Below are positions 1-64,000 of a DNA stretch of 64,000 nt, piece after piece. How positions within the stretch are numbered: position 1 is the stretch's first letter; every line of letters begins with the position of its first letter. Both the position numbers and the translations under genes were made by a program. This stretch comes from Nostoc sp. (GTDB lineage: Bacteria; Cyanobacteriota; Cyanobacteriia; Cyanobacteriales; Nostocaceae), in NCBI RefSeq assembly GCF_036917815.1, contig NZ_JBALEK010000098.1, positions 1,915 to 65,914 of the forward strand, given 5' to 3'. The notes under the pieces were generated by a model. The model did no database searches. It was not told the origin of the DNA and saw only the letters and a list, made by a program, of their open reading frames with translations.

Positions 1-2
1 TC

Positions 3-989
3 ATCTTTGCGGTACGAAACTCTAAAGATCCTTGCATAGAGGTTGTAGAGAAAATCATCCATAATTTTTCAGACTTGGATATTGTGTTGATCGTAAGCGA
101 TCGCATCATCGGTACTAATCTGAAAGTTAGCAACTTGGCCAATGCCGCAATCAAAGCTAAATATGACATTCTCCTCCTTGCTGATAGTGATATCCGAGTT
201 GGAACAGACTATTTGCAAAGAGTTATCCAACCCTTGCAAGACAAAAGCGTGGGTGTAGTTACCTGTATGTATCGCTCCTTAACTCAAGGATGGATATCGA
301 CATTAGAGGCTATTGGCACTACTACCGAGTTTCATGCTGGGGTTTTAGTCAGCAACATCCAGGAAAATGGGATAAAATACGCCTTTGGTTCCACCATTGT
401 CATCCCGAAAAAAGTCCTAGAAGCGATCGGTGGGTTTGAAGCGATCGCTGATTACTTAGCAGATGATTTCCAACTTGGCTATTTACCTGTCCAAGCAGGT
501 TACAAAGTTGTGCTTTCCGACTATGTAGTTGAACACGTACAAACAAGCAACAACTTATTTGATACCATCAAGCGCCAGATTCGTTGGGCGCGTTGTAAAC
601 GAGTTTCTCGTCCTTGGGGTTATCTAGGACTAATTTTTACCTATGGTATCGTCACCAGCTTGCTGCTGCTGATTGCCACCGATGGTTCAATACTGGCATG
701 GTTAGGACTATGTATCTGTTGGGTAACAAGATTGGTGATGGCTTGGATTGTTGGTAATATCAGTCTGAAAGATCCAATTGTCAAAAAGTTTCTGTGGCTC
801 GTTCCTGGGTGGGACTTGTTAAGCTTTGCTATTTGGTGTTTTGGCTTTATTGGCAACACTATAGAGTGGCGGGGACAACAAATGAAGCTAACTAAAGATG
901 GAAAGTTACTAGTACAAGAAGATAAAAGTTATCAATTATCAATTAAGGTTTTGACTAGGACATTGTGGCAGAAGTTTACCTATCTTTAA
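3..989 (+). CDS. hpnI: GT2/GT21 glycosyltransferase, HpnI / ceramide glucosyltransferase-like; 5' end lies before the window
   Basis: Frame is open from base 3 (IFAVRNSKDP...). Motifs KVSNL, DSD, LADDF and QIRWAR (QxRW) plus C-terminal TM helices. Confidence 0.75.
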   Translation: MFAVRNSKDPCIEVVEKIIHNFSDLDIVLIVSDRIIGTNLKVSNLANAAIKAKYDILLLADSDIRVGTDYLQRVIQPLQDKSVGVVTCMYRSLTQGWISTLEAIGTTTEFHAGVLVSNIQENGIKYAFGSTIVIPKKVLEAIGGFEAIADYLADDFQLGYLPVQAGYKVVLSDYVVEHVQTSNNLFDTIKRQIRWARCKRVSRPWGYLGLIFTYGIVTSLLLLIATDGSILAWLGLCICWVTRLVMAWIVGNISLKDPIVKKFLWLVPGWDLLSFAIWCFGFIGNTIEWRGQQMKLTKDGKLLVQEDKSYQLSIKVLTRTLWQKFTYL

Positions 990-1112
990 GTAAGTCCACA
1001 CGATAAAACCAAGGTATGTTGAGTTTTGTAAAAACCCTGGAACGATTCATTTATAGGCTCTTTACTGATTTTATATTTCTAGGACTTACGCATTGACAGA
1101 GAGAGCCAACTG

Positions 1113-1197
1113 TGAATGACCTCTCGTTCCTGGGCTGCTGCCTTGTAATGCTCTTGTGGTGGGCTGCTGCCTCCCGTCAAACAAGTAGGCAGCAGCC
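1113..1197. repeat. Dispersed repeat, partial copy of the element at 13192-13314
   Basis: ~85 bp near-identical to 13192 onward (tgaatgacctctcgttcctgggctgctgcc...); a related segment lies at ~18090-18195. Confidence 0.85.
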
Positions 1198-1319
1198 CAG
1201 AAACAAGGCAGGGCAAGACTTTTAGTTTAAAAAGCTGAATATGCATATCATGGTCAAACTGAGTGTAGCCGTTGGCGCAGCCTCTCGTAGAGAAGTATTA
1301 CTAATTACGAATTATTTTA

Positions 1320-1772
1320 TCAAGACATCAAAGCATCGAATCTCCCCAATACTGCCATATCTTCTGCATCTAACTCCGTCGGAATGCCACTGCGAATCAA
1401 TTCTGAAAAGTCTTCATTGGGAACCATAACAGTCAACGTGTACAAGCGATTAGAACCAGTGTTTTTAATCAAATGAGTCCCAGTGGGAGGCACTAATAAA
1501 CTATCTCCCGTTTTGATCGTGACACTCTTGCCGTCACATATAGCGATCGCTTCCCCTTTGAGGACGAAAAACATCTCCACCGCCCACTGATGGCGATTTG
1601 GCGGTGTTTGTCCACCAACATCAAAAATTTCTATGCAGCAAGTCAAGGAAGTATTAGCATTTATCGAATCGAAGATAATTGCTAATCGATTAGAATCATT
1701 AGGACTGATGCGATATACCTGGTAATCTTTGGGAGATTTGATCACCGGAATTACACAACGAGTAGCGTACAT
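1320..1772 (-). CDS. Cupin domain protein
   Basis: Cupin motifs GGQTPPNRHQWAVEMFFVLKG and GDSLLVPPTGTHLIKN. Confidence 0.85.
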   Translation of the reverse strand: MYATRCVIPVIKSPKDYQVYRISPNDSNRLAIIFDSINANTSLTCCIEIFDVGGQTPPNRHQWAVEMFFVLKGEAIAICDGKSVTIKTGDSLLVPPTGTHLIKNTGSNRLYTLTVMVPNEDFSELIRSGIPTELDAEDMAVLGRFDALMS

Positions 1773-1932
1773 TTATTTATCCCCTCTGAAGTTATCGATG
1801 GGTATGAAAATTTCTAAAATCCAAGTTATGAATATTGAGTTGTTAGTTGTATCTCTAAATCAAAATCAGAGAATAACTAATTACTAAATATTTCTAACTC
1901 CTGTAGAGACGCGATTAATCGCGTCTCTACTC

Positions 1933-2706
1933 CTAACTCTTTTTCAGCGCTGTTAAAATTCCTTGGGAGTCAGTAACAAAACCAAAGCATTGTTTGACGT
2001 TGTACAATGTCGCCAGCCAACAATATTCCGGAGAAGTGGTAGCGGTACAGTCTTTAACTAACACACAATCATATCCTAAGAAGTTGGCATCACATAACGT
2101 ACTTAGGACACATTGATCGGCATTAACACCAGCAAAAAATAATGTTGTCCTTCCCAGATTCCGCAAGATGCTATCTAAAGGCGTATCCCAAAACCCACTC
2201 ATGCGGTATTTGTCCACACGAATATCTTCGGGAAGCTGTTCTAGTTCGTCTACTACTGCTGCGGCCCAACTACCTGCCATCAGTACTCTAGCACCATTAC
2301 TTGGCAGTGGATCGCCCAATCCCACACCCTCCCCTGTGGGATTATAGACGTGACGCAAACTAGCACTAATATTGAGCAAGTCGGGACGATTTCCCCAATT
2401 TATCCAAATTACCGGAACACCAGCCTCACGCAGTTCTGGAAGTAAGTTGTTCAAAGGTTCAATAGGCTGACGCGCCGGAGTTACGTCTACGCCGATATGC
2501 GCTAACCAGCCATCAGGGTGACAGAAGTCGTTTTGCATATCAATGACGACGATAGCAGTTTTTGCCAAGTCTAGGCGCAGGGTTTTAGTTTCTGTTGATA
2601 AAATAACGGGTTGTGGGATCTTTTGAAGACGAGTGATGTCTGCGATCGCATCATTCACTGTCCATGTATTTGGTGATACTCCCAATGTCCGAAAAGGCAG
2701 ATTCAT
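1933..2706 (-). CDS. Isochorismatase-family cysteine hydrolase (biuret hydrolase/RutB-like)
   Basis: Triad D (IDMQND), K (DKYR) and C (DQCV); RPDL..GLGDP..GARVL segment resembles BiuH. Confidence 0.85.
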   Translation of the reverse strand: MNLPFRTLGVSPNTWTVNDAIADITRLQKIPQPVILSTETKTLRLDLAKTAIVVIDMQNDFCHPDGWLAHIGVDVTPARQPIEPLNNLLPELREAGVPVIWINWGNRPDLLNISASLRHVYNPTGEGVGLGDPLPSNGARVLMAGSWAAAVVDELEQLPEDIRVDKYRMSGFWDTPLDSILRNLGRTTLFFAGVNADQCVLSTLCDANFLGYDCVLVKDCTATTSPEYCWLATLYNVKQCFGFVTDSQGILTALKKS

Positions 2707-2787
2707 AAAATTGCAATACCCAACGCCATTTTCTATTTTGTAACTTGAAATTCAGTTAAAAATACAATTACTTAATCAAGGTTAAAT

Positions 2788-4197
2788 ATGGTAAATTTCA
2801 CCATTCAGAATGTTTTGATTGCCGTCAGTGATGATTATGCAACGGTAGATGTACAGATTGTAGATGGTGCTATCGCAGCGATTGCCCCTAATCTACAGGT
2901 AATCGGTACTCCCATAGATGGCAAAAACAAGCTACTGCTACCTGGTTTTTTCAACGCCCACACCCACTCATCGGAGATGTGGCAGCGAGGAATCATGTCA
3001 GCTTTTCCTTTAGAATTATGGTTGGCGGAACTGTATGATTTTGCGCCTCTCGATCCCCAACAGGTTTATCTTAGCGCCTTGGGTACTGCGGTGGAAACCT
3101 TACTTTCCGGCGGTACGAGTGTAGTAGATCACCTGGTGTTAATTCCCGGACTTGAGTTAGAAACCATCGCTATTGCAACTCGCGCCTACAGAGAAGTGGG
3201 AATTCGCGCCTTTATCGCCCCTCTAATTCAAGATGAATCCCTCACCGCAGGTATGCCATCTGGGGAATCAACCCAGAATCATCAACCTTATTTTCGCACA
3301 AGAGCGGCAACATTGGAAATCATCGAAGAGGCGGTGAGACAATTTCATCGTCCAGATGAGGGTGTGAGTATTTTAGTTGCACCAACAGGGATACAATTAT
3401 GTACTGATGCTTTATTTGAGGGATGTATCGAGTTAAGCGATCGCTATGATCTTTGTCGTCACTCCCATTTGCTAGAAACCAGGGCACAGGAAAAACTCGC
3501 CCAAGAAAAGTACGGTTGTACTGCTGTGGAACATTTGAAAAGAATCGGATTTTTGAGCGATCGCACAACTCTAGCTCATTGCGTCTGGTTAAATGATACT
3601 GATATCGCCATCCTCGCCGAAACTCAATCTACAGTTGTTCATAATCCCTTAAGTAATTTACGTTTAGGTAGTGGCATTGCTCCGATTTTAAAATATCGCC
3701 AAGGGGGAGTCAATGTAACTTTTGGTTGTGATGGCGCCTCTAGTAATGACTCCCAAGATTTGTTAGAAGCGATCAAAATTGGTTCTATATTGCACAACGT
3801 TACAGACTTCGATTATCAGCATTGGATTACACCCCGACAAGCAGTAGAAATGGCATCTTTGGGAGGTGCAAAAGGATTTAATTGTGCAGATAAACTTGGT
3901 TCTTTAACCGTGGGCAAACAAGCCGATTTGGTACTTTATGACCTCACCAATTTATCATTACTACCGCGTACAGATCCCATTGGTTTGTTAGTATTAGGTC
4001 GTCCTAGTAATGTTGTTGATAGTGCTTGGGTGAATGGCAAGCAAATTGTTGCTGATGGGAAAGTGACAACAATTAATGTTGATGAATTGCGGCAAGAATT
4101 ATTTAATCGGAGTCAGTGGGAGACAAAGCGTAAGTCGGAAACCGTCGCCCAAATTGAAGCACATTATCGCACAGTCATGGGGTTGGGAAACGAATAA
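2788..4197 (+). CDS. Metal-dependent amidohydrolase (AtzA/TrzA/MTA-deaminase-like)
   Basis: HTH metal motif, HSHLLE, HCVW, GCDG, HNPLSNLRLGSG. Confidence 0.88.
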   Translation: MVNFTIQNVLIAVSDDYATVDVQIVDGAIAAIAPNLQVIGTPIDGKNKLLLPGFFNAHTHSSEMWQRGIMSAFPLELWLAELYDFAPLDPQQVYLSALGTAVETLLSGGTSVVDHLVLIPGLELETIAIATRAYREVGIRAFIAPLIQDESLTAGMPSGESTQNHQPYFRTRAATLEIIEEAVRQFHRPDEGVSILVAPTGIQLCTDALFEGCIELSDRYDLCRHSHLLETRAQEKLAQEKYGCTAVEHLKRIGFLSDRTTLAHCVWLNDTDIAILAETQSTVVHNPLSNLRLGSGIAPILKYRQGGVNVTFGCDGASSNDSQDLLEAIKIGSILHNVTDFDYQHWITPRQAVEMASLGGAKGFNCADKLGSLTVGKQADLVLYDLTNLSLLPRTDPIGLLVLGRPSNVVDSAWVNGKQIVADGKVTTINVDELRQELFNRSQWETKRKSETVAQIEAHYRTVMGLGNE

Positions 4198-4298
4198 TTA
4201 CCCTGAAAGTGGTTGACTGTGATTTTAAGTACTTGGAGATCCCCCTAAATCCCCCGATAAATTGGGGGACTTTGAATCTGGTTCCCCCCTTTTTAAGG

Positions 4299-4505
4299 CA
4301 GGGCTGATTCATTCCCTAAAAGACCTTAATTTACAAGCGTATCAGTCAAAAAAATCAGGTTTTTAAACACTCTAATTGGGTCAAAAACCAGGCGATCGCA
4401 CTTAAATTTACCGATTGAAACAGTAATTTTTCGATTACCAACTCACTAAATTTTCTGGTTGATACTCTTGACAAAATTCTGATCTGAACGAATGAAACAG
4501 CCCTG
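4299..4505. mobile_element. 207-bp MITE with 16-bp TIRs and 10-bp TSD
   Basis: TIR cagggctgattcattc / gaatgaaacagccctg; TSD CTTTTTAAGG at 4289-4298 and 4506-4515. It interrupts a palindromic repeat seen uninterrupted near 50383-50460. Confidence 0.9.
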
Positions 4506-4610
4506 CTTTTTAAGGGGGGTTAGGGGGGATCTAAAGCTGTAGGGAAACTTTAAAAGACTTGTGTGTACACCGTAGCCTTTATAAGGGGAGGGTTAGGGTG
4601 GGGTAAAACC

Positions 4611-4869
4611 CAATACGGTTGGGTTAAGGCTAGTACTATGAGTCAAAGTCATTTTTTTAACGTAGATGCTTCTCTACGAGACGCTACGCGAACGGCTTCC
4701 CGCAGGGTACCGCAGAGGCAATAGAGTTGCCAGTGCGCCCTTGCGGTTAAGAGACTTGTACCCCTCCGGGGATCTTGCTACGCATAGCGTCTCCCCCTGG
4801 GAGAAGCAACTGGCGCGACACGGAGAGAGAAGAAGGAGGAGGAAAAAATTGCTTAACTGAACTGTATTG
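4611..4869. mobile_element. 259-bp MITE (CAATAC-end family) with 10-bp TSD
   Basis: Ends caatacggttgggttaag / cttaactgaactgtattg; TSD GGGTAAAACC at 4601-4610 and 4870-4879. Confidence 0.88.
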
Positions 4870-4884
4870 GGGTAAAACCTTAGT

Positions 4885-4990
4885 TACAGCGAATTGCAAT
4901 CAAGCGTGCCACAGATAAAAGTACTAAAACCAATGCTGGTCTTTGTTTTCGGATTCACTTTTGTGGCGGGTTTGATTGAAAACTGCTGTA
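4885..4990. mobile_element. ~106-bp TACAGC-ended inverted-repeat element
   Basis: tacagcgaattgcaatcaagcgtgccac pairs imperfectly with gtggcgggtttgattgaaaactgctgta; a relative lies at 49271-49494. Confidence 0.7.
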
Positions 4991-5002
4991 ATATCAGTAT
5001 TC

Positions 5003-8000
5003 TCAGTTGAGCTTGGGCTTTTTGAAGAAAAAGCGGTAAAACTTAGGCTGACCAAGCTTTTTACGGAATGCTTCCATGTAAATGTAAAATACTGGAGTCA
5101 GATATAGAGTCAATACCTGAGAAAACAGCAATCCCCCAACGATCGCAATTCCCAAAGGACGACGCGCTTCTGAACCAACTCCCGTCCCCAAAGCAATGGG
5201 AAGTGTCCCAATTAAAGCTGCCATCGTCGTCATCATAATCGGGCGGAAGCGAGTCAAGCAAGCGGCATAGATGGCATCATAGGAATTTTTACCTTCCTTT
5301 CGCTGGGCTTCAATAGCAAAGTCCACCAGCATAATGCCGTTTTTCTTGACGATACCCACTAGCAGAATGATGCCAATAAAAGAGTAAAGATTTAAATCAA
5401 CCTGGAAAATCAGCAGCGTCAATAATGCGCCAAAACCCGCCGAAGGTAGACCAGAAAGAATGGTGATTGGGTGAATAAAATCCTCATAAAGGATACCGAG
5501 AATCAGATAGATGACTACAATAGACACCAACAACAGCGCCCCTAAATCGTTGAAGGACTGTTGGAAAGTTTGGGCTGAACCCTGAAAGCTGGGGGTAATT
5601 GTTGATGGTAACAACTCACTGGCTGCTTGCTTGATAGCATCAGTAGCTTGACTGAGAGAGGTTCCTGCGAGGGTGTCAAAAGAGATAGTCGATGAGGGGA
5701 GTTGACCAACGTGAGCAACGGTGAGGGGACCGACATTCTGGGTGATATTAGCGATCGCACTCAGAGGTACTTGTTTTCCAGCACTCGATTGCACATATAG
5801 TAATGATAGGGCACTGGGATCTCGCTGAAACTCCGGTTTCACTTCTAAGATTACATAAAATTGGTCATTTGGGGTATAGATAGTAGAAACCTGGCTGGAA
5901 CCATAGGCAGCACTGAGGGTTTGTTCAACTTGTTGGGCAGTAATCCCAAGAGTGGCAGCTTTGTTATGGTCAATTTGGACTTGAATTTGGGGAGTGCTGA
6001 GTTGTAAATCGCTGTCAACGTCCCGGAGTCCTGGTAGGGTTTTGACTTTATCTAGAAGTTTAGGAACGTATTGGCGCAAGTCTTGTAAATTCAAGCTCTG
6101 CAACGTGAACTGATAAGTAGAATTAGTTTGTTGACCACCGATGGGAATAGCTGGCGGAGAGCGGAGGAATGTCTTAATCCCAATTGTACGTCTCAATTTG
6201 GGGGTTAGCTCTTGAATGATTTCGTCAGCACTGAGTTGACGTTGATCACGTGGCTTGAGCCGAATGGTAATTCGCCCACCGTTGACTGAACCGTTCGGGC
6301 CGCTTGCACCCACAATGGAGTCAACTGCTTCAATATTGGGGTCTTTGCGAATAATCTCAACAACCTTTTGCTGGTGACGCAGCATATCATCAAAAGAAAT
6401 ATCTTGCGCGGCTTTCGTGTTCCCCATCAATTGTCCGGTGTCTTCCGTGGGGATAAATCCTTTGGGAACGATGACAAACAAATAGGCGGTCATTATTAGC
6501 AGAATACCAGAACCAATGAGTGTCATCAAGCGGTATTTTAAGATGGGCTTGAGCGTCCAATCATATCCCCGCAGTAGTAAATCAAATCCCCCTTCTAAAA
6601 ATTGATAGAGCCGATTTGGTCTTTGCTGATGGGGTGAACTTAAGAAACGACTGCACAACATGGGAGTGAGACTGAGGGAAACAAAACCCGAAACCAAAAT
6701 TGCCACAGCGATGGTAACAGCAAATTCATGAAATAATTTACCGATTATGCCACTCATAAACATGATGGGGATGAACACCGCCACCAGGGAGAGGGTCATT
6801 GACAAAATGGTGAAACTGATTTCCTTTGATCCCTTCAATGCTGCCTCTAGGGGAGAATCGCCCATTTCCCGATAACGGACGACATTTTCCAACACCACGA
6901 TCGCATCATCCACGACAAAACCCACGGAAAGGGTCAACGCCATAAGTGAGATGTTGTCTAGGGAGAAGCCCGATAGATACATCACCGCAAAAGTACCAAT
7001 GATGGCTACAGGTAGCGCCAAACTGGGAATCAGCGTCGCCGTGATGTCACGCAAGAATAGGAAAATCACCAAAACAACTAGACAAATCGAGAGAACTAAG
7101 GTAAACTTTACATCGTTGACAGAGGCTCGGATGGTTTGGGAGCGATCGTACATAATCCCCATCTCAATGGATTTGGGAACTTGTTCGCGGAGCGTAGGTA
7201 AAAGTTTCTGAATAGCATCAACAATATTTACAGTGTTGGCACCCGGCTGTGGCTGCACGGCCAGAACAACGGAATGGCGGTCTGTCACCTGGTCATCGTT
7301 ATACAAATTCGAGACTTTGTTATTTTGTTCACTGTCAATTACCTGCCCCAAATCTTGAAGGCGCACGGGCGCACCATTAGCGTAAGTTACAATAAGTTGG
7401 CGATAGCCGGCAGCATCGGTAAGTTGACCATTCGCCTGAATCGTATAATTTTTGAAAGTATCAGAGAGACTGCCCGTTGCTAAATCAACATTTCCCTGTT
7501 GAATAGCAGTTTTTACCTGATTTAGACCAATTCCCCTTGATGCCAACTCTCGCGGGTCAAGCTGGACGCGGACTGCATATTGCTGTTGGCCATAGACCTG
7601 TACCTGAGCAACACCATCAATCATCGAGATCGGCTGACCAACTGTTACCTCTGCGTATTCGTCTACTGTCGAGATTGGCTGTGTCTCAGAATACATGTAG
7701 AGGTAGAGAACCGGTGAGACAGATGGGTTGACTTTGCGATAGGTGGGCGGGTGAGGCATTCCGGCGGGCAGTTGTCCGGCGGCGGCTGAGATGGCTGCCT
7801 GGACATCTTTGGCGGCATCTTCCACTCTCCGGCTAAAGTCAAATTGTAAGGAGATGCTGGTGCTGCCTGTGGAACTGGTGGAATTAAATGAATTGAGTCC
7901 GGCAATTTCGGTAAACTGTCTTTCTAGGGGTGCGGCGACGGAAGATGCCATTGTTTCCGGGGTGGCACCAGGGAGACTAGCGGAGACAGATATAAAAGGA

Positions 8001-8125
8001 TATTCAACGTTGGGTAGGGCACTGATGGGTAATAGGAGATAGCTCATCAGACCGAAGATGAGGATACCCATCATTACCAAGGTGGTCATGACTGGACGAC
8101 GGATGAAGAGTTCTGAAAGGTTCAT
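5003..8125 (-). CDS. RND efflux permease, AcrB/MdtB-C type (1040 aa)
   Basis: Likely start MNLSELFIRRPV at 8125; proton-relay motifs VDDAIVVLEN, VKKNGIM, RFRPIMMTT. Confidence 0.95.
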   Translation of the reverse strand: MNLSELFIRRPVMTTLVMMGILIFGLMSYLLLPISALPNVEYPFISVSASLPGATPETMASSVAAPLERQFTEIAGLNSFNSTSSTGSTSISLQFDFSRRVEDAAKDVQAAISAAAGQLPAGMPHPPTYRKVNPSVSPVLYLYMYSETQPISTVDEYAEVTVGQPISMIDGVAQVQVYGQQQYAVRVQLDPRELASRGIGLNQVKTAIQQGNVDLATGSLSDTFKNYTIQANGQLTDAAGYRQLIVTYANGAPVRLQDLGQVIDSEQNNKVSNLYNDDQVTDRHSVVLAVQPQPGANTVNIVDAIQKLLPTLREQVPKSIEMGIMYDRSQTIRASVNDVKFTLVLSICLVVLVIFLFLRDITATLIPSLALPVAIIGTFAVMYLSGFSLDNISLMALTLSVGFVVDDAIVVLENVVRYREMGDSPLEAALKGSKEISFTILSMTLSLVAVFIPIMFMSGIIGKLFHEFAVTIAVAILVSGFVSLSLTPMLCSRFLSSPHQQRPNRLYQFLEGGFDLLLRGYDWTLKPILKYRLMTLIGSGILLIMTAYLFVIVPKGFIPTEDTGQLMGNTKAAQDISFDDMLRHQQKVVEIIRKDPNIEAVDSIVGASGPNGSVNGGRITIRLKPRDQRQLSADEIIQELTPKLRRTIGIKTFLRSPPAIPIGGQQTNSTYQFTLQSLNLQDLRQYVPKLLDKVKTLPGLRDVDSDLQLSTPQIQVQIDHNKAATLGITAQQVEQTLSAAYGSSQVSTIYTPNDQFYVILEVKPEFQRDPSALSLLYVQSSAGKQVPLSAIANITQNVGPLTVAHVGQLPSSTISFDTLAGTSLSQATDAIKQAASELLPSTITPSFQGSAQTFQQSFNDLGALLLVSIVVIYLILGILYEDFIHPITILSGLPSAGFGALLTLLIFQVDLNLYSFIGIILLVGIVKKNGIMLVDFAIEAQRKEGKNSYDAIYAACLTRFRPIMMTTMAALIGTLPIALGTGVGSEARRPLGIAIVGGLLFSQVLTLYLTPVFYIYMEAFRKKLGQPKFYRFFFKKPKLN

Positions 8126-8174
8126 GGGTTTTGTTATTGAGTTAAGGCTTAACTCTTTGTCAAAGTCAATTTTT

Positions 8175-8355
8175 TTTAAACGAACCACAGAGGCGCAGAG
8201 GGCACTGAGAGAAGAAAGAAATGCTTAACTGAATGTTGGGTTTTAACACAGGAGAGAGGAAAAAAACTGCTTTAATATCTGGTTTCAACACATTTTGTCA
8301 AAAACCCTCTTGATTCTCCTCTCTGTGTCCTCCGCGTCTCTGCGGTTCGTTTAAA
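8175..8355. repeat. Inverted-repeat element between the two RND genes
   Basis: tttaaacgaaccacagagg ... tctctgcggttcgtttaaa terminal IR. Confidence 0.7.
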
Positions 8356-8357
8356 TA

Positions 8358-11300
8358 TCACGATCGCCCGCCTGAAAATGAAAATACCCGCCGGAACTTA
8401 ACTTGACTGAGCTTTTTCCGCCACGATTCCATATATATATAGAACACGGGTGTTAAATAGAGGGTCAATATCTGAGAAAACACTAGCCCACCCACAACTG
8501 CAATACCTAGAGGACGGCGGGATTCGGAACCAGCCCCAAACCCGATCGCAATAGGTAAGGTTCCCATTAATGCTGCCATTGTCGTCATCATAATTGGGCG
8601 GAAGCGCACCAAACAGGCTTGATAAATCGCCTCAGACGGTTTTTTCCCTTCTTCTCGCTGGGCTTCAATTGCAAAATCCACCATCATAATCCCGTTTTTC
8701 TTGACGATGCCCACCAAGAGAATTATGCCGATAAAGGAGTAAACATTCAGTTCGACATGGAATATTATCAGCGTTAACAATGCCCCAAAACCTGCTGAGG
8801 GCAAACCGGAAAGAATCGTAATTGGGTGAATGAAATCCTCATAGAGAACACCCAAAATCAGATAAATTACGAGGATAGCGATCGCTAACAATAAACCCAA
8901 ACTCGGCAGTGAACTTTGAAATACCTGACTTGCACCCTGAAAGCTGGTGCTTATACTGGCAGGAATCACCTGATTAATCACTTTCTCAATCTCTTCGTTG
9001 GCATTTCCCAAGGCCACACCGGGAGCGAGGTTAAAGGAAATGGTGGCGGCGTTCATCCGACCGTTATGATTAACCATTAACGGGCTGACTCCCTGAGATA
9101 GTTTGGCGAATGTCTTCAGAGGTACTGCAACTCCTGTGCTGGAGTTAATGTATAATGCCAACAAAGCATTGATATCTTGCTGAAACTGGGGTGCTAATTC
9201 CAAAATCACCTGATACTCATTGGTGGCTGCATAGATGGTTGATACTTGGTAAGAACCGTAGGCACTTCTCAGGGTATTTTCGATTTGTTGGGCGGTTATA
9301 CCATAAGTTGACGCTTTATCGCGGTCAATGTCAATTTTAATTTGGGAAGCAAACTGTAAATCGCTGTTCACATCCTGGAGTTCCGTCATCTCCTTCATCT
9401 TGATCACAAGTTGGGGAACATACTCCTGTAAGGGTTTGACATCAGAACTCTGGAGTGCAACTTGATAAAGGCCTGTACTTTGTTGGGCGCCAATGGGAAT
9501 CGCTGGGGGATTTTGTAAGAATACTTGGATACCTGGAACAGTGGCAAGTTTGGTTCGCAAATTTTGCACGATTTCGTCAGCCCCAAGTTGGCGTTGCGAT
9601 CGCGGTTTTAACCGAATAAACAAACTACCCGAATTGGCTGCAACTGCTGCCCCACCGCCACTAGCACTGGCTCCCGCCCCAATATTAGAGTTGACTGCAT
9701 CTACATTTGGATCTTGGCGGATCAGGTTAGCAACTGTCTGCTGATGCTTGACAAGATTATCAAAGGATGCATCCTGGGCTGCTTGGGTAACGCCTGTAAT
9801 TTGTCCGGTATCTTGGCTAGGAATAAAGCCTTTGGGAACTACCATCAACAGCCCAACTGTCACCGCAAATAGAAAGACTGATAATATCATCGTGGTACGA
9901 TGATATTTTAAAACTTTTTTGAGACTCCAATCGTACAAACCGAGGAAGCGATCGAAGACATATTCGGAAGCTTGATATAACCGACTTTGACGGGTATGAT
10001 CCACAGGACGCAGAAAACGGCTGCACAACATGGGAGTCAGAGTCAAAGACACAAAACCAGAGACGAGAATTGCCACTGCGATCGTCACAGCAAATTCATG
10101 AAATAATCGTCCCAGCACTTCACTCATGAACAACATGGGGATGAAGACTGCAACTAAGGAAAGGGTCATCGATAGAATTGTAAAACCAATTTCTCTCGAC
10201 CCATTCAACGCCGCTTCTACTGGACGTTCCCCCATTTCGATATGACGGACGATATTTTCTAGCATAACGATCGCATCATCCACTACGAAGCCCACCGAAA
10301 GGGTCAACGCCATCAGCGATAGGTTATCTAGTGAGTATTGCAGCAAATACATCACCGCAAAGGTGCCAATCAGCGAAACAGGTAACGCCAAACTGGGAAT
10401 CACCGTGGCTGAGAGGTTCCGCAAAAAGATGAAAATTACGAAGATAACTAGAGCGATCGTCAAAATCAAGGTAAATCTGACATCATCTACTGAATCTCTA
10501 ATTGACTGAGACGCATCATAAAGAATCCCAATTTCCACGGATGCCGGAATCTGGTCTCGCAATTTCGGGAGCAATTTCGTAATCGTGTCAACAACTTGTA
10601 CCGTATTGGTTCCGGGTTGTCTTTGAATGGTGAGAATAATGGCGCGGGTATTGTTGTACCAACTTGCTACCTTGTCATTTTCTACACTGTCAATAACCCG
10701 ACCGAGTTGATAAAGATAGATGGGCGCACCATCTTTATAAGACACAATCAGCTGACGATAAGCAGCCGCATCTTGGAGTTGCCCGTTAGTTTGGACTGTA
10801 AAATTCTTGTGATTTCCCGAAAGACTACCAGTAGGTAAATCGACGTTACCCTCTTGAATCGCCGTCGCCACCTGATCTAGCCCAATTTGCCGCGTTGCCA
10901 ATTCCTGCGGATCAAGTTGAATTCGAGCCGCATACTTTTGGGAACCGTAGACAGCTACCTGTGCTACCCCATTGATTGTAGATAGCTTTTGTGCCAGATA
11001 AGTCTCGGCATAATTGTCTACTTGGGAAAGCGGCAGAGTGGGAGAGTCTAAGTAAAGGTAGAGAATGGGTTGATCGGCGGGGTTAACCTTACTGTAGGTA
11101 GGAGGATTTGGTAAATCCGTCGCAATTTGCCCCGATGCTCCTGAGATCGCGGCTTGTACATCCTGTGCCGCGTCATCAATGTTCCGACTCAGGTTAAATT
11201 GCAGGGTAATTTGAGTCTGACCCAAGGTGCTAGTTGAGTTGAGCGAATCGAGTCCAGCAATACTAGAAAATTGCTTCTCTAGGGGACGAGCAACCGATGC

Positions 11301-11480
11301 TGCCATTGTTTCGGGGCTAGCTCCCGGTCGGGAAGCGCTTACCTGAATTGTCGGATAATCTACACTTGGTAAATCGCTGATTGGCAGCAAACGATAACTC
11401 ATGAAACCGAAAATCAAAATCGCCGCCATCACCAGAGTCGTCATGATCGGGCGGCGGATAAATGGTTCTGAGAGGTTCAT
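8358..11480 (-). CDS. RND efflux permease, AcrB/MdtB-C type (1040 aa), paralog of 5003-8125
   Basis: Same length and same proton-relay motifs (VDDAIVMLEN, VKKNGIM, RFRPIMMTT); start overlaps the adaptor stop by 4 bp. Confidence 0.95.
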   Translation of the reverse strand: MNLSEPFIRRPIMTTLVMAAILIFGFMSYRLLPISDLPSVDYPTIQVSASRPGASPETMAASVARPLEKQFSSIAGLDSLNSTSTLGQTQITLQFNLSRNIDDAAQDVQAAISGASGQIATDLPNPPTYSKVNPADQPILYLYLDSPTLPLSQVDNYAETYLAQKLSTINGVAQVAVYGSQKYAARIQLDPQELATRQIGLDQVATAIQEGNVDLPTGSLSGNHKNFTVQTNGQLQDAAAYRQLIVSYKDGAPIYLYQLGRVIDSVENDKVASWYNNTRAIILTIQRQPGTNTVQVVDTITKLLPKLRDQIPASVEIGILYDASQSIRDSVDDVRFTLILTIALVIFVIFIFLRNLSATVIPSLALPVSLIGTFAVMYLLQYSLDNLSLMALTLSVGFVVDDAIVMLENIVRHIEMGERPVEAALNGSREIGFTILSMTLSLVAVFIPMLFMSEVLGRLFHEFAVTIAVAILVSGFVSLTLTPMLCSRFLRPVDHTRQSRLYQASEYVFDRFLGLYDWSLKKVLKYHRTTMILSVFLFAVTVGLLMVVPKGFIPSQDTGQITGVTQAAQDASFDNLVKHQQTVANLIRQDPNVDAVNSNIGAGASASGGGAAVAANSGSLFIRLKPRSQRQLGADEIVQNLRTKLATVPGIQVFLQNPPAIPIGAQQSTGLYQVALQSSDVKPLQEYVPQLVIKMKEMTELQDVNSDLQFASQIKIDIDRDKASTYGITAQQIENTLRSAYGSYQVSTIYAATNEYQVILELAPQFQQDINALLALYINSSTGVAVPLKTFAKLSQGVSPLMVNHNGRMNAATISFNLAPGVALGNANEEIEKVINQVIPASISTSFQGASQVFQSSLPSLGLLLAIAILVIYLILGVLYEDFIHPITILSGLPSAGFGALLTLIIFHVELNVYSFIGIILLVGIVKKNGIMMVDFAIEAQREEGKKPSEAIYQACLVRFRPIMMTTMAALMGTLPIAIGFGAGSESRRPLGIAVVGGLVFSQILTLYLTPVFYIYMESWRKKLSQVKFRRVFSFSGGRS

Positions 11481-13102
11481 GAATCACCTCCACTAGATTT
11501 GGGGGATTCTCCCCCTGCCCCCTTTCCTCTTTTTGACTTCGAGGAATTTCCATCGGCATTTGAGTTATTGCCGGCTGTTTTGACGCGGATTTTGCTACCC
11601 GAAACGAGATTCGCTTGCCCATCGGTGACAATTTTATCACCGGGTTGTGGTCCTTTCTCAATCACATCTAGCCCATCAATGGTGCTGCTAACTGTAACTG
11701 GAACATTTTCCACCGTCATGTCTGGCTTGACTACAAAAACAAACTGTCCATCGGGTCCATTCTGCACGGCTTGGGAGGGAACAACTGTTGCATTCGGTTC
11801 TTCAGTCAGCGTTAGGGTTGCGTTGACAAATTGACCAGGAAACAAGTTTTCTTGAGCGTTGTCAAATTGGCCAATCAATTGAATTGTTCCCGTGGTGTTA
11901 TCGACCGTATTATTGACAGATGTCAAAACACCTGGTGTCGAATGACCTTGACTATTGGGGAATGTCACATCTACCTTCAACTTGCCATTTCGCATATACT
12001 TTTGTACCTGGGGTAGATTTGTTTCAGGAATGGAAAAAGCAACTTCAATTGGGCGAATTTGGGTGATGGTAACAAGTGGAGTCGTGCTGCTAGTGCTACC
12101 GGCTGTACTGTTGGTTTGCAGTGCATTCCCCTGAGTCAGCGAAGCACTGCTGTTAGCTTGCACCACATTCCCCTGAGTCACCGAAACATTGCCAGCGCGA
12201 CCATCAATTGGCGCATAAATTTTGGCGTAAGATAATTGCACCTTGGCGTTGTCTAATGCTCCTTGGTCGGAACGAACAACAGCTTGAGCATTAGCGATCG
12301 CTGCTTCATCGCCCTTGACAACTGCACCAGCATTAGTCAGTGCCACTTGATCGCTTTTCAAAACAGCCTGAACATTAGCGATCGCTTCTCGATCTGCTTG
12401 TAGGGTTGCTTGAGCGGTGCGGATGTTTTCAACGTATTGCTGTACTGTATCCAAGCTGATCGCGCCCTTCTTGTACAATGCACCATAGCGATCGCTCTGT
12501 CCCTGAGCAAAATTTACTTGTGCTTCATCCTTAATCACAGTCGCCTGGGCTTGTCGCACAGAGGCTTGGTCTTTGATTAAGGTGGCCCTAGCTTGGTCTA
12601 CCTGACCCAAATCTCTAGCTAATGCAGATCTAGCTTGTTCTACCGAGGCTTGGTCTTTGGCGACAGTGCCTTCAGCTTGCTGGATTGCAGCAGTTTGCGA
12701 TCGGTCATCTATAGTAAACAAAAGTTGTCCCTTTTTCACATCTTGACCTTTCTTGAAATAAACTCCAATAATCCGTCCAGTGGCTTCGGGCGTAATCGAT
12801 ACCGTAGATCCTGATTGCACATTACCGATGGCCTGCAATTGTACCGGAACCGTTTTTTGTGTCACCATTGCCACGGATACAGGTGTCACTTGCTGCTTAT
12901 TACGATCGGCTTTTCCCGTTTTCTCTGTCTTAGCTGCACCCGCATGGATACCCAAAAAAACCAACCCACCCAGCACCATCACGCCCAAAATTACCCAAAT
13001 AATCTTTTTTGGCGATCGCTTTTTTGGCGATCGTGGTAGCTCCGATTCTATAATATTCTCAGTCAAACTCTCGTTACTCTCGTTAGGAATTTCATGGTTC
13101 AT
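11477..13102 (-). CDS. RND periplasmic adaptor (MdtA/HlyD-like) with extended alpha-hairpin
   Basis: N-terminal TM helix, GQDVKKGQLLFTID, IYAPIDG, LFPGQFV; 14-aa helical repeats. Confidence 0.92.
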   Translation of the reverse strand: MNHEIPNESNESLTENIIESELPRSPKKRSPKKIIWVILGVMVLGGLVFLGIHAGAAKTEKTGKADRNKQQVTPVSVAMVTQKTVPVQLQAIGNVQSGSTVSITPEATGRIIGVYFKKGQDVKKGQLLFTIDDRSQTAAIQQAEGTVAKDQASVEQARSALARDLGQVDQARATLIKDQASVRQAQATVIKDEAQVNFAQGQSDRYGALYKKGAISLDTVQQYVENIRTAQATLQADREAIANVQAVLKSDQVALTNAGAVVKGDEAAIANAQAVVRSDQGALDNAKVQLSYAKIYAPIDGRAGNVSVTQGNVVQANSSASLTQGNALQTNSTAGSTSSTTPLVTITQIRPIEVAFSIPETNLPQVQKYMRNGKLKVDVTFPNSQGHSTPGVLTSVNNTVDNTTGTIQLIGQFDNAQENLFPGQFVNATLTLTEEPNATVVPSQAVQNGPDGQFVFVVKPDMTVENVPVTVSSTIDGLDVIEKGPQPGDKIVTDGQANLVSGSKIRVKTAGNNSNADGNSSKSKRGKGAGGESPKSSGGDS

Positions 13103-13191
13103 CAGAACCTCCAGTGGATTTTAGTGTAAGTAATTAGGCGTAAATAAATTAAAGTTTGTAGTCAGGACTTTAATCCTGACAATCCTTATTA

Positions 13192-13314
13192 TGAATGACC
13201 TCTCGTTCCTGGGCTGCTGCCTGGTAATGCTCTTGTGGTGGGCTGCTGCCTCCCGTCAAACAAGCAGGCACCAGCCTACCTTGATCGCATTCCCAGGCAG
13301 AGCCGGGGAACGAG
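13192..13314. repeat. MITE-like repeat with ctcgttcc / ggaacgag ends
   Basis: Terminal IR; second copy at 1113-1197. Confidence 0.7.
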
Positions 13315-13650
13315 ATACCTACTTATTATAAACAGCCAAATTCTTTTCCCATTTCAACTCGTGTTTATCCAAATTTGATTTGAAGCAGTACAAAAATATT
13401 ACACCTCAAACTTTGACAAAACAATGATCTTTAGACAAAAAATCCCATAAATTAAAGAGGAGATCAGAGTATAATTACAACAACAACTACCAGAAGTAAT
13501 CCGATATGAATAATTAGTTTTTTCTGGTTTGCTCGATGCGCCTTGTAATTTAAATCAAACCCATAATATTGCTCAATATCACTTAGGGAATCATAGTCTA
13601 AAGGTTTCATCATTTTAAATCCTTTGATATTGACTGGGATTTTTGCTGAT

Positions 13651-14628
13651 TTATGACTTACTTAGCTGCCGATGTAGAATTTTTAGAGCTTGTTTTTCTA
13701 TTTGCCGGACTCGTTCACGACTAATACCCATACGCTGACCAATCTGTTCTAAAGAAAGTTCATTCCCGTCTGTCAAACCAAAGTGCAAATTTAATATTTC
13801 TTGTTGTTGGCGAGACAGATTTGACAATAAAATTTCCACATCTTCATTGAGAGATTCGTCGGTGTTATAGGCATTACCAGAACTGCAATCTTCGATTAAA
13901 TCTTGTAATTGTATATCTTTGTCCGCTCCAATCCGAATATCTAGAGAGATAGTTTGACGAGCCAAAAGTAGAAATTCTCGAATCTGACTAGGCTTTAAAG
14001 AAAGTGCATCAGCAATTTCGTTACTGGTGGGAATGCGACCCAGTTTTTGAGACAATTCTCGCTGAACACGCTTAATTTTGTTTAACTTCTCATTGATGTG
14101 AATGGGTAATCTAATCGCGCGTCCTTGCTGGGCGATCGCCCTAGTAATTGCTTGACGAATCCACCAGTAAGCGTAAGTTGAAAATCTGTATCCTAAAGCC
14201 GGATTGAATTTTTCAACCCCTCTCTCCAAACCCAAGTTACCTTCTTGAATTAAGTCCATAAGCTCTAAGTTCCGTCTCTGATATTGCTTGGCGATTGACA
14301 CCACCAGCCGGAGATTAGATGCCATCATTTTCTGCTTGGCTTTTTTCCCTTGATTTAGCTGCTCAAGTAGTTCCTGTTCACTTAACTGCATCTGGTTAGC
14401 CCATTCTGACACTGTGGGTGTACGATTTAATTCAACAGCCAGTTTTTCTGATTCAGCAAGTATTGTCATCATCTGCTGAATTTGTTGGGCAAAAAGAATT
14501 TCTTCCTCCTGGGTTAACAGAGGTATCCGGCCAATTTCTTGAAGATAAGCACGGACTGTATCAGTTGGAGATTGAGATGCTTTGCTTGTGTTACTAGCTT
14601 TGGTATCTGGGAATGTTAAGTTACTCAT
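13651..14628 (-). CDS. Group 2 (RpoD/SigA-family) sigma factor
   Basis: Region 1.2 DTVRAYLQEIGRIPLL, region 2 DLIQEGNLGL..FSTYAYWWIRQAI, region 4 SRERVRQIE; no region 1.1; GGAGG RBS. Confidence 0.93.
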   Translation of the reverse strand: MSNLTFPDTKASNTSKASQSPTDTVRAYLQEIGRIPLLTQEEEILFAQQIQQMMTILAESEKLAVELNRTPTVSEWANQMQLSEQELLEQLNQGKKAKQKMMASNLRLVVSIAKQYQRRNLELMDLIQEGNLGLERGVEKFNPALGYRFSTYAYWWIRQAITRAIAQQGRAIRLPIHINEKLNKIKRVQRELSQKLGRIPTSNEIADALSLKPSQIREFLLLARQTISLDIRIGADKDIQLQDLIEDCSSGNAYNTDESLNEDVEILLSNLSRQQQEILNLHFGLTDGNELSLEQIGQRMGISRERVRQIEKQALKILHRQLSKS

Positions 14629-14648
14629 ACTGACTTAGCCTCCGCCTA

Positions 14649-15557
14649 TTAATTAGGGTATTTTGTATTCAAGAAGAACCGCAGATAGTGACTAGATGAA
14701 CCATAAAAGTTTTTATAAAAAAACCAGGTATCAAGCACTAATTCTAAAAGAGCAATCAACACCCAAATTGCTAGAGAAACAATTACAGGTAGGCTGAGAT
14801 CGGGAAATTCCCTTTGCAAATCGATAATGCCAAATAACAGTAAAAACAGGAGTGAAACTCCCAGAAGAAAGGACAACTTGACGATGGCAAGAATGAAACG
14901 GCTAATCTCCAAGATGCGATTGTAAAGCCGGGAAAATCTCTCCAATATTTCTTCCATGTTATTGATCACAAGTGCAATTTGCTGTCGGTGCAGATGGGTA
15001 GCTAAGGAGGGCTGTTGCTGTATTTGCATCCATTCATGTTCATTCTTGAAATTATCTAAAAGCTTGTCCAAATGTAGCCCCTGGGAGCTAGTTGTCCAGA
15101 TGGGGAAATCCTTTAAATGCAAGGGGACTAAATAGTTAATCAGCGCTATCAGAGTTTCATTAAAATCACTGAGTTCGGGGGGAAGAGACTGAGTTAGACG
15201 AATGAGTTGGTCAATCTGAATCTGAAGTGTATGGTAGTCCTCATGCCGCCTTTGAGCGATCAACTGACTAGTAAAGGTGAGGAAAACAATTAACACCCCC
15301 AATAAAGCAGCTAGAGACTGGGATACAGCAGAAAAGAATTCAATGGCCACCTGTTTAGGTACTGTCAGCCAGGGGGCATTTTCCCGCATTGAAAAAACCA
15401 GGGTGACAACAAATACAATCCCGATGATCGCTAGCTGATGGCGGGTAATAGTAATGATGATTATCCGCACCAAAGGAGTGTTACTGAGTTGAACCAGGAT
15501 TTGCAAACCTGGGACTGGTTCACAATTTTGAAGTCGTTGGGCTTTGCGGGTTGACAT
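14649..15557 (-). CDS. Hypothetical membrane protein (about 2 TM - helical domain - 2 TM)
   Basis: 302-aa ORF with 45-bp and 20-bp gaps to its neighbours; hydrophobic stretches at ~42-57, 72-99, 220-246 and 255-280. Confidence 0.75.
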   Translation of the reverse strand: MSTRKAQRLQNCEPVPGLQILVQLSNTPLVRIIIITITRHQLAIIGIVFVVTLVFSMRENAPWLTVPKQVAIEFFSAVSQSLAALLGVLIVFLTFTSQLIAQRRHEDYHTLQIQIDQLIRLTQSLPPELSDFNETLIALINYLVPLHLKDFPIWTTSSQGLHLDKLLDNFKNEHEWMQIQQQPSLATHLHRQQIALVINNMEEILERFSRLYNRILEISRFILAIVKLSFLLGVSLLFLLLFGIIDLQREFPDLSLPVIVSLAIWVLIALLELVLDTWFFYKNFYGSSSHYLRFFLNTKYPN

Positions 15558-15602
15558 GATTCCAAGTGACGATGGTAGATATTGTCAAAAGTATCCCTAT
15601 AC

Positions 15603-16883
15603 TTATTTGCCACCCTGCAAACTCAGATGATTGTCCCCAGACTGAATCAATTTGCTCAAGTCAGCAACGGCGCTAGCATACTGAGGATCAGCTAATGTCG
15701 CCACAGTTCGGTTTTGCAATAATGCTTTCTGTTGTGCCTCGCTTAACTCCACGGTAATATCTGGGGCAATGCCGACATGATTGATATCTCGACCTTTGGG
15801 TGTGTAGTATTTTGCGATCGTTAGTTTCAGCGCCGAACCATCATCGAGTGGCTCTACAGCTTGAACTAAACCCTTACCGAAGGTGCGAGTCCCGACTAAT
15901 GTGGCGCGACGATCATCTTGCAGCGCTCCCGAAAGAATTTCGCTGGCGCTGGCAGATCCCTTATCGACTAGTATCACTAAGGGTTTGTTGGTGAGAGGAT
16001 GTCCCGACGCATTGTAGTTTTCCTTAACTTTGTCTCGATTTACCAAAGACACGATCGCACCTTGCTTCAACCACATACTGGCAATTTGCAAACTCGCATC
16101 TAGCAGTCCACCTGGATCGGAACGCAGATCCAGAACGTAGCCTTGTACTTGCTGTTTTTCTAATGCTTGAATTGCCTGACGCATCTCTGCGGGGGCTGTT
16201 TCAGTAAACTCTGGCAAACGAATGTAACCAATCTTCCCTGCTTCCGTTGTTTGCGTGTTATAAGTTACAGGATGGATAGCAATATTGGCGCGGGTCAGGT
16301 TGAAATTTTGGGATTGCTTACCCCGTTGAATCGTCAGTACTACCTTGGTTCCCACCGGGCCAAGAATCCGCTTCACGGCATCCTCAATTTTCATTCCCCG
16401 AGTTATTTTACCGTTAATTTGGACAATTACATCGTCCGGCAAAATACCTGCTTTAAAAGCGGGTGTTCCTTCAATGGGGGCGATAACGGTTAAAGCTTTA
16501 GTTTTTTCATTTTCTGCTAGTTCCAGCCCTACACCACTGAGGTTGCCAGAAAGATCGCTATTGAGGGCTTGGTATTCCTGGGGGTCGAAAAACTCAGTGT
16601 AGCGATCGCCTAATTTCCCCACCATTTCTTGAATCGCCCCATAAGCCTCTTTCTTGGAACTATAGGAACGGCTAAGATATTGCTGTCGAATCGCTTTCCA
16701 ATCTTGATGGTTAAAGCTGACATCAACATAATTTTTATCTAAAATTTGCCACACCTCATCCACCAGCTTTTGGGGGCTAGGTTGGGTTATACCTAGAGCT
16801 TTGGAAGCGTAGATACCAGTTACTGCAAGGATTGCTGCCATAGCAGCGATTTCTATCTTGACGATGAATTTTTGCTTGAACAT
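15603..16883 (-). CDS. S41 C-terminal processing protease (CtpA/Prc family)
   Basis: Signal peptide, PDZ (GVGL), DLRSDPGGLL, catalytic SASASE and TFGKGLVQ. Confidence 0.93.
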   Translation of the reverse strand: MFKQKFIVKIEIAAMAAILAVTGIYASKALGITQPSPQKLVDEVWQILDKNYVDVSFNHQDWKAIRQQYLSRSYSSKKEAYGAIQEMVGKLGDRYTEFFDPQEYQALNSDLSGNLSGVGLELAENEKTKALTVIAPIEGTPAFKAGILPDDVIVQINGKITRGMKIEDAVKRILGPVGTKVVLTIQRGKQSQNFNLTRANIAIHPVTYNTQTTEAGKIGYIRLPEFTETAPAEMRQAIQALEKQQVQGYVLDLRSDPGGLLDASLQIASMWLKQGAIVSLVNRDKVKENYNASGHPLTNKPLVILVDKGSASASEILSGALQDDRRATLVGTRTFGKGLVQAVEPLDDGSALKLTIAKYYTPKGRDINHVGIAPDITVELSEAQQKALLQNRTVATLADPQYASAVADLSKLIQSGDNHLSLQGGK

Positions 16884-17131
16884 ACTTTAACCATTAAAGA
16901 AAAATACAGAATCCAGAATCCACAATGCAATCAGTGGGGGAATAAATACCCGCAGTCAGATATAATTTATGGCTTTATTCTGACGAATGACTCGTGGATT
17001 CTGTTTTGATAAAACTACTAGTACCGCTTCTCTACAAGACGCTACGCAAAGTTTTAATTCGTAATTCTTAATTACCATTGCGTCAGGGTTTTAGACATTT
17101 TAAATGGGTGGCTTATTTACGCTGAACTGGA

Positions 17132-17515
17132 CTAGGAATTATCTGGAGATTGCCCTTTACGGTGGGGATAGGCAGTCTTAAAAATCTCCTGAATTTTAGT
17201 CTTTTGTTCAGGAGTCAGATTCAGGCTCAACACTGCTTTACGCATTTTTTCACCTTGTTGCAATTTCGCTGACAATTCTTTTACCTGATCTGGGGTCAAA
17301 ACTGCCTCAATTTGCTTGCGAACTGCTTCGCGTTTTTGAGCGCGTTCCGGCGTATTCGATGGAGAAGGATTTGTCGTAGAAGTGTCAGATACCTTTGTCC
17401 CAGAGTCGCCTCCTTGAGACACATCTGGAGACTTAGAACTGCTGCAACCTGTCATTCCTACGATGAAGATAGTTGCAAATAGAAGCGTTGGTAAAATTAT
17501 CTGTTTTTTAATCAT
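17132..17515 (-). CDS. Lipoprotein with LTxxQ motifs (Spy/CpxP-like)
   Basis: Lipobox MTGC; motifs LTPDQ and LTPEQ. Confidence 0.75.
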   Translation of the reverse strand: MIKKQIILPTLLFATIFIVGMTGCSSSKSPDVSQGGDSGTKVSDTSTTNPSPSNTPERAQKREAVRKQIEAVLTPDQVKELSAKLQQGEKMRKAVLSLNLTPEQKTKIQEIFKTAYPHRKGQSPDNS

Positions 17516-17804
17516 TTACTTCTCTTGTTTTTGTTGTTCCGACTATCAAGACTTACACAAACAATAGCCTAAATTCTGATTTTCAGTAGGGGAAATTCAT
17601 GAATTAACCCTACTATCCAGTTACATCAGCTAATCTTAGAAGTTGGAATAGGTTTGTGCATGAGCTAGAATTCCTAACCTGGCTAGTAAAAAAGTACTAA
17701 AGTTATTGTGACTTTTTTCCTAACTTAGAAATCGTTAATCAGTCGGAAAGACTCTATCAATAGTAGAGACAGATTCGCTATATAGGAAGAAGAGTTTCAG
17801 GGAG

Positions 17805-18330
17805 CATCTCAATGAGTGCAAATATACCTGCCGATTAGAAATCGCGGCTATACAAACTTTCCTCCGCGCAGACGGACTCAAGGAATTGGCAACCGACCTT
17901 CGTGGGTTTTGTCTGTATAGCCAAGCCACTCTGACTTTTCACGGGATCTGGAAAACCTCTCTCCTGCAAGGCTACGGTGTACACACAAGTTGAATTACCC
18001 CCCTTAATCCCCCCGATATATTGGCTACGGTGTACACACAAGTCGAAAAAAGCTCGATTTCTCATTCCCATTGTTCTCTCGTTCTCTCGTTACCATGAAG
18101 AGCATGGGAATGGCTGATTGGGGGCTACCGCTTCCAGTCAAGACATTGAGCCAGAGACTCAATGAATGCATTCCCAGGCGGCAGCCCAGGAAGGAGTAAA
18201 GCCTTATCAAGTTAGGTTTTTAGGACTTGTGCGTACACCGTAGCTTAGAAAGGGGGAAAAAAGAAATCTAGTTCCCTCCCCAATATATCGGGGAGGGTTA
18301 GGGTGGGGTGTTCGCATAGCTTCTCCCCCT
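17805..18330. repeat. Composite of partial MITE ends and palindromic repeats
   Basis: gggagcatctca end (family of 32071), ctgacttttcacg end (family of 32763), two gctacggtgtacacacaagt copies, relative of the 13192 element. Confidence 0.7.
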
Positions 18331-18467
18331 GGGAGAAGCAACTGGCGCGCGAATTTTATTCGCCCAGTTCTGCGACTTCTTCAAAAAGCCGAGAATTTCA
18401 AACCCCCACTAGCACTTTATATTTTCAAAAGGACTGATGTGTTGTTTAACTATTTCCCTCTAAAATT

Positions 18468-19739
18468 GTGAAAATACCTATGGTTCTGTTAGAAAGGCCA
18501 TTGAGTTGGAACAGTTCTATGGTTCGCTTGACCTACCCATCCTTTCGTCTGTTGCTTTACCTAGAGTGGCTGTTATTAGCCACGGCAATGTTCATGGAAG
18601 TTCTGCTGCCCTTTGAGCTGTCCTGGTCGTTGCTGCTACGAGTTGTCGTGATTGCAACCTTCAGCTTGATGGGCTTGAGACTACCAATGGTTAAGCTGGA
18701 AACCAAATTATTTTATACAGCCCTGGAATTCATTTTAATTTTGCTGCCAGCGACTCAACATGGCTTATCTAGTCGCTCGGTTTTTCTGCTGTGCCTAGTA
18801 CTGGTGATGCGGAGTTGTCTGGTCTTTAAGCAATCGGGACAGTTGGTTGTCTTGGGTTTATCTCTGCTTACTTATGGAACACTGCTTTTGTCAAGACCCA
18901 TTGTACCTGAGAATTTTATGCCAGATAAGCTGATCGCCATGTCCTGGGATTGGCGATTAAGTAATATATTATTGTTTAGCTTAACGTTAGTATTCGCTTT
19001 ATTATTAATTAACGCTTTGCTTGCAGAGCGGCAAAGTCGAGAGCAGTTAGAAATTGCCCATCAGCAATTAGAGATGATCAATCAACAACTGTGTCAGTAC
19101 GCGCTACGGATTGAAGATCAGGCAACTTTGCAGGAACGCAACCGAATTGCCCGCGAAATTCATGACGGGTTGGGACACACTCTCGCCGCCCAAACTATTC
19201 AGATTAATAATACTCTGTTGTTCTGGCAATCAAATAATGACAAAGCATTGACATTTCTCAAACAGGCAAAAGAACAGGGGGCTGAGGCGCTGCTGGAAAT
19301 TCGGCGATCGCTTTCTGTTTTGCGTTCAAATCCTTTGCAAGGGCAATCTCTCAAATCAGCCATTGAAAAACTGTTGACAGATTTTCAGCAAACCACAGGT
19401 ATTGAACCGTCCTGTAAAATTGATGTCCCGTACACTTTACCAACAGAAGTAAACACTGCCCTGTACCGCATTGTGCAAGAATCGCTGACAAATATTTGCA
19501 AACACGCCCAAGCGACGAGTGTCACTGTTGAAATAGTGGCTCACTCTGGGATGATTCATCTGTCAGTGGAAGATAATGGAAAAGGGTTTAACCCCACTCA
19601 AAATACAACTGGGTTTGGGTTACAAGGGATGCGAGAACGGTCGGTTGCACTAGGCGCCCAGTTGAATCTTCATAGTCAACTAGGAACAGGTTGCTGTATT
19701 TCTGTTTCTTTGCCACTCTCAAAGCTGTTGGTGTTTTAG
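18468..19739 (+). CDS. Sensor histidine kinase, HisKA_3 (NarQ/DesK/LiaS-type)
   Basis: About 5 N-terminal TMs, ERNRIAREIHDGLGH H-box, LYRIVQESLTN, DNGKGF, GFGLQGMRER; exact start uncertain. Confidence 0.93.
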   Translation: MKIPMVLLERPLSWNSSMVRLTYPSFRLLLYLEWLLLATAMFMEVLLPFELSWSLLLRVVVIATFSLMGLRLPMVKLETKLFYTALEFILILLPATQHGLSSRSVFLLCLVLVMRSCLVFKQSGQLVVLGLSLLTYGTLLLSRPIVPENFMPDKLIAMSWDWRLSNILLFSLTLVFALLLINALLAERQSREQLEIAHQQLEMINQQLCQYALRIEDQATLQERNRIAREIHDGLGHTLAAQTIQINNTLLFWQSNNDKALTFLKQAKEQGAEALLEIRRSLSVLRSNPLQGQSLKSAIEKLLTDFQQTTGIEPSCKIDVPYTLPTEVNTALYRIVQESLTNICKHAQATSVTVEIVAHSGMIHLSVEDNGKGFNPTQNTTGFGLQGMRERSVALGAQLNLHSQLGTGCCISVSLPLSKLLVF

Positions 19740-19742
19740 CTT

Positions 19743-20390
19743 ATGATTCAGATTTTATTAGTTGACGATCAGCATCTCATTCGCCAGGGACTTAAGAGTA
19801 TGCTGGAGTCGAATGCAGAGATGCAGGTAATCGGTGAGGCGGAGAATGGGCAACGGGCACTCGAACAAATTGCCGCACTACAACCCGATATTGTGCTAAT
19901 GGATATTCGGATGCCCGTAATGGATGGAGTGGCCACAACAAAAGCGATCGCTCAACAATATCCTGACATTAAGGTTCTCGTCCTCACCACCTTCGATGAT
20001 GATGAGTATGTTTTCCAGGCGATGCGGCTGGGTGCAAAGGGCTATTTGCTCAAGGATACCGAACCAGATGAACTAATGTTGGCAATTCGATCTGTCTACA
20101 AGGGACAAACCCTACTCGGCCCAGGATTGTTTGAGAAAGCACTCACGCCTATTGCCGCACCTGTCGCGTCTGTGCAAACTCCTCCAGAATTGGCGCAACT
20201 CACACCCAGAGAATTAGATGTATTACGGTTAATTGCTTGTGGAGCCAATAACCGTGAAATTGCTGAATCGCTGTTTCTTTCAGAAAATACTGTTAAAAAT
20301 TATGTGACAAATATTCTGAGTCGCTTGAGTTTACGCGATCGCACTCAAGCCGCTTTATTTGCCCATTCGTTGTTTGGTGGACTTAAATAA
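19743..20390 (+). CDS. NarL/LuxR-family response regulator
   Basis: REC (LLVDD, D in LMDIRMP, KD) plus LuxR HTH LTPRELDVL..SENTVKNYV; 3 bp after the kinase. Confidence 0.95.
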   Translation: MIQILLVDDQHLIRQGLKSMLESNAEMQVIGEAENGQRALEQIAALQPDIVLMDIRMPVMDGVATTKAIAQQYPDIKVLVLTTFDDDEYVFQAMRLGAKGYLLKDTEPDELMLAIRSVYKGQTLLGPGLFEKALTPIAAPVASVQTPPELAQLTPRELDVLRLIACGANNREIAESLFLSENTVKNYVTNILSRLSLRDRTQAALFAHSLFGGLK

Positions 20391-20598
20391 TTGAAGGAGG
20401 CAGAAGGAGTTTTTCAGTTGGGGATTCGACCCTACTGATTTAGCAGCCCTGAACGAGAGTTCAATGGGGGTCTTAAACCCAAGGTCAGCAATGCTTCGCG
20501 ACTGTTACAGAGTGCAGTTTTTCTCCAACATCCTCGATAAACTAGGTGACATACTCCACACACTCCTAAGAGTGAGTGTGGGCTTCTCAATGACTCTT

Positions 20599-21774
20599 CT
20601 ATGAAGACATTAATTGAGCTTTAAGGGCGTGTGTCCCACGCGCCTTTATATTTATACTTGCATTTAGATCACGACATAAACTGACTTTACAGTTAGGACA
20701 GTCATGAGTTCTTTGAGATAAAGTCTTTTTAACTCTAGTTCCACAGTTAGAACATTCAATACTTGTGCCATTTGGATTTATTGCAACTACTTTCAAACCA
20801 GCGTTTTCGGCTTTGACTGTAAGTATTGAAATAAATTGACTCCAAGCAGCGTCACTAACACTTTTAGCTAGTCTAGACTTAGCAAGACCTTTAATATTTA
20901 ATTTTTCAACAGCTATAACATCATAATTTTTTAGTAAATTATTAGCCGTTTTAAAGTGAAAATCTTTTCTGGTATCGGCAACTTTTTTATGTTGTTTTCC
21001 TAATTTAACAATTGCCTTTTTACGACGATTAGATCCTTTTTTACGTCTAGAAACTTTACGCTGTGCTGATTTTAATCTGCGTTCAGATTTTCGTAAAAAC
21101 TTAGGTGCTTTCACTTTAGATCCGTCTGAAGCAACATAAAAATCAATTAAACCAACATCAATACCAACAATATTATTAGCATTAAAGTCAGGCTTAATTG
21201 TTGGGACTGTTTGATCATCAAGACTTAGAGTGACATAGTAGCCATCAGCTTTTTTGGTGACAGAAACAGTTTTAATCTTAAATCCGTCTGGTATTTGTCG
21301 ATGAACAATTACTTTTACACTACCAATTTTTGAAAGGGTAATTCTGTTGTTAATGAAATGAGCTTGATTAAATTGTGAGTAAGTAAAAGTTTTGTACTGA
21401 CCTTTACCCTTAAAACGTGGTTTACCAGATTTTTTACCGTTAACATCTCCTTTGATCCAACGATCAAAAGTAATTTCAACTTTTTTAGGTATTTCTTGTA
21501 AGACTTGAGAGTGGATATCTTTATACCAGGGTCTATCCTTTTTAAGTTGGACTAAAGAAGCCTTTTGGCTGTAATAATTCGGTTGATTTTTTAATTCTGG
21601 TAGGTGAGAAACGATTAAAGAGCATCGGTCTATTGAACACCTGTTCATTTCATACCAATCAAATCTTTGAGCAAGCTGATAATTATATTGATATCTAAGC
21701 ATTTCAAGCGTATTATCAATCTTTTCAGCCTGTTCTTTATTTGGTTTAATTTTGTACTGGTAAGATGTTTTCAC
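20599..21774 (-). CDS. tnpB: RNA-guided endonuclease TnpB
   Basis: N-terminal HTH, RuvC D (VGIDVG), E (IAVEKL), D (CRDLNA), zinc finger CSNC/CPNC. Confidence 0.95.
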   Translation of the reverse strand: MKTSYQYKIKPNKEQAEKIDNTLEMLRYQYNYQLAQRFDWYEMNRCSIDRCSLIVSHLPELKNQPNYYSQKASLVQLKKDRPWYKDIHSQVLQEIPKKVEITFDRWIKGDVNGKKSGKPRFKGKGQYKTFTYSQFNQAHFINNRITLSKIGSVKVIVHRQIPDGFKIKTVSVTKKADGYYVTLSLDDQTVPTIKPDFNANNIVGIDVGLIDFYVASDGSKVKAPKFLRKSERRLKSAQRKVSRRKKGSNRRKKAIVKLGKQHKKVADTRKDFHFKTANNLLKNYDVIAVEKLNIKGLAKSRLAKSVSDAAWSQFISILTVKAENAGLKVVAINPNGTSIECSNCGTRVKKTLSQRTHDCPNCKVSLCRDLNASINIKARGTHALKAQLMSS

Positions 21775-21839
21775 ATTTTTATTGCTTTTTCGACCTGTAA
21801 ATAGTATAACATGAATGTATAGTCAATGTGTAGATAATT

Positions 21840-21995
21840 ATGAAAAACAAAGCATTAAATTTAAGGATATCTGAAAGGCGTTTAAATAAGTTACGCTTAT
21901 ACTCGGTTCAAAAAGATATGACAATGACAAGGATTTTAGAAGATTTTATAGACTCTTTAAAACTTGAAAATGGTGATTCATCATCGACACCTTAA
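21840..21995 (+). CDS. 51-aa ribbon-helix-helix (CopG-like) protein, absent from the ORF track
   Basis: Translated by hand: MKNKALNLRISERRLNKLRLYSVQKDMTMTRILEDFIDSLKLENGDSSSTP; beta-helix-helix pattern; 65 bp from the tnpB start, inside the IS ends. Confidence 0.75.
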   Translation: MKNKALNLRISERRLNKLRLYSVQKDMTMTRILEDFIDSLKLENGDSSSTP

Positions 21996-22467
21996 CTAAT
22001 TTAAACCTGTGGTTTAAATTAGTTAAGGTATCAATTCTTCATCACCCAAAAATTCATCCCACACTCCCCTTCGGGTGAGATGTGGGGCTTCTTTTCGTTT
22101 GAGCTAAAACCTTTTTACCTCCTGCCTGATCTCGACGACAAATTGCATTCATGCGCTGACGGATATATTGGCGGATTTCGTGTGAGTATACCTATATTCA
22201 TAGGCAGATAGGAATATGCTTTACCGCTCTCATCTCAGCAATTAGATAGTTGAAAAGAGATTTGCCTAAATGTTTTAATGTCATTACAGTTGTTTTCAGG
22301 TAAATAGACCACGCTGTAGAGGCAATTCATGAATTGCCCTAACGACAGATATGGTTTAAATACATCTACATGAAAGAATTTGCAATTAAATCTCAGCCTA
22401 TTCTCAGTAGGCCGACGCGGCAACTTTTGTAAGTTAATAATTTTTAGCTAAGTGGCAATTTCAAATC

Positions 22468-22740
22468 ATGGAAAATACATTAGTTGATAAAACCTTCCGT
22501 GACGGCAATGGCAAAATTGTTTTAGCTCAGATGCCAAACCTACCACTTATTGTTTGGATAGTAGCTAGTTTACTATCTCTAATTTTTACAAGTGGTAAAA
22601 CCAATACGGTTTTAGACTTACTGGCAAATGGCTCCTTGTTTACTTGGGCTTGGCTAGAATTATTTCAAGGTGTTAATTATTTTCGGAGAGCGCTAGGTCT
22701 TGCCGTATTGATTGGTATTATCGCCTCAAAAATTATGTAA
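22468..22740 (+). CDS. Small hypothetical membrane protein (90 aa)
   Basis: ATG start, three hydrophobic segments, protein-like composition. Confidence 0.7.
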   Translation: MENTLVDKTFRDGNGKIVLAQMPNLPLIVWIVASLLSLIFTSGKTNTVLDLLANGSLFTWAWLELFQGVNYFRRALGLAVLIGIIASKIM

Positions 22741-23022
22741 TTATAACAATAAATATGTTCCCGAACACATCATTACTTATGCGAAGTTAAAAATATGACT
22801 AAAGTCATACTGTAATTATGACTTTTTTACACTGTGTCTTTTGATCTAGTATTTTAAACTGAGAGTAATACAGCAAATCAATTAAGTAGGGGCAATACAT
22901 GAATTGCTCCTCCAGTAAATAAGGGTTTCGGCTATTGTTTGCCTAAGTCCTTAATATATGTCCACAAATTGTTGAGAGATGCTGTAGAAAACTTAAGCAA
23001 ATTAATTAATGGAGATTTGAAC

Positions 23023-23247
23023 ATGAAACGTATCATCTTAGGTGCATTACTTGCTCTCCCATTTGCAATTTCTTCCTTACCATCACAGGCATCAGCAGCA
23101 GAGATAATTGTCAAACCGAGCGGACATACATTTGTTGCTGCCCGATATCAACGGAGGTTAATTCCTGCACATTGGCAAACAGTACGGCGTGGTCACAGGT
23201 TGGTTAAAGTTCGTGTTCCGGCTCGTTATGTAAATGTAAGAGTTTAA
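23023..23247 (+). CDS. Small secreted basic protein (74 aa)
   Basis: GGAGA RBS, ATG at 23023, Sec signal ending ASA, Arg/Val-rich mature part. Confidence 0.7.
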   Translation: MKRIILGALLALPFAISSLPSQASAAEIIVKPSGHTFVAARYQRRLIPAHWQTVRRGHRLVKVRVPARYVNVRV

Positions 23248-23258
23248 TATCTCGAATA

Positions 23259-23295
23259 GAGACTAACAACTCTAATAGAGTTGTTAGTCTCTACT
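23259..23295. terminator. Hairpin after the small secreted protein gene
   Basis: tagagactaacaactcta-a-tagagttgttagtctcta perfect IR. Confidence 0.55.
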
Positions 23296-23367
23296 AGGGA
23301 AAACTTTGCTTAATGACAAGACTTATAAAGTGAATAAAAGCATCTTGATTGAGTCAATTTAATTAAC

Positions 23368-24309
23368 ATGAACATATATAAAAATTCTCGAATTCTTAAA
23401 AAACTTCTTATATTTCTACTTACAGCTACTTTAGCGACAGCCTGTAATTCTATCAAGGCTGAAGAAACAAGTATAACTAAAGAAAAAATCGTCAGTGGTG
23501 ATAATTATGGAGAGCTACAGAATCAAGGAAAGTTACGTACTTACTATTTTTACACTCCAAAATCTTATAATCCAGACCGCCCGATGCCCTTAGTTTTAGT
23601 GTTTCATGGAGATGATGGTAGTGGTCGGTCTATAAGTAATGTAACTCGGTTCAATGAATTAGCAGATAAAAAAGGATTTATTGTTGTTTATCCAGATGGA
23701 ATTAACCAAAAATGGAGCCTTAGAGGTAACGCTCAAGGAAGGGTAGATGATGTTTTGTTTGTCAGTGCTTTGCTAGATCATCTGAAGCAGCAAATGAATA
23801 TTGATGGTCATAAAGTTTATGCCACCGGCTTTTCTAGAGGTGGAATACTTACCCAAGCACTGGCTTGTAAGTTACCTGATAAAATTGCTGGTTTTGCATC
23901 AGTAGCAGGTTCGCTCCCAGTTAGACTCAAACCTAATTGCCAACCTCCAACTCCCGTATCGATGTTAATGATTAACGGTACAAACGATCGCGATGTACTT
24001 TATGAAGGTGATGACCACACTCAACGAGGAGCGCTGGTTTCGATCTCAGATATGGTAGACTTTTGGCGATCGCACGATCAATGTACCTCATCAAGTGGAT
24101 CTTTGCAGTTTTCTGAAGATAAAGTGAAAACCTCTCTCTACAAAGGTTGTATGGGTAATTCAGAAGTCTGGGAGCTAGCGGTAGTAAACGGTGGACATTT
24201 CTGGCCTGGTGGTTTTTCAACTGACAAGAGCCTAAATAAATTCAATGCTAAACTGGGGCTGAACGCCAGTGAAACAATTTGGAACTTTTTTCAACGTCAC
24301 AGTCAGTAG
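23368..24309 (+). CDS. Secreted alpha/beta-hydrolase esterase (LpqC / PHB depolymerase family), probable lipoprotein
   Basis: LATAC lipobox, LVFHG, GFSRGG nucleophile elbow, GTND, GGHFWPG. Confidence 0.85.
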   Translation: MNIYKNSRILKKLLIFLLTATLATACNSIKAEETSITKEKIVSGDNYGELQNQGKLRTYYFYTPKSYNPDRPMPLVLVFHGDDGSGRSISNVTRFNELADKKGFIVVYPDGINQKWSLRGNAQGRVDDVLFVSALLDHLKQQMNIDGHKVYATGFSRGGILTQALACKLPDKIAGFASVAGSLPVRLKPNCQPPTPVSMLMINGTNDRDVLYEGDDHTQRGALVSISDMVDFWRSHDQCTSSSGSLQFSEDKVKTSLYKGCMGNSEVWELAVVNGGHFWPGGFSTDKSLNKFNAKLGLNASETIWNFFQRHSQ

Positions 24310-24496
24310 TCCGAAAAGTTTTGCAAACAGCTAACGGGGAAGCAAGCTACAAGAACAAACGATTAGAGATATCAGTGAAAAAGAATGTAGAGACGTAGCA
24401 GTGCTACATCTCTACACGGATTCTGAATAAAGTTGGTTTACTATGTTTAAGGCTAGAATTTATTTGAAATCTCCTGAAGAAGCGGAGTAAACCATT

Positions 24497-24907
24497 TTAT
24501 TTAAGAGCTTCTAAAGTCCGGCGTCCAATTATTCCGTCTGCTCTCAATCCTTTAGATTTCTGAAATTTGATTACTGCTGCACGAGTCCTGTTATCAAACA
24601 CACCATTCACATTTGCTGTATAGAATCCTTGCTGCTTTAAAGAATTCTGAGCAGTTTTCACTGTCTCTCCCCTGCTACCTACTGTAAGTACATTACGAGT
24701 ACTACGCCTTGCCATAGTATTGCCGTTATGCTTGGCATTCGGCTTGTGCATAGCACCAGGCTTTTTCATCATGCTGCTTTGGGGAGTACTTTGGGCGATC
24801 TGGGTAGCAGTAGCCGGATTTTGGCTTTTATTATTAGTCAAAGAATAAGCAGGCAGAGCCGCAGCTAGAGTCAAAGCAGGGAGCAAAGCAAGTACTTTCC
24901 AATTCAT
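24497..24907 (-). CDS. Secreted peptidoglycan-binding domain protein
   Basis: Signal peptide from MNWKVLALL; C-terminal PG_binding_1 GSRGETV..QNSL..G.F...T..AV.KFQ...GL.ADGIIG..T. Confidence 0.85.
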   Translation of the reverse strand: MNWKVLALLPALTLAAALPAYSLTNNKSQNPATATQIAQSTPQSSMMKKPGAMHKPNAKHNGNTMARRSTRNVLTVGSRGETVKTAQNSLKQQGFYTANVNGVFDNRTRAAVIKFQKSKGLRADGIIGRRTLEALK

Positions 24908-25239
24908 CTTTTTGTTCCTTCCAACTATATGAAATTTTGCAATTTGGATTTGAAGAGTCATCTTTATAAGGGCTTGTACCTTATAGTGATTATCGTCAGT
25001 AGACTCTGGTGTGTGGGTTTAGTATAAGACTATTTTCTAACCCAGAACTATAGCATCACACATCGTATTGACAAAGCTATTGCAAAATCATGACAAAAGC
25101 ATGACTAAATTGATTAAGATTTATGTTGCATCAGGTCGCGCTCTTGATTTATGAAAATTCCCTAATATCATTCTGGATAGCAACTTTTCCAGTCACTCGG
25201 CATTGGGCGACCTTTTCCAGGCAAAATTAGGTGGTATTC

Positions 25240-25311
25240 CAATACGGTTCGGTTAAGGCAAGAGACGCGATTAGCGACGTGTCATCAAAAAACCTGATCC
25301 GAACCGTATTG
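25240..25311. mobile_element. 72-bp MITE (CAATAC-end family) with 10-bp TSD
   Basis: caatacggttcgg / ccgaaccgtattg; TSD GGTGGTATTC at 25230-25239 and 25312-25321. Confidence 0.88.
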
Positions 25312-25531
25312 GGTGGTATTCCTGTAATTTTGACTTCGGCTCCTGGTAAATATGATGGGCTAGACCTACGCAGTTTGTCACTGTTAATCCAATAGCTCGA
25401 ATTCTTTGCACCTGTACATTGTTACCGAGCTATCCGCGCCGAGAAACTCCACCCCAGGTGTCTGTAGAGGGATAGCCGCCCCGCCGCTTTAGTCATTAGT
25501 CAAAAGTCATTGGTCATTGGTACTAATGACT

Positions 25532-25565
25532 AAAAACTCCATCCCGCAAGTGGGGTGGAGTTTTT
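25532..25565 (-). terminator. Intrinsic terminator after the NDH-2 gene
   Basis: aaaaactccatccc-gcaagt-ggggtggagttttt stem with T tails, a few bp past the stop. Confidence 0.7.
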
Positions 25566-25571
25566 TATCAA

Positions 25572-26942
25572 TCAAAGCTCTTTTTTATCCTCCGAACCCA
25601 ACATTTTCAATAACTTTCTCGCAACTAAAATGCCTACAACTCCCGCGCCAACCACCTCCACTGCTTGGACAACTTTTTTGCCCACATCTTTAGGGTCAAG
25701 GTGGTGATGAAAAATCTCTTCATCCAGCCATTCAGTAGCAGCTTTAAAATCATGAATTGGAGTTGGTAATAGCGTTAAATAAGTGGCTTGACGGATTAAA
25801 TGTCCGGCTTGGCCTGCAACTTCAAAAACATCCAAAAGGTTAGCAGCAGCATCATTTAACCCCAATTTTAAGAGAGTTCCGCGTATATTTACCTTTACTG
25901 GTTTGAGGTCTTCGCCCAACGCTAATGCTTTCAAATTTTGGGCAATATTAGCACCTTGCTGATAAGCAACTTGGGCTGTTGACGATAGTGGTTTATCCTG
26001 AACTGCTGCACAATCCCCGCCTGCAAAGACTTCTGGAAAGTCGAGTAGTTGCATTGTGGGAGTAACTAAAAGGCGATCGCTATGATCTCGATGTTCTGGG
26101 GAAATTGGTAAATCTTTAATCAGTGGATTAATAGAAGTACCAGCTGTCCAGATTGTGGTATGGGTTAGCAATGTCTCAATTTGCTCATTACGCTTATATT
26201 CAATGGCGTTGGCGTGAATAGTAGTGGCTTCTGCACCCGTAATAATTTCAATTGGTCTAGTGCGTTTTTGTAATTCTTTCTCAGCAATTTCGCGCAGAGG
26301 AGCGTTAACATCACCGTTGAGGATTTCTTTACCGTGATTGAGCAACACCACACGGATTTCATCAGAATTTCCTCCCAAAGCAGTATACCAATGTGGGAGT
26401 AAATCAGCTAAGGTACCTGCCATTTCTACACCACTTGCACCGCCACCAACTATGACTACTGTTAGCAGTTGACGACGTTGTTCTGGATCTTGAGTTTGTA
26501 CCGCTTGTTGCAAGCAGTCGCGCAAATGACGATCAATAGCGATCGCATCTTCTTGTGTCCAAAAAGGTAAAGCGTATTCTTTAGCACCTTCAACATGACG
26601 ATAACCAGTAATGCTACCCAAGGCTAAGACTAAGTTACTGTAGTTGTAAGAGTTTCCCGAAGCTAATTTGACTTGTTGTTGATGCAAGTCTATTGATTGC
26701 ACTGCATCTTGAACAAAGATCACACCACTACCTTTAAGCAATTCGGAAAAACGCGGTACTACTTGAAAAGCATCCATCTCGCCACTGAAATATTCGTAGA
26801 GTAAGGGCTTAAAGCAAAAGCGCTCATTTTGATCGATCAAAATTACCGAGCGAGGATAATTTTCATGAGCTAAGTTTAAGGCTGTGAATAAGCCTGTGAA
26901 CCCACCACCGACAATGACAGTTTGATAAACTGGGCTGTTCAT
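25572..26942 (-). CDS. NAD(P)/FAD-dependent oxidoreductase, type-2 NADH dehydrogenase family
   Basis: Two Rossmann motifs (VGGGFTG, VGGGASGVE), FKPLLYE, FAGGDCA, AQVAYQQG. Confidence 0.88.
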   Translation of the reverse strand: MNSPVYQTVIVGGGFTGLFTALNLAHENYPRSVILIDQNERFCFKPLLYEYFSGEMDAFQVVPRFSELLKGSGVIFVQDAVQSIDLHQQQVKLASGNSYNYSNLVLALGSITGYRHVEGAKEYALPFWTQEDAIAIDRHLRDCLQQAVQTQDPEQRRQLLTVVIVGGGASGVEMAGTLADLLPHWYTALGGNSDEIRVVLLNHGKEILNGDVNAPLREIAEKELQKRTRPIEIITGAEATTIHANAIEYKRNEQIETLLTHTTIWTAGTSINPLIKDLPISPEHRDHSDRLLVTPTMQLLDFPEVFAGGDCAAVQDKPLSSTAQVAYQQGANIAQNLKALALGEDLKPVKVNIRGTLLKLGLNDAAANLLDVFEVAGQAGHLIRQATYLTLLPTPIHDFKAATEWLDEEIFHHHLDPKDVGKKVVQAVEVVGAGVVGILVARKLLKMLGSEDKKEL

Positions 26943-27070
26943 AAAATATTCTCCAAAGTCTCAGGAATTTTCTCGGATGTTACGCACTTAGATTCAGAGT
27001 TTTTGTCTCATATAGAGGCGCAAAGAAAGAGTCTAAAAATAGAAAAGACAAATGACCAATAACAAATTCG

Positions 27071-27316
27071 CTATATGAATAAAAACAAACCAATTAAAAA
27101 GATACTGAGGATAATAGCAAACCCAATAGCATATTCTACTCTGCGACTAAAAAATCCTACAGCAGCAATTAGAGCGATCGCTAGCCCAATAATGCCAATA
27201 TATTGCTCTTTTTGTAACCCACGGGCAATGAGTGGGTCTTTACCTGGTGCTGGTGTTTCTTGAATTGCTTTTGGGGCGAGTTCTGATGCTGGTAGTTCTT
27301 GGATGAATAAATTCAT
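27071..27316 (-). CDS. Small 2-TM membrane protein (81 aa) downstream of oxidase subunit III
   Basis: AGGAG RBS, ATG at 27316, two hydrophobic helices. Confidence 0.7.
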   Translation of the reverse strand: MNLFIQELPASELAPKAIQETPAPGKDPLIARGLQKEQYIGIIGLAIALIAAVGFFSRRVEYAIGFAIILSIFLIGLFLFI

Positions 27317-27354
27317 AAAGTTACTCCTGAAAATACTTGGGCTTTCTGAATAGT

Positions 27355-28020
27355 TTATGCTTTCCACAGGTAGAGAAGTGAGAAAAGGAAGACCCAAACT
27401 ACATCAACAAAGTGCCAAAATAGAGTGGTGGCGCTTGTACCGAAGTGAGTCTTATTATAATTGCCTGGAATGAATGACCGAATCAGCATAATTATCTGAA
27501 GCACAACACCAGCTAGAACGTGTAAACCGTGGAAACCTGTCAATAAGTAGAATGTAGAACCAACTAATCCGGTAGTGAGCTTGAAATCAAGATTTTTCCA
27601 CTCAATTAATAGACCAATTAAGAAGTAAGTTCCCATTGCGATCGTTGTCAGCCATAGCCAGCGAAATTTCTTCAGTTTATTACGCTTGAGAGCATTTTCT
27701 GCTATTTGAATAACAAAGCTGCTAGAAAGTAATACTACCGTATTAATCATCACGGCTTTAGACAATTCTGGGCCAGAAATACCGGGCGGTAGCCAGTTAG
27801 TAGTATTCAGTCGCAGAGCAACATAAGTAAAGATGAAACTCAAAAAAATGATGCTTTCTGACAGCAGGAACACGGTAAACCCGAACATTCCTTTGCCATG
27901 ATGATCTTCATGACTCCCGCCACCACTTGGCAAGAAGCGCTGTAACCAATTCGGTAAGCGTCGCCGCCACTGATCAAAACGGATCGGACTTTCATCTACA
28001 TGGATGCTGCGATGTTGCAT
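27355..28020 (-). CDS. ctaE: Heme-copper oxidase subunit III
   Basis: FLLSES, LTGFHGLHV, FWHFVDVVW. Confidence 0.92.
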   Translation of the reverse strand: MQHRSIHVDESPIRFDQWRRRLPNWLQRFLPSGGGSHEDHHGKGMFGFTVFLLSESIIFLSFIFTYVALRLNTTNWLPPGISGPELSKAVMINTVVLLSSSFVIQIAENALKRNKLKKFRWLWLTTIAMGTYFLIGLLIEWKNLDFKLTTGLVGSTFYLLTGFHGLHVLAGVVLQIIMLIRSFIPGNYNKTHFGTSATTLFWHFVDVVWVFLFSLLYLWKA

Positions 28021-28214
28021 GATTTTGGCGATTGGGATTGAATAATTTATAACTATGACCTCTCTCCAAACCTCTCTCCTTTTAGGAGAGAGGCTTTGAA
28101 ATCTTACTCCCCTTCCCTTGTAGGGAAGGGGCTGGGGGTTAGGTCTGTATTGAACTCAACTGAGAACGGCTATATATATCTGATTCCCAGTCGCCATTCC
28201 CCAATCCCTATTCC

Positions 28215-29876
28215 CTAGTCAGACTCACCATTATCAGAATTTTCCACGAATGAGTATTTGGGATCGCCGTAGTCGTAAGGAGGTCTGTTGACAACAGGAA
28301 TCTCTTCAAAGTTATCTCGTGGTGGTGGTGAAGAAGTTGTCCATTCCAATCCTGTAGCGTGCCAGGGATTATCAACTGCCTTCGCTCCATATAGCCAGGA
28401 ACCGACAATGTTAGCAATAAATGGCAGCGTAGATGCTCCCAGTAAGAATGACCCAAGGCTAGCGATGACGTTCCAACCCTGATACTGGGGATCGTAGGAG
28501 GAAACTCGCCGCAGCATCCCTTGCAAACCTAATGGGTGCATGGAAAAGAAGGTGATATTGGCAGGAATAAAGGTCAACCAGAAATGCAGCTTACCCCAAC
28601 CTTCAGCGTACATTCTTCCAGTTATTTTGGGAAACCAAAAGTAAATGGCTGCAAAAATTGCCATCGTGATGGTATTAAAAACGATGTAGTGGAAGTGACC
28701 CACGACAAAGTAAGTATTATTGACGTGGATATCAAATGGGGTGGCGGCAAGCATTACACCTGTGACACCACCAAAAATAAACATCGCTGCACCTCCCATT
28801 GCAAATAGCATTGGTGTCTCTAGGTGCAATTTGCTCCTCCAGATTGTGGCAGTCCAAGCAAATGCCTTAACACCAGTGGGTATGGCTACTAACATTGAAG
28901 TAGCCATGAAGGTCATCCGCATCCAGCCGGGGGTTGCACTGGTGAACATGTGATGTACCCAAACAAAGATGCTAATCACAGCAATACCTAAAGTGGCGAT
29001 CGCCACTGACCGATAACCAAATAGAGGATTGCGAGAAAAGGCTGGCAGAACTTCCGCAATAATACCGAAGGCTGGTAGTGCCATGATATAAACTGCTGGG
29101 TGTGAATAAAACCAGAATAAATGCTGGTAAATGATGGGGTCGCCACTTCCTTCAGGTTTAAAAAATTGTGTCCCGAAGGAGAGGTCAAGTAACAGTAGTA
29201 TCAATGCCGCCGTCAAGGAAGGCAAATTAATTAACTGCAACATTTGGGCACTAAAAACCGACCACACAAAGACCGGCATTCGGAAAAATGTCATCCCTGG
29301 TGCCCGCATCCAAAAGATGGTAGTTACAAAGTTGACAGCCCCCATAATTGAAGAGATGCCGATTAGCACTAGGCTAACTATCCAAATAAATTGACCGTTA
29401 ATCAAGTGACCGGCCAGAACTTGCAGACTAACTGGTGGATAAGACCACCAACCAGCTTGTGCAGTGCCGTTAGGTAGCAAGAAGCTAGACAGTAGGAGAA
29501 GACCGGCTGGTGGTAGAATCCAAAAAGAGATGGCGTTGAGCAGGGGAAAAGCCATATCCCGCGCTCCAATCATCAGTGGCACTAGGTAGTTAGAAAGACC
29601 TGCATTGAAGGGAATAATCCACAGGAAAATCATGATTGTCCCGTGCATGGTGAATAAACCATTGTAGAGGGGGCGGTCAACTAAATTTGATTCTGGGGTG
29701 AGTAATTCCGCCCGGATAATCATCGCCAACAGCCCGCCGAGAAGAAAGAAAATGAAGGTCATCACCATGTACTGAACACCGATCACTTTATGATCAGTGC
29801 TGAAGCTGAAATATTCCCGCCAGTTATTCTCAGGTTCTCTATTATTGGCTATAGCTTCACTCAAATCATGTGTCAT
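28215..29876 (-). CDS. ctaD: Heme-copper oxidase subunit I
   Basis: MHGTIM, WFYSHPAVY, VWVHHMF, VVGHFHY; complete heme/CuB ligand set. Confidence 0.96.
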   Translation of the reverse strand: MTHDLSEAIANNREPENNWREYFSFSTDHKVIGVQYMVMTFIFFLLGGLLAMIIRAELLTPESNLVDRPLYNGLFTMHGTIMIFLWIIPFNAGLSNYLVPLMIGARDMAFPLLNAISFWILPPAGLLLLSSFLLPNGTAQAGWWSYPPVSLQVLAGHLINGQFIWIVSLVLIGISSIMGAVNFVTTIFWMRAPGMTFFRMPVFVWSVFSAQMLQLINLPSLTAALILLLLDLSFGTQFFKPEGSGDPIIYQHLFWFYSHPAVYIMALPAFGIIAEVLPAFSRNPLFGYRSVAIATLGIAVISIFVWVHHMFTSATPGWMRMTFMATSMLVAIPTGVKAFAWTATIWRSKLHLETPMLFAMGGAAMFIFGGVTGVMLAATPFDIHVNNTYFVVGHFHYIVFNTITMAIFAAIYFWFPKITGRMYAEGWGKLHFWLTFIPANITFFSMHPLGLQGMLRRVSSYDPQYQGWNVIASLGSFLLGASTLPFIANIVGSWLYGAKAVDNPWHATGLEWTTSSPPPRDNFEEIPVVNRPPYDYGDPKYSFVENSDNGESD

Positions 29877-30789
29877 TATTTATCTTCCTTTCATTGGCTA
29901 CGGCAGGTTGTGCAGGTGTGACGGTGTACCAACCGCTTTTAAATAATGTCTTTGGTGGTTGGATATTTTCGGCAACTGCCTGATTTGGAGCGAAAGTGCG
30001 ATCGCTAGACACTGTTTGCGCGAGCCACTGACTATACTTATCAAGGGATTCAACATACACATCTGCTTCCATCAAGGCAAAGTAAGCACCACTGAATTGA
30101 GAATCTTTCAGTCGATATTTACCTTGACGAATGGGTGTGATCACAATTTCAATGTTCCGCCCTGGAATAATATCTTGCTTTAAGCGAAACTCAGGAACGT
30201 AGAAGCCGTGGATTACTTTCTCTGCTTGCATCTTTAAGCGAGTGCTGCGATTGAGCGGCAAGTGTAATTCCTTGCTGGTAACATTATTGGGATAGCGAAA
30301 AGACCAATCCCATTGCCTAACGAAAACATCAATTGTTTCAGATGCAGGTTTGGGGATGTCGCTGACGTTGGCAGCGTAGGCGGGTGCAGATTCTAGGGGT
30401 GTGTGCAAATGCACAATTTGATTTAAACCCAAAATATTTAACTGCTGATAAATATTGAAGCTTTGAAAGGCAATCCATATTACTAACAAAGTCGGGGTAG
30501 CTGTCCACAATATTTCTAGCCTCCCATCACCTCTAGAGGGGTGTCCCTCGGTGTAGTCTTCGGGGGGGGCGCGATGGAAGGCGATCGCATACACCATCAC
30601 ACCAACCAGCCCAAGTAAAATGAATACTCCAATTGAGACTAAAAAGCTAAATAAATCATCTACCCGTTGGGATTCTGCTGTCGCCTGGGGAGGCATCCAA
30701 GAAAACGCTTGCTGTCCAATCCACCGACTGACAATCATCAGCACTGCTACATAAATCGCTATTAGTACATATTCAAAAATGCTAAACAT
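29866..30789 (-). CDS. ctaC: Heme-copper oxidase subunit II lacking the CuA motif (ARTO/cox3-type)
   Basis: The CxExCGxxHxxM position reads DSQFSGAYFALM; VIHGF and QWDWSF retained. Confidence 0.9.
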   Translation of the reverse strand: MFSIFEYVLIAIYVAVLMIVSRWIGQQAFSWMPPQATAESQRVDDLFSFLVSIGVFILLGLVGVMVYAIAFHRAPPEDYTEGHPSRGDGRLEILWTATPTLLVIWIAFQSFNIYQQLNILGLNQIVHLHTPLESAPAYAANVSDIPKPASETIDVFVRQWDWSFRYPNNVTSKELHLPLNRSTRLKMQAEKVIHGFYVPEFRLKQDIIPGRNIEIVITPIRQGKYRLKDSQFSGAYFALMEADVYVESLDKYSQWLAQTVSSDRTFAPNQAVAENIQPPKTLFKSGWYTVTPAQPAVANERKINNDT

Positions 30790-30821
30790 AATAATCTTAT
30801 ATAAGAGTGCTTTCCGCTTGA

Positions 30822-31427
30822 TTATTTGAGTAGTAAATTTGGGTTTTTACCTCCTTGGAGTAACTTTGCAGCAGTAACGTGAATTCCAAACTGTTCTCCC
30901 AATTGCGCTCCCAAAGTTCCGTGAATGTATAATATTGCCACGATCGCCACGCCTGCTAATAAGTAACTCCACTGCACTTGTCTAGAAGCATCCTTGCGCC
31001 AGCGATAGCGTTGCAAACCTCTCCATACAGTCATGGCGGCGATCGCACCCAAGAGCAAAACGCCACCCAAACCATGCAAAAGCATCGTCCAACCGGTAGT
31101 TAAGCCCCAAACGCTCTTTTGATCAACTGGTGGAGTTGCTAGCAGTAGCTCAAAAAAACCAGCTGCAACGGTGAAAAAGCTGATAAAAGCGGCTCCGATG
31201 AGATTATACCAGCCGACATCAAAGAAACCAGAACGGAGGGCAGGCAGACCTAAAAATCTGAAGATTGGTTTTTCTAAAGTAAAAAACACTCCGGCAATAT
31301 CAAAAATAATGGCAATAATGAACAAACCCAATGTTAGATGCACCAATTGCGGATGTATGGGAATCTCATAAGGTAATCCGTTAGCATTCAGCTTTAATCT
31401 CAACTGTTCAATGAGTTGCCAGTTCAT
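30822..31427 (-). CDS. DUF2231-like membrane protein
   Basis: HPQLVH, LLH and IHG in 4 TMs; this type precedes cyanobacterial ARTO operons. Confidence 0.8.
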   Translation of the reverse strand: MNWQLIEQLRLKLNANGLPYEIPIHPQLVHLTLGLFIIAIIFDIAGVFFTLEKPIFRFLGLPALRSGFFDVGWYNLIGAAFISFFTVAAGFFELLLATPPVDQKSVWGLTTGWTMLLHGLGGVLLLGAIAAMTVWRGLQRYRWRKDASRQVQWSYLLAGVAIVAILYIHGTLGAQLGEQFGIHVTAAKLLQGGKNPNLLLK

Positions 31428-31930
31428 GGTGAAATTCCCTGCTTCATCCCTTGGACAACTGGCTCAATGTGTAACCCGTACACCCAAACTAGCTTACTGC
31501 CTAGATAGACTTGCAAGCACACTAAGCAGACTAAAAAGGTTGCAGCACCCAGATAAACAGGTGGTACTTTCCGTGGGGTGCGATCGCGAATTACAAAACG
31601 CCAACCTGTAATGGCAACGACAATCGCCGCCAACGACCAACCCATCACCGTATGAAAATTTAGTGTTGGTTGGACTGCTGGGTAAATGTTCGCCAAACCT
31701 GCTTCCAACTGACCAAAAATCACTGCGAAAAAGATGGCTGCTGAGGCAACAAACATATTCCAGAAACTTACCTCAAACAAACGCACGTTGCGAGTAAAAT
31801 AGCCCAGCACATCGCATACAAAGGAAAAAATCACCATTGCGATTACGAAGTGGACAATGACGGGATGTAGAGGATCGGGGTATGGTAAATCTTCCTTATT
31901 TAGAGATAGGGCATAAAAAACTTTTTCCAT
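31424..31930 (-). CDS. DUF2231-like membrane protein
   Basis: HPVIVHF, FHTVMG; 4-bp overlap with the next gene. Confidence 0.8.
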   Translation of the reverse strand: MEKVFYALSLNKEDLPYPDPLHPVIVHFVIAMVIFSFVCDVLGYFTRNVRLFEVSFWNMFVASAAIFFAVIFGQLEAGLANIYPAVQPTLNFHTVMGWSLAAIVVAITGWRFVIRDRTPRKVPPVYLGAATFLVCLVCLQVYLGSKLVWVYGLHIEPVVQGMKQGISP

Positions 31931-32070
31931 ACTTACTGTTTTTTAGTACTTATTTTTATCAAGTTTTAAAACTCACTAAATTAACCCTAGCTTTAGTTTA
32001 TATCATATCTAAACTGGTTTTTATAAAAACTAAAAAATCGTTATTTTTGATGACATTGGTTATTTGACAA

Positions 32071-32271
32071 GGGAGCATCTCACTTTCGGAAAAAATATCT
32101 AGCCCTGGCGAATAGGATGATGCCTCCAGCACGCCAAGGACAAATGCGGCTATAGGAGACTTTACCCACCGAACTGGGTTGACAATTTCTTGAGTCCGCG
32201 CAGGCGGAGGAGAGTTTGTGTAGCCGCGATTTCTCATCGCCAGGTATATTTGCACTCATTGAGATGCTCCC
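32071..32271. mobile_element. 201-bp MITE with 12-bp TIR and 9-bp TSD
   Basis: gggagcatctca / tgagatgctccc; TSD ATTTGACAA at 32062-32070 and 32272-32280. Confidence 0.9.
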
Positions 32272-32703
32272 ATTTGACAATAGCCTGAACCTGATTTTGA
32301 GGTAGGGGCAATTCATGAATTGCCCATACCTCAAGATACCTTAATATGGTTCTCTCATTTTGATTGTTTCACTAAAAGTTTTACCTTAATTAATCACCGA
32401 TGTTGCTCTGAATATACCATAAATTTTTCTTGACATTGATCCGATCTTTCCTACCAATAAAGACATCTTATTGTCACAGGAATGACAAATAATTGAAATA
32501 TCACAAAGTAATATACGATTTATCTTTCTCTAGATAGATTAGAAAAATACTAGGAATTTCTTAAGATAATCAAAAGTTTTGCTTTTTTAATCGATTTTGA
32601 TCGTCTAAATTTCCCAGGTGATACTACGCCCAAAAAGCAAAAATATCATGCAAGTCTTGAGTTACTCACAACAAATACAAGTTTTAAAACTATCCAAAGG
32701 ATT

Positions 32704-33253
32704 ATGAGCTATTCCCCTTACCTGCTTAAAGGTCAAAAAGCACTTGTAACGGGTGCTAGTTCCTGACTTTTCACGTTATGTGGAAAAGTCCACCAAAAAC
32801 CTAACCCCCTAACCCCCTTCCCTAGGAGGGAAGAGGGAAAATTCAAAGTCTCTCTCCTTAAAGGAAGAGAGAAATAGAAGTGAGGTTTTCCAGATGCCGT
32901 GAAAAGTCAGGTGCTAGTTCTGGCGTTGGTGAAGCGATCGCTCGCTATTTAGCTTTGTCAGGTGCAGCAGTAGCTATTAACTATCATTCGGAAGCTGAAT
33001 CAGCTCAAAAAGTTGTCGATGATATCAAAACAGCTAATGGTGAAGGTTTTGCTATTCAAGCTGATGTCAGCAAAGAAGACGAAATAAAGCCAATGTTCAG
33101 CCAGACTATCCAGCAAAACGAGTGGGTGATGTGGAAGATGTCGCCAAAGCAGCAGTTTGGCTGGCTTCTGATGACTCTGATTATGTCTATGGTACAACTC
33201 TGTTTGTAGACGGTGGTATGACTTTGTATCCAGGTTTTACAGAGAATGGTTAA
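32704..33253 (+). pseudogene. Glucose 1-dehydrogenase-like SDR pseudogene (MITE insertion, large internal deletion, frameshift)
   Basis: MSYSPYLLKGQKALVTGASS | MITE | GVGEAIA...QTIQQ, then a different frame gives RVGDVEDVAKAAVWLASDDSDYVYGTTLFVDGGMTLYPGFTENG*. The YxxxK core is missing. Confidence 0.88.
32763..32910. mobile_element. 148-bp MITE with ~25-bp imperfect TIR and 10-bp TSD
   Basis: ctgacttttcacg / cgtgaaaagtcag; TSD GTGCTAGTTC at 32753-32762 and 32911-32920; partial ends also at ~17931 and ~43596. Confidence 0.92.
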
Positions 33254-33330
33254 TTGAGCGGATACAAAAAAGGATACAGAGCAACTATATTTATTTTTGA
33301 ATTTGGAATTTGGAGTGAAGCGAGGCGACA

Positions 33331-35451
33331 ATGCCGACAAAAATTACTATCGATCCTGGTTTAATAACGATCAACGATGGTTCATCTTTTCTAGTAACAG
33401 CTAGTGATGGTTCCATAGATGAAGATTTACCTCAAGGTTTTTTTGTTTGGGACACACGCCTAATTTCTTACTACGAAATTTCTCTCAATCGCTACCGACT
33501 TTCGCTGCTAGCCTCTAGCAATATCACCCATCATAATGCGCTTTACCAATTCACCAATCCGCAACTTCCTACTATCAACGGTTCCTTACCTCCTGGTAGT
33601 TTGCTTGTAACTGTTCGGCGCGACATTGTGGAAGGGATGCATGAAGATATTGATATAACTAACTATCACAGTGAAGCTGTTGAGTTTCAATTAATGCTAG
33701 CTGTGCGCTCTGATTTTGCGGACATTTTTGATGTCAAATCACAGCAAATATTAACGCGGGGTGACATAGAAACCAAATGGGAAAATGGTGTACTCAGGAC
33801 TGAGTATCAGAACGGCTCTTTCTTGCGAGGTATTGTGATTGAGCCAGTTTGTGGTACTTCTGAGCCACGCTATGCCAATGGTCGTTTAATGTTTGATGTG
33901 ACGATACCTCCTGGCAAGACATGGCACACTTGTATCAACTTTACAGCCTTAGCCGATGGAAAAATCTTTGAACCTCAAAATACCTGCTCTGTGCCTCACA
34001 ATACAAAAGCCGGAAAGGTTAGGGATGAGTTTCTGACTAATGCCACAAAGTTGCGATCGTCGAATGCTGAGATTCAGGAATTTTATCAGCAAGCGATCGC
34101 GGATATGGGAGCGCTACGAATTGAGGTGGATGATAATGGACATCAATTTTGGATGCCTGCTGCTGGTATTCCCTGGTTTGTTGCCGTTTTTGGCCGTGAC
34201 TCAATAATTGCTAGCTTACAAGCGATCGCAGTTTATCATGAATTTGCCCGTGGCACCTTACTGAAACTGGCTCAACTCCAAGCAACTGAGTTGGATGATT
34301 GGCACGATGCTCAACCGGGTAAGATGCTGCACGAACTGCGGCGTGATGAGTTAACTACATTAAACCTACTTCCATATCATCCCTACTACGGAACAGTAGA
34401 TACTACCATCCTGTGGATTGTTACTTTAGCTGAAGCCTATAACTGGAACGCCGATGTCAGTATGCTTGATGAGTGTCGAGCGCCACTGGAAAATGCCCTA
34501 AATTGGATTGACAAATACGGCGACTTTGACGGCGATGGCTTTGTTGAGTATTTAACTCATTCCTCAAAAGGATTACGCAATCAAGGTTGGAAAGATTCGG
34601 GTGACGCAATAGTTTACCCAAATGGTGAGTTAGTTGAGCCGCCAATTGCTTTGTGTGAAGTCCAAGGCTATGTTTATGATGCGTGGCTAAGGGCAGCTTT
34701 AATTTATGAAGTCTGGGGAGAAAAAGAACAGGCGCAAAAGCTGCGTCAAAAAGCCGAAGAACTCTATCAACGATTTAACGATCGCTTTTGGATGGAATCT
34801 GAAGGTTTTTACTGTTTAGGATTAGACGACAAAAAGCAGCAAATTCAATCAATTTCCTCAAATCCTGGTCATCTACTCTGGTCTGCGATCGTCCCACCGG
34901 AACGAGCAAAAAAACTTGTTAACCGACTTTTCCAACCAGATATGTGGTGTGGTTGGGGTGTGCGGACACTTTCATCGGAAAATCTGGCATATAACCCGAT
35001 TAGTTATCAACGGGGTAGTGTTTGGCCTCATGATAACTCGATCATCGCGGCGGGATTAAAAAACTATGGCTATCACCAAGAAGCTAACCGCATTGCTGAG
35101 GGGATTTTTGCTGCGGCTAGTTATTTTCAAGCTGGGCGAATGCCAGAATTGTTTGCCGGAATTGAACGCCAAGATGATAACTTTCCCGTCCCCTATCCAG
35201 ATGCTAATATACCCCAGGCTTGGGCTGCTGGTTCAATTTTCTTACTCATTCGTACCATTTTAGGACTCAAAGCCGATGCTTCCAAACAACAGTTAAAAGT
35301 ACAGCCGAATCTACCAGATTGCTTACCCGATTTAGAACTCACAAATTTGTCAGTGGGAGACGCTAGAGTGGGATTGCGCTTTTGGCGTGATGGCGAACAA
35401 ACCCAATGGGAAGTTACCCATGTCGATGGTGAATTAGAAGTTTCTACATAA
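33331..35451 (+). CDS. Amylo-alpha-1,6-glucosidase / glycogen-debranching family protein
   Basis: AGIPWF..FGRDS, PGKMLHE, QGWKDS, EVQGYVY, YQRGSVWPHDN, QAWAAG. Confidence 0.9.
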   Translation: MPTKITIDPGLITINDGSSFLVTASDGSIDEDLPQGFFVWDTRLISYYEISLNRYRLSLLASSNITHHNALYQFTNPQLPTINGSLPPGSLLVTVRRDIVEGMHEDIDITNYHSEAVEFQLMLAVRSDFADIFDVKSQQILTRGDIETKWENGVLRTEYQNGSFLRGIVIEPVCGTSEPRYANGRLMFDVTIPPGKTWHTCINFTALADGKIFEPQNTCSVPHNTKAGKVRDEFLTNATKLRSSNAEIQEFYQQAIADMGALRIEVDDNGHQFWMPAAGIPWFVAVFGRDSIIASLQAIAVYHEFARGTLLKLAQLQATELDDWHDAQPGKMLHELRRDELTTLNLLPYHPYYGTVDTTILWIVTLAEAYNWNADVSMLDECRAPLENALNWIDKYGDFDGDGFVEYLTHSSKGLRNQGWKDSGDAIVYPNGELVEPPIALCEVQGYVYDAWLRAALIYEVWGEKEQAQKLRQKAEELYQRFNDRFWMESEGFYCLGLDDKKQQIQSISSNPGHLLWSAIVPPERAKKLVNRLFQPDMWCGWGVRTLSSENLAYNPISYQRGSVWPHDNSIIAAGLKNYGYHQEANRIAEGIFAAASYFQAGRMPELFAGIERQDDNFPVPYPDANIPQAWAAGSIFLLIRTILGLKADASKQQLKVQPNLPDCLPDLELTNLSVGDARVGLRFWRDGEQTQWEVTHVDGELEVST

Positions 35452-35466
35452 TTATTATTTGCTCTT

Positions 35467-36405
35467 ATGGGATCTGATTCATCTAATAAAACTATATATG
35501 CAGCGATGGGTGCTAACTTAGCGATCGCTATTACGAAATTTATCGCCGCCTCCATTACTGGCAGTTCCGCCATGATGTCTGAAGGGATTCATTCGGTGGT
35601 AGATACTGGCGATCAACTAGTACTTTTGCTGGGAATTCGCCGGAGCAAAAAACCCGCAGATGATAGCCATCCCTTTGGTTATGGTCAAGAACTTTATTTC
35701 TGGACTTTCATCGTTGCCATCCTGATCTTTGCCATTGGCGGCGGGATGTCAATTTATGAAGGAATCACTCATTTAATTAATCCTAGTCCTTTAGAAAACC
35801 CAATGTGGAATTATATTGTGTTATCTATGGCAATATTATTGGAGGGTTTTTCTTGGACTGTAGCTTTAAGAGAGTTTTTGCCGACCAAGGGTAAACAAAA
35901 TTTCTGGCAAGCAATCAAAAGCAGTAAAGACCCCACAGTATTGACAATATTATTTGAGGATACTGCGGCAATTTTAGGTTTATTCGTTGCCTTAATAGGA
36001 ATCTTTTTAGGACATTTATTTAATAATGTTTATTTTGATGGCATCGCCTCGATTATTATTGGTATTATCTTGGCTGTAGTAGCAGTAGTATTAGCGAGAG
36101 AGAGTAAAGGATTATTAGTTGGTGAAAGTGCCGATCCTCAAACTATAGCTAATATCCGTTCTTTGTCGAAAACCGAACCAGGAGTGAAAGAAGTTATCCG
36201 GGTACTAACAATGCAGCTTGCTCCACAGGAAGTATTACTCAATTTGGAAATTCAATTTTCTCAAAATCTCACAGGTGAGGAGATAGCATTAACTGTAGAA
36301 AGTTTAGAAGTAAAAATTAGCCAAAAACATCCTGAAATAAAACAAATTTTTATTGAAGCCAAATCATTAACTGCCGCTCGGAGATTTTCTCAAGCTTCTC
36401 AATAA
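35467..36405 (+). CDS. Cation diffusion facilitator family transporter
   Basis: SEGIHSVVD, HPFGYG, FEDTAA; 6 TMs plus C-terminal domain. Confidence 0.9.
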   Translation: MGSDSSNKTIYAAMGANLAIAITKFIAASITGSSAMMSEGIHSVVDTGDQLVLLLGIRRSKKPADDSHPFGYGQELYFWTFIVAILIFAIGGGMSIYEGITHLINPSPLENPMWNYIVLSMAILLEGFSWTVALREFLPTKGKQNFWQAIKSSKDPTVLTILFEDTAAILGLFVALIGIFLGHLFNNVYFDGIASIIIGIILAVVAVVLARESKGLLVGESADPQTIANIRSLSKTEPGVKEVIRVLTMQLAPQEVLLNLEIQFSQNLTGEEIALTVESLEVKISQKHPEIKQIFIEAKSLTAARRFSQASQ

Positions 36406-36612
36406 TTTTTTAATCACATAAATATGAACTACAGCATTTTCAAACAGTACTTAAGTAAAGGGTGGTGCGTTACGTCAGCCGTAACACACCCTACAAATAC
36501 TTAGATTTTTTCACTGCTGGGCAAACCCTTCAACCCTTCTTTGGGCGATTCGTATTTCCCGCTCCTTGTTTGTGGTAGGCATCAAATAACTCATTCCAAA
36601 TAAAAGGCACAA

Positions 36613-37251
36613 TTAAATATTATCCCGCAGCCAATTTCTAAAAGCTTGAATTGCTTGGCTGCTACCAACAACTTGACTTTGCTGGACGTATTGATTTACT
36701 AGCTCAATTATCGGAATATCTGGAAAAGTCGGACTAAAATTTGACTCTACATATTTTCCATCTTGCAAGATGTTAATTTGTAAGCCTTGTTTTCCATATC
36801 GCCAAAGTTCTGGTACTCCCAAAACTTGGTAATTATCCAATTGCGTGCGAGAAGTTAAATCAATTTCTATAGCTAAATCTGGGGATGGGTCTACACTTAA
36901 ATTTATGCGATTTTTACCAATAACTGCCGCTTGATTTTGAATGTAAAAACAAGTATCCGGTTCTACTCCCTGACTCATTTTTTCGTTTTTTAGGGTGGTT
37001 GAACCTAAAGCATCATAATTGATACTTAGTTCATTCAGTAAAATTTTGACTATATCGCCAATAATTTCTTTGGCTTTTTCATGTTCGGGTAAGGGAACCA
37101 TAATTTCTAAAAAACCATGACTATAGGAAATTCTGGCAGCGCGATGTTCTCCTAATTCCGCCAAAATATTTTCAAATTGCTGCCAGCTAACGTCCTCAAG
37201 TAACAGTTGCTGTCCCGGTTGAATCCTCAATTGTCTTAACTCTAAAAGCAT
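36613..37251 (-). CDS. Uma2-family (PD-(D/E)xK) endonuclease-like protein
   Basis: LEIMVPLPEHE, EPDTCFYI, PDLAIEID, LGVPELW. Confidence 0.9.
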   Translation of the reverse strand: MLLELRQLRIQPGQQLLLEDVSWQQFENILAELGEHRAARISYSHGFLEIMVPLPEHEKAKEIIGDIVKILLNELSINYDALGSTTLKNEKMSQGVEPDTCFYIQNQAAVIGKNRINLSVDPSPDLAIEIDLTSRTQLDNYQVLGVPELWRYGKQGLQINILQDGKYVESNFSPTFPDIPIIELVNQYVQQSQVVGSSQAIQAFRNWLRDNI

Positions 37252-37460
37252 AAAGATTCATCCAACTCTTTGACTACAATATATCGACCCCGCAAGACAC
37301 TAATTGCCGTATTCATCTCAAACATCGGCACAAAACGGGCAATTTCCCCAGTAGTTGTTTGTCGCCAGCATTCACTCGGCATCGGGTTGAGCCAAGTCAA
37401 ATAACGCACCGACTGCTGTAACTGCTCAATCCATACCTTAGTATTATCAACCCGTTCTTG
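37242..37460 (-). pseudogene. C-terminal fragment resembling a VWA-CoxE-like protein, interrupted by the IS605 element
   Basis: QERVDNTKVWIEQLQQSVRYLTWLNPMPSECWRQTTTGEIARFVPMFEMNTAISVLRG...; continues in frame as YAGAAPEIVD across the IS (38224-38253). Family call is from recall. Confidence 0.55.
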
Positions 37461-37499
37461 TTGACATCCTCCCCGCCGTGAACGATCGGGGATTCCAAT

Positions 37500-37799
37500 C
37501 TAATCAAACAGACTTAACTGTATGAATTCCTGGTGGGTTGACGCTTCACAGGATGCTGCTACCTTTGCGCGAAAGTGTCCACGGGGATACTCCCCGGTGG
37601 CGCATTTCGCGATAGTCTGACGCTTTCCTCCACGTCCGTTTTGAGTTTCCGAATGTCCTCCGGCAACTTTAATATTAACTGCGGCGTTCACGTCCCTATC
37701 GTGAGTGGATTCGCAATTCAAGCAAATCCATTGACGAATTGAAAGGTCGAGCTTACCACCCCTAAATCCGCAGGATGAACAAGTTTGACTCGTTGGCTT
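37500..37799 (-). pseudogene. tnpB: tnpB C-terminal remnant
   Basis: KPTSQTCSSCG..WICLNC..HDRDVNAAVNI; the upstream part is deleted and the remnant abuts the tnpA ATG. Confidence 0.9.
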
Positions 37800-37802
37800 A
37801 CT

Positions 37803-38186
37803 ATGAATAAAGAATATAGACGTGGCAAACACAGTGTTACATCGCTTAAGTCTCATTTGGTCTTCGTTACCAAGTATCGTAAAAAGATATTTGATGCCCA
37901 ACGACTAGAAGTGCTGATTCAATCATTCTTTGAAGTCGCGAAAAAGATGGATTTTAGTATTCTTGAAGTTAATGGGGAAGGCGACCATGTTCATTTACTG
38001 GTTGAGTATTCTGTGTCTCAACTAGTGAACCACCTCAAGGGCGTATCTTCGAGGATCTACCGTAAACACTTTACAGACTCACCCCACGCCGAACATCTTT
38101 GGAGTCCTTCTTACTTTGCGTGTTCTGTGGGAGGAGCGCCGATTGAAGTGTTGAAGGAGTATATTAAGAATCAAAGCCGCCCGTAG
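37803..38186 (+). CDS. tnpA: IS200/IS605 Y1 (HUH) transposase TnpA, possibly defective
   Basis: HLVFVTKYR, HVH, KGVSSR, LWSPSYF, EYIKNQ; appears to lack ~4 residues (usually PPxx) after LVEY. Confidence 0.88.
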   Translation: MNKEYRRGKHSVTSLKSHLVFVTKYRKKIFDAQRLEVLIQSFFEVAKKMDFSILEVNGEGDHVHLLVEYSVSQLVNHLKGVSSRIYRKHFTDSPHAEHLWSPSYFACSVGGAPIEVLKEYIKNQSRP

Positions 38187-38484
38187 CGCAGCTATTGGGC
38201 GGGGCTTGTATCCCATTCTTTTGGTCAACAATCTCAGGTGCTGCCCCCGCATAGACCTAACCCCCAGAAGGGGAGCAAGATTCAAAGCCTCTCTCCTTTT
38301 AGGAGAGAGGTCAAAGTGTATTGCATCGATTCGAGAACCGCTATAGAATGTCCGACACGCCAAGGGCGAACCTACAACACAAAACTTAGTCCACCTCTGT
38401 CGACTAAGAAAAAATAATAGTTTTTAACCTGCGGAGGCAGGTTTTGTCTGTGTAGCCGCGACTTCTAGTCGCCAGGGCTAGTAA

Positions 38485-40611
38485 CTAACCGATCAAGCGT
38501 AAAACCATCAGAGAGCGATCTGTAACTGGTACACTTTGAGAACCCGAAACTAATTTTCCGCGATCTAAAAAGCGAGGTTCATTAGTGTCAATTACTATCT
38601 CCCATACCTTTTCTTTAAATTCATTGGGTAAAGCAAACTCAATTAACTCGTAGTGAGCGTTAAAAAATACCAGAAAACTTTCATCAATAATCCGCTCACC
38701 ACGAGTCCCTGGAGTAGCAATTCCCTGACCATTCAAAAAAATCTCCATTACTTTGGCATAACTAACTAGCCACTGCTTCTCAGTCATTTCACTACCATCA
38801 GCATTAAACCAAGCAATATCATTAATACCTAAACCGTGGATGGGGCGACCTTGAAACCACTTGCGCCGTCGAAATACTGGATGCTGATGACGAAAATCAA
38901 TTAGTTCACGTGTGAAATATAATAGATCCGAGTTCGCTTTTTGCAAATCCCAATGCCGCCAGGAAATCTCATTATCTTGGCAGTAAACATTATTATTTCC
39001 CTTTTGACTACAGCCAATTTCATCTCCCTCTAATAGCATGGGGACACCTTGAGATAGCATTAGGGTTGCTAAAAAGTTTCGTCGTTGTCGTTCGCGCAAA
39101 CGTATTACTTCTGTATCGTCAGTTTCGCCTTCTACACCACAATTCCAGGATCTATTATGGCTTTCACCATCTCTATTTTCTTCCCCATTTGCCTGGTTAT
39201 GCTTTTCGTTGTAGCTGACCAAATCATTTAATGTGAAACCATCATGAGCAGTCACGAAATTAATACTTGCATTTGGGTTGCGCCCGTTTGTTTGATATAA
39301 GTCAGGGCTACCAGTAAAACAGTAAGCAAATTGTCCTAAACTATCATCTACGCCACGCCAAAAATCTCTCACTGTATCCCGATATCTACCATTCCACTCA
39401 GACCAACGCAATGGAAAGTTCCCGACTTGATAACCTCCTTCTCCTAAATCCCAAGGTTCAGCAATGAGCTTCACATCTGCCAAAATTGGGTCTTGATGAA
39501 TAATATCAAAGAAAGCTGATAGGTTATCTACCTCATATAATTCCCGTGCCAGCGCTGAAGCCAAATCAAATCGGAAGCCATCTACGTGCATTTCTGTTAC
39601 CCAATAGCGCAGGCTATCCATAATTAACTTCAGAACTTGAGCATGACGCACATTCAGAGAGTTACCGCAGCCTGTAAAATCCATGTAGTAGCGAGGATTA
39701 TCTTTTACCAAACGGTAATATACAGAGTTATCAATACCTCGCAAAGATAGCGTTGGCCCAAAATGATTTCCTTCGCCAGTGTGGTTGTAGACCACATCTA
39801 AAATCACTTCAATTCCAGCAAAATGTAGTGCCTTGACCATTTGCTTGAATTCAGTAACTTGTTGACCCACAGTTCCACTAGAACTATAACTAGAATAGGG
39901 GGCAAAATAGTTGATGGAATCGTAGCCCCAGTAATTCTTTAATCCTTTATCTTCTAAATGTCCAGGATGAGAGAGAAAGTGATGTACTGGCATTAACTCA
40001 ACTGCTGTGATTCCTAATTGCTGTAAGTGTTGAATTGCAGCTGGATGAGCCAAACCAGCATAAGTTCCACGCAACTCTTCTGGAATACCTGGATGTAGTT
40101 TAGTAAAACCTTTGACGTGAGTTTCATAAATAACAGTTGTATGCCAAGGTGTACCAAGGAGTTGATCGTCTTCCCAATTAAAGGATTGATCAACCACAAC
40201 ACATTTAGGCATTATTTTGGCATCATCTAATTCAGAAAAAACTAAGTCTTTTTCCTGAGCATCTAGAGAGTAGCCAAACACAGATGGATCATTACTAAAC
40301 TCACCGTCAATTGCCTTAGCATAGGGGTCAATTAATAGTTTGTTTGGATTAAATCGATGACCTACCTCTGGTGCCCACATCCCATGCACTCTAAATCCAT
40401 ACTTTTGACCTGGGCCAACTCCTGGTAAGTAACCATGCCAAACAAAATTGTTTTTCTCTGTCAAAGGTAAGCGAGTTTCTTGGTCATCGTTATCAAATAA
40501 ACAAAGCTCTACCCCTGTTGCATTTTCCGAAAATAAAGCAAAGTTTGTCCCTTTACCATCCCAAGTTGCACCTAAAGGATATACATTCCCTGGCCATAAA
40601 GATACATACAT
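38485..40611 (-). CDS. glgX: Glycogen debranching enzyme GlgX (GH13_11)
   Basis: PLGATWDGKGTNF, NYWGY, DVVYNHT, DGFRFDLA, AEPWD, TAHDGF. Confidence 0.96.
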   Translation of the reverse strand: MYVSLWPGNVYPLGATWDGKGTNFALFSENATGVELCLFDNDDQETRLPLTEKNNFVWHGYLPGVGPGQKYGFRVHGMWAPEVGHRFNPNKLLIDPYAKAIDGEFSNDPSVFGYSLDAQEKDLVFSELDDAKIMPKCVVVDQSFNWEDDQLLGTPWHTTVIYETHVKGFTKLHPGIPEELRGTYAGLAHPAAIQHLQQLGITAVELMPVHHFLSHPGHLEDKGLKNYWGYDSINYFAPYSSYSSSGTVGQQVTEFKQMVKALHFAGIEVILDVVYNHTGEGNHFGPTLSLRGIDNSVYYRLVKDNPRYYMDFTGCGNSLNVRHAQVLKLIMDSLRYWVTEMHVDGFRFDLASALARELYEVDNLSAFFDIIHQDPILADVKLIAEPWDLGEGGYQVGNFPLRWSEWNGRYRDTVRDFWRGVDDSLGQFAYCFTGSPDLYQTNGRNPNASINFVTAHDGFTLNDLVSYNEKHNQANGEENRDGESHNRSWNCGVEGETDDTEVIRLRERQRRNFLATLMLSQGVPMLLEGDEIGCSQKGNNNVYCQDNEISWRHWDLQKANSDLLYFTRELIDFRHQHPVFRRRKWFQGRPIHGLGINDIAWFNADGSEMTEKQWLVSYAKVMEIFLNGQGIATPGTRGERIIDESFLVFFNAHYELIEFALPNEFKEKVWEIVIDTNEPRFLDRGKLVSGSQSVPVTDRSLMVLRLIG

Positions 40612-40627
40612 AATGTTCTGAATAATT

Positions 40628-40778
40628 TATAGTAATCCGGTTTTATTTCTGAAAAAATTAAGTATTTGTCGGGTGCGTTATGACTTGAGTCTAACGCACC
40701 AAACCCTCGAAAATGGTGCCGTACTCTCGGCGATAACACACCCTACGTGTTGTTCAAAAATCAAATAGTAATCCTATA
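40628..40778. mobile_element. ~150-bp TATAG-ended MITE-like repeat; second copy at 54168-54486
   Basis: Near-identical internal sequence (aacgcaccaaacc..ggtgccgtactctcggcgataacacaccctac) in both copies. Confidence 0.8.
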
Positions 40779-41503
40779 GTTTGTTTTTTTGAATAATTAG
40801 TTGAAATTTCAAGTTCCTAATAATTCAGTTAATAACACTAATATTTGAATATAGCTGAAAAATAATATTATTTGCTCTATCAGTAGTAGTATAAATCTCT
40901 ATTCCTTAAGTCGGAAAAGTTGAGGCAGAGGGCAAGAGCCTGGAGAAAACTATCAAGTTAGGTTTTTAGGACTTGTGTGTACACCCTAGCCCTGCTTGCT
41001 CTTAGGGGTTCTTTGAGTTTAATAACTAATCAAGCGGTCATGATATGACTTTTGTGTACACCCTAGCCTCAAAGAAAAGAGGAATGGAGTTAAGAAGTAA
41101 AAAGTAAAAAGTAAAAAGATAATCCCCATAAATAAATTGAGGGGATTTAATAAGGACACCTTATTTCTCTCTCCGAGACGCAATCATGCGAACGCGCTGC
41201 GCCACGACGCTCGATGACTCGCTTGCCGCCGGCGCTATCGTTATAAATGTTTTTATTTCATTCCATAAATAAATTTAGTTGCTCTCAAACCATTTTTCTT
41301 TTTCTTGATGAGTGCCTTTTTACTTTTTACTTTTTACTTTTGCCTTGTTCGGTGAGGTTGCATCCAAAGGAGAATCGTTGTAGCGAATTGACCAACAGTA
41401 TCATCTGAACTATGGAAATATGACAGCGTGTCTTTTGACACGATTTTACTATTACAGCAACAATGCTACTTAGTGGCTGTTTTTACTGAGTGTGAAATAG
41501 AAC

Positions 41504-43573
41504 GTGAAAAAGTATTTTTTGTTGCTACCAGTTGCTTTACCAAGTTTACTGATAGCGTTTCCTGCCTTTGCTGACGATATTGAAATTAAGCGGAAAAACA
41601 CGAATATATTATCAGATATTCCAAATTTGAGTGAAATTGAGCTACCCGCCAGTAATGCCGAATTATTAACTCAACAATCTGCACCGAGTGAAATTGATCC
41701 AGAAACAGAGCAACGTCCGAGCGATGATGTAGACATTTCTATAGAAGCGATCGCAGAACCATACAACCTACCTCAATCTACTCCAACTTACGTAATTGAT
41801 CGAGAAGAAATTCAAAAGCAGGGTGCTACAAGTTTAGCCGATATTTTGAAAAGAATGCCTGGTTTTGCAATCAATGACGCAGGTCATGGTGCAGATATTC
41901 ACACAGGTACATACTATCGGGGAGCCTCAATTAATCAGTCTGTATTTTTGATTAATGGCAGACCAATTAATAATAATGTTAACACTTATCATGGTGGAAC
42001 CGATTTAAATAGTATTCCCGTAGAGGCGATTGAGCGAGTGGAATTATATAGCGGTACAGCTTCCGCTTTGTATGGTTCCTCAGCCTTTGGGGGAGTTGTG
42101 AATATCATCACCAAGGAAGGTTATGGTAAACCTAAATTGAGTGGTAGCGCAGAATTTGGCTCATTGAGTTTAAATAATCAACAAGTGACTTATGGTGGCT
42201 CATCTGCTAATATCAAGTACAACTTGAGCTTTGAAAGACTTTTTACAGATAACCGTTACCGTGTCCCGGTAGGTGCAGCCAATCGTGATAGTCAGGGGTT
42301 TTTATCGAATGCAGACACAGCTACAAGTACTTACTTTGCTAGCATTGGACTAGATTTAGATAAAAAAAACTCTTTAAATTTAGATGTTAGTAAACTCAGC
42401 AGTCGTCGCGGCTTAATTTATTTCGGTTTCCCTCTCCAAAGAGATAGATTAGACCATGATGGTTTAAATGTTGGCTTATCTTGGAAAACTCGGCTAGGTA
42501 ATGGTGAAAGCTCTAATCTGACAACCTCGATTGGTTATAACCAAGATTATTTTAGCACCTATGGCCCGACAGGAGCATTTTACCGTACTGGAGCTTTGGA
42601 TACACAACAACTTACAGCCAGAGTAGAGCATGAGTGGAAAGTTACTGCCAATAATAAATTGCGCTGGGGATTAGATTTGAAAAATACCGACTTAATCGGT
42701 GATGTTTTGAGTACAAATCCTAGTAGTATTGCCAAAAACGAAACTGAAGATCGGAGTTTGTTGAATACTGCTTTATTTGCTGTCAATACTTGGAATATTG
42801 GCGAGAACTTTCTGATAGATTTAGGGCTAAGGCAAAGCTTTGATACCCAGTTTGGAAATTATTTAAACCCTAGTGTTGGATTACGTTATGCCCTCACACC
42901 AATAGTAGCAGTGCGTGGAAGTTGGGCAGGGGGACAACGCAATCCTGGGTTAGATCAGTTGTATGTTTATGATACAGTTCATGGTTGGGAACCTAATTCT
43001 AATTTAAGACCAGAAATTGGCTCAACTTGGACTGCGGGAGTAGATGTCAATTTTTCTCAAAATCTAATTGGACAGTTTACTTACTTTGGTAGTAGTATAG
43101 GCGATCGCTTGGGAGTCATCGCCGGAAAATGGGAAAACATTGGACTAGTAGATACCAATGGTTTGGAGGCTGCATTACAATTCCAAATTGCGGCTAGCTG
43201 GTCAACTTTTCTCAACTATACTTATACAGATTCTCAAATAAAAACAGGCTCAGAGAATGGTTTACAGTTAGGCTTGATTCCCTACTCTGTACTTCAAAGT
43301 GGCGTGGGTTATCAAAATTCCGGTTGGCAGGCTAACTTGTATGTTACCTACAATAGTGGCGCTCGTAGATCCGTTTTTGCCAACTCTAATGACAAGGCTA
43401 CAGATTTTGCACCGTCTTTCGTGAATTTAGATTTGAGTGGGCGTATACCTCTAACTAGCAATTTAGGACTGATAGTTTACTTAGAAAATTTACTCGGTGA
43501 GCAATATGAGCGAGTTAATCGCATATATAGCCCTGGATTTACTTTTCGTGTGGGTTTAAACGCCAACTTTTAG
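41504..43573 (+). CDS. TonB-dependent outer-membrane receptor (BtuB-like, substrate unknown)
   Basis: Signal peptide, plug IDREEI..ATSLADIL..PG, IERVELYSG..SALYG..AFGGVVNIIT, terminal F. Confidence 0.92.
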   Translation: MKKYFLLLPVALPSLLIAFPAFADDIEIKRKNTNILSDIPNLSEIELPASNAELLTQQSAPSEIDPETEQRPSDDVDISIEAIAEPYNLPQSTPTYVIDREEIQKQGATSLADILKRMPGFAINDAGHGADIHTGTYYRGASINQSVFLINGRPINNNVNTYHGGTDLNSIPVEAIERVELYSGTASALYGSSAFGGVVNIITKEGYGKPKLSGSAEFGSLSLNNQQVTYGGSSANIKYNLSFERLFTDNRYRVPVGAANRDSQGFLSNADTATSTYFASIGLDLDKKNSLNLDVSKLSSRRGLIYFGFPLQRDRLDHDGLNVGLSWKTRLGNGESSNLTTSIGYNQDYFSTYGPTGAFYRTGALDTQQLTARVEHEWKVTANNKLRWGLDLKNTDLIGDVLSTNPSSIAKNETEDRSLLNTALFAVNTWNIGENFLIDLGLRQSFDTQFGNYLNPSVGLRYALTPIVAVRGSWAGGQRNPGLDQLYVYDTVHGWEPNSNLRPEIGSTWTAGVDVNFSQNLIGQFTYFGSSIGDRLGVIAGKWENIGLVDTNGLEAALQFQIAASWSTFLNYTYTDSQIKTGSENGLQLGLIPYSVLQSGVGYQNSGWQANLYVTYNSGARRSVFANSNDKATDFAPSFVNLDLSGRIPLTSNLGLIVYLENLLGEQYERVNRIYSPGFTFRVGLNANF

Positions 43574-43595
43574 GTCTTAGACCTCTTGCAAAAGC

Positions 43596-43860
43596 TGACT
43601 TTTCACGGTATCTGGAAAACCTCTCTTCTATTTCTCTCTGCTTCTAGGCTACGGTGTACACACAAGTCGAATTACCCTCCTTATAAAGGTGGGAAACAGG
43701 AAATCTAATTCCCTCCCCTTTATAAGGGGAGGCTTAGGGTGGGGTAAAACCTTGGTTAATCAGCTATCTCAGACTTGTGTGTACACTGTATCCTTTTCGG
43801 AGAGAGACTTTGAATTTTCCCCTTGCCCGCGTCGGGAAGGGGGTTAGGGGGTTAGGTTTT
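43596..43860. repeat. Composite repeat (ctgacttttcacg end plus nested gctacggtgtacacac element)
   Basis: Shares modules with 17931, 32763 and 50337. Confidence 0.7.
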
Positions 43861-43876
43861 TTACCAGAAGTGCTAA

Positions 43877-46792
43877 TCAATCGGGTCTTAAATCATTAGA
43901 TAATTCTACAATTCCCCTAGAGCCATCAATCCGTACACGTTGACCATCTTGCAAGATCCATGTAGCACCATGAACATCCATAACTGCGGGAATCCCATAC
44001 TCACGAGCCACGATCGCACCGTGAGAAAGTCTTCCACCAGCTTCGGCAATTAATCCCCCAGCCCTTAGTAACAAGGGTGCCCAGCCGGAATCTGTGTAAG
44101 GCACTACTAGAATCGTATCTCGGTCAATGTCTGGCACATCTTGTAAATTTCGCAACACCTTCACTCTCCCTTCGGCTTGCCCGTGACTGGCTCCAATACC
44201 TTGTAAAATTTGGTCAGAGTAAAGTTCCGAGGGGGCTAAGGGGTGAGGTGGTGTATTGCCGTAGACTAAAAGAGGGACTTGAATAATCTCGCTATCTTGC
44301 CCAAATTGCGATCGCCTCAATTCCACTAACTCATCCAATTCCTCAATTAACTTGGAATCTTCACCTACAACTAAACGCCGCACTTGATCAAAGTTTAGAA
44401 AAAAGATATCGTCTATTTTCTTGAGTAAACCAGACTTTAACCAAATCTTCTCTAAGGCGACAAAACTCCAACGTAATTCAGCCAAAAGCCGGGAATAAAC
44501 TTCGGTAACTCTTCCTTTAATATCCACACGCCGTTGCACAAAAGAGCGCTGGCGTTTCCTAGCAAAGATACTATTAATCGCGTCTTTCGCGCCTGATTGT
44601 GGTTCGTTACCCTGCATTAACTGCACAAACATCTGCTTGATCATTTGGGGATTTTCCCGCCAAGTGGGAACGGAGATATCAGTTCCCACTTCACTTAAAT
44701 AGCCGTAATCCTGAAGCAATTCGTTAAATGCTTGGAGGATCTTTTCTCCCTCTGGGGTTTGCTTTAATTGCTCAAATACTTGCTGTGGATCAAACTCAAG
44801 CAATATTTGCTTGGCATCTGTGGCGATCGCACTGAGCGATCGCAATGCTGCAATCTCTGGAGTTACACTATTATCAATTTGCCCATCCTTCACCCGGAAA
44901 ATCGCCTGTCTCAGAGCAGCACTCAAGGGTGCTAAAATGCTATAATAGGTTCCCTGACGCAGTAACTCTAAGGTAAAATCAATTCTTGCTAACAGCCTTG
45001 GCGGTTCTAAGTTATCTACATCTTCCTCTGCCAACTGCGACAACCCAGGAATGAAGCGTTTATGATAATCCTGCTTGAAGTCTTTTTCTAAACTTAATTC
45101 CCGCTTCAGCAACTTTCCTAGTCCTGGCAAATTTTCCCAGATTGACTTCCAAGACGGCTTACTTAATTTAGCTCCTCTGGTTAAAAATTCCAGACTTTCT
45201 GGCGGTAGTCCCATGCGGAGAAAAATATCTCCTAAGAGGGATGCATTAAAGTAGGCTCTCGAATACTGCAAACTTGCTGTTTCACTGAAGTCTAACCCCA
45301 AAGCGCGTTCGGCTAAAACTAAAGTAAAAAATTCTCCCCAAACTCCACAAGTTAAGGGACGATTAATTGACCATGTTAAGGGATGAATTACTCCCGGAAT
45401 CACTTCGGCGGCGATTTTGCGTGTCCAGATGGGCAGTAGTGTGGTGATTGGTCGAGATTGTAACACCCAAAGGGTTTGACCGTCGTAACTCCACTCGATA
45501 TCTTGAGGAGTGCCATGATAACGTTTTTCCAGTCGGTAGGCTAAGTATGCAACTTGTTTAATTAATGCTTGTGGGACTCGTCCTTGACCCTCTAATTGTA
45601 TAGAGTAAGAATTTTCGGCTTCAACGACAAAAGCGCGATATTGTTCTGGTGTGACTTTTCCCGAAACGACTTGCGTCGGGCTGCCTGGAAGGGCTTCAAT
45701 GATGATCGCATCACCTTGTTGGGTAATGGGATCGCGGCTGAAAGCAACGCCAGAATATACACTCTGGACTTGTTGTTGAATCAACACAGCCATTGCTGTA
45801 TCATTTAAGCCGCGATCGCGCCGATATTGGACAGCAGAAGGATGATTGTAGGAAGCTTGAACTTGAGCGATCGCTGATTGTAATGCTTCTGGGCTAGTAA
45901 CATTTAAAATTGTTTCATACTGCCCAGCCGCAGAAGCGTGTTCTGAATCTTCTCCGATAGCAGAGGAACGTACTACCAAAGGGGATAATTCTGATGGCTG
46001 GAGAAATTCTGTCAAGAGTTGAGGATCATCGATTGGGGCGAGTACCCACCCCTTCGGGACTGGATAACCCCAACGCTTAATTTGAGATAACGTCGCGGCC
46101 TTTTCTCCGACAATGGCAGCATCTAATTCTTCATCTAAAGAAACCATTGTGCGTTGGCGTAGCCCGTCGTAGACATCGCCGCGTAAAAATTCCAACATCG
46201 CTTGCGATTCTGTTTGTGCCTCTTGGGTTGGGAGGTTCATATCATCAGGAATTTTGGTGTAAATCCAGCCCATTAAACCAGCTAAGGCCACAGCAGCAAG
46301 TATTCTGGGAATATCGCTAATATGCAGAAGTGCCACAAACAAAGGAAAAAGCAGCAAAACCCCAAATTTGACTACCTTTCTTGATTGCAGAATTGTCAAA
46401 CTAATACCTGCAAAGAAAGATACAAACATTGCTACCAGTGGATCGTGTACGATAAATCCCCAGACAACATTTGTCGTACCTGCTCCTCTCCCTATCCAAT
46501 ATCTACCAATTACTAGAGCAATCAGGGCAATCAATTCCCAAGAAGAGCCATCTGGGAAGAAAAAGCGGGTGAGTGAGACTGCCGCAATCCCTTTAAAAGC
46601 TTCTGACAAGACTGCCAGAATTCCGACAAATTTACCGCCATGATAGAAGGCAGCCGATACACTAATGTTTCCTGTACCAAGTTGCGATAACTGCTTCCCC
46701 TTGAGGGCGTAAGTTATCCATGAAATTAAGGGTAATCCGCCCAAGAGGGGGCAGACAATTAAAATAACTAAAACACCCCAAGGTTCAAACAT
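43877..46792 (-). CDS. Fusion of PlsY-like membrane domain, ATP-grasp (PPDK_N), middle domain and phosphohistidine swivel domain
   Basis: GTGNIS, SEAFKG, GRGAG; GEKAATL, VRSSA.GED..AGQY, IEW..LQSRPIT; GGRLSHGAIVAREYGIPAV. Confidence 0.88.
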   Translation of the reverse strand: MFEPWGVLVILIVCPLLGGLPLISWITYALKGKQLSQLGTGNISVSAAFYHGGKFVGILAVLSEAFKGIAAVSLTRFFFPDGSSWELIALIALVIGRYWIGRGAGTTNVVWGFIVHDPLVAMFVSFFAGISLTILQSRKVVKFGVLLLFPLFVALLHISDIPRILAAVALAGLMGWIYTKIPDDMNLPTQEAQTESQAMLEFLRGDVYDGLRQRTMVSLDEELDAAIVGEKAATLSQIKRWGYPVPKGWVLAPIDDPQLLTEFLQPSELSPLVVRSSAIGEDSEHASAAGQYETILNVTSPEALQSAIAQVQASYNHPSAVQYRRDRGLNDTAMAVLIQQQVQSVYSGVAFSRDPITQQGDAIIIEALPGSPTQVVSGKVTPEQYRAFVVEAENSYSIQLEGQGRVPQALIKQVAYLAYRLEKRYHGTPQDIEWSYDGQTLWVLQSRPITTLLPIWTRKIAAEVIPGVIHPLTWSINRPLTCGVWGEFFTLVLAERALGLDFSETASLQYSRAYFNASLLGDIFLRMGLPPESLEFLTRGAKLSKPSWKSIWENLPGLGKLLKRELSLEKDFKQDYHKRFIPGLSQLAEEDVDNLEPPRLLARIDFTLELLRQGTYYSILAPLSAALRQAIFRVKDGQIDNSVTPEIAALRSLSAIATDAKQILLEFDPQQVFEQLKQTPEGEKILQAFNELLQDYGYLSEVGTDISVPTWRENPQMIKQMFVQLMQGNEPQSGAKDAINSIFARKRQRSFVQRRVDIKGRVTEVYSRLLAELRWSFVALEKIWLKSGLLKKIDDIFFLNFDQVRRLVVGEDSKLIEELDELVELRRSQFGQDSEIIQVPLLVYGNTPPHPLAPSELYSDQILQGIGASHGQAEGRVKVLRNLQDVPDIDRDTILVVPYTDSGWAPLLLRAGGLIAEAGGRLSHGAIVAREYGIPAVMDVHGATWILQDGQRVRIDGSRGIVELSNDLRPD

Positions 46793-46956
46793 TGTGGATT
46801 TTGGATTTTAGATTTAAATTTTCCATCTAAAACCTCAAATCTCAAATCTAAATTTTTTCTGAAATTTTTGATGGTTATTAGGGCGCTTTTAACAGAAAGA
46901 ATTCAGAAGTCAGGAGTCAGGATTCAGAATCGATTGAATCCCCAAAGGAAAACCAT

Positions 46957-46987
46957 TCTGGATTCTGGATTCTGGATTCTGGATTCA
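46957..46987. repeat. Heptamer tandem repeat (ATTCTGG)n
   Basis: attctggattctggattctggattctggatt; other heptamer tracts at ~47337, 48856, 61614, 62262 and 62485. Confidence 0.9.
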
Positions 46988-47064
46988 ATTACTAGTTGCT
47001 GAAGGGACACTTGGCTAGGACGGAAACCGTTTAAGACAAGTGTCCTTCTAGGCTACTAATGGTT

Positions 47065-47241
47065 TTAGTTTAGCGCATAGGCAGCTTGCAGCGCCCAGAT
47101 GATGAGAGCAGCGATCGATCCCAAAAGCAACACGGTAGAGATAGTGACTACTTTGGGGGAATCTGCACCCTCAAATTTCATAATTCCTCGGTTTAAGTCG
47201 GACACAGCTTTGTAATCCTCTCTTGTTGGAGCATGAAACAT
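47065..47241 (-). CDS. 58-aa single-TM small protein, absent from the ORF track
   Basis: Translated by hand: MFHAPTREDYKAVSDLNRGIMKFEGADSPKVVTISTVLLLGSIAALIIWALQAAYALN. Confidence 0.65.
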   Translation of the reverse strand: MFHAPTREDYKAVSDLNRGIMKFEGADSPKVVTISTVLLLGSIAALIIWALQAAYALN

Positions 47242-47407
47242 TTGTCCGTTTTGATTGTAGTCCTTCTATTTGCAGATGATGCTAAATTCACTTGAGGAAT
47301 TTAGGAGTGGGGATGAGGGGGATGAGGAGAATAACCCATGCCCAATGCCCAATGCCCAATCCCCCAGTATCATTAAAAAGCAACTCAGTATAAGAGGGTG
47401 TGAGTAG

Positions 47408-48373
47408 GTGAAAATAGCACTGATTGTGATTTCGGCTGTGGTTGTGGGATTGTTTGTGGTAGTAGAGATTGGACTGCGATCGCTCTTTGGTTTTGGTAAT
47501 CCTCTGATTTATATTGGCGATGAACAGATTGGTTATTTATTGGCTCCTAACCAGCGTACTCGCCGTTTTGGTAATCGCATTGAAATTAATGAATATTCTA
47601 TGCGAGGTAGTCCGATAAAAAAGATACCTGCACCTTCTGGGCTGCGAGTTTTACTTTTAGGTGATTCTATCGCTAATGGTGGTTGGTGGACAGATCAGAC
47701 TAATACAATATCTAGTTTGATGATGCGTTCTCTGGCATCATCCACTAGAAGTAATTATCGGGAAGTAGAAGTGCTAAATGCTTCAGCTAACTCTTGGGGT
47801 CCAAGGAACGAATTAGCTTATTTAGAGAAGTTTAGCAATTTCAACGCCCAAGTGGTAGTGTTATTAATTAATACCGATGATTTATTTGCTACTGCTCCTA
47901 CCTCTTTACCAGTAGGACGCGATCGCAACTATCGAGATAGTAAACCTCCCCTAGCATTAGTGGAAGTGTGGCAGCGTTATATCGCCAAGCAAAAGCCAAT
48001 TCCGGAAATGAAAGCACTAGAAAATGAACCAGGCGATCGCGTCGGGATTAATCTGGAAGCGATCGGTAAAATTCGAGCCATAACTCATCAAAGCAACAGC
48101 CAATTCCTGCTAGTTATGACTCCCTTGCTGCGAGAAATTGGTGAACCAGGCCCCCGCGATTACGAAATTAAAGCCCGTCAGCGCTTGAGCGACTTTACTA
48201 AAACACAGCAAATTAAGTATATAGACTTTTTACCGAGCTTCAATTCAAATACCAACCCCCAAGGTTTATATCACGACCACATTCACCTCAACTTGCAAGG
48301 CAATAAATTTGTCAGTGAAGTTATAGAGCGATCGCTTTTGGAAATACTAGAGGAAGTGCCACTTCGTCAGTAA
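47408..48373 (+). CDS. SGNH/GDSL hydrolase family protein, N-terminally anchored
   Basis: LGDSIANG, NASANSWG, INTDD, DHIHLN. Confidence 0.88.
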   Translation: MKIALIVISAVVVGLFVVVEIGLRSLFGFGNPLIYIGDEQIGYLLAPNQRTRRFGNRIEINEYSMRGSPIKKIPAPSGLRVLLLGDSIANGGWWTDQTNTISSLMMRSLASSTRSNYREVEVLNASANSWGPRNELAYLEKFSNFNAQVVVLLINTDDLFATAPTSLPVGRDRNYRDSKPPLALVEVWQRYIAKQKPIPEMKALENEPGDRVGINLEAIGKIRAITHQSNSQFLLVMTPLLREIGEPGPRDYEIKARQRLSDFTKTQQIKYIDFLPSFNSNTNPQGLYHDHIHLNLQGNKFVSEVIERSLLEILEEVPLRQ

Positions 48374-48403
48374 ATCGCAACATCCTCTTAAAGCCGAATA
48401 GCA

Positions 48404-48753
48404 GTGACATACTCCACACACTCCTAAGAGTGAGTGTGGGCTTCTCAATGACTCTTCTATGAAGACATTAATTGAGCTTTAAGGGCGTGTGTCCCACGCG
48501 CCTTTATATTTATACTTGCATTTAGATCACGACATAAACTGACTTTACAGTTAGGACAGTCATGAGTTCTTTGAGATAAAGTCTTTTTAACTCTAGTTCC
48601 ACAGTTAGAACATTCAATACTTGTGCCATTTGGATTTATTGCAACTACTTTCAAACCAGCGTTTTCGGCTTTGACTGTAAGTATTGAAATAAATTGACTC
48701 CAAGCAGCGTCACTAACACTTTTAGCTAGTCTTTCTTTTCGTTTGAGCTAAAA
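48404..48753 (-). mobile_element. Internal-deletion derivative of the 20546-22109 tnpB element
   Basis: 48404-48732 matches 20546-20874 (329 bp, no differences seen by eye) and is joined to the last 21 bp of the left end (22089-22109). Confidence 0.92.
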
Positions 48754-48882
48754 TAAGTCCAAAGTCTTGTCTTACCTCCTTCCCAGCCTAGAGGCTGGGA
48801 AGGAATTCCGAGAGGGCTGCTGCCTCTTGTCAAGCCAACTGAAAATTCACTTTTAATCTAAAATCTAAAATCCAAAATTGCT

Positions 48883-49179
48883 ATGAGAGCCAGAATTGAA
48901 AATAAAGTGCTTTTTATTCACCACGAAGATTTGCCAGAGTTTAAAAAGCCTGGTTCCGTGGTGAGAAACTCTTATTTCTGGGCGCTACGTTCAATTGCTG
49001 GTCAAGCTTCGCGTTATCGTGATTGGGAATACGAAACCGAGGTTTGGCTAGCGCTTTCACGAATGCTTTTGTCATTTGCTGAATCTGGGTATTTAGGTCA
49101 TAGAGAAACCTTGCTAGAGTTTCCTTTATCTCAAGGAGAAATTCCTAATATGCTCCGAGATGTGTCTACTTGGGAGTAG
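48883..49179 (+). CDS. Hypothetical protein (98 aa)
   Basis: Clean ATG ORF with protein-like composition; no family recognised. Confidence 0.7.
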   Translation: MRARIENKVLFIHHEDLPEFKKPGSVVRNSYFWALRSIAGQASRYRDWEYETEVWLALSRMLLSFAESGYLGHRETLLEFPLSQGEIPNMLRDVSTWE

Positions 49180-49270
49180 GGATGTATATACTTTTTTATT
49201 ACTCTGAAAAAAATCAAATATTTGTAGGTTGGGTTGAACAAAGTGAAACCCAACAAAATCACACGCTGTA

Positions 49271-49494
49271 TACAGCACTTTGCAAGTAAATGAAGTACAC
49301 CCTTCTCTTGACAAGTGGCTACGGTGAATTACCCCCCTTAATCCCCCCGTTTATTGGGGGAAACACCAAATCTAGTTCTCTCACGCCACATGCTTCAAGT
49401 CGGGCGTTGCCCGCCCAACCCAGTGGCTCCCCAATATATCGGGGAGGGTTAGGGTGGGGTATTTTTGTACCTCACCAACTCGCAATCTGCTGTA
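49271..49494. mobile_element. TACAGC-ended MITE-like element with nested palindromes
   Basis: tacagcactttgcaag / ctcgcaatctgctgta imperfect TIR, TA ends. Confidence 0.65.
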
Positions 49495-49674
49495 AATACT
49501 TTACAATACTGTAATTAATATCACATTGCTAAAATAATGCTTATACTAATCGGGCACTCAAATGACTTTTAATTCGTCACGATTAGCCATCATAGACAAA
49601 CCCTTAACATTAGTGTGAAGCAAGGCTAGTTGTGAGAAAACAATTAAAATGCAGCAGTTGGTGTAGGAAAAAAC

Positions 49675-50064
49675 GTGAAAATAGCAATTATTGCAAAAAC
49701 ATTAATTACATCTATCGGTTTGTTAGCTTTATTTGCTCCAAATCAAGCATCGGCTCAACTTATACCGCAACCTTGGGTTTCAGTTGGTGGAAAAGATGGT
49801 GATTTAACTTATGCTGTAGGAGCTAGGGCTTTGAACTTTGGGGTTGAGGTAGGAACTGGCCCTGATGGTGCTACAGGAGTAGATGTTTTGAAATTTATCA
49901 GTTTGCCTGTTATTTCACCTTATGTAGGAGTTGGACTTTATTCAGAAGATAAAGGTGTTGCAGTTTCAGGTGGTGTTCAGGTAAGTGCTACTGATAACGT
50001 TTTTGTTGGCGCTGGTTACAATTCTATTCGTGGCTTTAATGGGCAACTGGGAATAAGATTTTAA
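49675..50064 (+). CDS. Small secreted protein, probable outer-membrane beta-barrel
   Basis: Signal peptide ending ASA, Gly-rich alternating strands, C-terminal GQLGIRF. Confidence 0.75.
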   Translation: MKIAIIAKTLITSIGLLALFAPNQASAQLIPQPWVSVGGKDGDLTYAVGARALNFGVEVGTGPDGATGVDVLKFISLPVISPYVGVGLYSEDKGVAVSGGVQVSATDNVFVGAGYNSIRGFNGQLGIRF

Positions 50065-50336
50065 CAATTATCAGCACGTCCAATTTCTCCTTTTAGGTAT
50101 TTTTCGGAGAATTACGGGAATATTTACCCGATTTTTTTATGCTCTTTTTTAGCAAAGTTATTGACAATAATCATCGTTTGACGGCATATCAACCAGTGAA
50201 TTAAGTCGGTCTGCGTAAATAAGTAGTCAGACATAATTAATTATACAATGTAATTGCGAAGGTCGCAAAGCGGAATGAAGCAATTCGCTTTTTGCTTAAA
50301 TCTTTTCCCTCACCCCCAGCCCCTCTCCCATCTTTG

Positions 50337-50507
50337 GGCTACGGTGTACACACATCTTTGTGCTAAGTGCAAAATGTGGCTTGATCCCCCTAAATCCCCC
50401 TTAAAAAAGGGGGACTTTGATTCCGGTTCCCCCCTTTTTTAAGGGGGGTTAGGGGGGATCAAAAGGTTGTGAGGCTAGGTTATAAGACTTGTGTGTACAC
50501 CGTAGCC
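50337..50507. mobile_element. 171-bp MITE with GGCTACGGTGTACACACA TIR and 8-bp TSD
   Basis: TSD CATCTTTG at 50329-50336 and 50508-50515; sits inside another palindromic repeat. Confidence 0.85.
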
Positions 50508-50981
50508 CATCTTTGGGAGAGGGGAGACATAATTCTAGTTCCCCTTCTCCCATCTTTAGGAGAAGGGGTTAGGGGATGAGGGCTATCAAGGTCTTTTGCA
50601 CATTTGGGATGCTCCCCCCCAAACAAAAAACGTTCCTCTGGGCGTATTGTTTGTGCATAGACAAACAATCCTTTTTGCCATCCTTCTGCTGCAAATATTT
50701 TCTGTTTGTGTTAATCCTTGATTTGTGAGATACTATCGCAGTATTTAAAAAAGCTGTTTTATTAAGTAGACATAGGAGTGAAAATGACCTAGGGAGAATT
50801 CATGAATTGTCCCTACCAAGGATTTCGAGCAACGCAGAATTAATTTTCACTCCTATGTCTAGTGCAAACCCTTGTAAAATAAGATTTATACATAGAATAT
50901 ACAAATTTGCAATCATACTGATTGTGTCATTTGACAGCCTTTTTGAATACTGCTCCCCACTCCCCATACCCTGTCCTAATC

Positions 50982-51242
50982 ATGGACGCTTTTGTTCCTA
51001 TCCCACCTGAATGGACGAATGAAGCAACACACGCTTACGAGTTTTGCTGTCCTAACTGCCGCTCAAGTAGTCTAGAAGCTGAAAAAGTTTGGCTAAATAG
51101 GCGATCGCCTGTACTTACAGAAGACCGTCGTCGCAAATGGCAAGAGTTCTACTATTGTCATTGTGGTTATGTGTGGTGGGCTTGGAGTAGCGATCGCCCG
51201 CCAAAAGATATATCGAATCAGTCAGATTATAATCCTACATAG
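50982..51242 (+). CDS. Small Cys-rich zinc-ribbon-like protein (86 aa)
   Basis: CCPNC ... CHCG motifs; ATG at 50982. Confidence 0.75.
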   Translation: MDAFVPIPPEWTNEATHAYEFCCPNCRSSSLEAEKVWLNRRSPVLTEDRRRKWQEFYYCHCGYVWWAWSSDRPPKDISNQSDYNPT

Positions 51243-51256
51243 CTAATTTTCTTCCT

Positions 51257-51290
51257 AAACAAAAGCCCACCTCAAGGTGGGCTTTTGTTT
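51257..51290. terminator. Bidirectional intrinsic terminator
   Basis: aaacaaaagcccacc-tcaa-ggtgggcttttgttt between convergent genes. Confidence 0.85.
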
Positions 51291-51325
51291 ATCTAATTCT
51301 GAGCTTTAGATTTCATCACCAATTT

Positions 51326-52996
51326 TTAGAAGGTGAAGGTAGTACGTAGAGTACCTACATATTCAGTGTCGTTATTATTGTTGTTCTCTGGATTGAAAAT
51401 TACCAACAAACCAGGAGTGACTTGAATATTATCGGAAACCTTGTACTTGTAAAGACCCTCTAAGTGATAAGAGGTACCAGAGTCAAAAGGACTATTTGTT
51501 GTTACGCTGCCACCAGTAACTTTGGGTGCTTGACCAAAGATAATACCTAAAACGTTGCCTTGTTTGCCAAAGTCTCTCAAAGCAAGTGTTGCACCGTAGT
51601 ACCAAATCTCTGCATTTTGACTAAGGCCAGTAAGAGTAGATGCAGTTGTGTAACCTCCCCAACCACTAAGAGCCAACTTCGGGCTAAATTGGAAGGTAGC
51701 TTCTACACCGTAATTGCTGGATTCAGCGCGAATACCAGCCCCAGCCCCAAAGGGGCTGTTAGCAAAAGTGCTACCTGTACCTTGGAAGAAGCTGTTAGTA
51801 CTATTGCCAGCTAGGTAGGTGTGGGCGTAGGTCAGACCAATATTGAAGGCTTTGTTGGGTTTTAAAGATAACTGTCCGAAGATAGTGCTATCACCATCGA
51901 ATAGCCCGTTATTAGCGGCGGGATTATTAGCACCAAAGGCATTAATAGTAGTAATACCGTTAGCAGTTTGATTACTACTCTGTGCTAAATAAGCACCACT
52001 CAAGCTAATAGGACCTTTAGGATTAAAAGTCACAGTCAAACCAGCACCATTTTGACCTTGACGGTAGATGGGGCTGAAACGTCCATACCGAGAGATAGCA
52101 CCAGTACCACTGCTCCTAAAGTCAGGGTTGAAAACGTCAACGTTTTCGTATAGCTCACTATTGCTAACATCAACTTTGACGCGTACTGCATCCTTAAGGT
52201 TGAAAGCATAGTTGATTTTATCTATGCTAACGCTGTTGTCGGAAGGATTTATGTCATAGCCCAAGCGGGTCATGTTAGTACCAGTCACACCACTATTATT
52301 GATGGTATTCCCAGCTTGCAGACGGATTTGCAACTGGTCTGTACCAGTGAAACTGCTGTATAAGTTTAAACGCACTCGGTCAGAGAAAACAGTGTTAGAA
52401 TTCAAGGGAGTATTTGAATTACCAGATCTAGCAGCTGTGTTACCACCAAAAGCGTCAGACACGCTGAAAATCGCTTCCCCAACCAACTTGGTGGTAGTCG
52501 AGAACTGATTAGCTTCCAACTCAGAGGTGCGGGCTTCTAATCCATCGACACGACCGCGCAGAGTCGCTAGTTCAGCAGAATATTCTTCTTGTAAGCGCTG
52601 TAAAGTAGCTAAATCTTGTTTGCTCACCAAATCGGCAGTAGCTGTAGCAATCAGTTCGTTAACCCGGTCTAAACAGGCATTCAAACCTGCGGCAAATTCA
52701 TAACGGGTTAAAGCACGGTTCCCACGATAGGTACTGTTGGGATAACCTGCAATACAGCCGTAGCGCTCAACTAGTGATTGTAAAGCTTGGAATGCCCAAT
52801 CTGTAGGCTGCACATCCGAAAACTGAGAAACTGATGTTACCTGGCCGATGTTGTTAGAATCTTGAGATTCAGATGACTGGGCAACATTTGTTACCGGATC
52901 GTTGACTTCAGCAGCTAAGGCGCTATTCGCAGCGAAAAATGCAGAAGCTACAATAACCGGACTAACCTTAAAAAGATTCCAGAATCGTTTTGTCAT
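51326..52996 (-). CDS. Cyanobacterial porin (SLH domain plus OprB-like barrel; SomA/B family)
   Basis: Start MTKRFWN; SLH FSDVQPTDWAFQAL..YRGNRALTRYEFAAGL; coiled coil; terminal LRTTFTF. Confidence 0.95.
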   Translation of the reverse strand: MTKRFWNLFKVSPVIVASAFFAANSALAAEVNDPVTNVAQSSESQDSNNIGQVTSVSQFSDVQPTDWAFQALQSLVERYGCIAGYPNSTYRGNRALTRYEFAAGLNACLDRVNELIATATADLVSKQDLATLQRLQEEYSAELATLRGRVDGLEARTSELEANQFSTTTKLVGEAIFSVSDAFGGNTAARSGNSNTPLNSNTVFSDRVRLNLYSSFTGTDQLQIRLQAGNTINNSGVTGTNMTRLGYDINPSDNSVSIDKINYAFNLKDAVRVKVDVSNSELYENVDVFNPDFRSSGTGAISRYGRFSPIYRQGQNGAGLTVTFNPKGPISLSGAYLAQSSNQTANGITTINAFGANNPAANNGLFDGDSTIFGQLSLKPNKAFNIGLTYAHTYLAGNSTNSFFQGTGSTFANSPFGAGAGIRAESSNYGVEATFQFSPKLALSGWGGYTTASTLTGLSQNAEIWYYGATLALRDFGKQGNVLGIIFGQAPKVTGGSVTTNSPFDSGTSYHLEGLYKYKVSDNIQVTPGLLVIFNPENNNNNDTEYVGTLRTTFTF

Positions 52997-53134
52997 GTTT
53001 TTACTCTCACTCACACCTACTAATCCAATGACGGTAAAATGCTTAATACACCTTACTTTCAGGAATTCTACACACAATCACAGTCATGATTATACCTTTA
53101 TGCTGTGATAAATACAAGTCATTTAATATAGTGA

Positions 53135-53752
53135 TTAACTATAATTTTTAATTAATTTATTTGGCGATCGCAAAATAATGCGGCGTTTGTGACGTAGAAG
53201 TGTTCCTTCTTCCTCCAACTGTTGTAAGAGCCGGGTAACTGTTACTCGCGTAGTATTTAAGACTTCAGCAATATCTTGATGAGTAACATTTAAATCAATT
53301 AGCTTGCCCTTATCTACGTCACGACCAAATTTTTCACTCAACCACACTAAAAACTGCCATAAACGTAGCGAAATTGGTTTTCGATGCACAATACTAAGTA
53401 GATCCTCTGCCTGTTGGATGTGAGACAACAAAGCATTAATATCTTGATGCCACAAATTAGGTGGTACAATACTTAGTTCCACGCCAGTAAGACATTCAAT
53501 CTGGTAGGGCTTGACCTTAGACAAAGGATAGCCAATCAGATCCCCCAGTCCCCAATAACCGAGAGTGATGAATGTTCCATCTTCACTCCAGGTTAAAGTA
53601 CGAACTGCACCGTGTTCAATGCGCCAAAGTACGTCATTGTGAGGTGGAATTACTTCCCGACGAGTAAATATCTGCTGGGGTAATTGTCCGATGAAAGCAG
53701 AGCTATTTGACACGGCAGAAGAGTTTGAAGTAGGACTTGTGGAATACATCAT
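53135..53752 (-). CDS. Crp/Fnr-family transcriptional regulator
   Basis: Short cNMP-like domain and HTH THQDIAEVLNTTRVTVTRLL. Confidence 0.9.
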   Translation of the reverse strand: MMYSTSPTSNSSAVSNSSAFIGQLPQQIFTRREVIPPHNDVLWRIEHGAVRTLTWSEDGTFITLGYWGLGDLIGYPLSKVKPYQIECLTGVELSIVPPNLWHQDINALLSHIQQAEDLLSIVHRKPISLRLWQFLVWLSEKFGRDVDKGKLIDLNVTHQDIAEVLNTTRVTVTRLLQQLEEEGTLLRHKRRIILRSPNKLIKNYS

Positions 53753-54167
53753 TAACTGTAATTACATAATTATCAGGGAATCTCGCTATTCACAACAATT
53801 AAGAAACTCTAATAATTTGTATTAAAATTTACCTGTATATCTGAAAGTCTATTCTTCTCAATCAGAGCTAGTACTTTGTCAATTTAGTTTTCAGGGTTTG
53901 TAGTAAACACTAAAGTGCTTAGAAGATAAGGACTAAAGTCATTACTACGAAATTAAACCTGACAGACTACTATGGACTAACTCAAAATCTTCTGAGGGCA
54001 ACAACTTCTTGTTTAAGATATCTATCAGTGAGATAGACCCAGAGTTTTTTGAGTTGTTTACCCGTTACTTTAATCGTGCAAGTTTAAGAAGAGGTAAGCT
54101 TTTAGTAAAATATTGAGTTAACTTATTTTTAATTATTTTAGTATCGTCTGACTATCAAGTAAGTATA

Positions 54168-54486
54168 TATAGGAATCCGGTTTGATTTCTGAAAAAAATT
54201 GAGTATTTGTAGGGTGCGTTATGACTTTAGTCTAAGAGGATGTTTGAAAAGTCCTTAGCTGTGATTTTAGGCACTGATTGATCCCCCCTAACCCGCCTTA
54301 AAAAGGGGGGAACCAGAATCAAAGTCCCCCCAATTTATCGGGGGATTTAGGGGGATCTCCAAGGGTTAGGCGTATACAAAAAACTTTTCAAACAACCTCT
54401 AACGCACCAAACCCTTGAAAATGGTGCCGTACTCTCGGCGATAACACACCCTACGTGTTGTTCAAAAATCAAATAGTAATCCTATA
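54168..54486. mobile_element. TATAG-ended MITE-like repeat carrying a nested element
   Basis: Matches 40628-40778 once 54236-54402 is removed. Confidence 0.8.
54236..54399. mobile_element. 164-bp MITE with 17-bp TIR and 3-bp TSD (TAA)
   Basis: gaggatgtttgaaaagt / acttttcaaacaacctc; TAA at 54233-54235 and 54400-54402; the empty site is visible in the 40628 copy. Confidence 0.88.
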
Positions 54487-54541
54487 GGCGCAAATAATTA
54501 GAAGATAGTAGGGTGGAATGGCGCTTACTTAAGCTGGATTT

Positions 54542-54574
54542 AGCTCCCCGACTTCTTGAAGAAGTCGGGGAGCT
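54542..54574. terminator. Hairpin downstream of phoU
   Basis: agctccccgacttc-ttgaa-gaagtcggggagct perfect IR; no clear T tract. Confidence 0.5.
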
Positions 54575-54588
54575 GGGTAGCACGTCAA

Positions 54589-55257
54589 TTAAGAGCGTTG
54601 ACCGGTGACAATGTATGCTACCCTTTGACCGATATTAGTGGCATGATCTGCCATGCGTTCTAGACAACGAATTGCCAGCGCCAGTAATATAATTGGCTCC
54701 ACCACACCAGGTACATCCCGTTGTTGGGCTAAAGTCTCATAAACGCGATCGTAGGCATCGTCTACAGTATCATCTAGGTGCTTTAAACGACGACCACCTG
54801 CTTCATCAAAATCTCCCAAGGCCTTCAAGCTAGTTGCTAGCATCGCCTGCGCGTGAAGGGACATGGCTTCAATGTCGGGCATTGACGTATGAGGTGGATA
54901 AGGAAAAATTTTAATCGCAATCTCAGCTAAATCCTCAGCATAATCGCCAATGCGTTCTAAGTCTCGCACCAACTGCATAAAGGCACTCAAGCAGCGCAAA
55001 TCTTGAGCTGTAGGCGCTTGCAGCGTCATAATCGCCGTACAGTCTGATTCAATTTGTCTATAAAAGCGATCAATCTTTTTATCTAATCGAGGGAGTTCCT
55101 CGGCTGCTATTAAGTTACGGGCAAATAACGCTTGGTGGCTGAGGCGAAATGATTGTTCTACCAAAGCACCCATGCGTAATACATCACGTTCTAAGCGCCT
55201 AATGGCACGTGCGAGTTGTGGTCTTTGAGGATTGGGAGTATAATCGACGGCTTTCAC
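54589..55257 (-). CDS. phoU: Phosphate signalling protein PhoU
   Basis: QAPTAQDLR, DLERIGDYA, CLERMADHATNI. Confidence 0.96.
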   Translation of the reverse strand: MKAVDYTPNPQRPQLARAIRRLERDVLRMGALVEQSFRLSHQALFARNLIAAEELPRLDKKIDRFYRQIESDCTAIMTLQAPTAQDLRCLSAFMQLVRDLERIGDYAEDLAEIAIKIFPYPPHTSMPDIEAMSLHAQAMLATSLKALGDFDEAGGRRLKHLDDTVDDAYDRVYETLAQQRDVPGVVEPIILLALAIRCLERMADHATNIGQRVAYIVTGQRS

Positions 55258-55285
55258 ACTTATTGTCTCAAAGGTGAAGATATTA

Positions 55286-56611
55286 CTAACTATAGTCTTG
55301 GCTTAGGGAGTTTGCCATAACTTCAGGAAATTGGAGTTGCATCCACGCACCACCAGTTTCTGGATGGTTCATCGCTTTGATTGAACCACCGTGAGCGATC
55401 AAAATTTGCTCAACGATCGCTAATCCTAAACCATTACCAACGATCGCTCCTATAGAGTTACTATCTTGGGGGGAATGGGTTCGCGCTTTATCTCCTCGAT
55501 AAAATCGCTCAAAAACATGGGGTAAATCTACCTCAGAAAAGCCGACTCCAGAATCAATCAGATTTATTTCTAGAATTTGGGAAGCCGCATCGCCCCCATT
55601 ATTGTCCGTTGAGCGGATTTTTGCTTGGACGTGAATGCTTGTAGAAGGAGGACTGTATTTAATACTGTTGTCTAACAAGTTGAGAAAAACTTGGAAAATC
55701 CTGGCTCTATCTGCCTTAATCCAAAGATTTTCTGGGCCAGAATAAGAAAAAGATAGATTTTGACACCCTGCTAAGGGTTCTAGTGTTTCCCAAACAGATG
55801 TAATTAGCGATCGCAATTCTACAGCTTTAGATTGCAATTGCATATTTGGGTTTGCTTCCATTTGGGTAAGTTCTAACCAGCTTTGCACCAAGCTAATCAG
55901 CCGATCAACTTCTTGCATTAGGCGGTTAACCCAGCGATTTAAAGGTGGTTCTAAACGGTTTTGTAAAGTTTCTACAACCAAGCGAATCGAAGTTAGTGGC
56001 GTTCTGAGTTCGTGCGCTAGATCAGAAAAAGAGCGATCGCGTACTTGATTTATATCTAATAGGGGTTGACGATTTTCTAAAAAGACTCCCACTTGTCCAT
56101 TGGGTAAAGGCAAGCTAGATGCCCGCAAAGCTAGAGATTTTATTGTTGGCATCTGTGCCGTATCATCAAAAGATGGATGAAATATCCATTCTCCCGTCTG
56201 TGGTTTTTGGCAATCACGAGTTTGCTCAATTAAATGGTCAAGTTCATAAGACCTTACCAACTCCAATAACAAGCGCACCTGTTCTGGTTGCCACCTTTGC
56301 AGATACAAAATTTCCTGCGCCTGTTGATTGCACCACAGCAGTTGATTTTCCTCATCCACTTGCAAGTATCCCACGGGTGCAAAATCTAGCAGGTCTTGGT
56401 AGGTTTGCAACGACTGCTGCAAATCTTGTCGCTGCTGCTTCACCATCGCTATTTCCTGCCGTAACCCAGGAATCAGCAGCAGTCCTATCTTGGAAGAATG
56501 GGAGGTTAACGGTCGGAGTAAGCGCCCCAGGTAACGGTTAAGTTGAACCTGTTGCCAAACCCAAAACCCAATGCCTACTGCTAAACCCAGAAAAAATCCC
56601 AATAAAAGCAT
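55286..56611 (-). CDS. sphS: Phosphate sensor kinase SphS/PhoR
   Basis: PAS, FSDLAHELRTPLTSI, NLLDNSIKYS, GLGLAIV; located between phoU and the regulator. Confidence 0.92.
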   Translation of the reverse strand: MLLLGFFLGLAVGIGFWVWQQVQLNRYLGRLLRPLTSHSSKIGLLLIPGLRQEIAMVKQQRQDLQQSLQTYQDLLDFAPVGYLQVDEENQLLWCNQQAQEILYLQRWQPEQVRLLLELVRSYELDHLIEQTRDCQKPQTGEWIFHPSFDDTAQMPTIKSLALRASSLPLPNGQVGVFLENRQPLLDINQVRDRSFSDLAHELRTPLTSIRLVVETLQNRLEPPLNRWVNRLMQEVDRLISLVQSWLELTQMEANPNMQLQSKAVELRSLITSVWETLEPLAGCQNLSFSYSGPENLWIKADRARIFQVFLNLLDNSIKYSPPSTSIHVQAKIRSTDNNGGDAASQILEINLIDSGVGFSEVDLPHVFERFYRGDKARTHSPQDSNSIGAIVGNGLGLAIVEQILIAHGGSIKAMNHPETGGAWMQLQFPEVMANSLSQDYS

Positions 56612-56664
56612 TTGAGTTGTTAGTTTCTTGGTGACTACTAAAAACTAACAACTATCTAAACTAA

Positions 56665-57426
56665 TTATCCAAACCTATAGCCAAAACCTCTTACAGTCAC
56701 AAGATATTCGGGATGACTGGGGTCTTGCTCTAATTTTTCGCGCAACCACCGAATGTGAACATCTACGGTTTTACTATCGCCGACGAAATCGGGACCCCAA
56801 ACCTGATCTAGTAATTGTTCCCGTGACCATACCCGACGGGCGTAACTCATAAACAGTTCCAGCAAGCGGAACTCTTTAGGGGAAAGACTCACCTCTTGAC
56901 CACGAACCAGCACACGACATTCTTGGGGATTTAAGGAGACATCCTTAAATTTTAATACTGGTATTTGGGGTAAATTACTTAGGCGTTGGCGGCGGAGTAA
57001 AGCGCGACAACGGGCTACTAACTCGCGCATACTAAAGGGTTTGGTCAGGTAGTCATCGGCACCGACCTCTAATCCTAAAACACGGTCAGTTTCACTACCC
57101 TTAGCACTGAGCATTAAAATAGGTACTGGGTTTCCTTGATGACGCAGCAAACGGCAAATATCCAACCCATTGATTTGCGGCAGCATCAAATCAAGAACGA
57201 TCAGATCAAAAGGAAGCTCCCCGGAGTTGGTTTCAAAACTTTTGAGATACTCTATGGCAGACCGCCCATCTGGGGCAGTTATCACCCCATAACCTTCTTC
57301 TTCCAGAGCGACAACTAGCATTTCCTGGATTAATTCTTCATCTTCTACCACTAGAATACGGCTGGTTTGTCCAATATCCGTTCTGGCAGAGTATTTGGTC
57401 GATTCACTGGTATACATTGATATCAC
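56665..57426 (-). CDS. sphR: Phosphate response regulator SphR/PhoB (OmpR family)
   Basis: REC LDLMLP plus winged HTH SKTVDVHIRWLREK..TVRGFGY. Confidence 0.92.
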   Translation of the reverse strand: MISMYTSESTKYSARTDIGQTSRILVVEDEELIQEMLVVALEEEGYGVITAPDGRSAIEYLKSFETNSGELPFDLIVLDLMLPQINGLDICRLLRHQGNPVPILMLSAKGSETDRVLGLEVGADDYLTKPFSMRELVARCRALLRRQRLSNLPQIPVLKFKDVSLNPQECRVLVRGQEVSLSPKEFRLLELFMSYARRVWSREQLLDQVWGPDFVGDSKTVDVHIRWLREKLEQDPSHPEYLVTVRGFGYRFG

Positions 57427-57462
57427 AAAAGTCTAGGACTGTGCTTGTATCAATTAGAAAGG

Positions 57463-57650
57463 GTCAACTACCCCGACGCAAGACGAACGTAGCTCTCCCA
57501 ATTAATTCATCGGGAATAGCCTCCAGAACTCAGTAGTTCTATTGGTCTGCCATTCCCTCCTCTTGTCAGAAGTCCTGGTTCCCAAGACTCAAATTACCTA
57601 TTAGCTTGGTTTTTGCTTGTGGCATTGATCGTTAAGACACTAACTATAAT
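57463..57650 (-). mobile_element. Degenerate IS200/IS605 right-end / omegaRNA-like remnant
   Basis: Minus strand ends GGGGTAGTTGAC; contains GGAGGGAATGGCAGACC...GGCTATTCCCGATGAA and an eroded hairpin. Confidence 0.45.
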
Positions 57651-57943
57651 ACCCGAAAAATTGGCAAGGATTGTCTTGACAAGAGCAGATTAGATTAGGT
57701 ATATTTATTTTAGTACAAAAGTACTATAGTGTCTCAAGGGGAAAACCATAACTGAAAAACAGAAGGACATAAATAACATACTATGTGGAAAATTCGTACT
57801 CCACTAAGTGTCCTATATGATCATTTCAGTATTTTCACTGTGATAAAAATGTCGATTTAAAGGCTACTCTGATGTCTGCATAGGGTAGTCATTGGTATGG
57901 CTTGCTACCCAATAAATCATTGCCTATTGAAGGGAGTTGGAAG

Positions 57944-58927
57944 ATGACTACAGTTGGAGTCAAGGACAGCAAACAACAACTAATGCAAGCATTTCAACAA
58001 ATTATTATCCAAAGAAAAAAGCTTGAATCTAAAATAGCAACCAAACAAGAGGAAGCAGAAAAGGCAAAAAGTCAAGAAATTCTCCAAGGAGCTTCTGCAT
58101 ATACCGTTGATAGTATTGTCAAAGGTTTAGCTGATTTACAATTGGAGTTTGGCAGTATTCTCAATGCATTATCTGAAAAACTAGCTCAAGAAAATTCTAA
58201 GTTAGATGAATTGAACCGAGCTATAGAAATTGAAACTCAACGCCTACAAGAGCTTCAACAAATCAGAGTGGTAGCAGATACTCTAGACATTTTAAGTCAA
58301 GAACACCAAGAAAAATTAAAAAACCTCGAACAAGATACTATCAGCAAAAGGGAAGCACTAGAAAAAGAAATTACAATCAGGCGAAAAGAATGGCAAAGAG
58401 AGCAAGCAGAGTATGAAGAAAAACTCCAAACATATAACGATTTATTGGCCAAAGATCGCCAGCAAGAACAAGAAGAATCTCAGTATAAGTTAGAAACTAC
58501 TCGTAAACTCAATACAGACAGTTACGAAGGGATAAAGCGCCAACAACAAAGAGAAATCCAAGAAAATTCTCAAAGGAAACAGAAAGATTGGGCAGAACGA
58601 GAAAAGATATTCGCTGAACGCCAACCCCTCTTTGCAGACTATGAACAAAAAGTAACTACGTTTCCTAACGAACTGGAAGAAGCTGTTAAGAAAGCTAGGG
58701 AAGAGGCAATTAAAGAAACCAGCCAAAAAGCTAAAATTGAGGCTGATTTATTTGAAAGAGAATGGGAATCTAACAAACAGAGTTATGAACAAAAAATTCT
58801 ATCTCTGGAAGAAACAATTAAGAAACAGTCTGAGCAAATAGAAGGTATTTCTGCTCAATTGCAAACTGCATTAAAACAAGCACAAGACTTAGCTATGAGG
58901 GCTTTTGGTAGTTCTAATCCTAAATAG
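57944..58927 (+). CDS. Coiled-coil-rich protein (recalled as Alr4504/LfiA-like)
   Basis: E/K/Q-rich heptads; paralog of the next gene; position after sphR matches my recollection of the Anabaena PCC 7120 all4499-alr4505 block. Confidence 0.8.
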   Translation: MTTVGVKDSKQQLMQAFQQIIIQRKKLESKIATKQEEAEKAKSQEILQGASAYTVDSIVKGLADLQLEFGSILNALSEKLAQENSKLDELNRAIEIETQRLQELQQIRVVADTLDILSQEHQEKLKNLEQDTISKREALEKEITIRRKEWQREQAEYEEKLQTYNDLLAKDRQQEQEESQYKLETTRKLNTDSYEGIKRQQQREIQENSQRKQKDWAEREKIFAERQPLFADYEQKVTTFPNELEEAVKKAREEAIKETSQKAKIEADLFEREWESNKQSYEQKILSLEETIKKQSEQIEGISAQLQTALKQAQDLAMRAFGSSNPK

Positions 58928-58980
58928 TTTTGAGTCTCTAGTATCTTAATCATTTTAAATTCCTGAAGAGGAGGTTTGTT

Positions 58981-60060
58981 GTGGTGGTGAAAAAACCGAC
59001 TGATAAGAATACTAAGGTAGAAATTCTTCAGGCGTATGAGGAGTTAGCTAAAGAAAAAGCAGCACTGAAATCGGAACTCGATCAAGTTGCCAAAGAAAAC
59101 CAATCTGGAACTAAAGAACAGCCTAAATTAGAACAAAAAACACCTATGAATCAGCTTTCTAGTGTCCAACAAAAGATGAATAATACAATTGAAAGCTTGG
59201 CAAAGATTCAATTAGGTTTTGGCAGTGCTGCTAATGAATTATCGGAACAGCTAACCACAAAAGCCTCTAACTTAGAAGAAATTAGGCGAAATTTAGAAGA
59301 AGAAATCCAGCAATTAGCACAGTTGCACAATTTAGAGATTTCTGATGATATCTTGGATACTCTCATCCAAGCCTATGAAGATAATACTAAAGCTTATCAG
59401 GATGAATATAGCCAGCGTTCTGAAGTGTTATTTCAAGAAATACTAGAGCAAAGGAATACTTGGGGAAAAGAACAGGAGGAACAGCAACGGGCGATAAAAG
59501 AACGGAATGAAAACTTGAATAAAACTCGGCAACGCGATGCGTCCGAGTATAAGTATAATTTAGAACTCCAGAGGCAACTGCAAAGTGACGAATACGAACA
59601 AGAGCAGAAAGCACTATATAAGGAACTGGAAGAATTACTACAAGAAACAGAAAAACAGTGGGCTGAACGAGAGAAAGCAATTTCTGAGAGAGAGAAACAA
59701 TTTGAAGAATTAAAAGCCAAGGTAGAGGCTTTTCCGAAAGATAAAGAAGCAGCTATTAAAAAAGCTACAGAAGAAGGTAAAGGCATTGCCCACTACCAAG
59801 CTAAAGTAAAATCAGATTTATATTCTAAGGAAGTGGAAGGGCAAAAGCGTTTCTATGAACAAAGGCTGCAATCTCTAGAACAAACTATTACTAATCAAGA
59901 GACACGGATTCAAAATCTTTCTAAACAACTTGAATCTGCTCTCAAACAAGTTCAGGATTTGGCAGTTAAAGCTATTGAAGGTAATTCAAATGTTAATTCA
60001 TATCAGGCAATTAAAGAAATAGCTTTAGAACAGGCAAAGACTCAAGCGAAAAATAAATAA
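58981..60060 (+). CDS. Coiled-coil-rich protein (recalled as Alr4505/LfiB-like)
   Basis: GAGGAGG RBS; shares LQLxFGS, WAERE, FP.E and QLxxALKQxQDLA motifs with the preceding gene. Confidence 0.8.
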   Translation: MVVKKPTDKNTKVEILQAYEELAKEKAALKSELDQVAKENQSGTKEQPKLEQKTPMNQLSSVQQKMNNTIESLAKIQLGFGSAANELSEQLTTKASNLEEIRRNLEEEIQQLAQLHNLEISDDILDTLIQAYEDNTKAYQDEYSQRSEVLFQEILEQRNTWGKEQEEQQRAIKERNENLNKTRQRDASEYKYNLELQRQLQSDEYEQEQKALYKELEELLQETEKQWAEREKAISEREKQFEELKAKVEAFPKDKEAAIKKATEEGKGIAHYQAKVKSDLYSKEVEGQKRFYEQRLQSLEQTITNQETRIQNLSKQLESALKQVQDLAVKAIEGNSNVNSYQAIKEIALEQAKTQAKNK

Positions 60061-60245
60061 GCTTATTTGTTTTTGAGGACAATTGTAGAGACTTAATTTA
60101 AGTCTCTACAAGAAATTAGAAAGCTTTTTATTCAGTTTTCTTTGGTTTTTTGATATCTGTGGGAGGTTGTAGTTTCTTCTTTGTTCCGCTAGACTGTGTT
60201 TGGTTCGATGCTTGGTTAGAATTTTGCTCTTGACTAGACATAATA

Positions 60246-60410
60246 GTGACATACTCCACACACTCCCCTTCTCTGCGAGACGCTACGCGAACGGGTGAGT
60301 GTGGGCTTCTCAACGACTCATAAAATTAATAAAAATGATATTGAGTTTTTACCTCGTATTCATCCCACACTCCTAAGAGTGAGTGTGGGGCTTCTACTGT
60401 TCAAGCTAAA
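60246..60410 (-). mobile_element. ~165-bp non-autonomous IS605-type miniature related to the 20546 element
   Basis: Starts gtgacatactccacacactcc like the other copies, has both hairpins, ends agctaaa; no ORF. Confidence 0.85.
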
Positions 60411-60674
60411 TTTTAAAGTCTACTATAATTTAATCTACATTACGGGTATTGTCGATTACCGACCTAACGCTTCACGCACCCACTGCCTAAATGCTCGCCG
60501 CGCTGTACTAGATCCTTCTGTCAGGCTAAGTTGCAAAAACTGCAATATTCCCTCAATCACAGGTAAATTCCCAAATGAGGGAATAGTTTCTATCAGCTGG
60601 ACTGGTTAAGAATCCCACACTGTACTCGGTACTCTGAGTCAGTGTGTGGATTTTTCTACTAAAGACAGAAAATA

Positions 60675-61448
60675 TCAAGCAAAGGTAGAAAAACCTAGAT
60701 TCGGTGGAATATCCTGAATCCGCCCAGGCCCGATCGCTCGTAATGCTTCTTTGAGTAAAATATCTCCAGTATATAAAGCACGTCCGACAATTACACCAGT
60801 TACGCCTTGAGGTTCTAATGCCAACAAACTCAACAAGTCGGTGACAGAACTTACCCCGCCAGAGGCAATTATCGGGATGGAAATTGCTGCTGCAAGTTCT
60901 CGCAAAGCTTCTAAATTGGGGCCTGTGAGTGTACCATCTCGGTGGATATCTGTGTAAATTATGGCGGCTGCGCCCAATTCTTGCATTTGTACAGCCAGTT
61001 GGGTTGCTAAAACTTCTGAGGTTTCTAACCAACCGCGAGTTGCTACGAGGCCGTTACGGGCATCAATCCCGATGATAATTTGTTGGGGAAATTCTTGGCA
61101 GAGTTCTTGCACTAGCTGGGGTTGTTCTACGGCGATGGTGCCGAGAATTGCCCACTGTATGCCGAGATTAAATACTTGTTGTACGCTGGTGCGATCGCGC
61201 AATCCTCCACCAATTTCAATGGGCACTGACACCGCATGAGCGATCGCTTCTATTGCCCCCAAGTTTACTACTTTACCTGCTTTGGCACCATCTAAATCAA
61301 CTATATGTAATCTGGTAGCACCTTCATCTACCCACTGTTTGGCAACATCAGCAGGATTTTCGCTAAAAACTTGTGAGCGATCGTAGTCTCCCTGATACAG
61401 TCGCACACAGCTACCTTCTAGTAAATCAATCGCTGGAATTACGTCCAT
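60675..61448 (-). CDS. hisA: ProFAR isomerase HisA
   Basis: [42 protein letters not shown]. Confidence 0.97.
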
Positions 61449-61621
61449 TTAATTCTTCCTCATGACTCAATGCCATCAAACACTAATATCTTCATTTTTA
61501 ACGGGTCGCGTCACTGGGGACTGGGAAGAGTTTTCTTCTCGTGCGTAAGCATAGCTCGCCGGAAGCATCGCTACTTGGTTTAAGTCCCAATCCCCTTCCA
61601 AGTTTTCCAAGTATTGAGTCC

Positions 61622-61927
61622 CTAATCCCCAGTCCCTAATCCCTTTTTTAATTGCCTTACAGCTTGCCCAAAACCCAGCACAAGCAAGATATTAGAAAGG
61701 GTCAAAAATAGTTCTGCACCACCATGCAACCAATCTACATTGGCCAAAGACTCGCCATAATGCAATTGAGCGTAAATTCCGGCTGGGATGGTGATGGCAA
61801 CAAAAACGAGAGTGCCGTAAAATCCATACAGCGCTAAACGCGGCATTTGCGGACTGCGGCTGATAAACCACAAGAAACCCAAATAGGGAAACAGTGAAAG
61901 TGCAAACAGGGTTTCTTTAGAAATCAT
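61622..61927 (-). CDS. DUF3593-like membrane protein
   Basis: LFALSLFPYLGFL, LANVDWLHGGAE; 4-bp overlap with the DUF2499-like gene. Confidence 0.8.
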   Translation of the reverse strand: MISKETLFALSLFPYLGFLWFISRSPQMPRLALYGFYGTLVFVAITIPAGIYAQLHYGESLANVDWLHGGAELFLTLSNILLVLGFGQAVRQLKKGLGTGD

Positions 61928-62259
61928 TGCTCTGATTTGATAGGTTTTGGTTCAGCAGTGTCAGGAGATTTAGTAGAACGCCAAATCAAAAAGGCTGCTG
62001 CCCAAAGTGTAAAATTACCAACTAAGGTCATGGTAGCTTGAAGCGTTACCATCCATTCTAGAGATTCGGCGTTGTCGAAATAATGCCAGGTACAGGCACA
62101 CATAGCGCTAACTAAAGCTGGTAACATGGCAAGGGATAATCCCCACCAATTGCGGTTATTAGTCAGTTCGCCGTAAGTCCAAATTAACCAAATAGCGACA
62201 ATCCACTCAATAACGCTAGAAATATGAATAATCCAAGTGGGAATCGAAAGGGTGTGCAT
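61924..62259 (-). CDS. DUF2499 (Ycf49-like) membrane protein
   Basis: LSIPTWIIHISSVIEW, MCACTWH. Confidence 0.82.
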   Translation of the reverse strand: MHTLSIPTWIIHISSVIEWIVAIWLIWTYGELTNNRNWWGLSLAMLPALVSAMCACTWHYFDNAESLEWMVTLQATMTLVGNFTLWAAAFLIWRSTKSPDTAEPKPIKSEQ

Positions 62260-62521
62260 AGAGTGGGGAATGGGGAATGGGGAGTGAGGAGTAGAGACGC
62301 GATTAATCGCGTCTGTACAGGAGTTAGGAGTTAGGGGTTTTCACATCTTTATATAGCTACGTTGAAAATCAAACTTGGAAATGAGTCTAGTAGTCTGTGG
62401 CGGAAGTTTGCCTACCTTTAACAAGTTGTTGAATTAGGGGCAATTCATGAATTGCCCCTACTTGTCTATTAAAAAAAGCTATTAATCTAAAATCCAAAAT
62501 CCAAAATCTAAAATGGTCAAG

Positions 62522-63568
62522 ATGCGGGCATTATTGTCTGGATATTACGGTAAAGGTAATGGTGGTGACGAAGCTTTGTTAGCAACGCTTTTGCAAATGT
62601 TACCATCTGATGTGACGCCTGTGGTGCTTTCTGGTAATCCAGAGTCAACGCGCGATCGCTACAATGTAGAAACTTGCGATCGCATGGCTCCTTTACCTGT
62701 AATACAAGCTTTGCGCTCTTGTGATGCCTTGATTTGGGGCGGTGGGAGTCTCATTCAAGATGTTACCAGTACTATCAGCCCCTTTTATTATGGGGGACTG
62801 ATGGCATTAGCGCAGAAAATGGGTTTGAAAACTATTGCTTGGGCACAGGGTATTGGCCCCTTAGTGCGTCCCCAAACTCGTTGGTTGGCACGGCAGACCT
62901 TTGGTAATTGTACCAAAATCAGTGTCCGCGATCGCGCCAGTGCTGCTTTATTATCTGATTGGCAGATTCCTTGTATCATAGCTCCTGACCCGGTTTGGGC
63001 GTTGGAATCGAAACCAGTACCAGGACTTTGGGATTTACCTGCGCCGAGAGTTGCGGTAACGTTGCGATCGCATCCCCAACTTACAGAAACACGTCTGGCA
63101 AACTTAACTCGTGCTTTGGTTGACTTTCAAAAAGCCACGCAAGCTTTTATTTTACTACTGCCATTTCAAAAAAGTGAAGATTTAAGTATTGCCGAAGCCA
63201 TTCAACCCCAACTTAAAGATGTCAGCCAGATTTTGTGTCTGGAAGATCCGCAACTTTTAAAAGGTGTGTTTCGCGGCGTGGAAATGGCGATTGGAATGCG
63301 TTTGCACAGTTTAATTATGGCTGCTGCTGAAGGTTGTCGCTGCTTTGCTCTCAGTTATGATCCTAAAGTAAATCGTCTCATGGAAGACTTGGAAATGCCT
63401 GGATGGGATTTAGCGAGTTTACCAGATGACCCCAATTTGATTAGTCTGACTTGGATGGAGCATTACGCCAATGGCGATCCTTTATCATCAGAGAAAATCC
63501 AATCTTTGGTGGATGGTGCTTTACTGCACTGCGAGTTGTTGAGTGAAGCCTTAGTTTCTGTACCCTAA
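62522..63568 (+). CDS. csaB: Polysaccharide pyruvyl transferase CsaB
   Basis: GYYGKGNGGDEA, GGGSLIQD, AQGIGP, VRD, GMRLH, YDPKV; alternative start 62513. Confidence 0.92.
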   Translation: MRALLSGYYGKGNGGDEALLATLLQMLPSDVTPVVLSGNPESTRDRYNVETCDRMAPLPVIQALRSCDALIWGGGSLIQDVTSTISPFYYGGLMALAQKMGLKTIAWAQGIGPLVRPQTRWLARQTFGNCTKISVRDRASAALLSDWQIPCIIAPDPVWALESKPVPGLWDLPAPRVAVTLRSHPQLTETRLANLTRALVDFQKATQAFILLLPFQKSEDLSIAEAIQPQLKDVSQILCLEDPQLLKGVFRGVEMAIGMRLHSLIMAAAEGCRCFALSYDPKVNRLMEDLEMPGWDLASLPDDPNLISLTWMEHYANGDPLSSEKIQSLVDGALLHCELLSEALVSVP

Positions 63569-63750
63569 CTAAGGCGTGTGGATTTATACCCGGATTTCTC
63601 ACCACATCTCTCAAAGCCTGTGCTTGTGCAGGGGAGCAGAGGAGAGTTCTTGTACAAGTTCTTTCCCCTCTGCCCCTCTGCCCCTCTGCCCCTTCCCTCA
63701 AGCTTCTGAGAAATCCGGGTTATAAAGGGTAGGTCAGAGGTAAACGAATT

Positions 63751-64000
63751 ATGCCTACGATCGGTTATTGGATTAAGAGCCTTGATGACGATCAATTTCT
63801 GGCACCGCAAGAGGTTGCGGGAAAACTAGCACCAGATATTGCCAAACAGGTGGTTGCTTACCTTTGTGCAGGAAAGCTATACGCACAATATCGTGGATTA
63901 TCGTGGTGTAGGTTTATGCATGGATGTGCTAAAGCATTCATGGGAAGTTCAGAATTAACTGATGGTTACTGGATATGGCCTGAAGGCTTGGTTCACTATG
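63751..64000 (+). CDS. Hypothetical protein running off the window end
   Basis: Translated by hand: MPTIGYWIKSLDDDQFLAPQEV...YRGLSWCRF..GC..MGSSELTDGYWIWPEGLVHY; no stop before 64000. Confidence 0.7.
   Translation, partial: MPTIGYWIKSLDDDQFLAPQEVAGKLAPDIAKQVVAYLCAGKLYAQYRGLSWCRFMHGCAKAFMGSSELTDGYWIWPEGLVHY

What the first reader, a model, noticed from the sequence alone, without database searches (positions are those of the whole stretch)
5003..20390. Candidate envelope-stress system: two-component pair, Spy/CpxP-like lipoprotein, S41 protease, unknown membrane protein, group 2 sigma factor and MdtABC-type pump
Seen: seven co-oriented genes (LTxxQ lipoprotein, S41 protease, 4-TM protein, sigma, adaptor, RND, RND) face a divergent HisKA_3 kinase and LuxR regulator. 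Known: enterobacterial BaeSR co-regulates spy and mdtABC, and CpxP modulates its kinase. Inference: this is a functionally analogous cyanobacterial module built from a different kinase class with its own sigma-70 factor as a second tier. I know of no description of this combination; it is my best candidate for an undescribed system here.
Basis: partly seen in the sequence, partly recalled or inferred. Interest (0 to 1): 0.78.

Follow-up and report, generated by a model that had tools for sequence, protein, structure and literature searches.

The report
Two-component-controlled efflux and envelope operon
A sensor-regulator pair, a small periplasmic lipoprotein and a three-part drug-type efflux pump, joined by a strongly conserved control sequence, form a unit kept across filamentous cyanobacteria and apparently undescribed, while the sigma factor and unknown membrane protein are late additions that are often lost.

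Summary
The nine genes are present exactly as described, in a Nostoc chromosome.

Orthologues of the six-helix HisKA_3 kinase and NarL-type regulator lie back to back with an MdtABC-like pump in about 36 of 41 informative non-Nostoc species, from Pseudanabaena to Scytonema. An LTXXQ lipoprotein usually lies between them.

The shared spacer holds a roughly 130-nt block, always pointing at the lipoprotein/pump side. It has an invariant TAGGAAAAAAGTCA, an inverted partner, further TAGGAA sites and a -10-like TAAGAT. It predicts no RNA fold. A strict pattern found it 103 times in 185,579 genomes, and every record listed is cyanobacterial.

The rest of the model is not supported as a core design. 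The S41 protease joined only in Nostocales. The sigma factor and the 302-aa membrane protein occur only in Nostoc and close relatives. Within Nostoc, sigma was lost at least 7 times, the membrane protein at least 5 and the pump at least 4.

My best reading is one regulator-activated operon for envelope or xenobiotic stress, with sigma as an optional output. No transcript data could be obtained. This is a new variant of a known kind, of moderate interest.

The parts
19743..20390 (+). NarL/LuxR-type response regulator (REC + GerE HTH), predicted activator of the divergent operon
   Evidence: Pfam Response_reg 1.6e-31 and GerE 2e-19. The D9/D10/D54/T82/K104 pattern is present. Identity is 93-100% across Nostoc and 77-86% in other orders, always next to the kinase. 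dN/dS is 0.11.
18468..19739 (+). HisKA_3 sensor kinase with about six membrane helices and no sizeable periplasmic domain (intramembrane-sensing type)
   Evidence: Pfam HisKA_3 and HATPase_c. H-box REIHDGLGH and the DNGKGF and GFGLQGM boxes are present. No family covers residues 1-200. Orthologues at 64% identity or more occur in Nostocales, Oscillatoriales, Leptolyngbyales and Pseudanabaenales.
17625..17790 (-). Conserved cis-regulatory block: upstream TAGAG, invariant TAGGAAAAAAGTCAC (17708-17722), inverted partner ACTTTTTTACTA (17684-17695), TAGGAA (17671-17676), TCATGC at the -35 position and -10-like TAAGAT (17633-17638). Predicted transcription start is near 17626.
   Evidence: A 7-mer screen found the core in 22 of 22 diverse spacers against about 2.5 expected. 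Alignment A2 shows invariant columns from Pseudanabaena to Nostoc. RNAalifold predicts 0 pairs. There is exactly one copy in the window. 146 fetched loci hold exactly one copy. A strict pattern gave 103 hits in genome contigs, and every record listed is cyanobacterial. The promoter assignment is my inference.
17132..17515 (-). Small lipoprotein with two LTxxQ motifs: lipobox, a disordered Ser/Thr/Pro linker, and a conserved 65-aa helical domain
   Evidence: Pfam LTXXQ scores 28.3 bits against a cut-off of 24.3. Alignment A3 covers 16 taxa, with C24 and both motifs invariant. The profile matches Spy in PDB at E 9e-6. The AF2 model has pLDDT above 90 for residues 56-115. Foldseek gives no significant match.
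15603..16883 (-). S41 C-terminal processing protease with PDZ domain and an N-terminal membrane or signal helix; a paralogue of CtpC
   Evidence: Peptidase_S41 1.3e-60 and PDZ. TIGR00225 scores 379 against a cut-off of 218.6. CtpC scores 581, below its cut-off of 665. Ser in GSASASE and Lys in TFGKG are present. It is in the cluster only in Nostocales.
14649..15557 (-). 302-aa protein of unknown family: four membrane helices with a four-helix bundle between TM2 and TM3, predicted to be cytoplasmic
   Evidence: No Pfam, NCBIfam or PADLOC hit. The AF2 model has pLDDT 70.7 and is all-helical. Foldseek against PDB gives nothing better than E 0.09. Only 56 representative clusters exist among 1.84 billion proteins. 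Remote members carry an N-terminal zinc finger resembling DUF5763. It stands alone in Leptolyngbya, Trichocoleus, Scytonema and Rhizonema.
13651..14628 (-). Lineage-specific group 2 sigma-70 factor, 20 bp downstream of the 302-aa gene
   Evidence: Regions 1.2, 2, 3 and 4 are present and TIGR02997 is met. It forms its own orthologue group in Nostoc, Tolypothrix, Calothrix NIES-4101 and Rhizonema; the next paralogues are about 65% identical. It has the highest dN/dS in the cluster, 0.21. It is deleted or decayed in at least 7 Nostoc lineages.
13464..13613 (-). 49-aa ORF with a C-terminal membrane helix in the sigma-adaptor spacer; status uncertain
   Evidence: It is intact in the window, L054, L059 (Brunnivagina), L042 and L023. 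It carries stop codons in many other Nostoc loci.
11477..13102 (-). Periplasmic adaptor (membrane fusion protein) of the RND pump
   Evidence: TIGR01730 RND_mfp scores 228.9 against a cut-off of 94.9. MdtA/MuxA scores 237, below its cut-off of 391. It overlaps the next gene by 4 bp.
8358..11480 (-). RND permease 1 (slightly closer to MdtB/MuxB)
   Evidence: ACR_tran over its full length. MdtB/MuxB scores 1148 and MdtC 1114, both below their cut-offs. D401/D402, K928 and R961 are present. dN/dS is 0.065.
5003..8188 (-). RND permease 2 (slightly closer to MdtC)
   Evidence: ACR_tran over its full length. MdtC scores 1118 and MdtB 1111. D427/D428, K949 and R982 are present. It is 63% identical to permease 1.

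Best explanation
The locus is a two-component-controlled envelope and efflux operon that is conserved in filamentous cyanobacteria.

Proposed mechanism:
1. A six-helix HisKA_3 kinase with almost no periplasmic part senses a disturbance in or at the membrane and phosphorylates its NarL-type regulator. (Inferred.)
2. The regulator binds repeated TAGGAA(AAAAGT) sites in the conserved 130-nt block. It activates a promoter that has a good -10 (TAAGAT) but no canonical -35. It probably also acts on the kinase gene on the other side of the spacer. (Inferred. The block and its fixed orientation are shown.)
3. That promoter drives the LTXXQ lipoprotein and the genes behind it, ending in an adaptor and two RND permeases that would form an MdtABC-like heteromeric pump using an outer-membrane channel encoded elsewhere. 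(Co-orientation and the lack of any other conserved promoter are shown. Co-transcription is inferred.)

The ancestral unit is kinase-regulator / LTXXQ / pump. The S41 protease was added in Nostocales. The group 2 sigma factor and the 302-aa membrane protein were added in Nostoc and its close relatives. Where sigma is present it is an optional extra output of the system, and it is not needed to express the pump.
For: - Gene content and intact active sites.
- Kinase orthologues at 64% identity or more lie back to back with adaptor-RND-RND in about 36 of 41 informative non-Nostoc species, including 23 Microcoleus, Pseudanabaena, Tumidithrix, Leptolyngbyales, Phormidesmis, Chroococcidiopsis, Brasilonema and Scytonema. 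The LTXXQ gene usually lies between them.
- Two of the exceptions retain a remnant of the pump next to the kinase (L115; low-coverage tblastn traces in L115 and L144).
- Kinase paralogues below 52% identity have neither the pump nor the block.
- The 130-nt block is conserved from Pseudanabaena to Nostoc and is in the same orientation relative to the genes in all 22 diverse spacers examined.
- The block has no consensus RNA structure.
- It is single-copy per locus. It was found 103 times in genome contigs, where I estimate fewer than 1 by chance (596 Gb, both strands, 5 spacings, 22 fixed bases), and every record listed is cyanobacterial.
- No other conserved element lies upstream of the adaptor gene.
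- The same block precedes S41-sigma in Calothrix NIES-4101 and S41 in Calothrix UHCC 0171, with no kinase adjacent.
- Sigma, the 302-aa gene and the pump are lost independently, while the kinase, regulator, LTXXQ and S41 genes are intact wherever the sequenced stretch covers them.
- All intact genes are under purifying selection.
Against: - There are no transcript or binding data.
- Binding of the regulator to the block is inferred only from adjacency.
- The 548-bp sigma-adaptor spacer and the 248-bp LTXXQ-S41 spacer could hold unconserved promoters or terminators, so the pump may be transcribed separately in Nostoc.
- The consensus promoter and terminator scan was no better than shuffled sequence.
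- The inducing signal and the pump substrates are unknown.
- The loci were retrieved with the kinase or the 302-aa protein as bait, so loss of those two genes cannot be scored.
Confidence: 0.6

Rival explanations
1. One reading: a two-tier cascade in which the regulator induces the sigma factor, and sigma-containing RNA polymerase is then required to transcribe the pump and other envelope genes.
For: - Sigma lies between the regulated promoter and the pump.
- A 548-bp spacer with no conserved operator precedes the adaptor gene.
- Sigma sits behind the same cis block in Calothrix NIES-4101.
- Intact sigma copies are under purifying selection, with dN/dS 0.21.
Against: - Sigma is absent from the orthologous cluster in Scytonema, Microcoleus, Pseudanabaena and others, where the pump is still linked to the kinase.
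- Within Nostoc, sigma is deleted or decayed at least 7 times while the pump stays intact.
- The sigma-adaptor spacer is not conserved even among Nostoc species.
Confidence: 0.1
2. A proteolytic switch. The 302-aa membrane protein holds the group 2 sigma factor at the membrane as an anti-sigma factor, and the S41 protease cleaves it on envelope stress. This resembles Prc or CtpB acting on MucA or the SpoIVFA complex.
For: - S41, the 302-aa gene and sigma are spaced by only 45 and 20 bp.
- The helical bundle of the 302-aa protein is predicted to be cytoplasmic.
- S41-sigma adjacency recurs in Calothrix NIES-4101 and Rhizonema PD37.
- Another first-stage note (e1-5279682) suggested the same idea.
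Against: - Relatives of the 302-aa protein at about 60% identity stand alone, with no sigma or S41 nearby.
- Sigma persists where the 302-aa gene is lost (PCC 73102, L120, L121, L158). The 302-aa gene stays intact where sigma is lost (L025, L031, L045, L047 and others).
- No anti-sigma domain or fold was detected.
- Only two short loops would face the periplasm for the protease to reach.
Confidence: 0.1
3. The unit is a dedicated exporter for an endogenous product, such as a lipid, glycolipid, pigment or secondary metabolite. The kinase would sense substrate load in the membrane. It would not be a general envelope-stress or drug response.
For: - The kinase is of the intramembrane-sensing type.
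- The system is confined to filamentous cyanobacteria.
- RND pumps of cyanobacteria are known to export endogenous compounds (my own knowledge).
Against: - The LTXXQ and S41 partners point to protein quality control in the periplasm, not to export of a metabolite.
- No biosynthetic genes are conserved next to the cluster.
Confidence: 0.15
4. Adjacency without shared control. The two-component pair regulates only itself or distant genes, and the pump is constitutive.
For: - There are no expression data.
- Large unconserved spacers precede the adaptor gene in several lineages.
Against: - The divergent arrangement with a fixed-orientation conserved block persists across orders whose surrounding genes differ completely.
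- Synteny of unrelated genes would not survive that depth of divergence.
Confidence: 0.05

Closest known systems
BaeSR regulon of Escherichia coli (mdtABCD-baeSR, spy, acrD)
   Same: A two-component system is linked to a pump with one adaptor and two different RND permeases, and to an LTXXQ-motif periplasmic protein. In both cases the outer-membrane channel is encoded elsewhere.
   Different: - BaeS has a HisKA domain and a periplasmic sensor, and BaeR is of the OmpR type. Here the kinase is HisKA_3 with six membrane helices, and the regulator is of the NarL type.
- baeSR lies at the end of the mdt operon and spy is unlinked. Here the pair is divergent and the LTXXQ gene leads the operon.
- The LTXXQ protein here is a lipoprotein with a 65-aa domain.
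- The pump proteins score below the MdtB, MdtC and MdtA equivalog cut-offs.
LiaFSR / VraSR cell-envelope stress systems of Firmicutes
   Same: An intramembrane-sensing HisKA_3 kinase is paired with a NarL-type regulator. LiaS and MadRS are among the weak NCBIfam matches. Autoregulation is likely.
   Different: There is no LiaF-like partner. The targets differ (RND pump, LTXXQ protein, S41 protease). The kinase has six membrane helices where LiaS has two. The operator sequence is unrelated.
Cpx response (CpxAR, CpxP, DegP, Spy)
   Same: An LTXXQ protein and a periplasmic protease are co-induced outputs of a two-component system. CpxP feeds back on its kinase, which is a possible role for the lipoprotein here.
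   Different: The protease is an S41 type with a Ser/Lys dyad, not an HtrA type. The kinase has no periplasmic domain for a CpxP-like protein to bind. No homology between the regulators goes beyond the superfamily level.
S41 proteases in sigma-factor signalling (Prc with MucA/AlgU in Pseudomonas; CtpB in the Bacillus sigma-K pathway)
   Same: An S41 protease gene lies directly next to a sigma factor gene, with a membrane protein between them.
   Different: Those systems act on ECF or sporulation sigma factors through known anti-sigma or protease complexes. Here sigma is a group 2 sigma-70, the membrane protein has no anti-sigma domain, and the three genes are lost independently of each other.
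SigG/SapG envelope-stress system of Nostoc punctiforme
   Same: It is a sigma-factor-based response to envelope stress in the same genus (mentioned in PMC6495340; the details are from my own knowledge).
   Different: SigG is a group 4 (ECF) sigma with a cognate anti-sigma factor and no linked two-component pair or pump. A similar trio of ECF sigma, anti-sigma and an LTXXQ-like gene was seen by chance in L052.

Membership tests
MdtABC/MuxABC-type heteromeric RND pump | One adaptor gene followed by two paralogous RND permease genes in one orientation | tested here: met
   Adaptor 11477-13102, then permeases 8358-11480 and 5003-8188. The permeases are 63% identical to each other.
MdtABC/MuxABC-type heteromeric RND pump | Scores above the NCBIfam equivalog cut-offs for MdtA, MdtB/MuxB and MdtC | tested here: not met
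   MdtB/MuxB scores 1148 against 1584, MdtC 1118 against 1774, and MdtA/MuxA 237 against 391. The subfamily model RND_permease_2 scores 1194 and 1221 against 1250. These are the closest families, but the proteins are not equivalogs.
MdtABC/MuxABC-type heteromeric RND pump | Proton-relay residues (Asp-Asp in TM4, Lys in TM10, Arg in TM11) present | tested here: met
   VVDDAIV, KKNGIM and RFRPIMMT are present in both permeases.
MdtABC/MuxABC-type heteromeric RND pump | The two permeases assemble into one heterotrimer | not testable with these tools
   This needs co-purification or a structure.
Spy/CpxP (LTXXQ) periplasmic protein family | Pfam LTXXQ at or above the gathering score, with two LTxxQ motifs | tested here: met
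   28.3 bits against 24.3. LTPDQ is at residue 73 and LTPEQ at residue 100. The profile of 16 orthologues matches Spy chains at E 9e-6.
Spy/CpxP (LTXXQ) periplasmic protein family | Spy equivalog score; cradle-shaped long-helix fold | tested here: not met
   NCBIfam Spy scores 22 against 174. The AF2 model of the 65-aa domain is confident, but Foldseek finds no Spy or CpxP match (best E 3.4). The two motifs align to Spy in swapped order. The monomer model cannot show a dimer cradle.
S41 C-terminal processing peptidase | S41 domain with Ser/Lys dyad and a PDZ domain | tested here: met
   Peptidase_S41 1.3e-60 and PDZ_6 1.2e-10. TIGR00225 scores 379 against 218.6. GSASASE and TFGKG are present.
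Cyanobacterial CtpC | NCBIfam CtpC model cut-off | tested here: not met
   581 against 665. It is a paralogue of CtpA, CtpB and CtpC.
Group 2 (non-essential primary-like) sigma-70 factor | Regions 1.2, 2, 3 and 4 present, cyanobacterial RpoD-like model met, no long region 1.1 | tested here: met
   All four Pfam regions are found. TIGR02997 scores 413 against 384.5. The length is 325 aa.
NarL-class two-component system | HisKA_3 + HATPase_c kinase, and a REC + GerE regulator with the phospho-acceptor Asp | tested here: met
BaeSR | HisKA kinase with a periplasmic sensor and an OmpR-type winged-helix regulator | tested here: not met
   The kinase is HisKA_3 and the regulator carries a GerE domain. 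The resemblance is in function only.
Membrane-bound anti-sigma factor (for the 302-aa protein) | A recognisable anti-sigma domain or fold, and constant pairing with its sigma factor | tested here: not met
   No family hit and no fold match. The protein occurs without sigma, and sigma occurs without it.

The most novel reading that the evidence does not exclude
In Nostoc and its close relatives the ancient kinase-pump operon has captured a three-gene proteolytic switch. The S41 protease would cleave the 302-aa membrane protein and so release a dedicated group 2 sigma factor. One membrane signal would then both induce the pump and reprogramme RNA polymerase. This would be the first regulated-proteolysis control of a group 2 sigma-70 factor.
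Probability: 0.1. Interest if true: 0.8.

Novelty: new variant of a known kind. Interest (0 to 1): 0.5.

Why it matters
Little is known about how cyanobacteria sense and answer damage to their cell envelope or exposure to toxic compounds. To my knowledge, no regulator of a cyanobacterial multidrug-type RND pump has been defined.

This locus offers a concrete, testable regulon:
- a specific kinase-regulator pair;
- a 130-nt operator-promoter conserved across orders;
- defined outputs: a periplasmic LTXXQ lipoprotein, a protease, a pump and, in some lineages, a sigma factor.

The cluster is present in the genetically tractable Nostoc punctiforme PCC 73102. The natural gene-loss variants among lichen-associated Nostoc act as ready-made knockouts. 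It also shows how a group 2 sigma factor can be recruited into an existing operon and discarded again.

Tried and rejected
- A structured RNA or riboswitch in the conserved spacer block: RNAalifold predicts no pairs, and Rfam finds nothing there.
- My first candidate site, TTCTAA-N-TTAG: it is only part of the larger block, and its other window matches lie inside coiled-coil genes.
- A second operator before S41, sigma or the adaptor gene: none was found.
- Consensus promoter and terminator scans: no better than shuffled sequence.
- A fold-based function for the 302-aa protein: there are only generic helical-bundle hits, and no Pfam, NCBIfam or PADLOC family.
- A plasmid origin, or identity with the plasmid-borne sigma genes of Anabaena PCC 7120: the 302-aa protein matches only one Nostoc megaplasmid record.
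- Literature on the locus, including guessed Npun locus tags: nothing was found.
- A leader peptide starting at the conserved TCATG: the frame is not conserved. This is my own reading of alignment A2, not a computed result.

Full report
The window comes from a Nostoc chromosome. Its closest relative among the fetched loci is the Nostoc MAG P3068 bin 7 (L054), at 92-98% nucleotide identity over the region.

ORF listing and family scans confirm all nine genes at the stated coordinates:
- two full-length RND permeases: 5003-8188 and 8358-11480;
- an adaptor: 11477-13102;
- a 325-aa sigma-70 with regions 1.2, 2, 3 and 4: 13651-14628;
- a 302-aa protein with no family: 14649-15557;
- an S41/PDZ protease: 15603-16883;
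- a 127-aa lipoprotein with two LTxxQ motifs: 17132-17515;
- on the other strand, a HisKA_3 kinase (18468-19739) and a REC-GerE regulator (19743-20390).

The S41 Ser/Lys dyad, the kinase H-box, the regulator's Asp54 and the proton-relay residues of both permeases are all intact.

The spacing between the seven co-oriented genes is uneven. The gaps are 248 bp after the lipoprotein gene, 45 and 20 bp within S41 / 302-aa gene / sigma, 548 bp before the adaptor, a 4-bp overlap of adaptor and first permease, and 169 bp between the permeases.

**Synteny within Nostoc.**
Using the 302-aa protein as bait gave 61 loci. Most carry all nine genes in the same order, as does Tolypothrix NIES-4075. These are close relatives, however, and the informative part is the variation among them.
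- Sigma has an internal deletion in L022.
- It is reduced to 5' remnants in L034 and L061.
- It is absent in L025, L031, L040, L045, L046 and L048.
- Sigma and the pump are both absent in L037, L047, L049, L050 and Dendronalium (L052). The pump alone is absent in L008.
- The kinase-based retrieval added cases where the 302-aa gene is lost but sigma is kept (L120, L121, L158), and cases where both are lost (L110, L116).
- In the model strain N. punctiforme PCC 73102 the 302-aa gene is a frameshifted remnant covering residues 157-302.

I built a tree from the regulator, kinase and S41 genes. On it these states fall in separate branches, which implies at least 7 losses of sigma, at least 5 of the 302-aa gene and at least 4 of the pump.

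Intact copies of all genes are under purifying selection. dN/dS runs from 0.065 for the permeases, through 0.11 (regulator), 0.14 (302-aa protein) and 0.15 (S41, kinase), to 0.21 for sigma, the highest in the cluster.

**Synteny beyond Nostoc separates core from additions.**
Relatives of the 302-aa protein at about 60% identity stand alone in Leptolyngbya, Trichocoleus, a Scytonema HK-05 plasmid and Rhizonema. None has a protease, sigma, two-component pair or pump nearby.

The kinase gives the opposite picture. Orthologues at 64% identity or more sit back to back with adaptor-RND-RND in the following:
- 23 Microcoleus species;
- Lyngbya CCAP 1446/10, Pseudanabaena frigida and Tumidithrix;
- a Leptolyngbyales MAG, Phormidesmis and a Chroococcidiopsis MAG;
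- Iningainema, Brasilonema and Scytonema HK-05.

By my count this is about 36 of 41 informative non-Nostoc species. An orthologue of the lipoprotein usually lies between kinase and pump.

The exceptions look secondary. In Brasilonema UFV-L1 a fragment of an RND C-terminus still lies next to the kinase. Scytonema tolypothrichoides retains only low-coverage tblastn traces of the permeases. Calothrix NIES-4071 and NIES-4105 keep only S41.

Scytonema HK-05 has lipoprotein-S41-adaptor-RND-RND with no 302-aa gene and no sigma. Kinase paralogues below 52% identity have no pump nearby.

The history I infer has three stages:
1. an ancient unit of kinase-regulator / lipoprotein / pump;
2. S41 added in Nostocales;
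3. sigma and the 302-aa gene added between S41 and the adaptor in Nostoc, Tolypothrix, Aulosira and Brunnivagina.

**A conserved control region.**
The shortest divergent spacers are 220-285 bp.

A k-mer screen of 22 taxonomically spread spacers found AGGAAAAAAGTC-type words in all 22, against about 2.5 expected. Aligning them shows a block of about 130 nt with invariant columns from Pseudanabaena to Nostoc. Window coordinates on the minus strand are:
- TAGAG: 17756-17752;
- TAGGAAAAAAGTCAC: 17722-17708;
- an inverted partner ACTTTTTTACTA, 15 nt further on: 17695-17684;
- a third TAGGAA: 17676-17671;
- TCATGC: 17663-17658;
- a -10-like hexamer with an invariant TA..AT (TAAGAT): 17638-17633.

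If transcription starts near 17626, the repeats lie at about -128, -90, -63 and -48, and TCATGC occupies the -35 position. This is the layout of an activator-dependent promoter. That reading is my inference.

In all 22 aligned spacers the block points toward the lipoprotein, S41 or adaptor gene, whichever comes first. RNAalifold finds no consensus pairs. The right arm of the inverted repeat varies without compensating changes in the left arm, so this is a DNA element and not an RNA structure.

The window contains one copy only. Of the fetched loci, 146 have exactly one copy. The 29 loci without one are loci that carry only the 302-aa gene, kinase-paralogue loci, truncated or short contigs, a slightly divergent variant (Kovacikia) and the Rhizonema S41-sigma locus.

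A strict pattern, TAGGAAAAAAGTCA-N12-16-CTTTTTNAC, matched 103 stretches in the 185,579-genome collection, and every record listed is cyanobacterial. I estimate fewer than one match by chance.

No comparable conserved element lies upstream of the adaptor gene.

**Sigma and S41 as outputs.**
Sigma forms its own orthologue group in Nostoc, Tolypothrix, Calothrix NIES-4101 and Rhizonema. The next paralogues are about 65% identical.

In Calothrix NIES-4101 and Rhizonema PD37, an orthologous S41 (75-81% identity) is followed directly by the orthologous sigma, with no kinase, 302-aa gene or pump nearby. In Calothrix NIES-4101 the full cis block lies upstream of that pair, next to an IS transposase. 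Calothrix UHCC 0171 has the block, a remnant of the lipoprotein signal peptide, and S41.

Two Leptolyngbya genomes carry a second, partial copy of the block beside a 44-47% identical S41-like gene.

The protease, and sigma where present, therefore appear to belong to the same regulon. The repeated losses of sigma with the pump left intact, together with the absence of sigma from most lineages that have the system, argue against sigma being a required second tier.

**The two poorly understood proteins.**

The lipoprotein is conserved across orders. It has a lipobox, a Ser/Thr/Pro linker of variable length, and a 65-aa domain carrying both LTxxQ motifs.
- It passes the Pfam LTXXQ threshold.
- Its profile matches Spy chains at E 9e-6, with the two motifs in swapped order.
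- The domain is modelled confidently as four short helices.
- Foldseek does not retrieve Spy or CpxP.

I therefore call it an LTXXQ-motif protein and do not claim the Spy fold for it.

The 302-aa protein is modelled as all-helical, with pLDDT 70.7. It has four membrane helices and a four-helix bundle continuous with TM2 and TM3.
- It has no significant structural match.
- It belongs to a family of only 56 representative clusters among 1.84 billion proteins.
- Remote members begin with a Cys-rich zinc finger resembling DUF5763. This places the N-terminus, and hence the bundle, in the cytoplasm.

Its role is unknown. An anti-sigma role is not excluded, but the independent distribution of the two genes counts against it.

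**Mechanism and comparison.**
My best reading, at 0.6 confidence, has three steps.
1. An intramembrane-sensing kinase phosphorylates the NarL-type regulator.
2. The regulator binds the TAGGAA repeats and activates the conserved promoter.
3. A transcript runs from the lipoprotein gene through the added genes into an MdtABC-like pump.

Shown: gene content, deep synteny, the block and its orientation, and the gain and loss pattern. Inferred: regulator binding, co-transcription, the signal, and the envelope or xenobiotic role.

The unit works like BaeSR-spy-mdtABC and shares kinase and regulator classes with LiaSR-type systems. It is a member of neither. The regulator and kinase classes differ from BaeSR, the pump proteins miss the MdtA, MdtB and MdtC equivalog cut-offs, and there is no LiaF.

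I found no paper describing it.

**Limits.**
I therefore have no transcript evidence and could not search the window's own genome for further copies of the block.

Noticed in passing
window 20546-22109: The TnpB (OrfB_IS605/Cas12f-like) element next to the regulator gene is a recent insertion. In the closest relative, L054, the flanks join directly: window 20390 meets window 22102.
   Followed up: partly
window 8172-8358; L068 1630-2303; L066 16818-17815: The spacer between the two permease genes is an insertion hot spot. In the window it is a long hairpin that weakly matches plant miRNA precursor models (44 bits). In Scytonema HK-05 it holds a PIN toxin-antitoxin pair. In Tolypothrix it holds an ADP-ribosyltransferase Tse2-like gene plus a 174-aa ORF. 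Its length varies from about 0.1 to 1.5 kb among Nostoc species.
   Followed up: partly
window 5049-5517 versus 8395-8878: The 3' ends of the two permease genes are 77-78% identical at the nucleotide level, against about 66% for the rest. This suggests gene conversion between the paralogues. An earlier scan note on another genome (e1-2694324) reported the same mosaic.
   Followed up: partly
window 13464-13613 (-): A 49-aa ORF with a C-terminal membrane helix lies just downstream of sigma. It is intact in the window, L054, L042, L023 and Brunnivagina (L059), but carries stop codons in many Nostoc loci.
   Followed up: partly
L052 12436-13874: In Dendronalium, where sigma and the pump are missing, the downstream region carries a predicted ECF-type sigma, a 113-aa ORF and a 157-aa protein containing 'LNLTPQ'. 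From the translations this looks like a separate trio of ECF sigma, anti-sigma and LTXXQ-like gene. It was not checked with family models.
   Followed up: no
L228 3960-4142 and L220 about 7041-7328: Two Leptolyngbya genomes have a second, truncated copy of the cis block: the upstream half and the inverted repeat only. It faces an S41-like protease gene (44-47% identity), which suggests the left half of the block also controls the divergent gene.
   Followed up: partly
window 13230-13320 and 18150-18200: Both large spacers contain similar GC-rich repeat pieces (for example ...cctgggaatgc...). They look like short dispersed Nostoc repeats filling the non-conserved parts of the spacers.
   Followed up: no
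P0119, P0122, P0128, P0135 (remote relatives of the 302-aa protein): Remote family members carry an N-terminal CxGxTxxGxxC...C..HH zinc finger. It matches DUF5763 just below threshold and, in one case, zf-TRM13_CCCH. The Nostoc protein lacks it.
   Followed up: partly

Follow-up and report, generated by a model that had tools for sequence, protein, structure and literature searches.

A TnpB element of Nostoc sp. with a divergent arc-like ribbon-helix-helix gene and a candidate operator between the two genes

The 64,000-nucleotide stretch of Nostoc sp. DNA analysed here (the window) contains a 1.56 kb element at positions 20546–22103, with a tnpB gene and a short, divergent gene for a ribbon-helix-helix (RHH) protein. 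Its boundaries were derived from a sister genome (G114) in which the site is empty and from a second copy in the window. The empty site reads ...ATAAACTAG|CTAAAACCC..., and the element end was set at 22103 because this site assigns positions 22104–22109 to the target. An earlier note on this DNA had placed the element at 20546–22109; the start agrees, but the last six bases (CTAAAA) are target DNA outside the element. On the tnpB (minus) strand they read TTTTAG, the target motif (TAM), and the element was inserted 3′ of this motif with no target duplication. The same context was found at other insertions. All 8 copies in genome G072 adjoin TTAG and all 3 copies in genome G018 adjoin TTTAG, with otherwise unrelated flanks, and TTAG or TTTAG adjoins the left end in 8 + 3 + 2 independent insertions.

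The right end (RE) and the predicted omegaRNA region occupy 20546–20874 on the minus strand. The RE consists of GTGACATACTCC and a hairpin, starting at 20546, where its terminus reads ...GAAGCCCACAC-hairpin-GUGUGGAGUAUGUCAC; this terminus recurs on many further elements of the same genome. The left end (LE; 22047–22103, minus strand), whose boundary comes from the empty site, carries a subterminal hairpin and a conserved GGGGCTTCTTTTCGTTTGAG terminus, a design common to ~20 orthologous loci and to further copies within the genome. The subterminal hairpins (20557–20584 in the RE and 22058–22087 in the LE) are each followed by GGGCTTCT on the plus strand, and terminal inverted repeats are absent. 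Both genes lie inside these hairpin ends, as the earlier note had it. A long imperfect hairpin (21972–22046; 36-nt arms, 83% complementary) spans the RHH stop codon. An equivalent hairpin lies 3′ of the RHH gene in orthologues, and its probable role is that of a terminator or insulator. Examination of the open reading frames between the element ends revealed no Y1 (HUH) tnpA, for which reason the element is called non-autonomous. It combines a TnpB that has the D-E-D residues and a zinc finger with subterminal hairpins on the same strand and insertion 3′ of a motif without duplication. Within the IS200/IS605 family, it belongs to the tnpB-only, IS1341-like type and is non-autonomous.

The tnpB gene (20599–21774, minus strand) encodes a protein of 391 amino acid residues and starts with GTG, compared with ATG in the orthologues. 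This is a simple ATG to GTG change; a 2-bp frameshift at the tnpB start was considered and rejected. TnpB matched the Pfam families OrfB_IS605 (E 5e-25), Cas12f1-like_TNB (E 4e-20) and HTH_OrfB_IS605, and it aligned end to end with ISDra2 TnpB (8bf8, E 4e-46). The claim that tnpB is catalytically intact was confirmed, with RuvC residues D206, E290 and D369 and the CxxC...CxxC zinc finger cysteines C341/C344/C359/C362 all in place. The predicted omegaRNA scaffold would consist of the last ~100+ nt of tnpB and the 53-nt right end. Three stems that show compensatory changes are common to 15 related right ends, as is the terminus GUAYGUCAC, and the element may express such an RNA. A scan of positions 19500–23000 against Rfam gave only chance microRNA-like matches, located on the long hairpin. 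Since the scaffold would reach through the RE, the guide would be taken from the flanking DNA. According to the known layout of TnpB omegaRNAs, the predicted guide lies at 20526–20545 (minus strand; the length is nominal). This flank is unlike between the two copies in the window, and its first 9 nt agree with the ancestral target in G114.

The RHH gene (21840–21995, plus strand) encodes 51 amino acid residues and is separated from tnpB by a spacer of exactly 65 bp, just as described in the earlier note. So short an ORF in AT-rich DNA between genes could in principle be open by chance; it scores below the Pfam gathering thresholds, those of Arc (PF03869) and the CopG-type RHH families included (best matches DUF6364, 17.5 bits with a cut-off of 27.3, and CopG_antitoxin, 14.8 bits with a cut-off of 28), and does not occur as a called protein in the protein collection. 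However, a search of this collection returned 109 homologues (the exact 51-residue sequence was absent; the best match was 94% identical), whose alignment has Arg9, Arg14, Leu15, Lys17, Thr28, Thr30, Asp38 and Leu40 invariant. The pN values were 0.08–0.28 while pS was saturated at 0.5–1.0, which indicates purifying selection on the gene. The frame is also intact across dozens of genomes and three element types. The chance-ORF reading was rejected on the homologue count, the invariant residues and the pN and pS values, and we give it practically no probability; the lack of conservation that would have spoken against the gene was not seen. The AF2 model (pLDDT 83.8) consists of a β-strand segment followed by helices 12–25 and 29–39. 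Its top Foldseek matches were nearly all RHH proteins (Arc, CopG, ParG, PutA, AtaR and similar) with target TM values of 0.6–0.8, and the E-values were above 0.5, i.e., not significant, because the protein is so small. Some of the homologues have a precomputed PF19891 match. A PDB sequence search with the RHH-family profile gave nothing meaningful or significant. The 51-residue ORF is a real gene with an RHH fold; 60 of the 101 Nostocaceae genomes contain it, in as many as 37 copies. Genes of 50–60 codons such as this one are still often overlooked in annotation.

The spacer (21775–21839) contains divergent, overlapping predicted promoters. The putative tnpB promoter on the minus strand (−35 TACACA at 21832–21827, −10 TATACT at 21808–21803) was identified by a consensus scan, and the putative −10 box of the arc-like gene on the plus strand (TAGTAT, 21802–21807) by its conservation in the alignment of orthologues. 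The scan found 7 sites compared with 6.3 in shuffled sequence, a frequency no better than chance alone. Of the spacer elements listed earlier, TATACT, TATAGT and the inverted repeat ACAT-GA-ATGT are all present; however, TATAGT (21818–21823) is not conserved among the orthologues, in contrast to TAGTAT, the conserved −10 box of the RHH gene. The distance between tnpB and the RHH gene recurs in orthologous loci as 65–68 bp, and both strands of the spacer may well have promoter activity.

The only nearly invariant stretch of the spacer, TAACATnnATGTA (21807–21819), extends into both of the predicted −10 boxes. We take it as the candidate Arc operator, TAACATGAATGTA; the palindromic core ACAT-GA-ATGT is at 21809–21818. 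The columns of this candidate operator are the sole near-invariant non-coding columns when three tnpB clades are aligned with the tnpB-less elements described below. The 13-mer occurs 4 times in the 7.4-Mb genome, in three cases ~32 nt upstream of an RHH start codon. The motif is found once in the element, in the promoter region, with no second copy at either element end. Extending beyond the candidate operator is a direct repeat with 12-nt spacing, GAATGTATAG (21813–21822) and CAATGTGTAG (21825–21834).

The pairing of the two genes was counted at the 29 best RHH loci, each from a different Nostocaceae genome, a count that the earlier note had proposed. At 25 of these 29 loci, the RHH gene and tnpB are arranged head to head across ~65 bp: 21 have a divergent tnpB at 65–68 bp, and the 4 others have one of a third tnpB clade. 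The RHH family is thus paired with three tnpB clades. Since one RHH family and one operator design serve these three clades, all within the same family of bacteria, regulator and promoter together appear to form a portable module. The same genome also contains a three-gene layout (tnpB divergent from tnpA-arc, at C48), which is known from the literature as well. To say that the RHH gene stands in place of tnpA is therefore imprecise: given this layout, here and in published elements, a loss of tnpA with retention of arc is more likely than a replacement of tnpA by arc.

Two further copies related to the element lie in the window, both on the minus strand. The copy at 48404–48747 is an internally deleted sister in which 329 bp of RE, omegaRNA region and tnpB 3′ end run directly into the final ~15 bp of the LE. 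It is a 100% identical partial copy from which arc, the LE hairpin and the greater part of tnpB are missing, and its TAM (CTAAAA) is at 48748–48753. The stretch 20546–20874 of the intact element is exactly what persists there at 48404–48732. The second relative (60246–60405) is a protein-less, PATE-like element of 160 bp that consists only of an RE and LE of the same family, with its TAM (CTAAA) at 60406–60410. Near-identical copies of the element were found in other genomes, up to 8 per genome, and all genomes with multi-copy elements have Y1 tnpA genes elsewhere. The Nostoc genome itself has 8 Y1 tnpA genes. One of them adjoins the tnpB paralogue closest to ours, and the RE of this paralogue shares the terminus of the element. 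Movement of the element in trans by TnpA of other copies, as suggested earlier, is plausible, given the identical partial copy, the near-identical copies elsewhere and the Y1 tnpA genes of those genomes. The empty site, the second copy and the evidence for the RHH gene bear out the basic description of the locus as a TnpB element with a divergent RHH gene.

We consider it probable that the element is an RNA-guided nuclease cassette in which tnpB shares overlapping promoters with a divergent arc-like autorepressor, and which is moved by TnpA acting in trans. In this mechanism, the RHH protein would dimerise and bind the candidate operator, and probably also the adjacent TGTA repeats with 12-nt spacing. 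The bound Arc would repress its own gene together with tnpB and the omegaRNA, so that nuclease expression would remain low and buffered. Repression of both genes is proposed because the operator is located at the start of the arc transcript and inside the tnpB promoter spacer. Y1 TnpA from other IS605 copies in the genome would mobilise the element. Counting against this mechanism, an intact arc lies beside only 1 of the ~15 long tnpB genes of this genome.

That the tiny conserved RHH protein lowers the element's own promoters is the most likely interpretation, by analogy with related systems and from the conservation described above. Arc-like ORFs beside TnpB were first noted by Zedaveinyte et al. 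(2023, bioRxiv 10.1101/2023.11.20.567912), and Moon, Zedaveinyte, Wiegand and Sternberg (bioRxiv 10.64898/2026.09.24.754181) used ChIP-seq, reporter and mutant data to demonstrate repression of the tnpB promoter by Arc, including in elements with arc and tnpB only. The Nostoc protein has the RHH fold in its AF2 model, and its gene lies within the element, next to tnpB, with a common intergenic promoter region. As in the published cases, a small RHH gene inside the element is divergent from tnpB across a short two-way promoter, a palindrome covers the promoter boxes, and autoregulation is proposed. In contrast, the host here belongs to the cyanobacterial Nostocaceae, which are absent from bioRxiv 10.64898/2026.09.24.754181, where the clade is mostly clostridial. 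In addition, the present RHH family serves three tnpB clades and tnpB-less RNA elements and is known here from sequence alone. The likeness to the published Arc clade, drawn from layout and fold, could be convergent. The tnpB-arc arrangement has thus already been described and tested in other bacteria, and the present element is a good new example rather than a new kind. To the recently described Arc brake of TnpB transposons it adds a well-bounded cyanobacterial case, in which the repression is proposed, and it offers a predicted TAM (TTTAG), a predicted guide, a one-site candidate operator and natural variants.

The earlier proposal that the RHH protein limits TnpB expression is supported by the repression of tnpB by Arc in other IS605-family elements. 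However, this cannot be its whole function, because many tnpB-less relatives retain an intact RHH gene and operator. Such relatives were found in 34 of the 101 Nostocaceae genomes, and they have kept the RHH gene, the operator and a folded RNA of ~400 nt with 43 compensatory pairs. A tblastn search with 13 TnpB queries found tnpB within 1.5 kb of 0 of 30 tnpB-less loci. According to a covariance/sequence model, the 3′ 130 nt of the RNA resemble the omegaRNA region of C68-type tnpB elements; this link is mainly a sequence match, as the model has just 5 base pairs. In the Nostoc genome, arc has been lost from the C68 tnpB element, where an operator-like site persists at −46. When the ~400-nt module was searched with nhmmer as one profile, it matched only other copies of the module, and a blastn comparison of the module with the right ends of the third tnpB clade gave nothing beyond the LE. 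Only the covariance/sequence model, built on the RE-proximal 130 nt, tied the module to tnpB elements (C68-type); the tblastn, nhmmer and blastn searches gave no sign of a decayed or linked tnpB. Rfam gave no match on the tnpB-less elements, and a group I intron (IStron) or a HEARO/IscB RNA was rejected for this reason.

These observations suggest that Arc does more than limit TnpB, and that it may have been selected for control of a guide-RNA promoter or for action in trans across copies. The tnpB-less elements are the part that could alter the picture, and they offer a long, covariation-supported RNA for study. We tentatively propose, with somewhat less than even confidence, that they form a widespread mobile family of Nostocaceae, composed of Arc and a guide RNA without a nuclease. 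Its members have IS605-type ends, an intact arc and the operator, and the ~400-nt RNA takes the place and polarity of tnpB, its last 130 nt apparently homologous to omegaRNA and ending at the element boundary. If the RNA is made and loaded on TnpB supplied in trans, these elements would regulate themselves and live as guide-only parasites on TnpB elements. The Arc proteins would in that case act in trans as a network, with arc-less tnpB copies also within its reach. Or the additional ~270 nt of the RNA may serve a separate function.

The same elements bear on a reading in which the RHH protein has been selected mainly to act on the guide RNA or on the network of elements rather than on the TnpB protein in cis. 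Arc would then govern transcription of the RNA with omegaRNA polarity and would act in trans on related promoters of other copies (arc-less tnpB and tnpB-less RNA elements). The number of the tnpB-less elements, their distance from any tnpB, the omegaRNA-like 3′ part of their RNA and the operator-like site of the arc-less C68 element all point in this direction. Nevertheless, we regard it as rather unlikely: operators of paralogues differ in detail (CCCATAGATATAT in the C8 family), and the reading extends that of a shared-promoter autorepressor and does not exclude it. A role of the RHH protein in transposition, through binding to the ends of the element or to TnpA complexed with DNA, e.g., as an inhibitor or directionality factor, would agree with the constant position of its gene next to the left end and with its retention where the ends and an RNA are the sole other parts. 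However, the single copy of the conserved motif lies in the promoter region and neither end has one. Moreover, recognition of IS200/IS605 ends involves hairpins of single-stranded DNA, while RHH proteins bind to the duplex, so that we give such a role a low probability.

RHH proteins are common antitoxins, and the two proteins might form a toxin-antitoxin-like pair in which the RHH protein neutralises the nuclease by protein contact. This was proposed for an archaeal clade of RHH/MazE-TnpB (Altae-Tran et al. 2023, PMC10691335), in which the genes are co-directional and immobile, with the RHH gene upstream in one operon, and RuvC-III is rearranged (D to H). Our element resembles that clade only in the RHH protein encoded beside TnpB. 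Its genes are divergent rather than in an operon, its TnpB has the canonical D-E-D residues, with Asp369 in place and no rearranged RuvC-III, and the element is mobile. Furthermore, the RHH protein has no toxin-binding domain, because only ~11 residues, modelled with low confidence, follow the RHH core, and its gene persists without any tnpB. A toxin-antitoxin pair is therefore very unlikely, and the arc-like autorepressor remains the preferred reading.

Among TnpB systems of known structure, ISDra2 TnpB with its omegaRNA (PDB 8bf8, 8exa, 8h1j) aligns with our TnpB over the full length and has the same catalytic triad and zinc finger. The two also agree in insertion 3′ of a short TAM without duplication, and the scaffold predicted for our element would likewise overlap the tnpB 3′ end and the RE. 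The present element differs in its lack of tnpA, in its TAM (TTTAG/TTAG, not TTGAT) and in the extra regulator gene. The cyanobacterial Cas12k Tn7-like transposon is alike in that a mobile element pits a small repressor against an effector gene derived from TnpB; the effector there is Cas12k, whereas here it is TnpB, and the two are likened by arrangement only. PATEs are reportedly protein-less IS200/IS605 derivatives that retain the omegaRNA. Similarly, the ends and the RE/omegaRNA region are retained by the copies at 48404–48747 and 60246–60405, as they are by tnpB-less elements at other places in the genome. Unlike PATEs, the tnpB-less family is not protein-less, as it carries the arc gene, and its conserved folded RNA (~400 nt) is much longer.

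The mobile unit spans 20546–22103 (1558 bp) and has no target duplication. Both points follow from a deleted copy in the window (48404–48732), which is 100% identical to 20546–20874 and then joins the terminal ~15 bp of the left end (LE), and from the uninterrupted site ...ATAAACTAG|CTAAAACCC... in the same-genus sister genome G114. The earlier note had placed the end at 22109; the interval does contain the element, except that its last six bases (22104–22109, TTTTAG on the tnpB strand) are target DNA according to the G114 empty site. Near-identical copies in two other genomes abut TTAG (8/8 in G072) or TTTAG (3/3 in G018) and have otherwise unrelated flanks. Because of this shared neighbour, the predicted target motif beside the LE (TAM) is (T)TTAG.

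Hairpins were found at the right end (RE) and at the LE, so that both genes lie within the IS ends, as had been noted. After each hairpin comes GGGCTTCT, in both cases on the same strand; the RE terminates in ...GGAGTATGTCAC. The same end grammar recurs at dozens of sites in the source genome, and the hairpin and terminus layout is, at the sequence level, a hallmark of IS200/IS605. No tnpA is present inside the element (20546–22103). Eight Y1 tnpA genes occur elsewhere in the source genome, one of which adjoins the most similar tnpB paralogue (58% identity), which has an RE with the same terminus; genomes holding multi-copy elements also carry tnpA elsewhere. Mobilisation in trans by the TnpA of other copies is therefore plausible. 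Elsewhere in the window, a PATE-like, protein-less element of 160 bp (60246–60405) has nothing but an RE and an LE, both of this family, and lies beside CTAAA. An IS605-type remnant (37500–38186) carries an intact Y1 tnpA of 133 aa (37785–38186) divergent from a truncated tnpB (37500–37901) of which only the portion with the zinc finger and RuvC-III is left.

The tnpB gene (20599–21774, minus strand) is an open frame of 391 aa. Its product matches the Pfam families OrfB_IS605, Cas12f1-like_TNB, and HTH_OrfB_IS605, and residues 5–379 align with ISDra2 TnpB (8bf8; E 4e-46). The RuvC residues D206/E290/D369 are all present and the zinc finger (C341/C344/C359/C362) is complete, in agreement with the earlier description of tnpB as catalytically intact. 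The start codon is GTG, with ATG in orthologues; a frameshift at this position was rejected because the spacer alignment shows a simple substitution. Three stems with compensatory changes are common to 15 related right ends: stem 1 (GGCGCGUG...CACGCC), stem 2, which encloses the tnpB stop codon, and stem 3, the terminal hairpin. The GUAYGUCAC terminus is invariant in all 15, and precisely this right-end part of the element is retained in the deleted copy. The RE would thus fit a predicted omegaRNA with its guide in the flank from 20545 downward; no Rfam family matches the right-end region. A 146-bp MITE-like repeat, with copies on other contigs, lies at 20391–20536, 9 bp from the RE. Since this repeat is absent from the G114 empty site, most of the present predicted guide sequence is MITE DNA.

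Conservation, which the earlier note had proposed as its own test of the 51-aa ORF (21840–21995, plus strand), identifies this ORF as a real gene. At E < 0.01 it has 109 homologues, most often 56–68 aa in length and almost all encoded by heterocystous cyanobacteria; R9, R14, L15, K17, T28, T30, D38, and L40 are invariant. A six-frame search detected the gene in 60/101 Nostocaceae genomes, and a single genome can hold as many as 37 copies. Compared with 18 orthologues, non-synonymous divergence is low (0.08–0.28), whereas synonymous change has reached or nearly reached saturation (pS 0.5–1.0); dN/dS, only where computable, is 0.07–0.21. The AlphaFold2 model built with the family alignment (pLDDT 83.8) begins with an extended segment and has helices at 12–25 and 29–39. 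Almost all structures listed by Foldseek are ribbon-helix-helix (RHH) proteins (YiiF, ParG, CopG, Arc, PutA, MazE-mt9, AtaR, and NikR), with target-normalised TM scores of 0.6–0.8 and E-values that are not significant at such a small protein size. Pfam gave only DUF6364 and CopG_antitoxin for the 51-aa protein, both below threshold, and the RHH-family profile matched no PDB sequence. Of note, a long hairpin (21972–22046) pairs the codons of the conserved C-terminal tail, GDSSSTP, with sequence immediately inward of the LE, and conservation of this tail may reflect nucleic-acid structure rather than protein function.

The spacer between the two genes is exactly 65 bp and contains the ACAT-GA-ATGT inverted repeat, both as first described. 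When 20 spacers from three tnpB clades and the tnpB-less relatives were aligned, the sole nearly invariant non-coding columns spelled TAaCATnnAnGTA (21807–21819), the candidate operator. The palindrome forms its core and is followed by a direct repeat with 12-nt spacing, GAATGTATAG / CAATGTGTAG. Of the two promoter boxes proposed earlier, TATACT (minus strand, 21808–21803) is present and is paired by the scan with TACACA (21832–21827), while TATAGT (21818–21823) is not conserved among the aligned spacers. The conserved −10 box of the predicted RHH promoter is instead TAGTAT (plus strand, 21802–21807), a TAnnAT box that abuts the candidate operator and overlaps TATACT. A protein bound to the candidate operator would sit where the RHH transcript begins and inside the spacer of the predicted tnpB promoter. 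Promoter-like hexamers in the spacer are no commoner than in shuffles, so the case for an operator rests on conservation and specificity. Across the 7.4-Mb genome, the 13-mer has four occurrences, three of them ~32 nt upstream of RHH genes; within the element it occurs once and is absent from both ends.

The earlier note had suggested counting divergent tnpB-RHH pairs. With the best locus taken from each of 29 genomes, a divergent tnpB starts 65–68 bp from the RHH start in 21 loci, and a third, more distant tnpB clade holds the same position in four (L067, L077, L078, and L080); one locus has a tnpB remnant and three have no tnpB. The partners thus belong to three clades with a mutual identity of ~34% or less. 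The third-clade proteins (~440 aa, starting MYGCQQNLVNP...) come from G021, G033, G091, and G067, respectively, and their elements have a second LE type and a GTTAAA-type target. The RHH gene had been described as standing in place of tnpA. A three-gene locus of the source genome (L092:154-2250 = G000:C48:139501-141597) argues against replacement: a 415-aa tnpB is divergent from an intact Y1 tnpA, which is followed by an RHH gene decayed by in-frame stops. Since the same layout is also known from published work, loss of tnpA with retention of arc is the likelier history.

Zedaveinyte et al. (bioRxiv 10.1101/2023.11.20.567912) described Arc-like RHH ORFs as neighbours of TnpB, Cas12k, and homing endonucleases. 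Such Arc proteins bind the two-way promoter and repress tnpB, as demonstrated by ChIP-seq, reporters, and mutants (Moon, Zedaveinyte, Wiegand, Sternberg, bioRxiv 10.64898/2026.09.24.754181). That set includes elements with arc and tnpB only, Arc autoregulation is still a proposal there, and no cyanobacterium is mentioned, whereas the present element is cyanobacterial and is likened to the Arc set by its layout. The archaeal RHH/MazE-TnpB pairs (Altae-Tran et al., PMC10691335) are set apart by their orientation, their catalytic site, and their mobility. On the sequence evidence and by analogy with the Arc set, the RHH gene of the window element quite probably encodes an Arc repressor. The earlier observation is confirmed with minor corrections to the end coordinate and the −10 box. 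Its interpretation is partly supported, agreeing with all sequence evidence and with the published experiments on analogous elements. Since both the arrangement and tnpB repression are already published, the element is a well-documented further example rather than a novel kind.

The other RHH paralogues of the source genome are not beside tnpB but within short mobile elements of 679 bp (C33, C57) or ~560–620 bp (C8, C20, C61, C86, and several contig ends). Six of these tnpB-less elements (loci L018–L022 and L120) are G000:C8:71380-71993, G000:C20:25865-26419, G000:C61:214493-215298, G000:C86:21012-21771, G000:C33:20672-21348, and G000:C57:34127-34805. They begin with an RE-like terminus, GTGAAGTACYCC plus a hairpin, contain the candidate operator and an intact RHH gene, and finish with the second LE type, ...GGGGAATTCCG...GTTAAA. 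A non-coding stretch of ~400 nt separates the RE from the predicted RHH promoter and is kept in 34/101 Nostocaceae genomes (25/68 genera), most often as several copies. An RHH gene, diverged and intact, comes after it in the 12 genomes examined, and none of 30 tnpB-less loci has tnpB within 1.5 kb. RNAalifold predicted 83 pairs on the strand antisense to the RHH gene, 43 of them kept via changes on both sides; several are invariant U-G pairs that would be A-C mismatches on the opposite strand (36 vs 16 in a further computation). These features favour the antisense strand, so the module is most likely an RNA with the polarity of tnpB and the omegaRNA, its end coinciding with the element boundary. 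A model of its last 130 positions, mainly sequence with only five pairs, matched the C68-type tnpB elements L066 (E 9e-6), L073 (1e-3), and L085 (2e-3). All three matches are full-length and lie on the tnpB strand immediately downstream of tnpB, ending in ...GGGUAGUUCAC. No counterpart of the upstream ~270 nt was found, including with a profile of the whole module and among third-clade tnpB right ends.

The C68 tnpB element of the source genome shares 90% LE identity with the tnpB-less elements, and nearly all of its arc is deleted, with only the last codons left. An operator-like site, CATATTTATGGTA, lies at −46 of its tnpB (L037:1264-1500 = G000:C68:85187-85423) and is a candidate target of Arc supplied in trans. 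Because of this site, and because tnpB-less elements keep the RHH gene, the candidate operator, and a predicted omegaRNA-like RNA, the comparison suggests that Arc controls the promoter of the guide RNA, whether or not that promoter also serves a nuclease gene, and perhaps does so in trans, on other copies as well. A conserved mini-frame of 9–13 codons, MV[VDAN]DPP[TD]R... (L120:1501-1921 and relatives; alignment A4, columns 42–75), is present at the 5′ end of the predicted ~400-nt RNA; its conservation may just mirror the RNA stems it overlaps.

Follow-up and report, generated by a model that had tools for sequence, protein, structure and literature searches.

PlsY, the acyl-phosphate:glycerol-3-phosphate (G3P) acyltransferase, is a seven-helix membrane protein of family PF02660, represented by the Aquifex aeolicus enzyme (aaPlsY; 5XJ5-5XJ9). 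Its donor-side positions have been assigned to the binding of acyl-phosphate and to oxyanion stabilisation, and Arg45, Ser142, His177 and Asn180 of aaPlsY are each needed for G3P binding; the S35T and K104R variants are partly active (PMC5700162). The phosphate of G3P is held by a clamp of Ser35, Arg45, Lys104 and Asn180, and its 2-OH is bound by Ser142 and His177; the acyl-phosphate site comprises Asn37, Thr41, His92 and the phosphate hole of loop 3. A precedent for supplying PlsY with an acyl-phosphate made from a membrane-derived fatty acid is given by the fatty acid kinase FakA/FakB acting with PlsX/PlsY. That system employs a soluble lipid-binding subunit, feeds a canonical PlsY with G3P as acceptor, and has no homology to the protein described here; its kinase fold is unrelated to the one considered below.

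The rifampin phosphotransferase (RPH) of Listeria (RPH-Lm; PDB 5FBS/5FBT/5FBU/5HV1; NF041857) is a dikinase in which an ATP-grasp domain, a middle domain and a C-terminal swivel domain with a phosphorylatable His follow one another. Lys22, Arg117, Thr136, Glu297 and His825 have been shown to be essential. PigC, HapC and RedH have the same RPH-type, three-domain build; a hydrophobic substrate is phosphorylated and the phosphate leaves upon attack by a second substrate. Both steps take place inside the RPH-type protein, in secondary metabolism, and the sources consulted report no membrane domain for these enzymes. The two-component aromatic dikinases HpeHI and MarK and phenylphosphate synthase are also RPH-type, with small hydrophobic hydroxyl compounds as substrates. 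They indicate that division into separate polypeptides is tolerated within the dikinase family, although the HpeHI split separates the ATP-grasp part from the swivel plus substrate domains, not a kinase from a membrane partner. To our knowledge, the substrates of the characterised RPH-type enzymes are small molecules, soluble or hydrophobic, that are phosphorylated on a hydroxyl; no such enzyme is known to make an acyl-phosphate.

The window, a 64,000-nt stretch of a Nostoc sp. genome (GCF_036917815.1, NZ_JBALEK010000098.1:1915-65914), contains a minus-strand gene that joins these two kinds of enzyme. It occupies 43877..46792 (stop codon 43877-43879), is open throughout, and encodes 971 amino acids, as judged from the ORF list, translation, a codon check and full-length homologs. 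The protein begins with a seven-helix, PlsY-fold membrane domain (residues 1-185; 46238..46792, minus strand like all parts of the gene), recognised by PF02660, Foldseek, hhalign and a residue table. There follow a cytoplasmic linker (residues 186-217; 46142..46237) with a partly conserved F-x-F-F-R-G-D motif and a column identity of 0.53; an ATP-grasp nucleotide-binding domain (residues 218-455; 45428..46141) bearing K231, R275, T294 and E433; an RPH-type middle, substrate-binding domain (residues 456-859; 44216..45427), aligned to the RIF-binding domain of RPH-Lm; and a phosphohistidine swivel domain (residues 860-971; 43880..44215), in which His924 is encoded at 44021-44023. Pfam matches are G3P_acyltransf (PF02660) at residues 14-175 (60.7 bits, cut-off 24.1), PPDK_N at residues 270-452 (155 bits) and PEP-utilizers at residues 890-960 (78.8 bits); the middle domain carries the precomputed match PF27448, "Rph_4th". 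Column identity is 0.78 for the PlsY-like domain and 0.76 for the kinase, and reaches 0.92, the best in the protein, at residues 456-545, the first part of which (456-475) reads WTRKIAAEVIPGVIHPLTWS. The predicted model of the fusion has a pTM of 0.60, with confidence lowest in the linker (pLDDT <50 at residues 207-214). The original prediction had been of a PlsY-like domain fused to an RPH-type dikinase, and Pfam, phmmer, Foldseek and the open reading frame all agree with it. Since the fused architecture is kept in full-length cyanobacterial homologs of 42-93% identity, it lies far beyond chance.

The membrane domain shares with PlsY the seven-helix fold, motif 1 [G-(S/T)-G-N], motif 2 [(D/E)-x-x-K-G] and the Gly-rich loop 3 with its basic residue. 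Foldseek against PlsY 5xj5-5xj8 gave TM scores of 0.72-0.75 and an rmsd of 2.7-2.9 A over 181 columns, and hhalign against canonical PlsY gave a probability of 99.3%. Such profile or fold comparison was required; phmmer with the N-terminal domain as sole query did not detect PlsY among PDB sequences. The donor half-site is largely kept: T40, N42 and S46 (within residues 39-53, GTGNISVSAAFYHGG), R97, and R102-G-A-G-T-T-N108. N42 is present in 41 of 41 sequences, position 46 is S, T or A, and G103, G105, T107 and N108 of the loop are invariant, as first noticed from its Gly-rich motifs. Lys or Arg102 aligns with aaPlsY Lys104; a MAFFT placement of Lys104 opposite Ala104 was dropped, since hhalign puts Lys/Arg102 there. 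A 7-residue deletion relative to PlsY precedes loop 3, and an invariant Arg (R97) stands at the position of His92. The oxyanion Asn is not strictly retained in the split partners of Anaerolineae and Thorarchaeota.

Most of the G3P site, in contrast to the donor site, is lost. In the Nostoc protein Arg45, Ser142, His177 and Asn180 correspond to Y50, K142, Y178 and I181, and Tyr, Lys, Tyr and Ile occupy these positions in 37-41 of 41 family members. Variants are Lys or Arg for Ser142, Tyr or Phe for His177, and Ile, Met or Leu for Asn180; the four PlsY residues are gone in every clade compared. Within the clamp, Ser35 is conservatively replaced by Thr40 and Lys104 is kept as Lys/Arg102, but Tyr50 and Ile181 replace the other two, so that two of four positions are lost in 40-41 of 41 sequences. 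The C-terminal PlsY motif of the domain could not be aligned by hhalign. The segment there (residues 177-184) is IYTKIPDD, and the absence of an RHxxN motif, proposed at the outset together with an alignment of the PlsY His and Asn sites, is borne out by Y178 and I181 at aaPlsY His177 and Asn180. The further claim that the protein is not an acyltransferase went too far: the lost residues exclude a normal G3P acyltransferase, but the acyl-phosphate half-site survives in large part, which makes transfer to a different acceptor possible. NCBIfam yields no PlsY-equivalog match for the fusion (PRK14416, 25.5 bits; cut-off 222). The Nostoc genome encodes a separate, canonical PlsY (PF02660, 183 bits), and each of the genomes checked has a separate, more canonical PlsY. 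Unlike PlsY, the N-terminal domain is a paralog beside the canonical enzyme and is always associated with a dikinase. Paralogs that lack the ATP-grasp residues also lack the PlsY-like motifs, a co-decay that may reflect overall divergence.

The kinase half has the domain order of RPH-Lm, to which it is about 21% identical. RPH-Lm (5FBS) aligns by phmmer over residues 271-964 (E 3.3e-51) and by Foldseek over about 900 columns (E 2.4e-30), so that the structural search suggested for both halves recovered both folds. K231, R275, T/S294, E433 and H924 are invariant among 72 homologs. By alignment the first four are the equivalents of RPH-Lm Lys22, Arg117, Thr136 and Glu297, and H924 (72/72) aligns with His825; the order of ATP-grasp, middle domain and C-terminal swivel His, and the intactness of the catalytic motifs, were thus predicted correctly. 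The ATP-grasp N-terminal sub-domain seems, on inspection of the alignment, shorter than that of RPH-Lm. The RPH apex segment (Arg666-Glu667-Lys670), which serves the second phosphotransfer, falls in an insertion of the profile alignment, where the register is ambiguous and no clear counterpart is seen; Q753, R755, K759, Y766 and R774 are invariant near this segment, within the same ambiguity of register. Scores fall below the NCBIfam cut-offs for RPH (NF041857, 234.8 bits; equivalog cut-off 999), the prodiginine ligases PigC/RedH (220 vs 1300 and 208 vs 1350) and PpsA/PPDK (193 vs 598-740; 50 vs 843). Pfam finds no PEP/pyruvate-binding TIM barrel in the fusion protein and the His domain is C-terminal, which places the kinase, as anticipated, with RPH and PigC and not with PpsA/PPDK. 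The fusion differs from RPH-Lm in its extra N-terminal, 7-TM PlsY-like domain and in being conserved as a housekeeping-like gene, whereas RPH is a sporadic resistance gene; it also differs from HpeHI and MarK, which are soluble and catabolic.

The fusion was found in most cyanobacterial families sampled and is near-universal in large cyanobacterial lineages. It was not found in one sampled family (f24, 0/14) or one sampled genus (g26, 0/5). Most of the short matches to the N-terminal domain in a representative search came from contig fragments or from degenerate paralogs and were not clean, free-standing copies of the domain. A second clade is present in Chloroflexota, Bathyarchaeia, Loki-/Thorarchaeota and Thermotogota; here the association is likewise obligate, the PlsY-like part and the dikinase being fused or adjacent in 20 of 20 informative loci; in the kinase tree, fused forms branch among split ones and vice versa. 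That tree supports the cyanobacterial clade at 100/100 and does not resolve a sister relation between the two PlsY-associated kinase clades. No PlsY-like ORF was seen near nine unlinked loci of RPH-like kinases in other phyla, and thus the association is specific to the two kinase clades. Together, the PlsY-like part and the RPH-type dikinase constitute an unnamed family, in which a PF02660 domain without the G3P clamp is fused or adjacent to an intact dikinase. We found no paper on this pair. Because the two parts travel together, fused or neighbouring, in several phyla, they probably act together on a membrane lipid.

Two neighbouring genes had been proposed as partners, and neither held up. 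Upstream, on the same strand, lies a 58-aa, tail-anchored ORF (47065..47241, minus strand) without a family match. It adjoins the fusion in 108 of 109 loci of Nostoc and its family; the 58-aa protein is near-universal in cyanobacteria, including genomes that lack the fusion, and is unlinked outside Nostoc's family. It is probably a lineage-specific neighbour, not a functional partner. An SGNH/GDSL hydrolase (47408..48373, plus strand; Lipase_GDSL_2, 45 bits) occurs only sporadically near the fusion (57/109 loci of Nostoc and its family, 2/20 diverse cyanobacterial loci). We also considered a cupin that adjoins the fusion, with a 4-nt overlap, in 60 of 80 Nostoc loci; since it is absent from the window, from the whole genome and from the 20 diverse loci, it is dispensable. 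All-vs-all clustering of ORFs at 27 diverse cyanobacterial loci revealed no recurrent neighbour beside the fusion, and none of the cyanobacterial loci examined contains a conserved neighbour that would name a pathway. Promoter and terminator scans gave background levels only.

In the second clade, the pair adjoins a MacB-type ABC exporter in 12 of 20 loci. These operons encode an ABC ATPase together with a permease of the MacB_PCD/FtsX kind, and four Anaerolineae loci also have an HlyD adaptor close by. Their composition (ABC_tran, MacB_PCD/FtsX, HlyD) is that of the MacB-type (type VII) transporters MacAB, LolCDE, DevBCA, HrtBA and BceAB. A complete four-gene operon is present in the cultured Levilinea saccharolytica KIBI-1. 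MacB-type transporters are absent from the Nostoc locus and from every cyanobacterial locus examined, with no pump linkage in 141 loci. A polyprenyl-phosphate-type context at one Lokiarchaeota locus did not recur at a second and was set aside.

The explanation that we prefer, tentatively and at somewhat less than an even chance, is that a membrane lipid, once phosphorylated by the kinase, serves the PlsY-like domain as donor for an acceptor other than G3P. By homology to RPH, ATP would be bound by the ATP-grasp domain, the swivel His924 would receive the beta-phosphate with release of AMP and Pi, and His924 would carry the phosphate to the highly conserved middle domain, where a lipid-like molecule in the cytoplasmic leaflet would accept it on an oxygen, either of a hydroxyl or of a carboxylate. 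The cytoplasm-facing active site of PlsY is compatible with a cytoplasmic kinase. The phospho-lipid would then enter the PlsY-derived domain, whose pocket for a lipid-phosphate appears to be kept: Asn42 for the oxyanion, Ser46, Arg97 at the His92 position, and a Gly-rich "phosphate hole" that includes Lys/Arg102. Finally, the lipid moiety may be handed to the non-G3P acceptor, with phosphate as the leaving group. The logic of a leaving phosphate would be common to PlsY, which uses an acyl-phosphate, and PigC, which uses a phosphorylated aldehyde and activates before it condenses, as is proposed for the fusion. In the second clade, the neighbouring MacB-type exporter probably deals with the product or with the phospho-lipid itself. 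The original prediction of an integral-membrane enzyme that phosphorylates or activates a lipid or other hydrophobic substrate stands in part: such a substrate is the most economical reading, supported by the occurrence of the pair, fused or split, in several phyla and by the linkage to MacB-type exporters.

It is possible, if somewhat less probable, that the protein is solely a kinase for a lipid or hydrophobic metabolite. The phospho-compound would then be the end product, and the PlsY-derived domain would do no chemistry of its own but only extract or present the substrate or hold the phosphorylated head group. The characterised relatives (RPH, HpeHI and the phenol kinases) all stop at a phosphorylated product, the phosphate-hole loop, built mainly from backbone groups, would be equally fit for a binding role, no replacement set for a new acceptor was identified where the G3P-site residues are lost, and MacB-type pumps beside the pair could export an amphiphilic phospho-lipid. 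However, the invariant Asn42 matches a PlsY residue that makes no substrate contact and acts only on the transition state of acyl transfer. In addition, substrate binding in RPH-type enzymes is already the task of the middle domain, where conservation is highest here, so a second binding domain seems redundant.

A role in detoxification is unlikely. A membrane-partitioning toxin or antibiotic would be captured by the PlsY-like domain, phosphorylated as rifampin is by RPH, and expelled by the MacB-type pump; the closest solved relative is indeed an antibiotic-resistance kinase, and the second-clade operons with a pump (12/20) are laid out as MacAB-type efflux systems. However, conservation of the putative substrate pocket among cyanobacteria is about 92%, and the gene occurs almost universally in large lineages, so one fixed, endogenous substrate fits better than variable xenobiotics. 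Pump linkage in 0/141 cyanobacterial loci and an RPH score of 235 against a cut-off of 999 also speak against this role.

We regard it as similarly improbable that the PlsY-like domain is a degenerate ex-enzyme that simply tethers the kinase for a soluble or peripheral substrate. In favour of this, the domain has substitutions at several functional positions of PlsY and reaches only 60.7 bits with PF02660, where the canonical PlsY of the genome reaches 183. Yet it is as well conserved as the catalytic ATP-grasp domain (column identity 0.78), its invariant residues cluster at PlsY active-site motifs and not at random TM positions, and its motifs decay together with the kinase residues. Moreover, in many genomes it is a separate, adjacent gene, which a simple tether would not need to be.

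There is very little to recommend a genuine PlsY isozyme that the fused kinase would regulate or supply. The PF02660 match exceeds the gathering score, PGAP names most homologs accordingly, and aaPlsY is still partly active with S35T or K104R; however, the residues required for G3P binding are replaced in 37-41 of 41 members, the genome has a canonical PlsY, and PRK14416 reaches only 25.5 bits of 222. The older annotation as PEP synthase or pyruvate phosphate dikinase, which reflects the PPDK_N and PEP-utilizers domains and "pyruvate, water dikinase" in source names, can be set aside almost entirely on account of the missing TIM barrel, the C-terminal rather than central His domain, and NCBIfam scores far below the cut-offs.

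Returning to phosphorylation followed by transfer, the pair might, although we hold this with less than even confidence and as a speculative extension, represent a PlsX-independent lipid-activation system of Bacteria and Archaea: the dikinase would make an acyl-phosphate or another lipid-phosphate directly in the membrane, a PlsY-derived transferase would pass the lipid to a non-G3P acceptor, often with a MacB-type exporter, and some Asgard "PlsY" genes would belong to it. Archaea are reported to have no PlsX (PMC6431249), and archaeal PlsY-like proteins would therefore be without the usual supplier of acyl-phosphate; the linked kinase could be that supplier.

The fusion is a membrane enzyme of ~960 aa, conserved in most cyanobacterial families sampled, with the same pairing in Chloroflexota, Thermotogota, Bathyarchaeia and Asgard archaea. 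As judged from the residues of the fusion, its public labels, "glycerol-3-phosphate acyltransferase" and "pyruvate phosphate dikinase", are contradicted. The pair also bears on the debate over the "lipid divide". The plsY homologs of Loki- and Thorarchaeota have been taken as hints of bacterial-type lipids (PMC6737245, PMC6431249, PMC13400652). We inspected PF02660 genes in one contig of Thorarchaeota SMTZ1 and in two MAGs, one of Lokiarchaeota and one labelled "Asgard group"; all are linked to a kinase, and none has the complete G3P clamp. If the proposal is true, at least some of the Loki- and Thorarchaeota "PlsY" genes would be parts of this system and not G3P acyltransferases. The Levilinea saccharolytica operon offers a practical experimental entry point, as would genetically tractable strains of Nostoc/Anabaena should they carry the gene. 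Discovery of the substrate would probably add a new reaction of membrane lipids, be it that of a lipid kinase working by a His relay or that of a route in which phosphorylation is followed by transfer.

The minus-strand gene at window positions 43877-46792 is an open reading frame of 971 residues (ORF list, translation). Pfam matches are to PF02660 (G3P_acyltransf, the PlsY family; residues 14-175, 60.7 bits, cut-off 24.1), PPDK_N (residues 270-452), and the PEP-utilizers swivel domain (residues 890-960); the PEP/pyruvate TIM barrel has no Pfam match in the 971-aa protein. NCBIfam matches are to "PRK06241" PEP-synthase-like models, rifampin phosphotransferase (RPH, 234.8 bits), and PigC (220 bits), every score falling far under the cut-offs of these models (866-1300 bits). 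The solved structure closest in sequence is the Listeria rifampin phosphotransferase, RPH-Lm, which aligns to residues 271-964 (E 3.3e-51). When an AlphaFold2 model based on 72 aligned sequences (mean pLDDT 80.8, pTM 0.60) was compared with the PDB by Foldseek, RPH-Lm was the top match (5hv1, E 2.4e-30, ~900 aligned columns) and the N-terminal domain matched Aquifex PlsY (5xj5-5xj8; target TM-score 0.72-0.75, rmsd 2.7-2.9 A, 181 columns). Since both folds are returned, the two halves of the original prediction, a PlsY-like domain and an RPH-type dikinase, hold at the fold level; the sequence strings it cited also lie where it placed them.

RPH-Lm activity requires Lys22, Arg117, Thr136, and His825, and Glu297 is a Mg2+ ligand (PMC4844700). 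The equivalents in the fusion, K231, R275, T/S294, E433, and H924, are invariant in 72/72 homologs; thus, the catalytic motifs of the kinase half are intact, as had been proposed. The RPH apex motif for the second transfer, Arg666-Glu667-Lys670, falls in a poorly aligned stretch, where the fusion family has invariant residues of its own (Q753, R755, K759, Y766, and R774). Residues 456-545, the best-conserved part of the fusion (mean column identity 0.92), match the substrate-binding region of RPH, and this conservation argues for a single fixed substrate throughout the cyanobacteria.

In PlsY, glycerol-3-phosphate (G3P) is held by a clamp of Ser35, Arg45, Lys104, and Asn180, with Ser142 and His177 as ligands of its 2-OH; the acyl-phosphate lies in a loop-3 "phosphate hole" (residues 104-107) with His92 and Thr41, and Asn37 stabilises the oxyanion intermediate (PMC5700162). 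These positions were compared between 41 diverse fusions and canonical PlsYs, in a register verified by hhalign (probability 99.3%). Asn37 is Asn in 41/41 fusions, Thr41 is replaced by Ser/Ala, and His92 by Arg (41/41); seven residues are deleted before loop 3, and Lys104 is Lys/Arg, followed by an invariant G-A-G-T-T-N. Ser35 is Thr in 39/41, Arg45 is Tyr in 40/41, and Ser142 is Lys/Arg. At the His and Asn sites that the original prediction had singled out for alignment, His177 has become Tyr/Phe and Asn180 Ile/Met/Leu. This comparison indicates that the donor half-site is largely retained and the G3P half-site largely lost. The PlsY-like domain is as conserved as the ATP-grasp domain (column identity 0.78 and 0.76, respectively), its invariant residues are located in the PlsY active-site motifs, and, judged from its sequence, it is remodelled rather than decayed. 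A separate canonical PlsY (230 aa, 183 bits) is encoded on a different contig of the same genome.

The full-length fusion is present in 37/37 sampled genomes of the family to which this Nostoc sp. belongs, and also in the majority of the remaining families of the order and in several further orders of the class (44-100% identity). Carriers include Nostoc, Desmonostoc, Crinalium, Rippkaea PCC 8801, Gloeothece, Chroococcidiopsis, Lyngbya, Coleofasciculus, Trichocoleus, Geminocystis, Halomicronema, and Leptolyngbya; all source names are either "glycerol-3-phosphate acyltransferase" or "pyruvate phosphate dikinase / pyruvate, water dikinase". The fusion was not found in the sampled genomes of one family (f24, 0/14) and one genus (g26, 0/5), and sampled genomes outside the class gave only weak, kinase-only matches. 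A search of 1.84 billion representative proteins with the N-terminal domain (residues 1-185) matched 135; the strong matches were fusions or fusion fragments, and canonical PlsYs appeared only at E ~1e-7 or weaker. Representatives with eroded PlsY-like motifs mostly also have eroded ATP-grasp residues, a suggestive association, although one confounded by overall divergence. Degenerate paralogs with both sets of residues eroded (P0139, P0159, P0168, P0175, P0177, and G247:C12:1159727-1161088) accompany an intact copy in some genomes. Three otherwise full-length matches contain a single in-frame TAG or TAA stop (G050:C44:27089-29968, G093:C9:28-2934, and G213:C1:3522224-3525100) and may be pseudogenes or sequencing errors.

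Across 27 diverse cyanobacterial loci, no gene recurs besides the fusion itself. Two neighbours proposed as partners, an SGNH hydrolase and a 58-aa transmembrane protein, are not supported because of their distribution: the hydrolase is close to the fusion in only 57/109 loci of Nostoc and its family and 2/20 diverse loci, and the 58-aa tail-anchored ORF (window 47065-47241, minus strand; no family match) is encoded upstream of the fusion, in the same orientation, in 108/109 of the close loci but occurs in almost every genome of the class, fusion-free ones included, and is located elsewhere outside the family. This ORF was recorded in 123/301 sampled Cyanobacteriia genomes, which together span nearly all families of the class, and so counts as a widely conserved small membrane protein without a name; its linkage to the fusion is confined to Nostoc's own family plus one neighbouring family. 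In 60/80 Nostoc loci a 115-aa cupin gene overlaps the stop codon of the fusion by 4 nt (for example, L003 10913-11260); it was not found in the window, the whole 99.85%-complete genome, or 20 diverse loci. In its place (window 43574-43876) is a 300-bp gap, containing palindromic repeat-like sequence, ahead of a convergent TonB-dependent receptor gene. A 65-aa ORF (window 48457-48654, minus strand) has CxxC...CxxC zinc-finger motifs, consistent with a truncated TnpB copy.

The same pair occurs in a second, non-cyanobacterial clade, whose representatives P0198 and P0205 share 27-29% identity and an identical architecture with the Nostoc protein. Fused relatives of P0198 come from a Dehalococcoidales MAG, a Bathyarchaeia MAG, and one more archaeal MAG, and further fused forms from Lokiarchaeota, an "Asgard group" MAG, Thermotogota, and other archaea. 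Anaerolineae, the cultured Levilinea saccharolytica KIBI-1 among them, encode the kinase in a gene of its own; its PF02660 partner (239-269 aa) directly precedes it in 6/7 loci and follows 1.4 kb downstream in the remaining one. A Thorarchaeota SMTZ1 contig and 3 others likewise carry the two parts as separate, adjacent genes, and at one locus the PlsY-like region just upstream of the kinase is frameshifted. Overall, the PlsY-like part is fused or adjacent in 20/20 informative loci of this clade, and no PlsY-like gene is close to 9 unlinked RPH-like kinase loci. None of the partners inspected keeps the full G3P clamp; each of 3 Anaerolineae genomes also encodes, at another location, a second PF02660 paralog that scores higher. 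Both the cyanobacterial (100/100) and the second clade (99/99) are well supported in a tree built from the kinase parts; fused and split forms are interleaved within the second (at least 4 changes needed), and the order of the deep branches with respect to unlinked RPH-like kinases lacks resolution. A Bathyarchaeia MAG encodes one more PlsY-like protein, of 206 aa and likewise lacking the clamp, in a stand-alone gene located upstream of the fusion in the opposite orientation (L154 5904-6524, minus strand).

Transporters with a MacB_PCD/FtsX permease, a class that includes MacAB, LolCDE, DevBCA, HrtBA, and BceAB, act on membrane-embedded amphiphiles. An ABC ATPase and such a permease lie directly beside the pair or fusion in 12/20 informative second-clade loci (Anaerolineae L157-L163; archaeal L155, L170, L173, L177, and L181), in an order that varies among lineages, with an HlyD-family adaptor gene also nearby in 4 Anaerolineae loci (L158-L161). 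Neither the window nor any of 141 cyanobacterial loci has MacB-type genes close to the fusion. A ferrochelatase/CbiX-like gene adjoins the pair in two unrelated contigs (L156 10456-11730; L180 8168-9403, the latter also with FecCD/Peripla_BP_2 genes), and a third contig has a convergent URO-D-family gene (L155 13098-14222), which may reflect a tetrapyrrole or metal link. Three different esterase-type genes adjoin the fusion, one per lineage: PF12146 alpha/beta-hydrolases, themselves sharing only weak similarity (25% over 104 residues), in an Asgard MAG (L174 8953-10659) and a Thermotogota MAG (L175 4890-5849), and the SGNH hydrolase in Nostoc (window 47408-48373). In a Lokiarchaeota MAG (L173 193-5905, 11028-13107), genes for GT87, UbiA prenyltransferase, a GtrA-family protein, FAD-oxidoreductase, and two SDRs flank the fusion and MacB transporter, a set reminiscent of polyprenyl-phosphate-sugar pathways that is not repeated in the related L177.

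By homology with RPH, ATP would phosphorylate His924 of the swivel domain, releasing AMP and Pi, and the phosphate would be delivered at the middle domain. The PlsY derivative, an obligate partner, would keep a pocket for lipid-phosphate and not for G3P, and would then transfer the lipid moiety onto another acceptor. This phosphorylate-then-transfer mechanism is tentatively favoured, at somewhat under even odds, because the simplest role for a domain able to bind what the preceding domain makes is to catalyse the following step of the pathway. The reported absence of PlsX from Archaea (PMC6431249) would leave the archaeal PlsY-like proteins without the usual acyl-phosphate supplier, which would fit a donor supplied by the kinase. 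Ranked second is a pure lipid kinase, a possible but less probable reading. A role in detoxification is unlikely, and equally so a PlsY-like domain serving as a mere membrane anchor. The residues compared make a true PlsY isozyme very improbable, and the domains found leave PEP synthase a negligible chance.

Full-text literature searches yielded no publication about the fusion or the PlsY-like/dikinase pair. The plsY homologs of Loki- and Thorarchaeota have been taken as possible bacterial-type lipid genes (PMC6737245, PMC6431249, PMC13400652). The kinase P0412 and its adjoining PF02660 gene are from Thorarchaeota SMTZ1-83, the genome named in PMC6431249, the match being at the genome level only. 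As far as sequence can tell, the Asgard "PlsY" genes inspected here are members of the kinase-linked PlsY-like family. The fusion or pair combines known kinds of protein, RPH-type dikinases and the PlsY family, to which the MacB-type operon link and the proposed membership of Asgard "PlsY" genes are added here.
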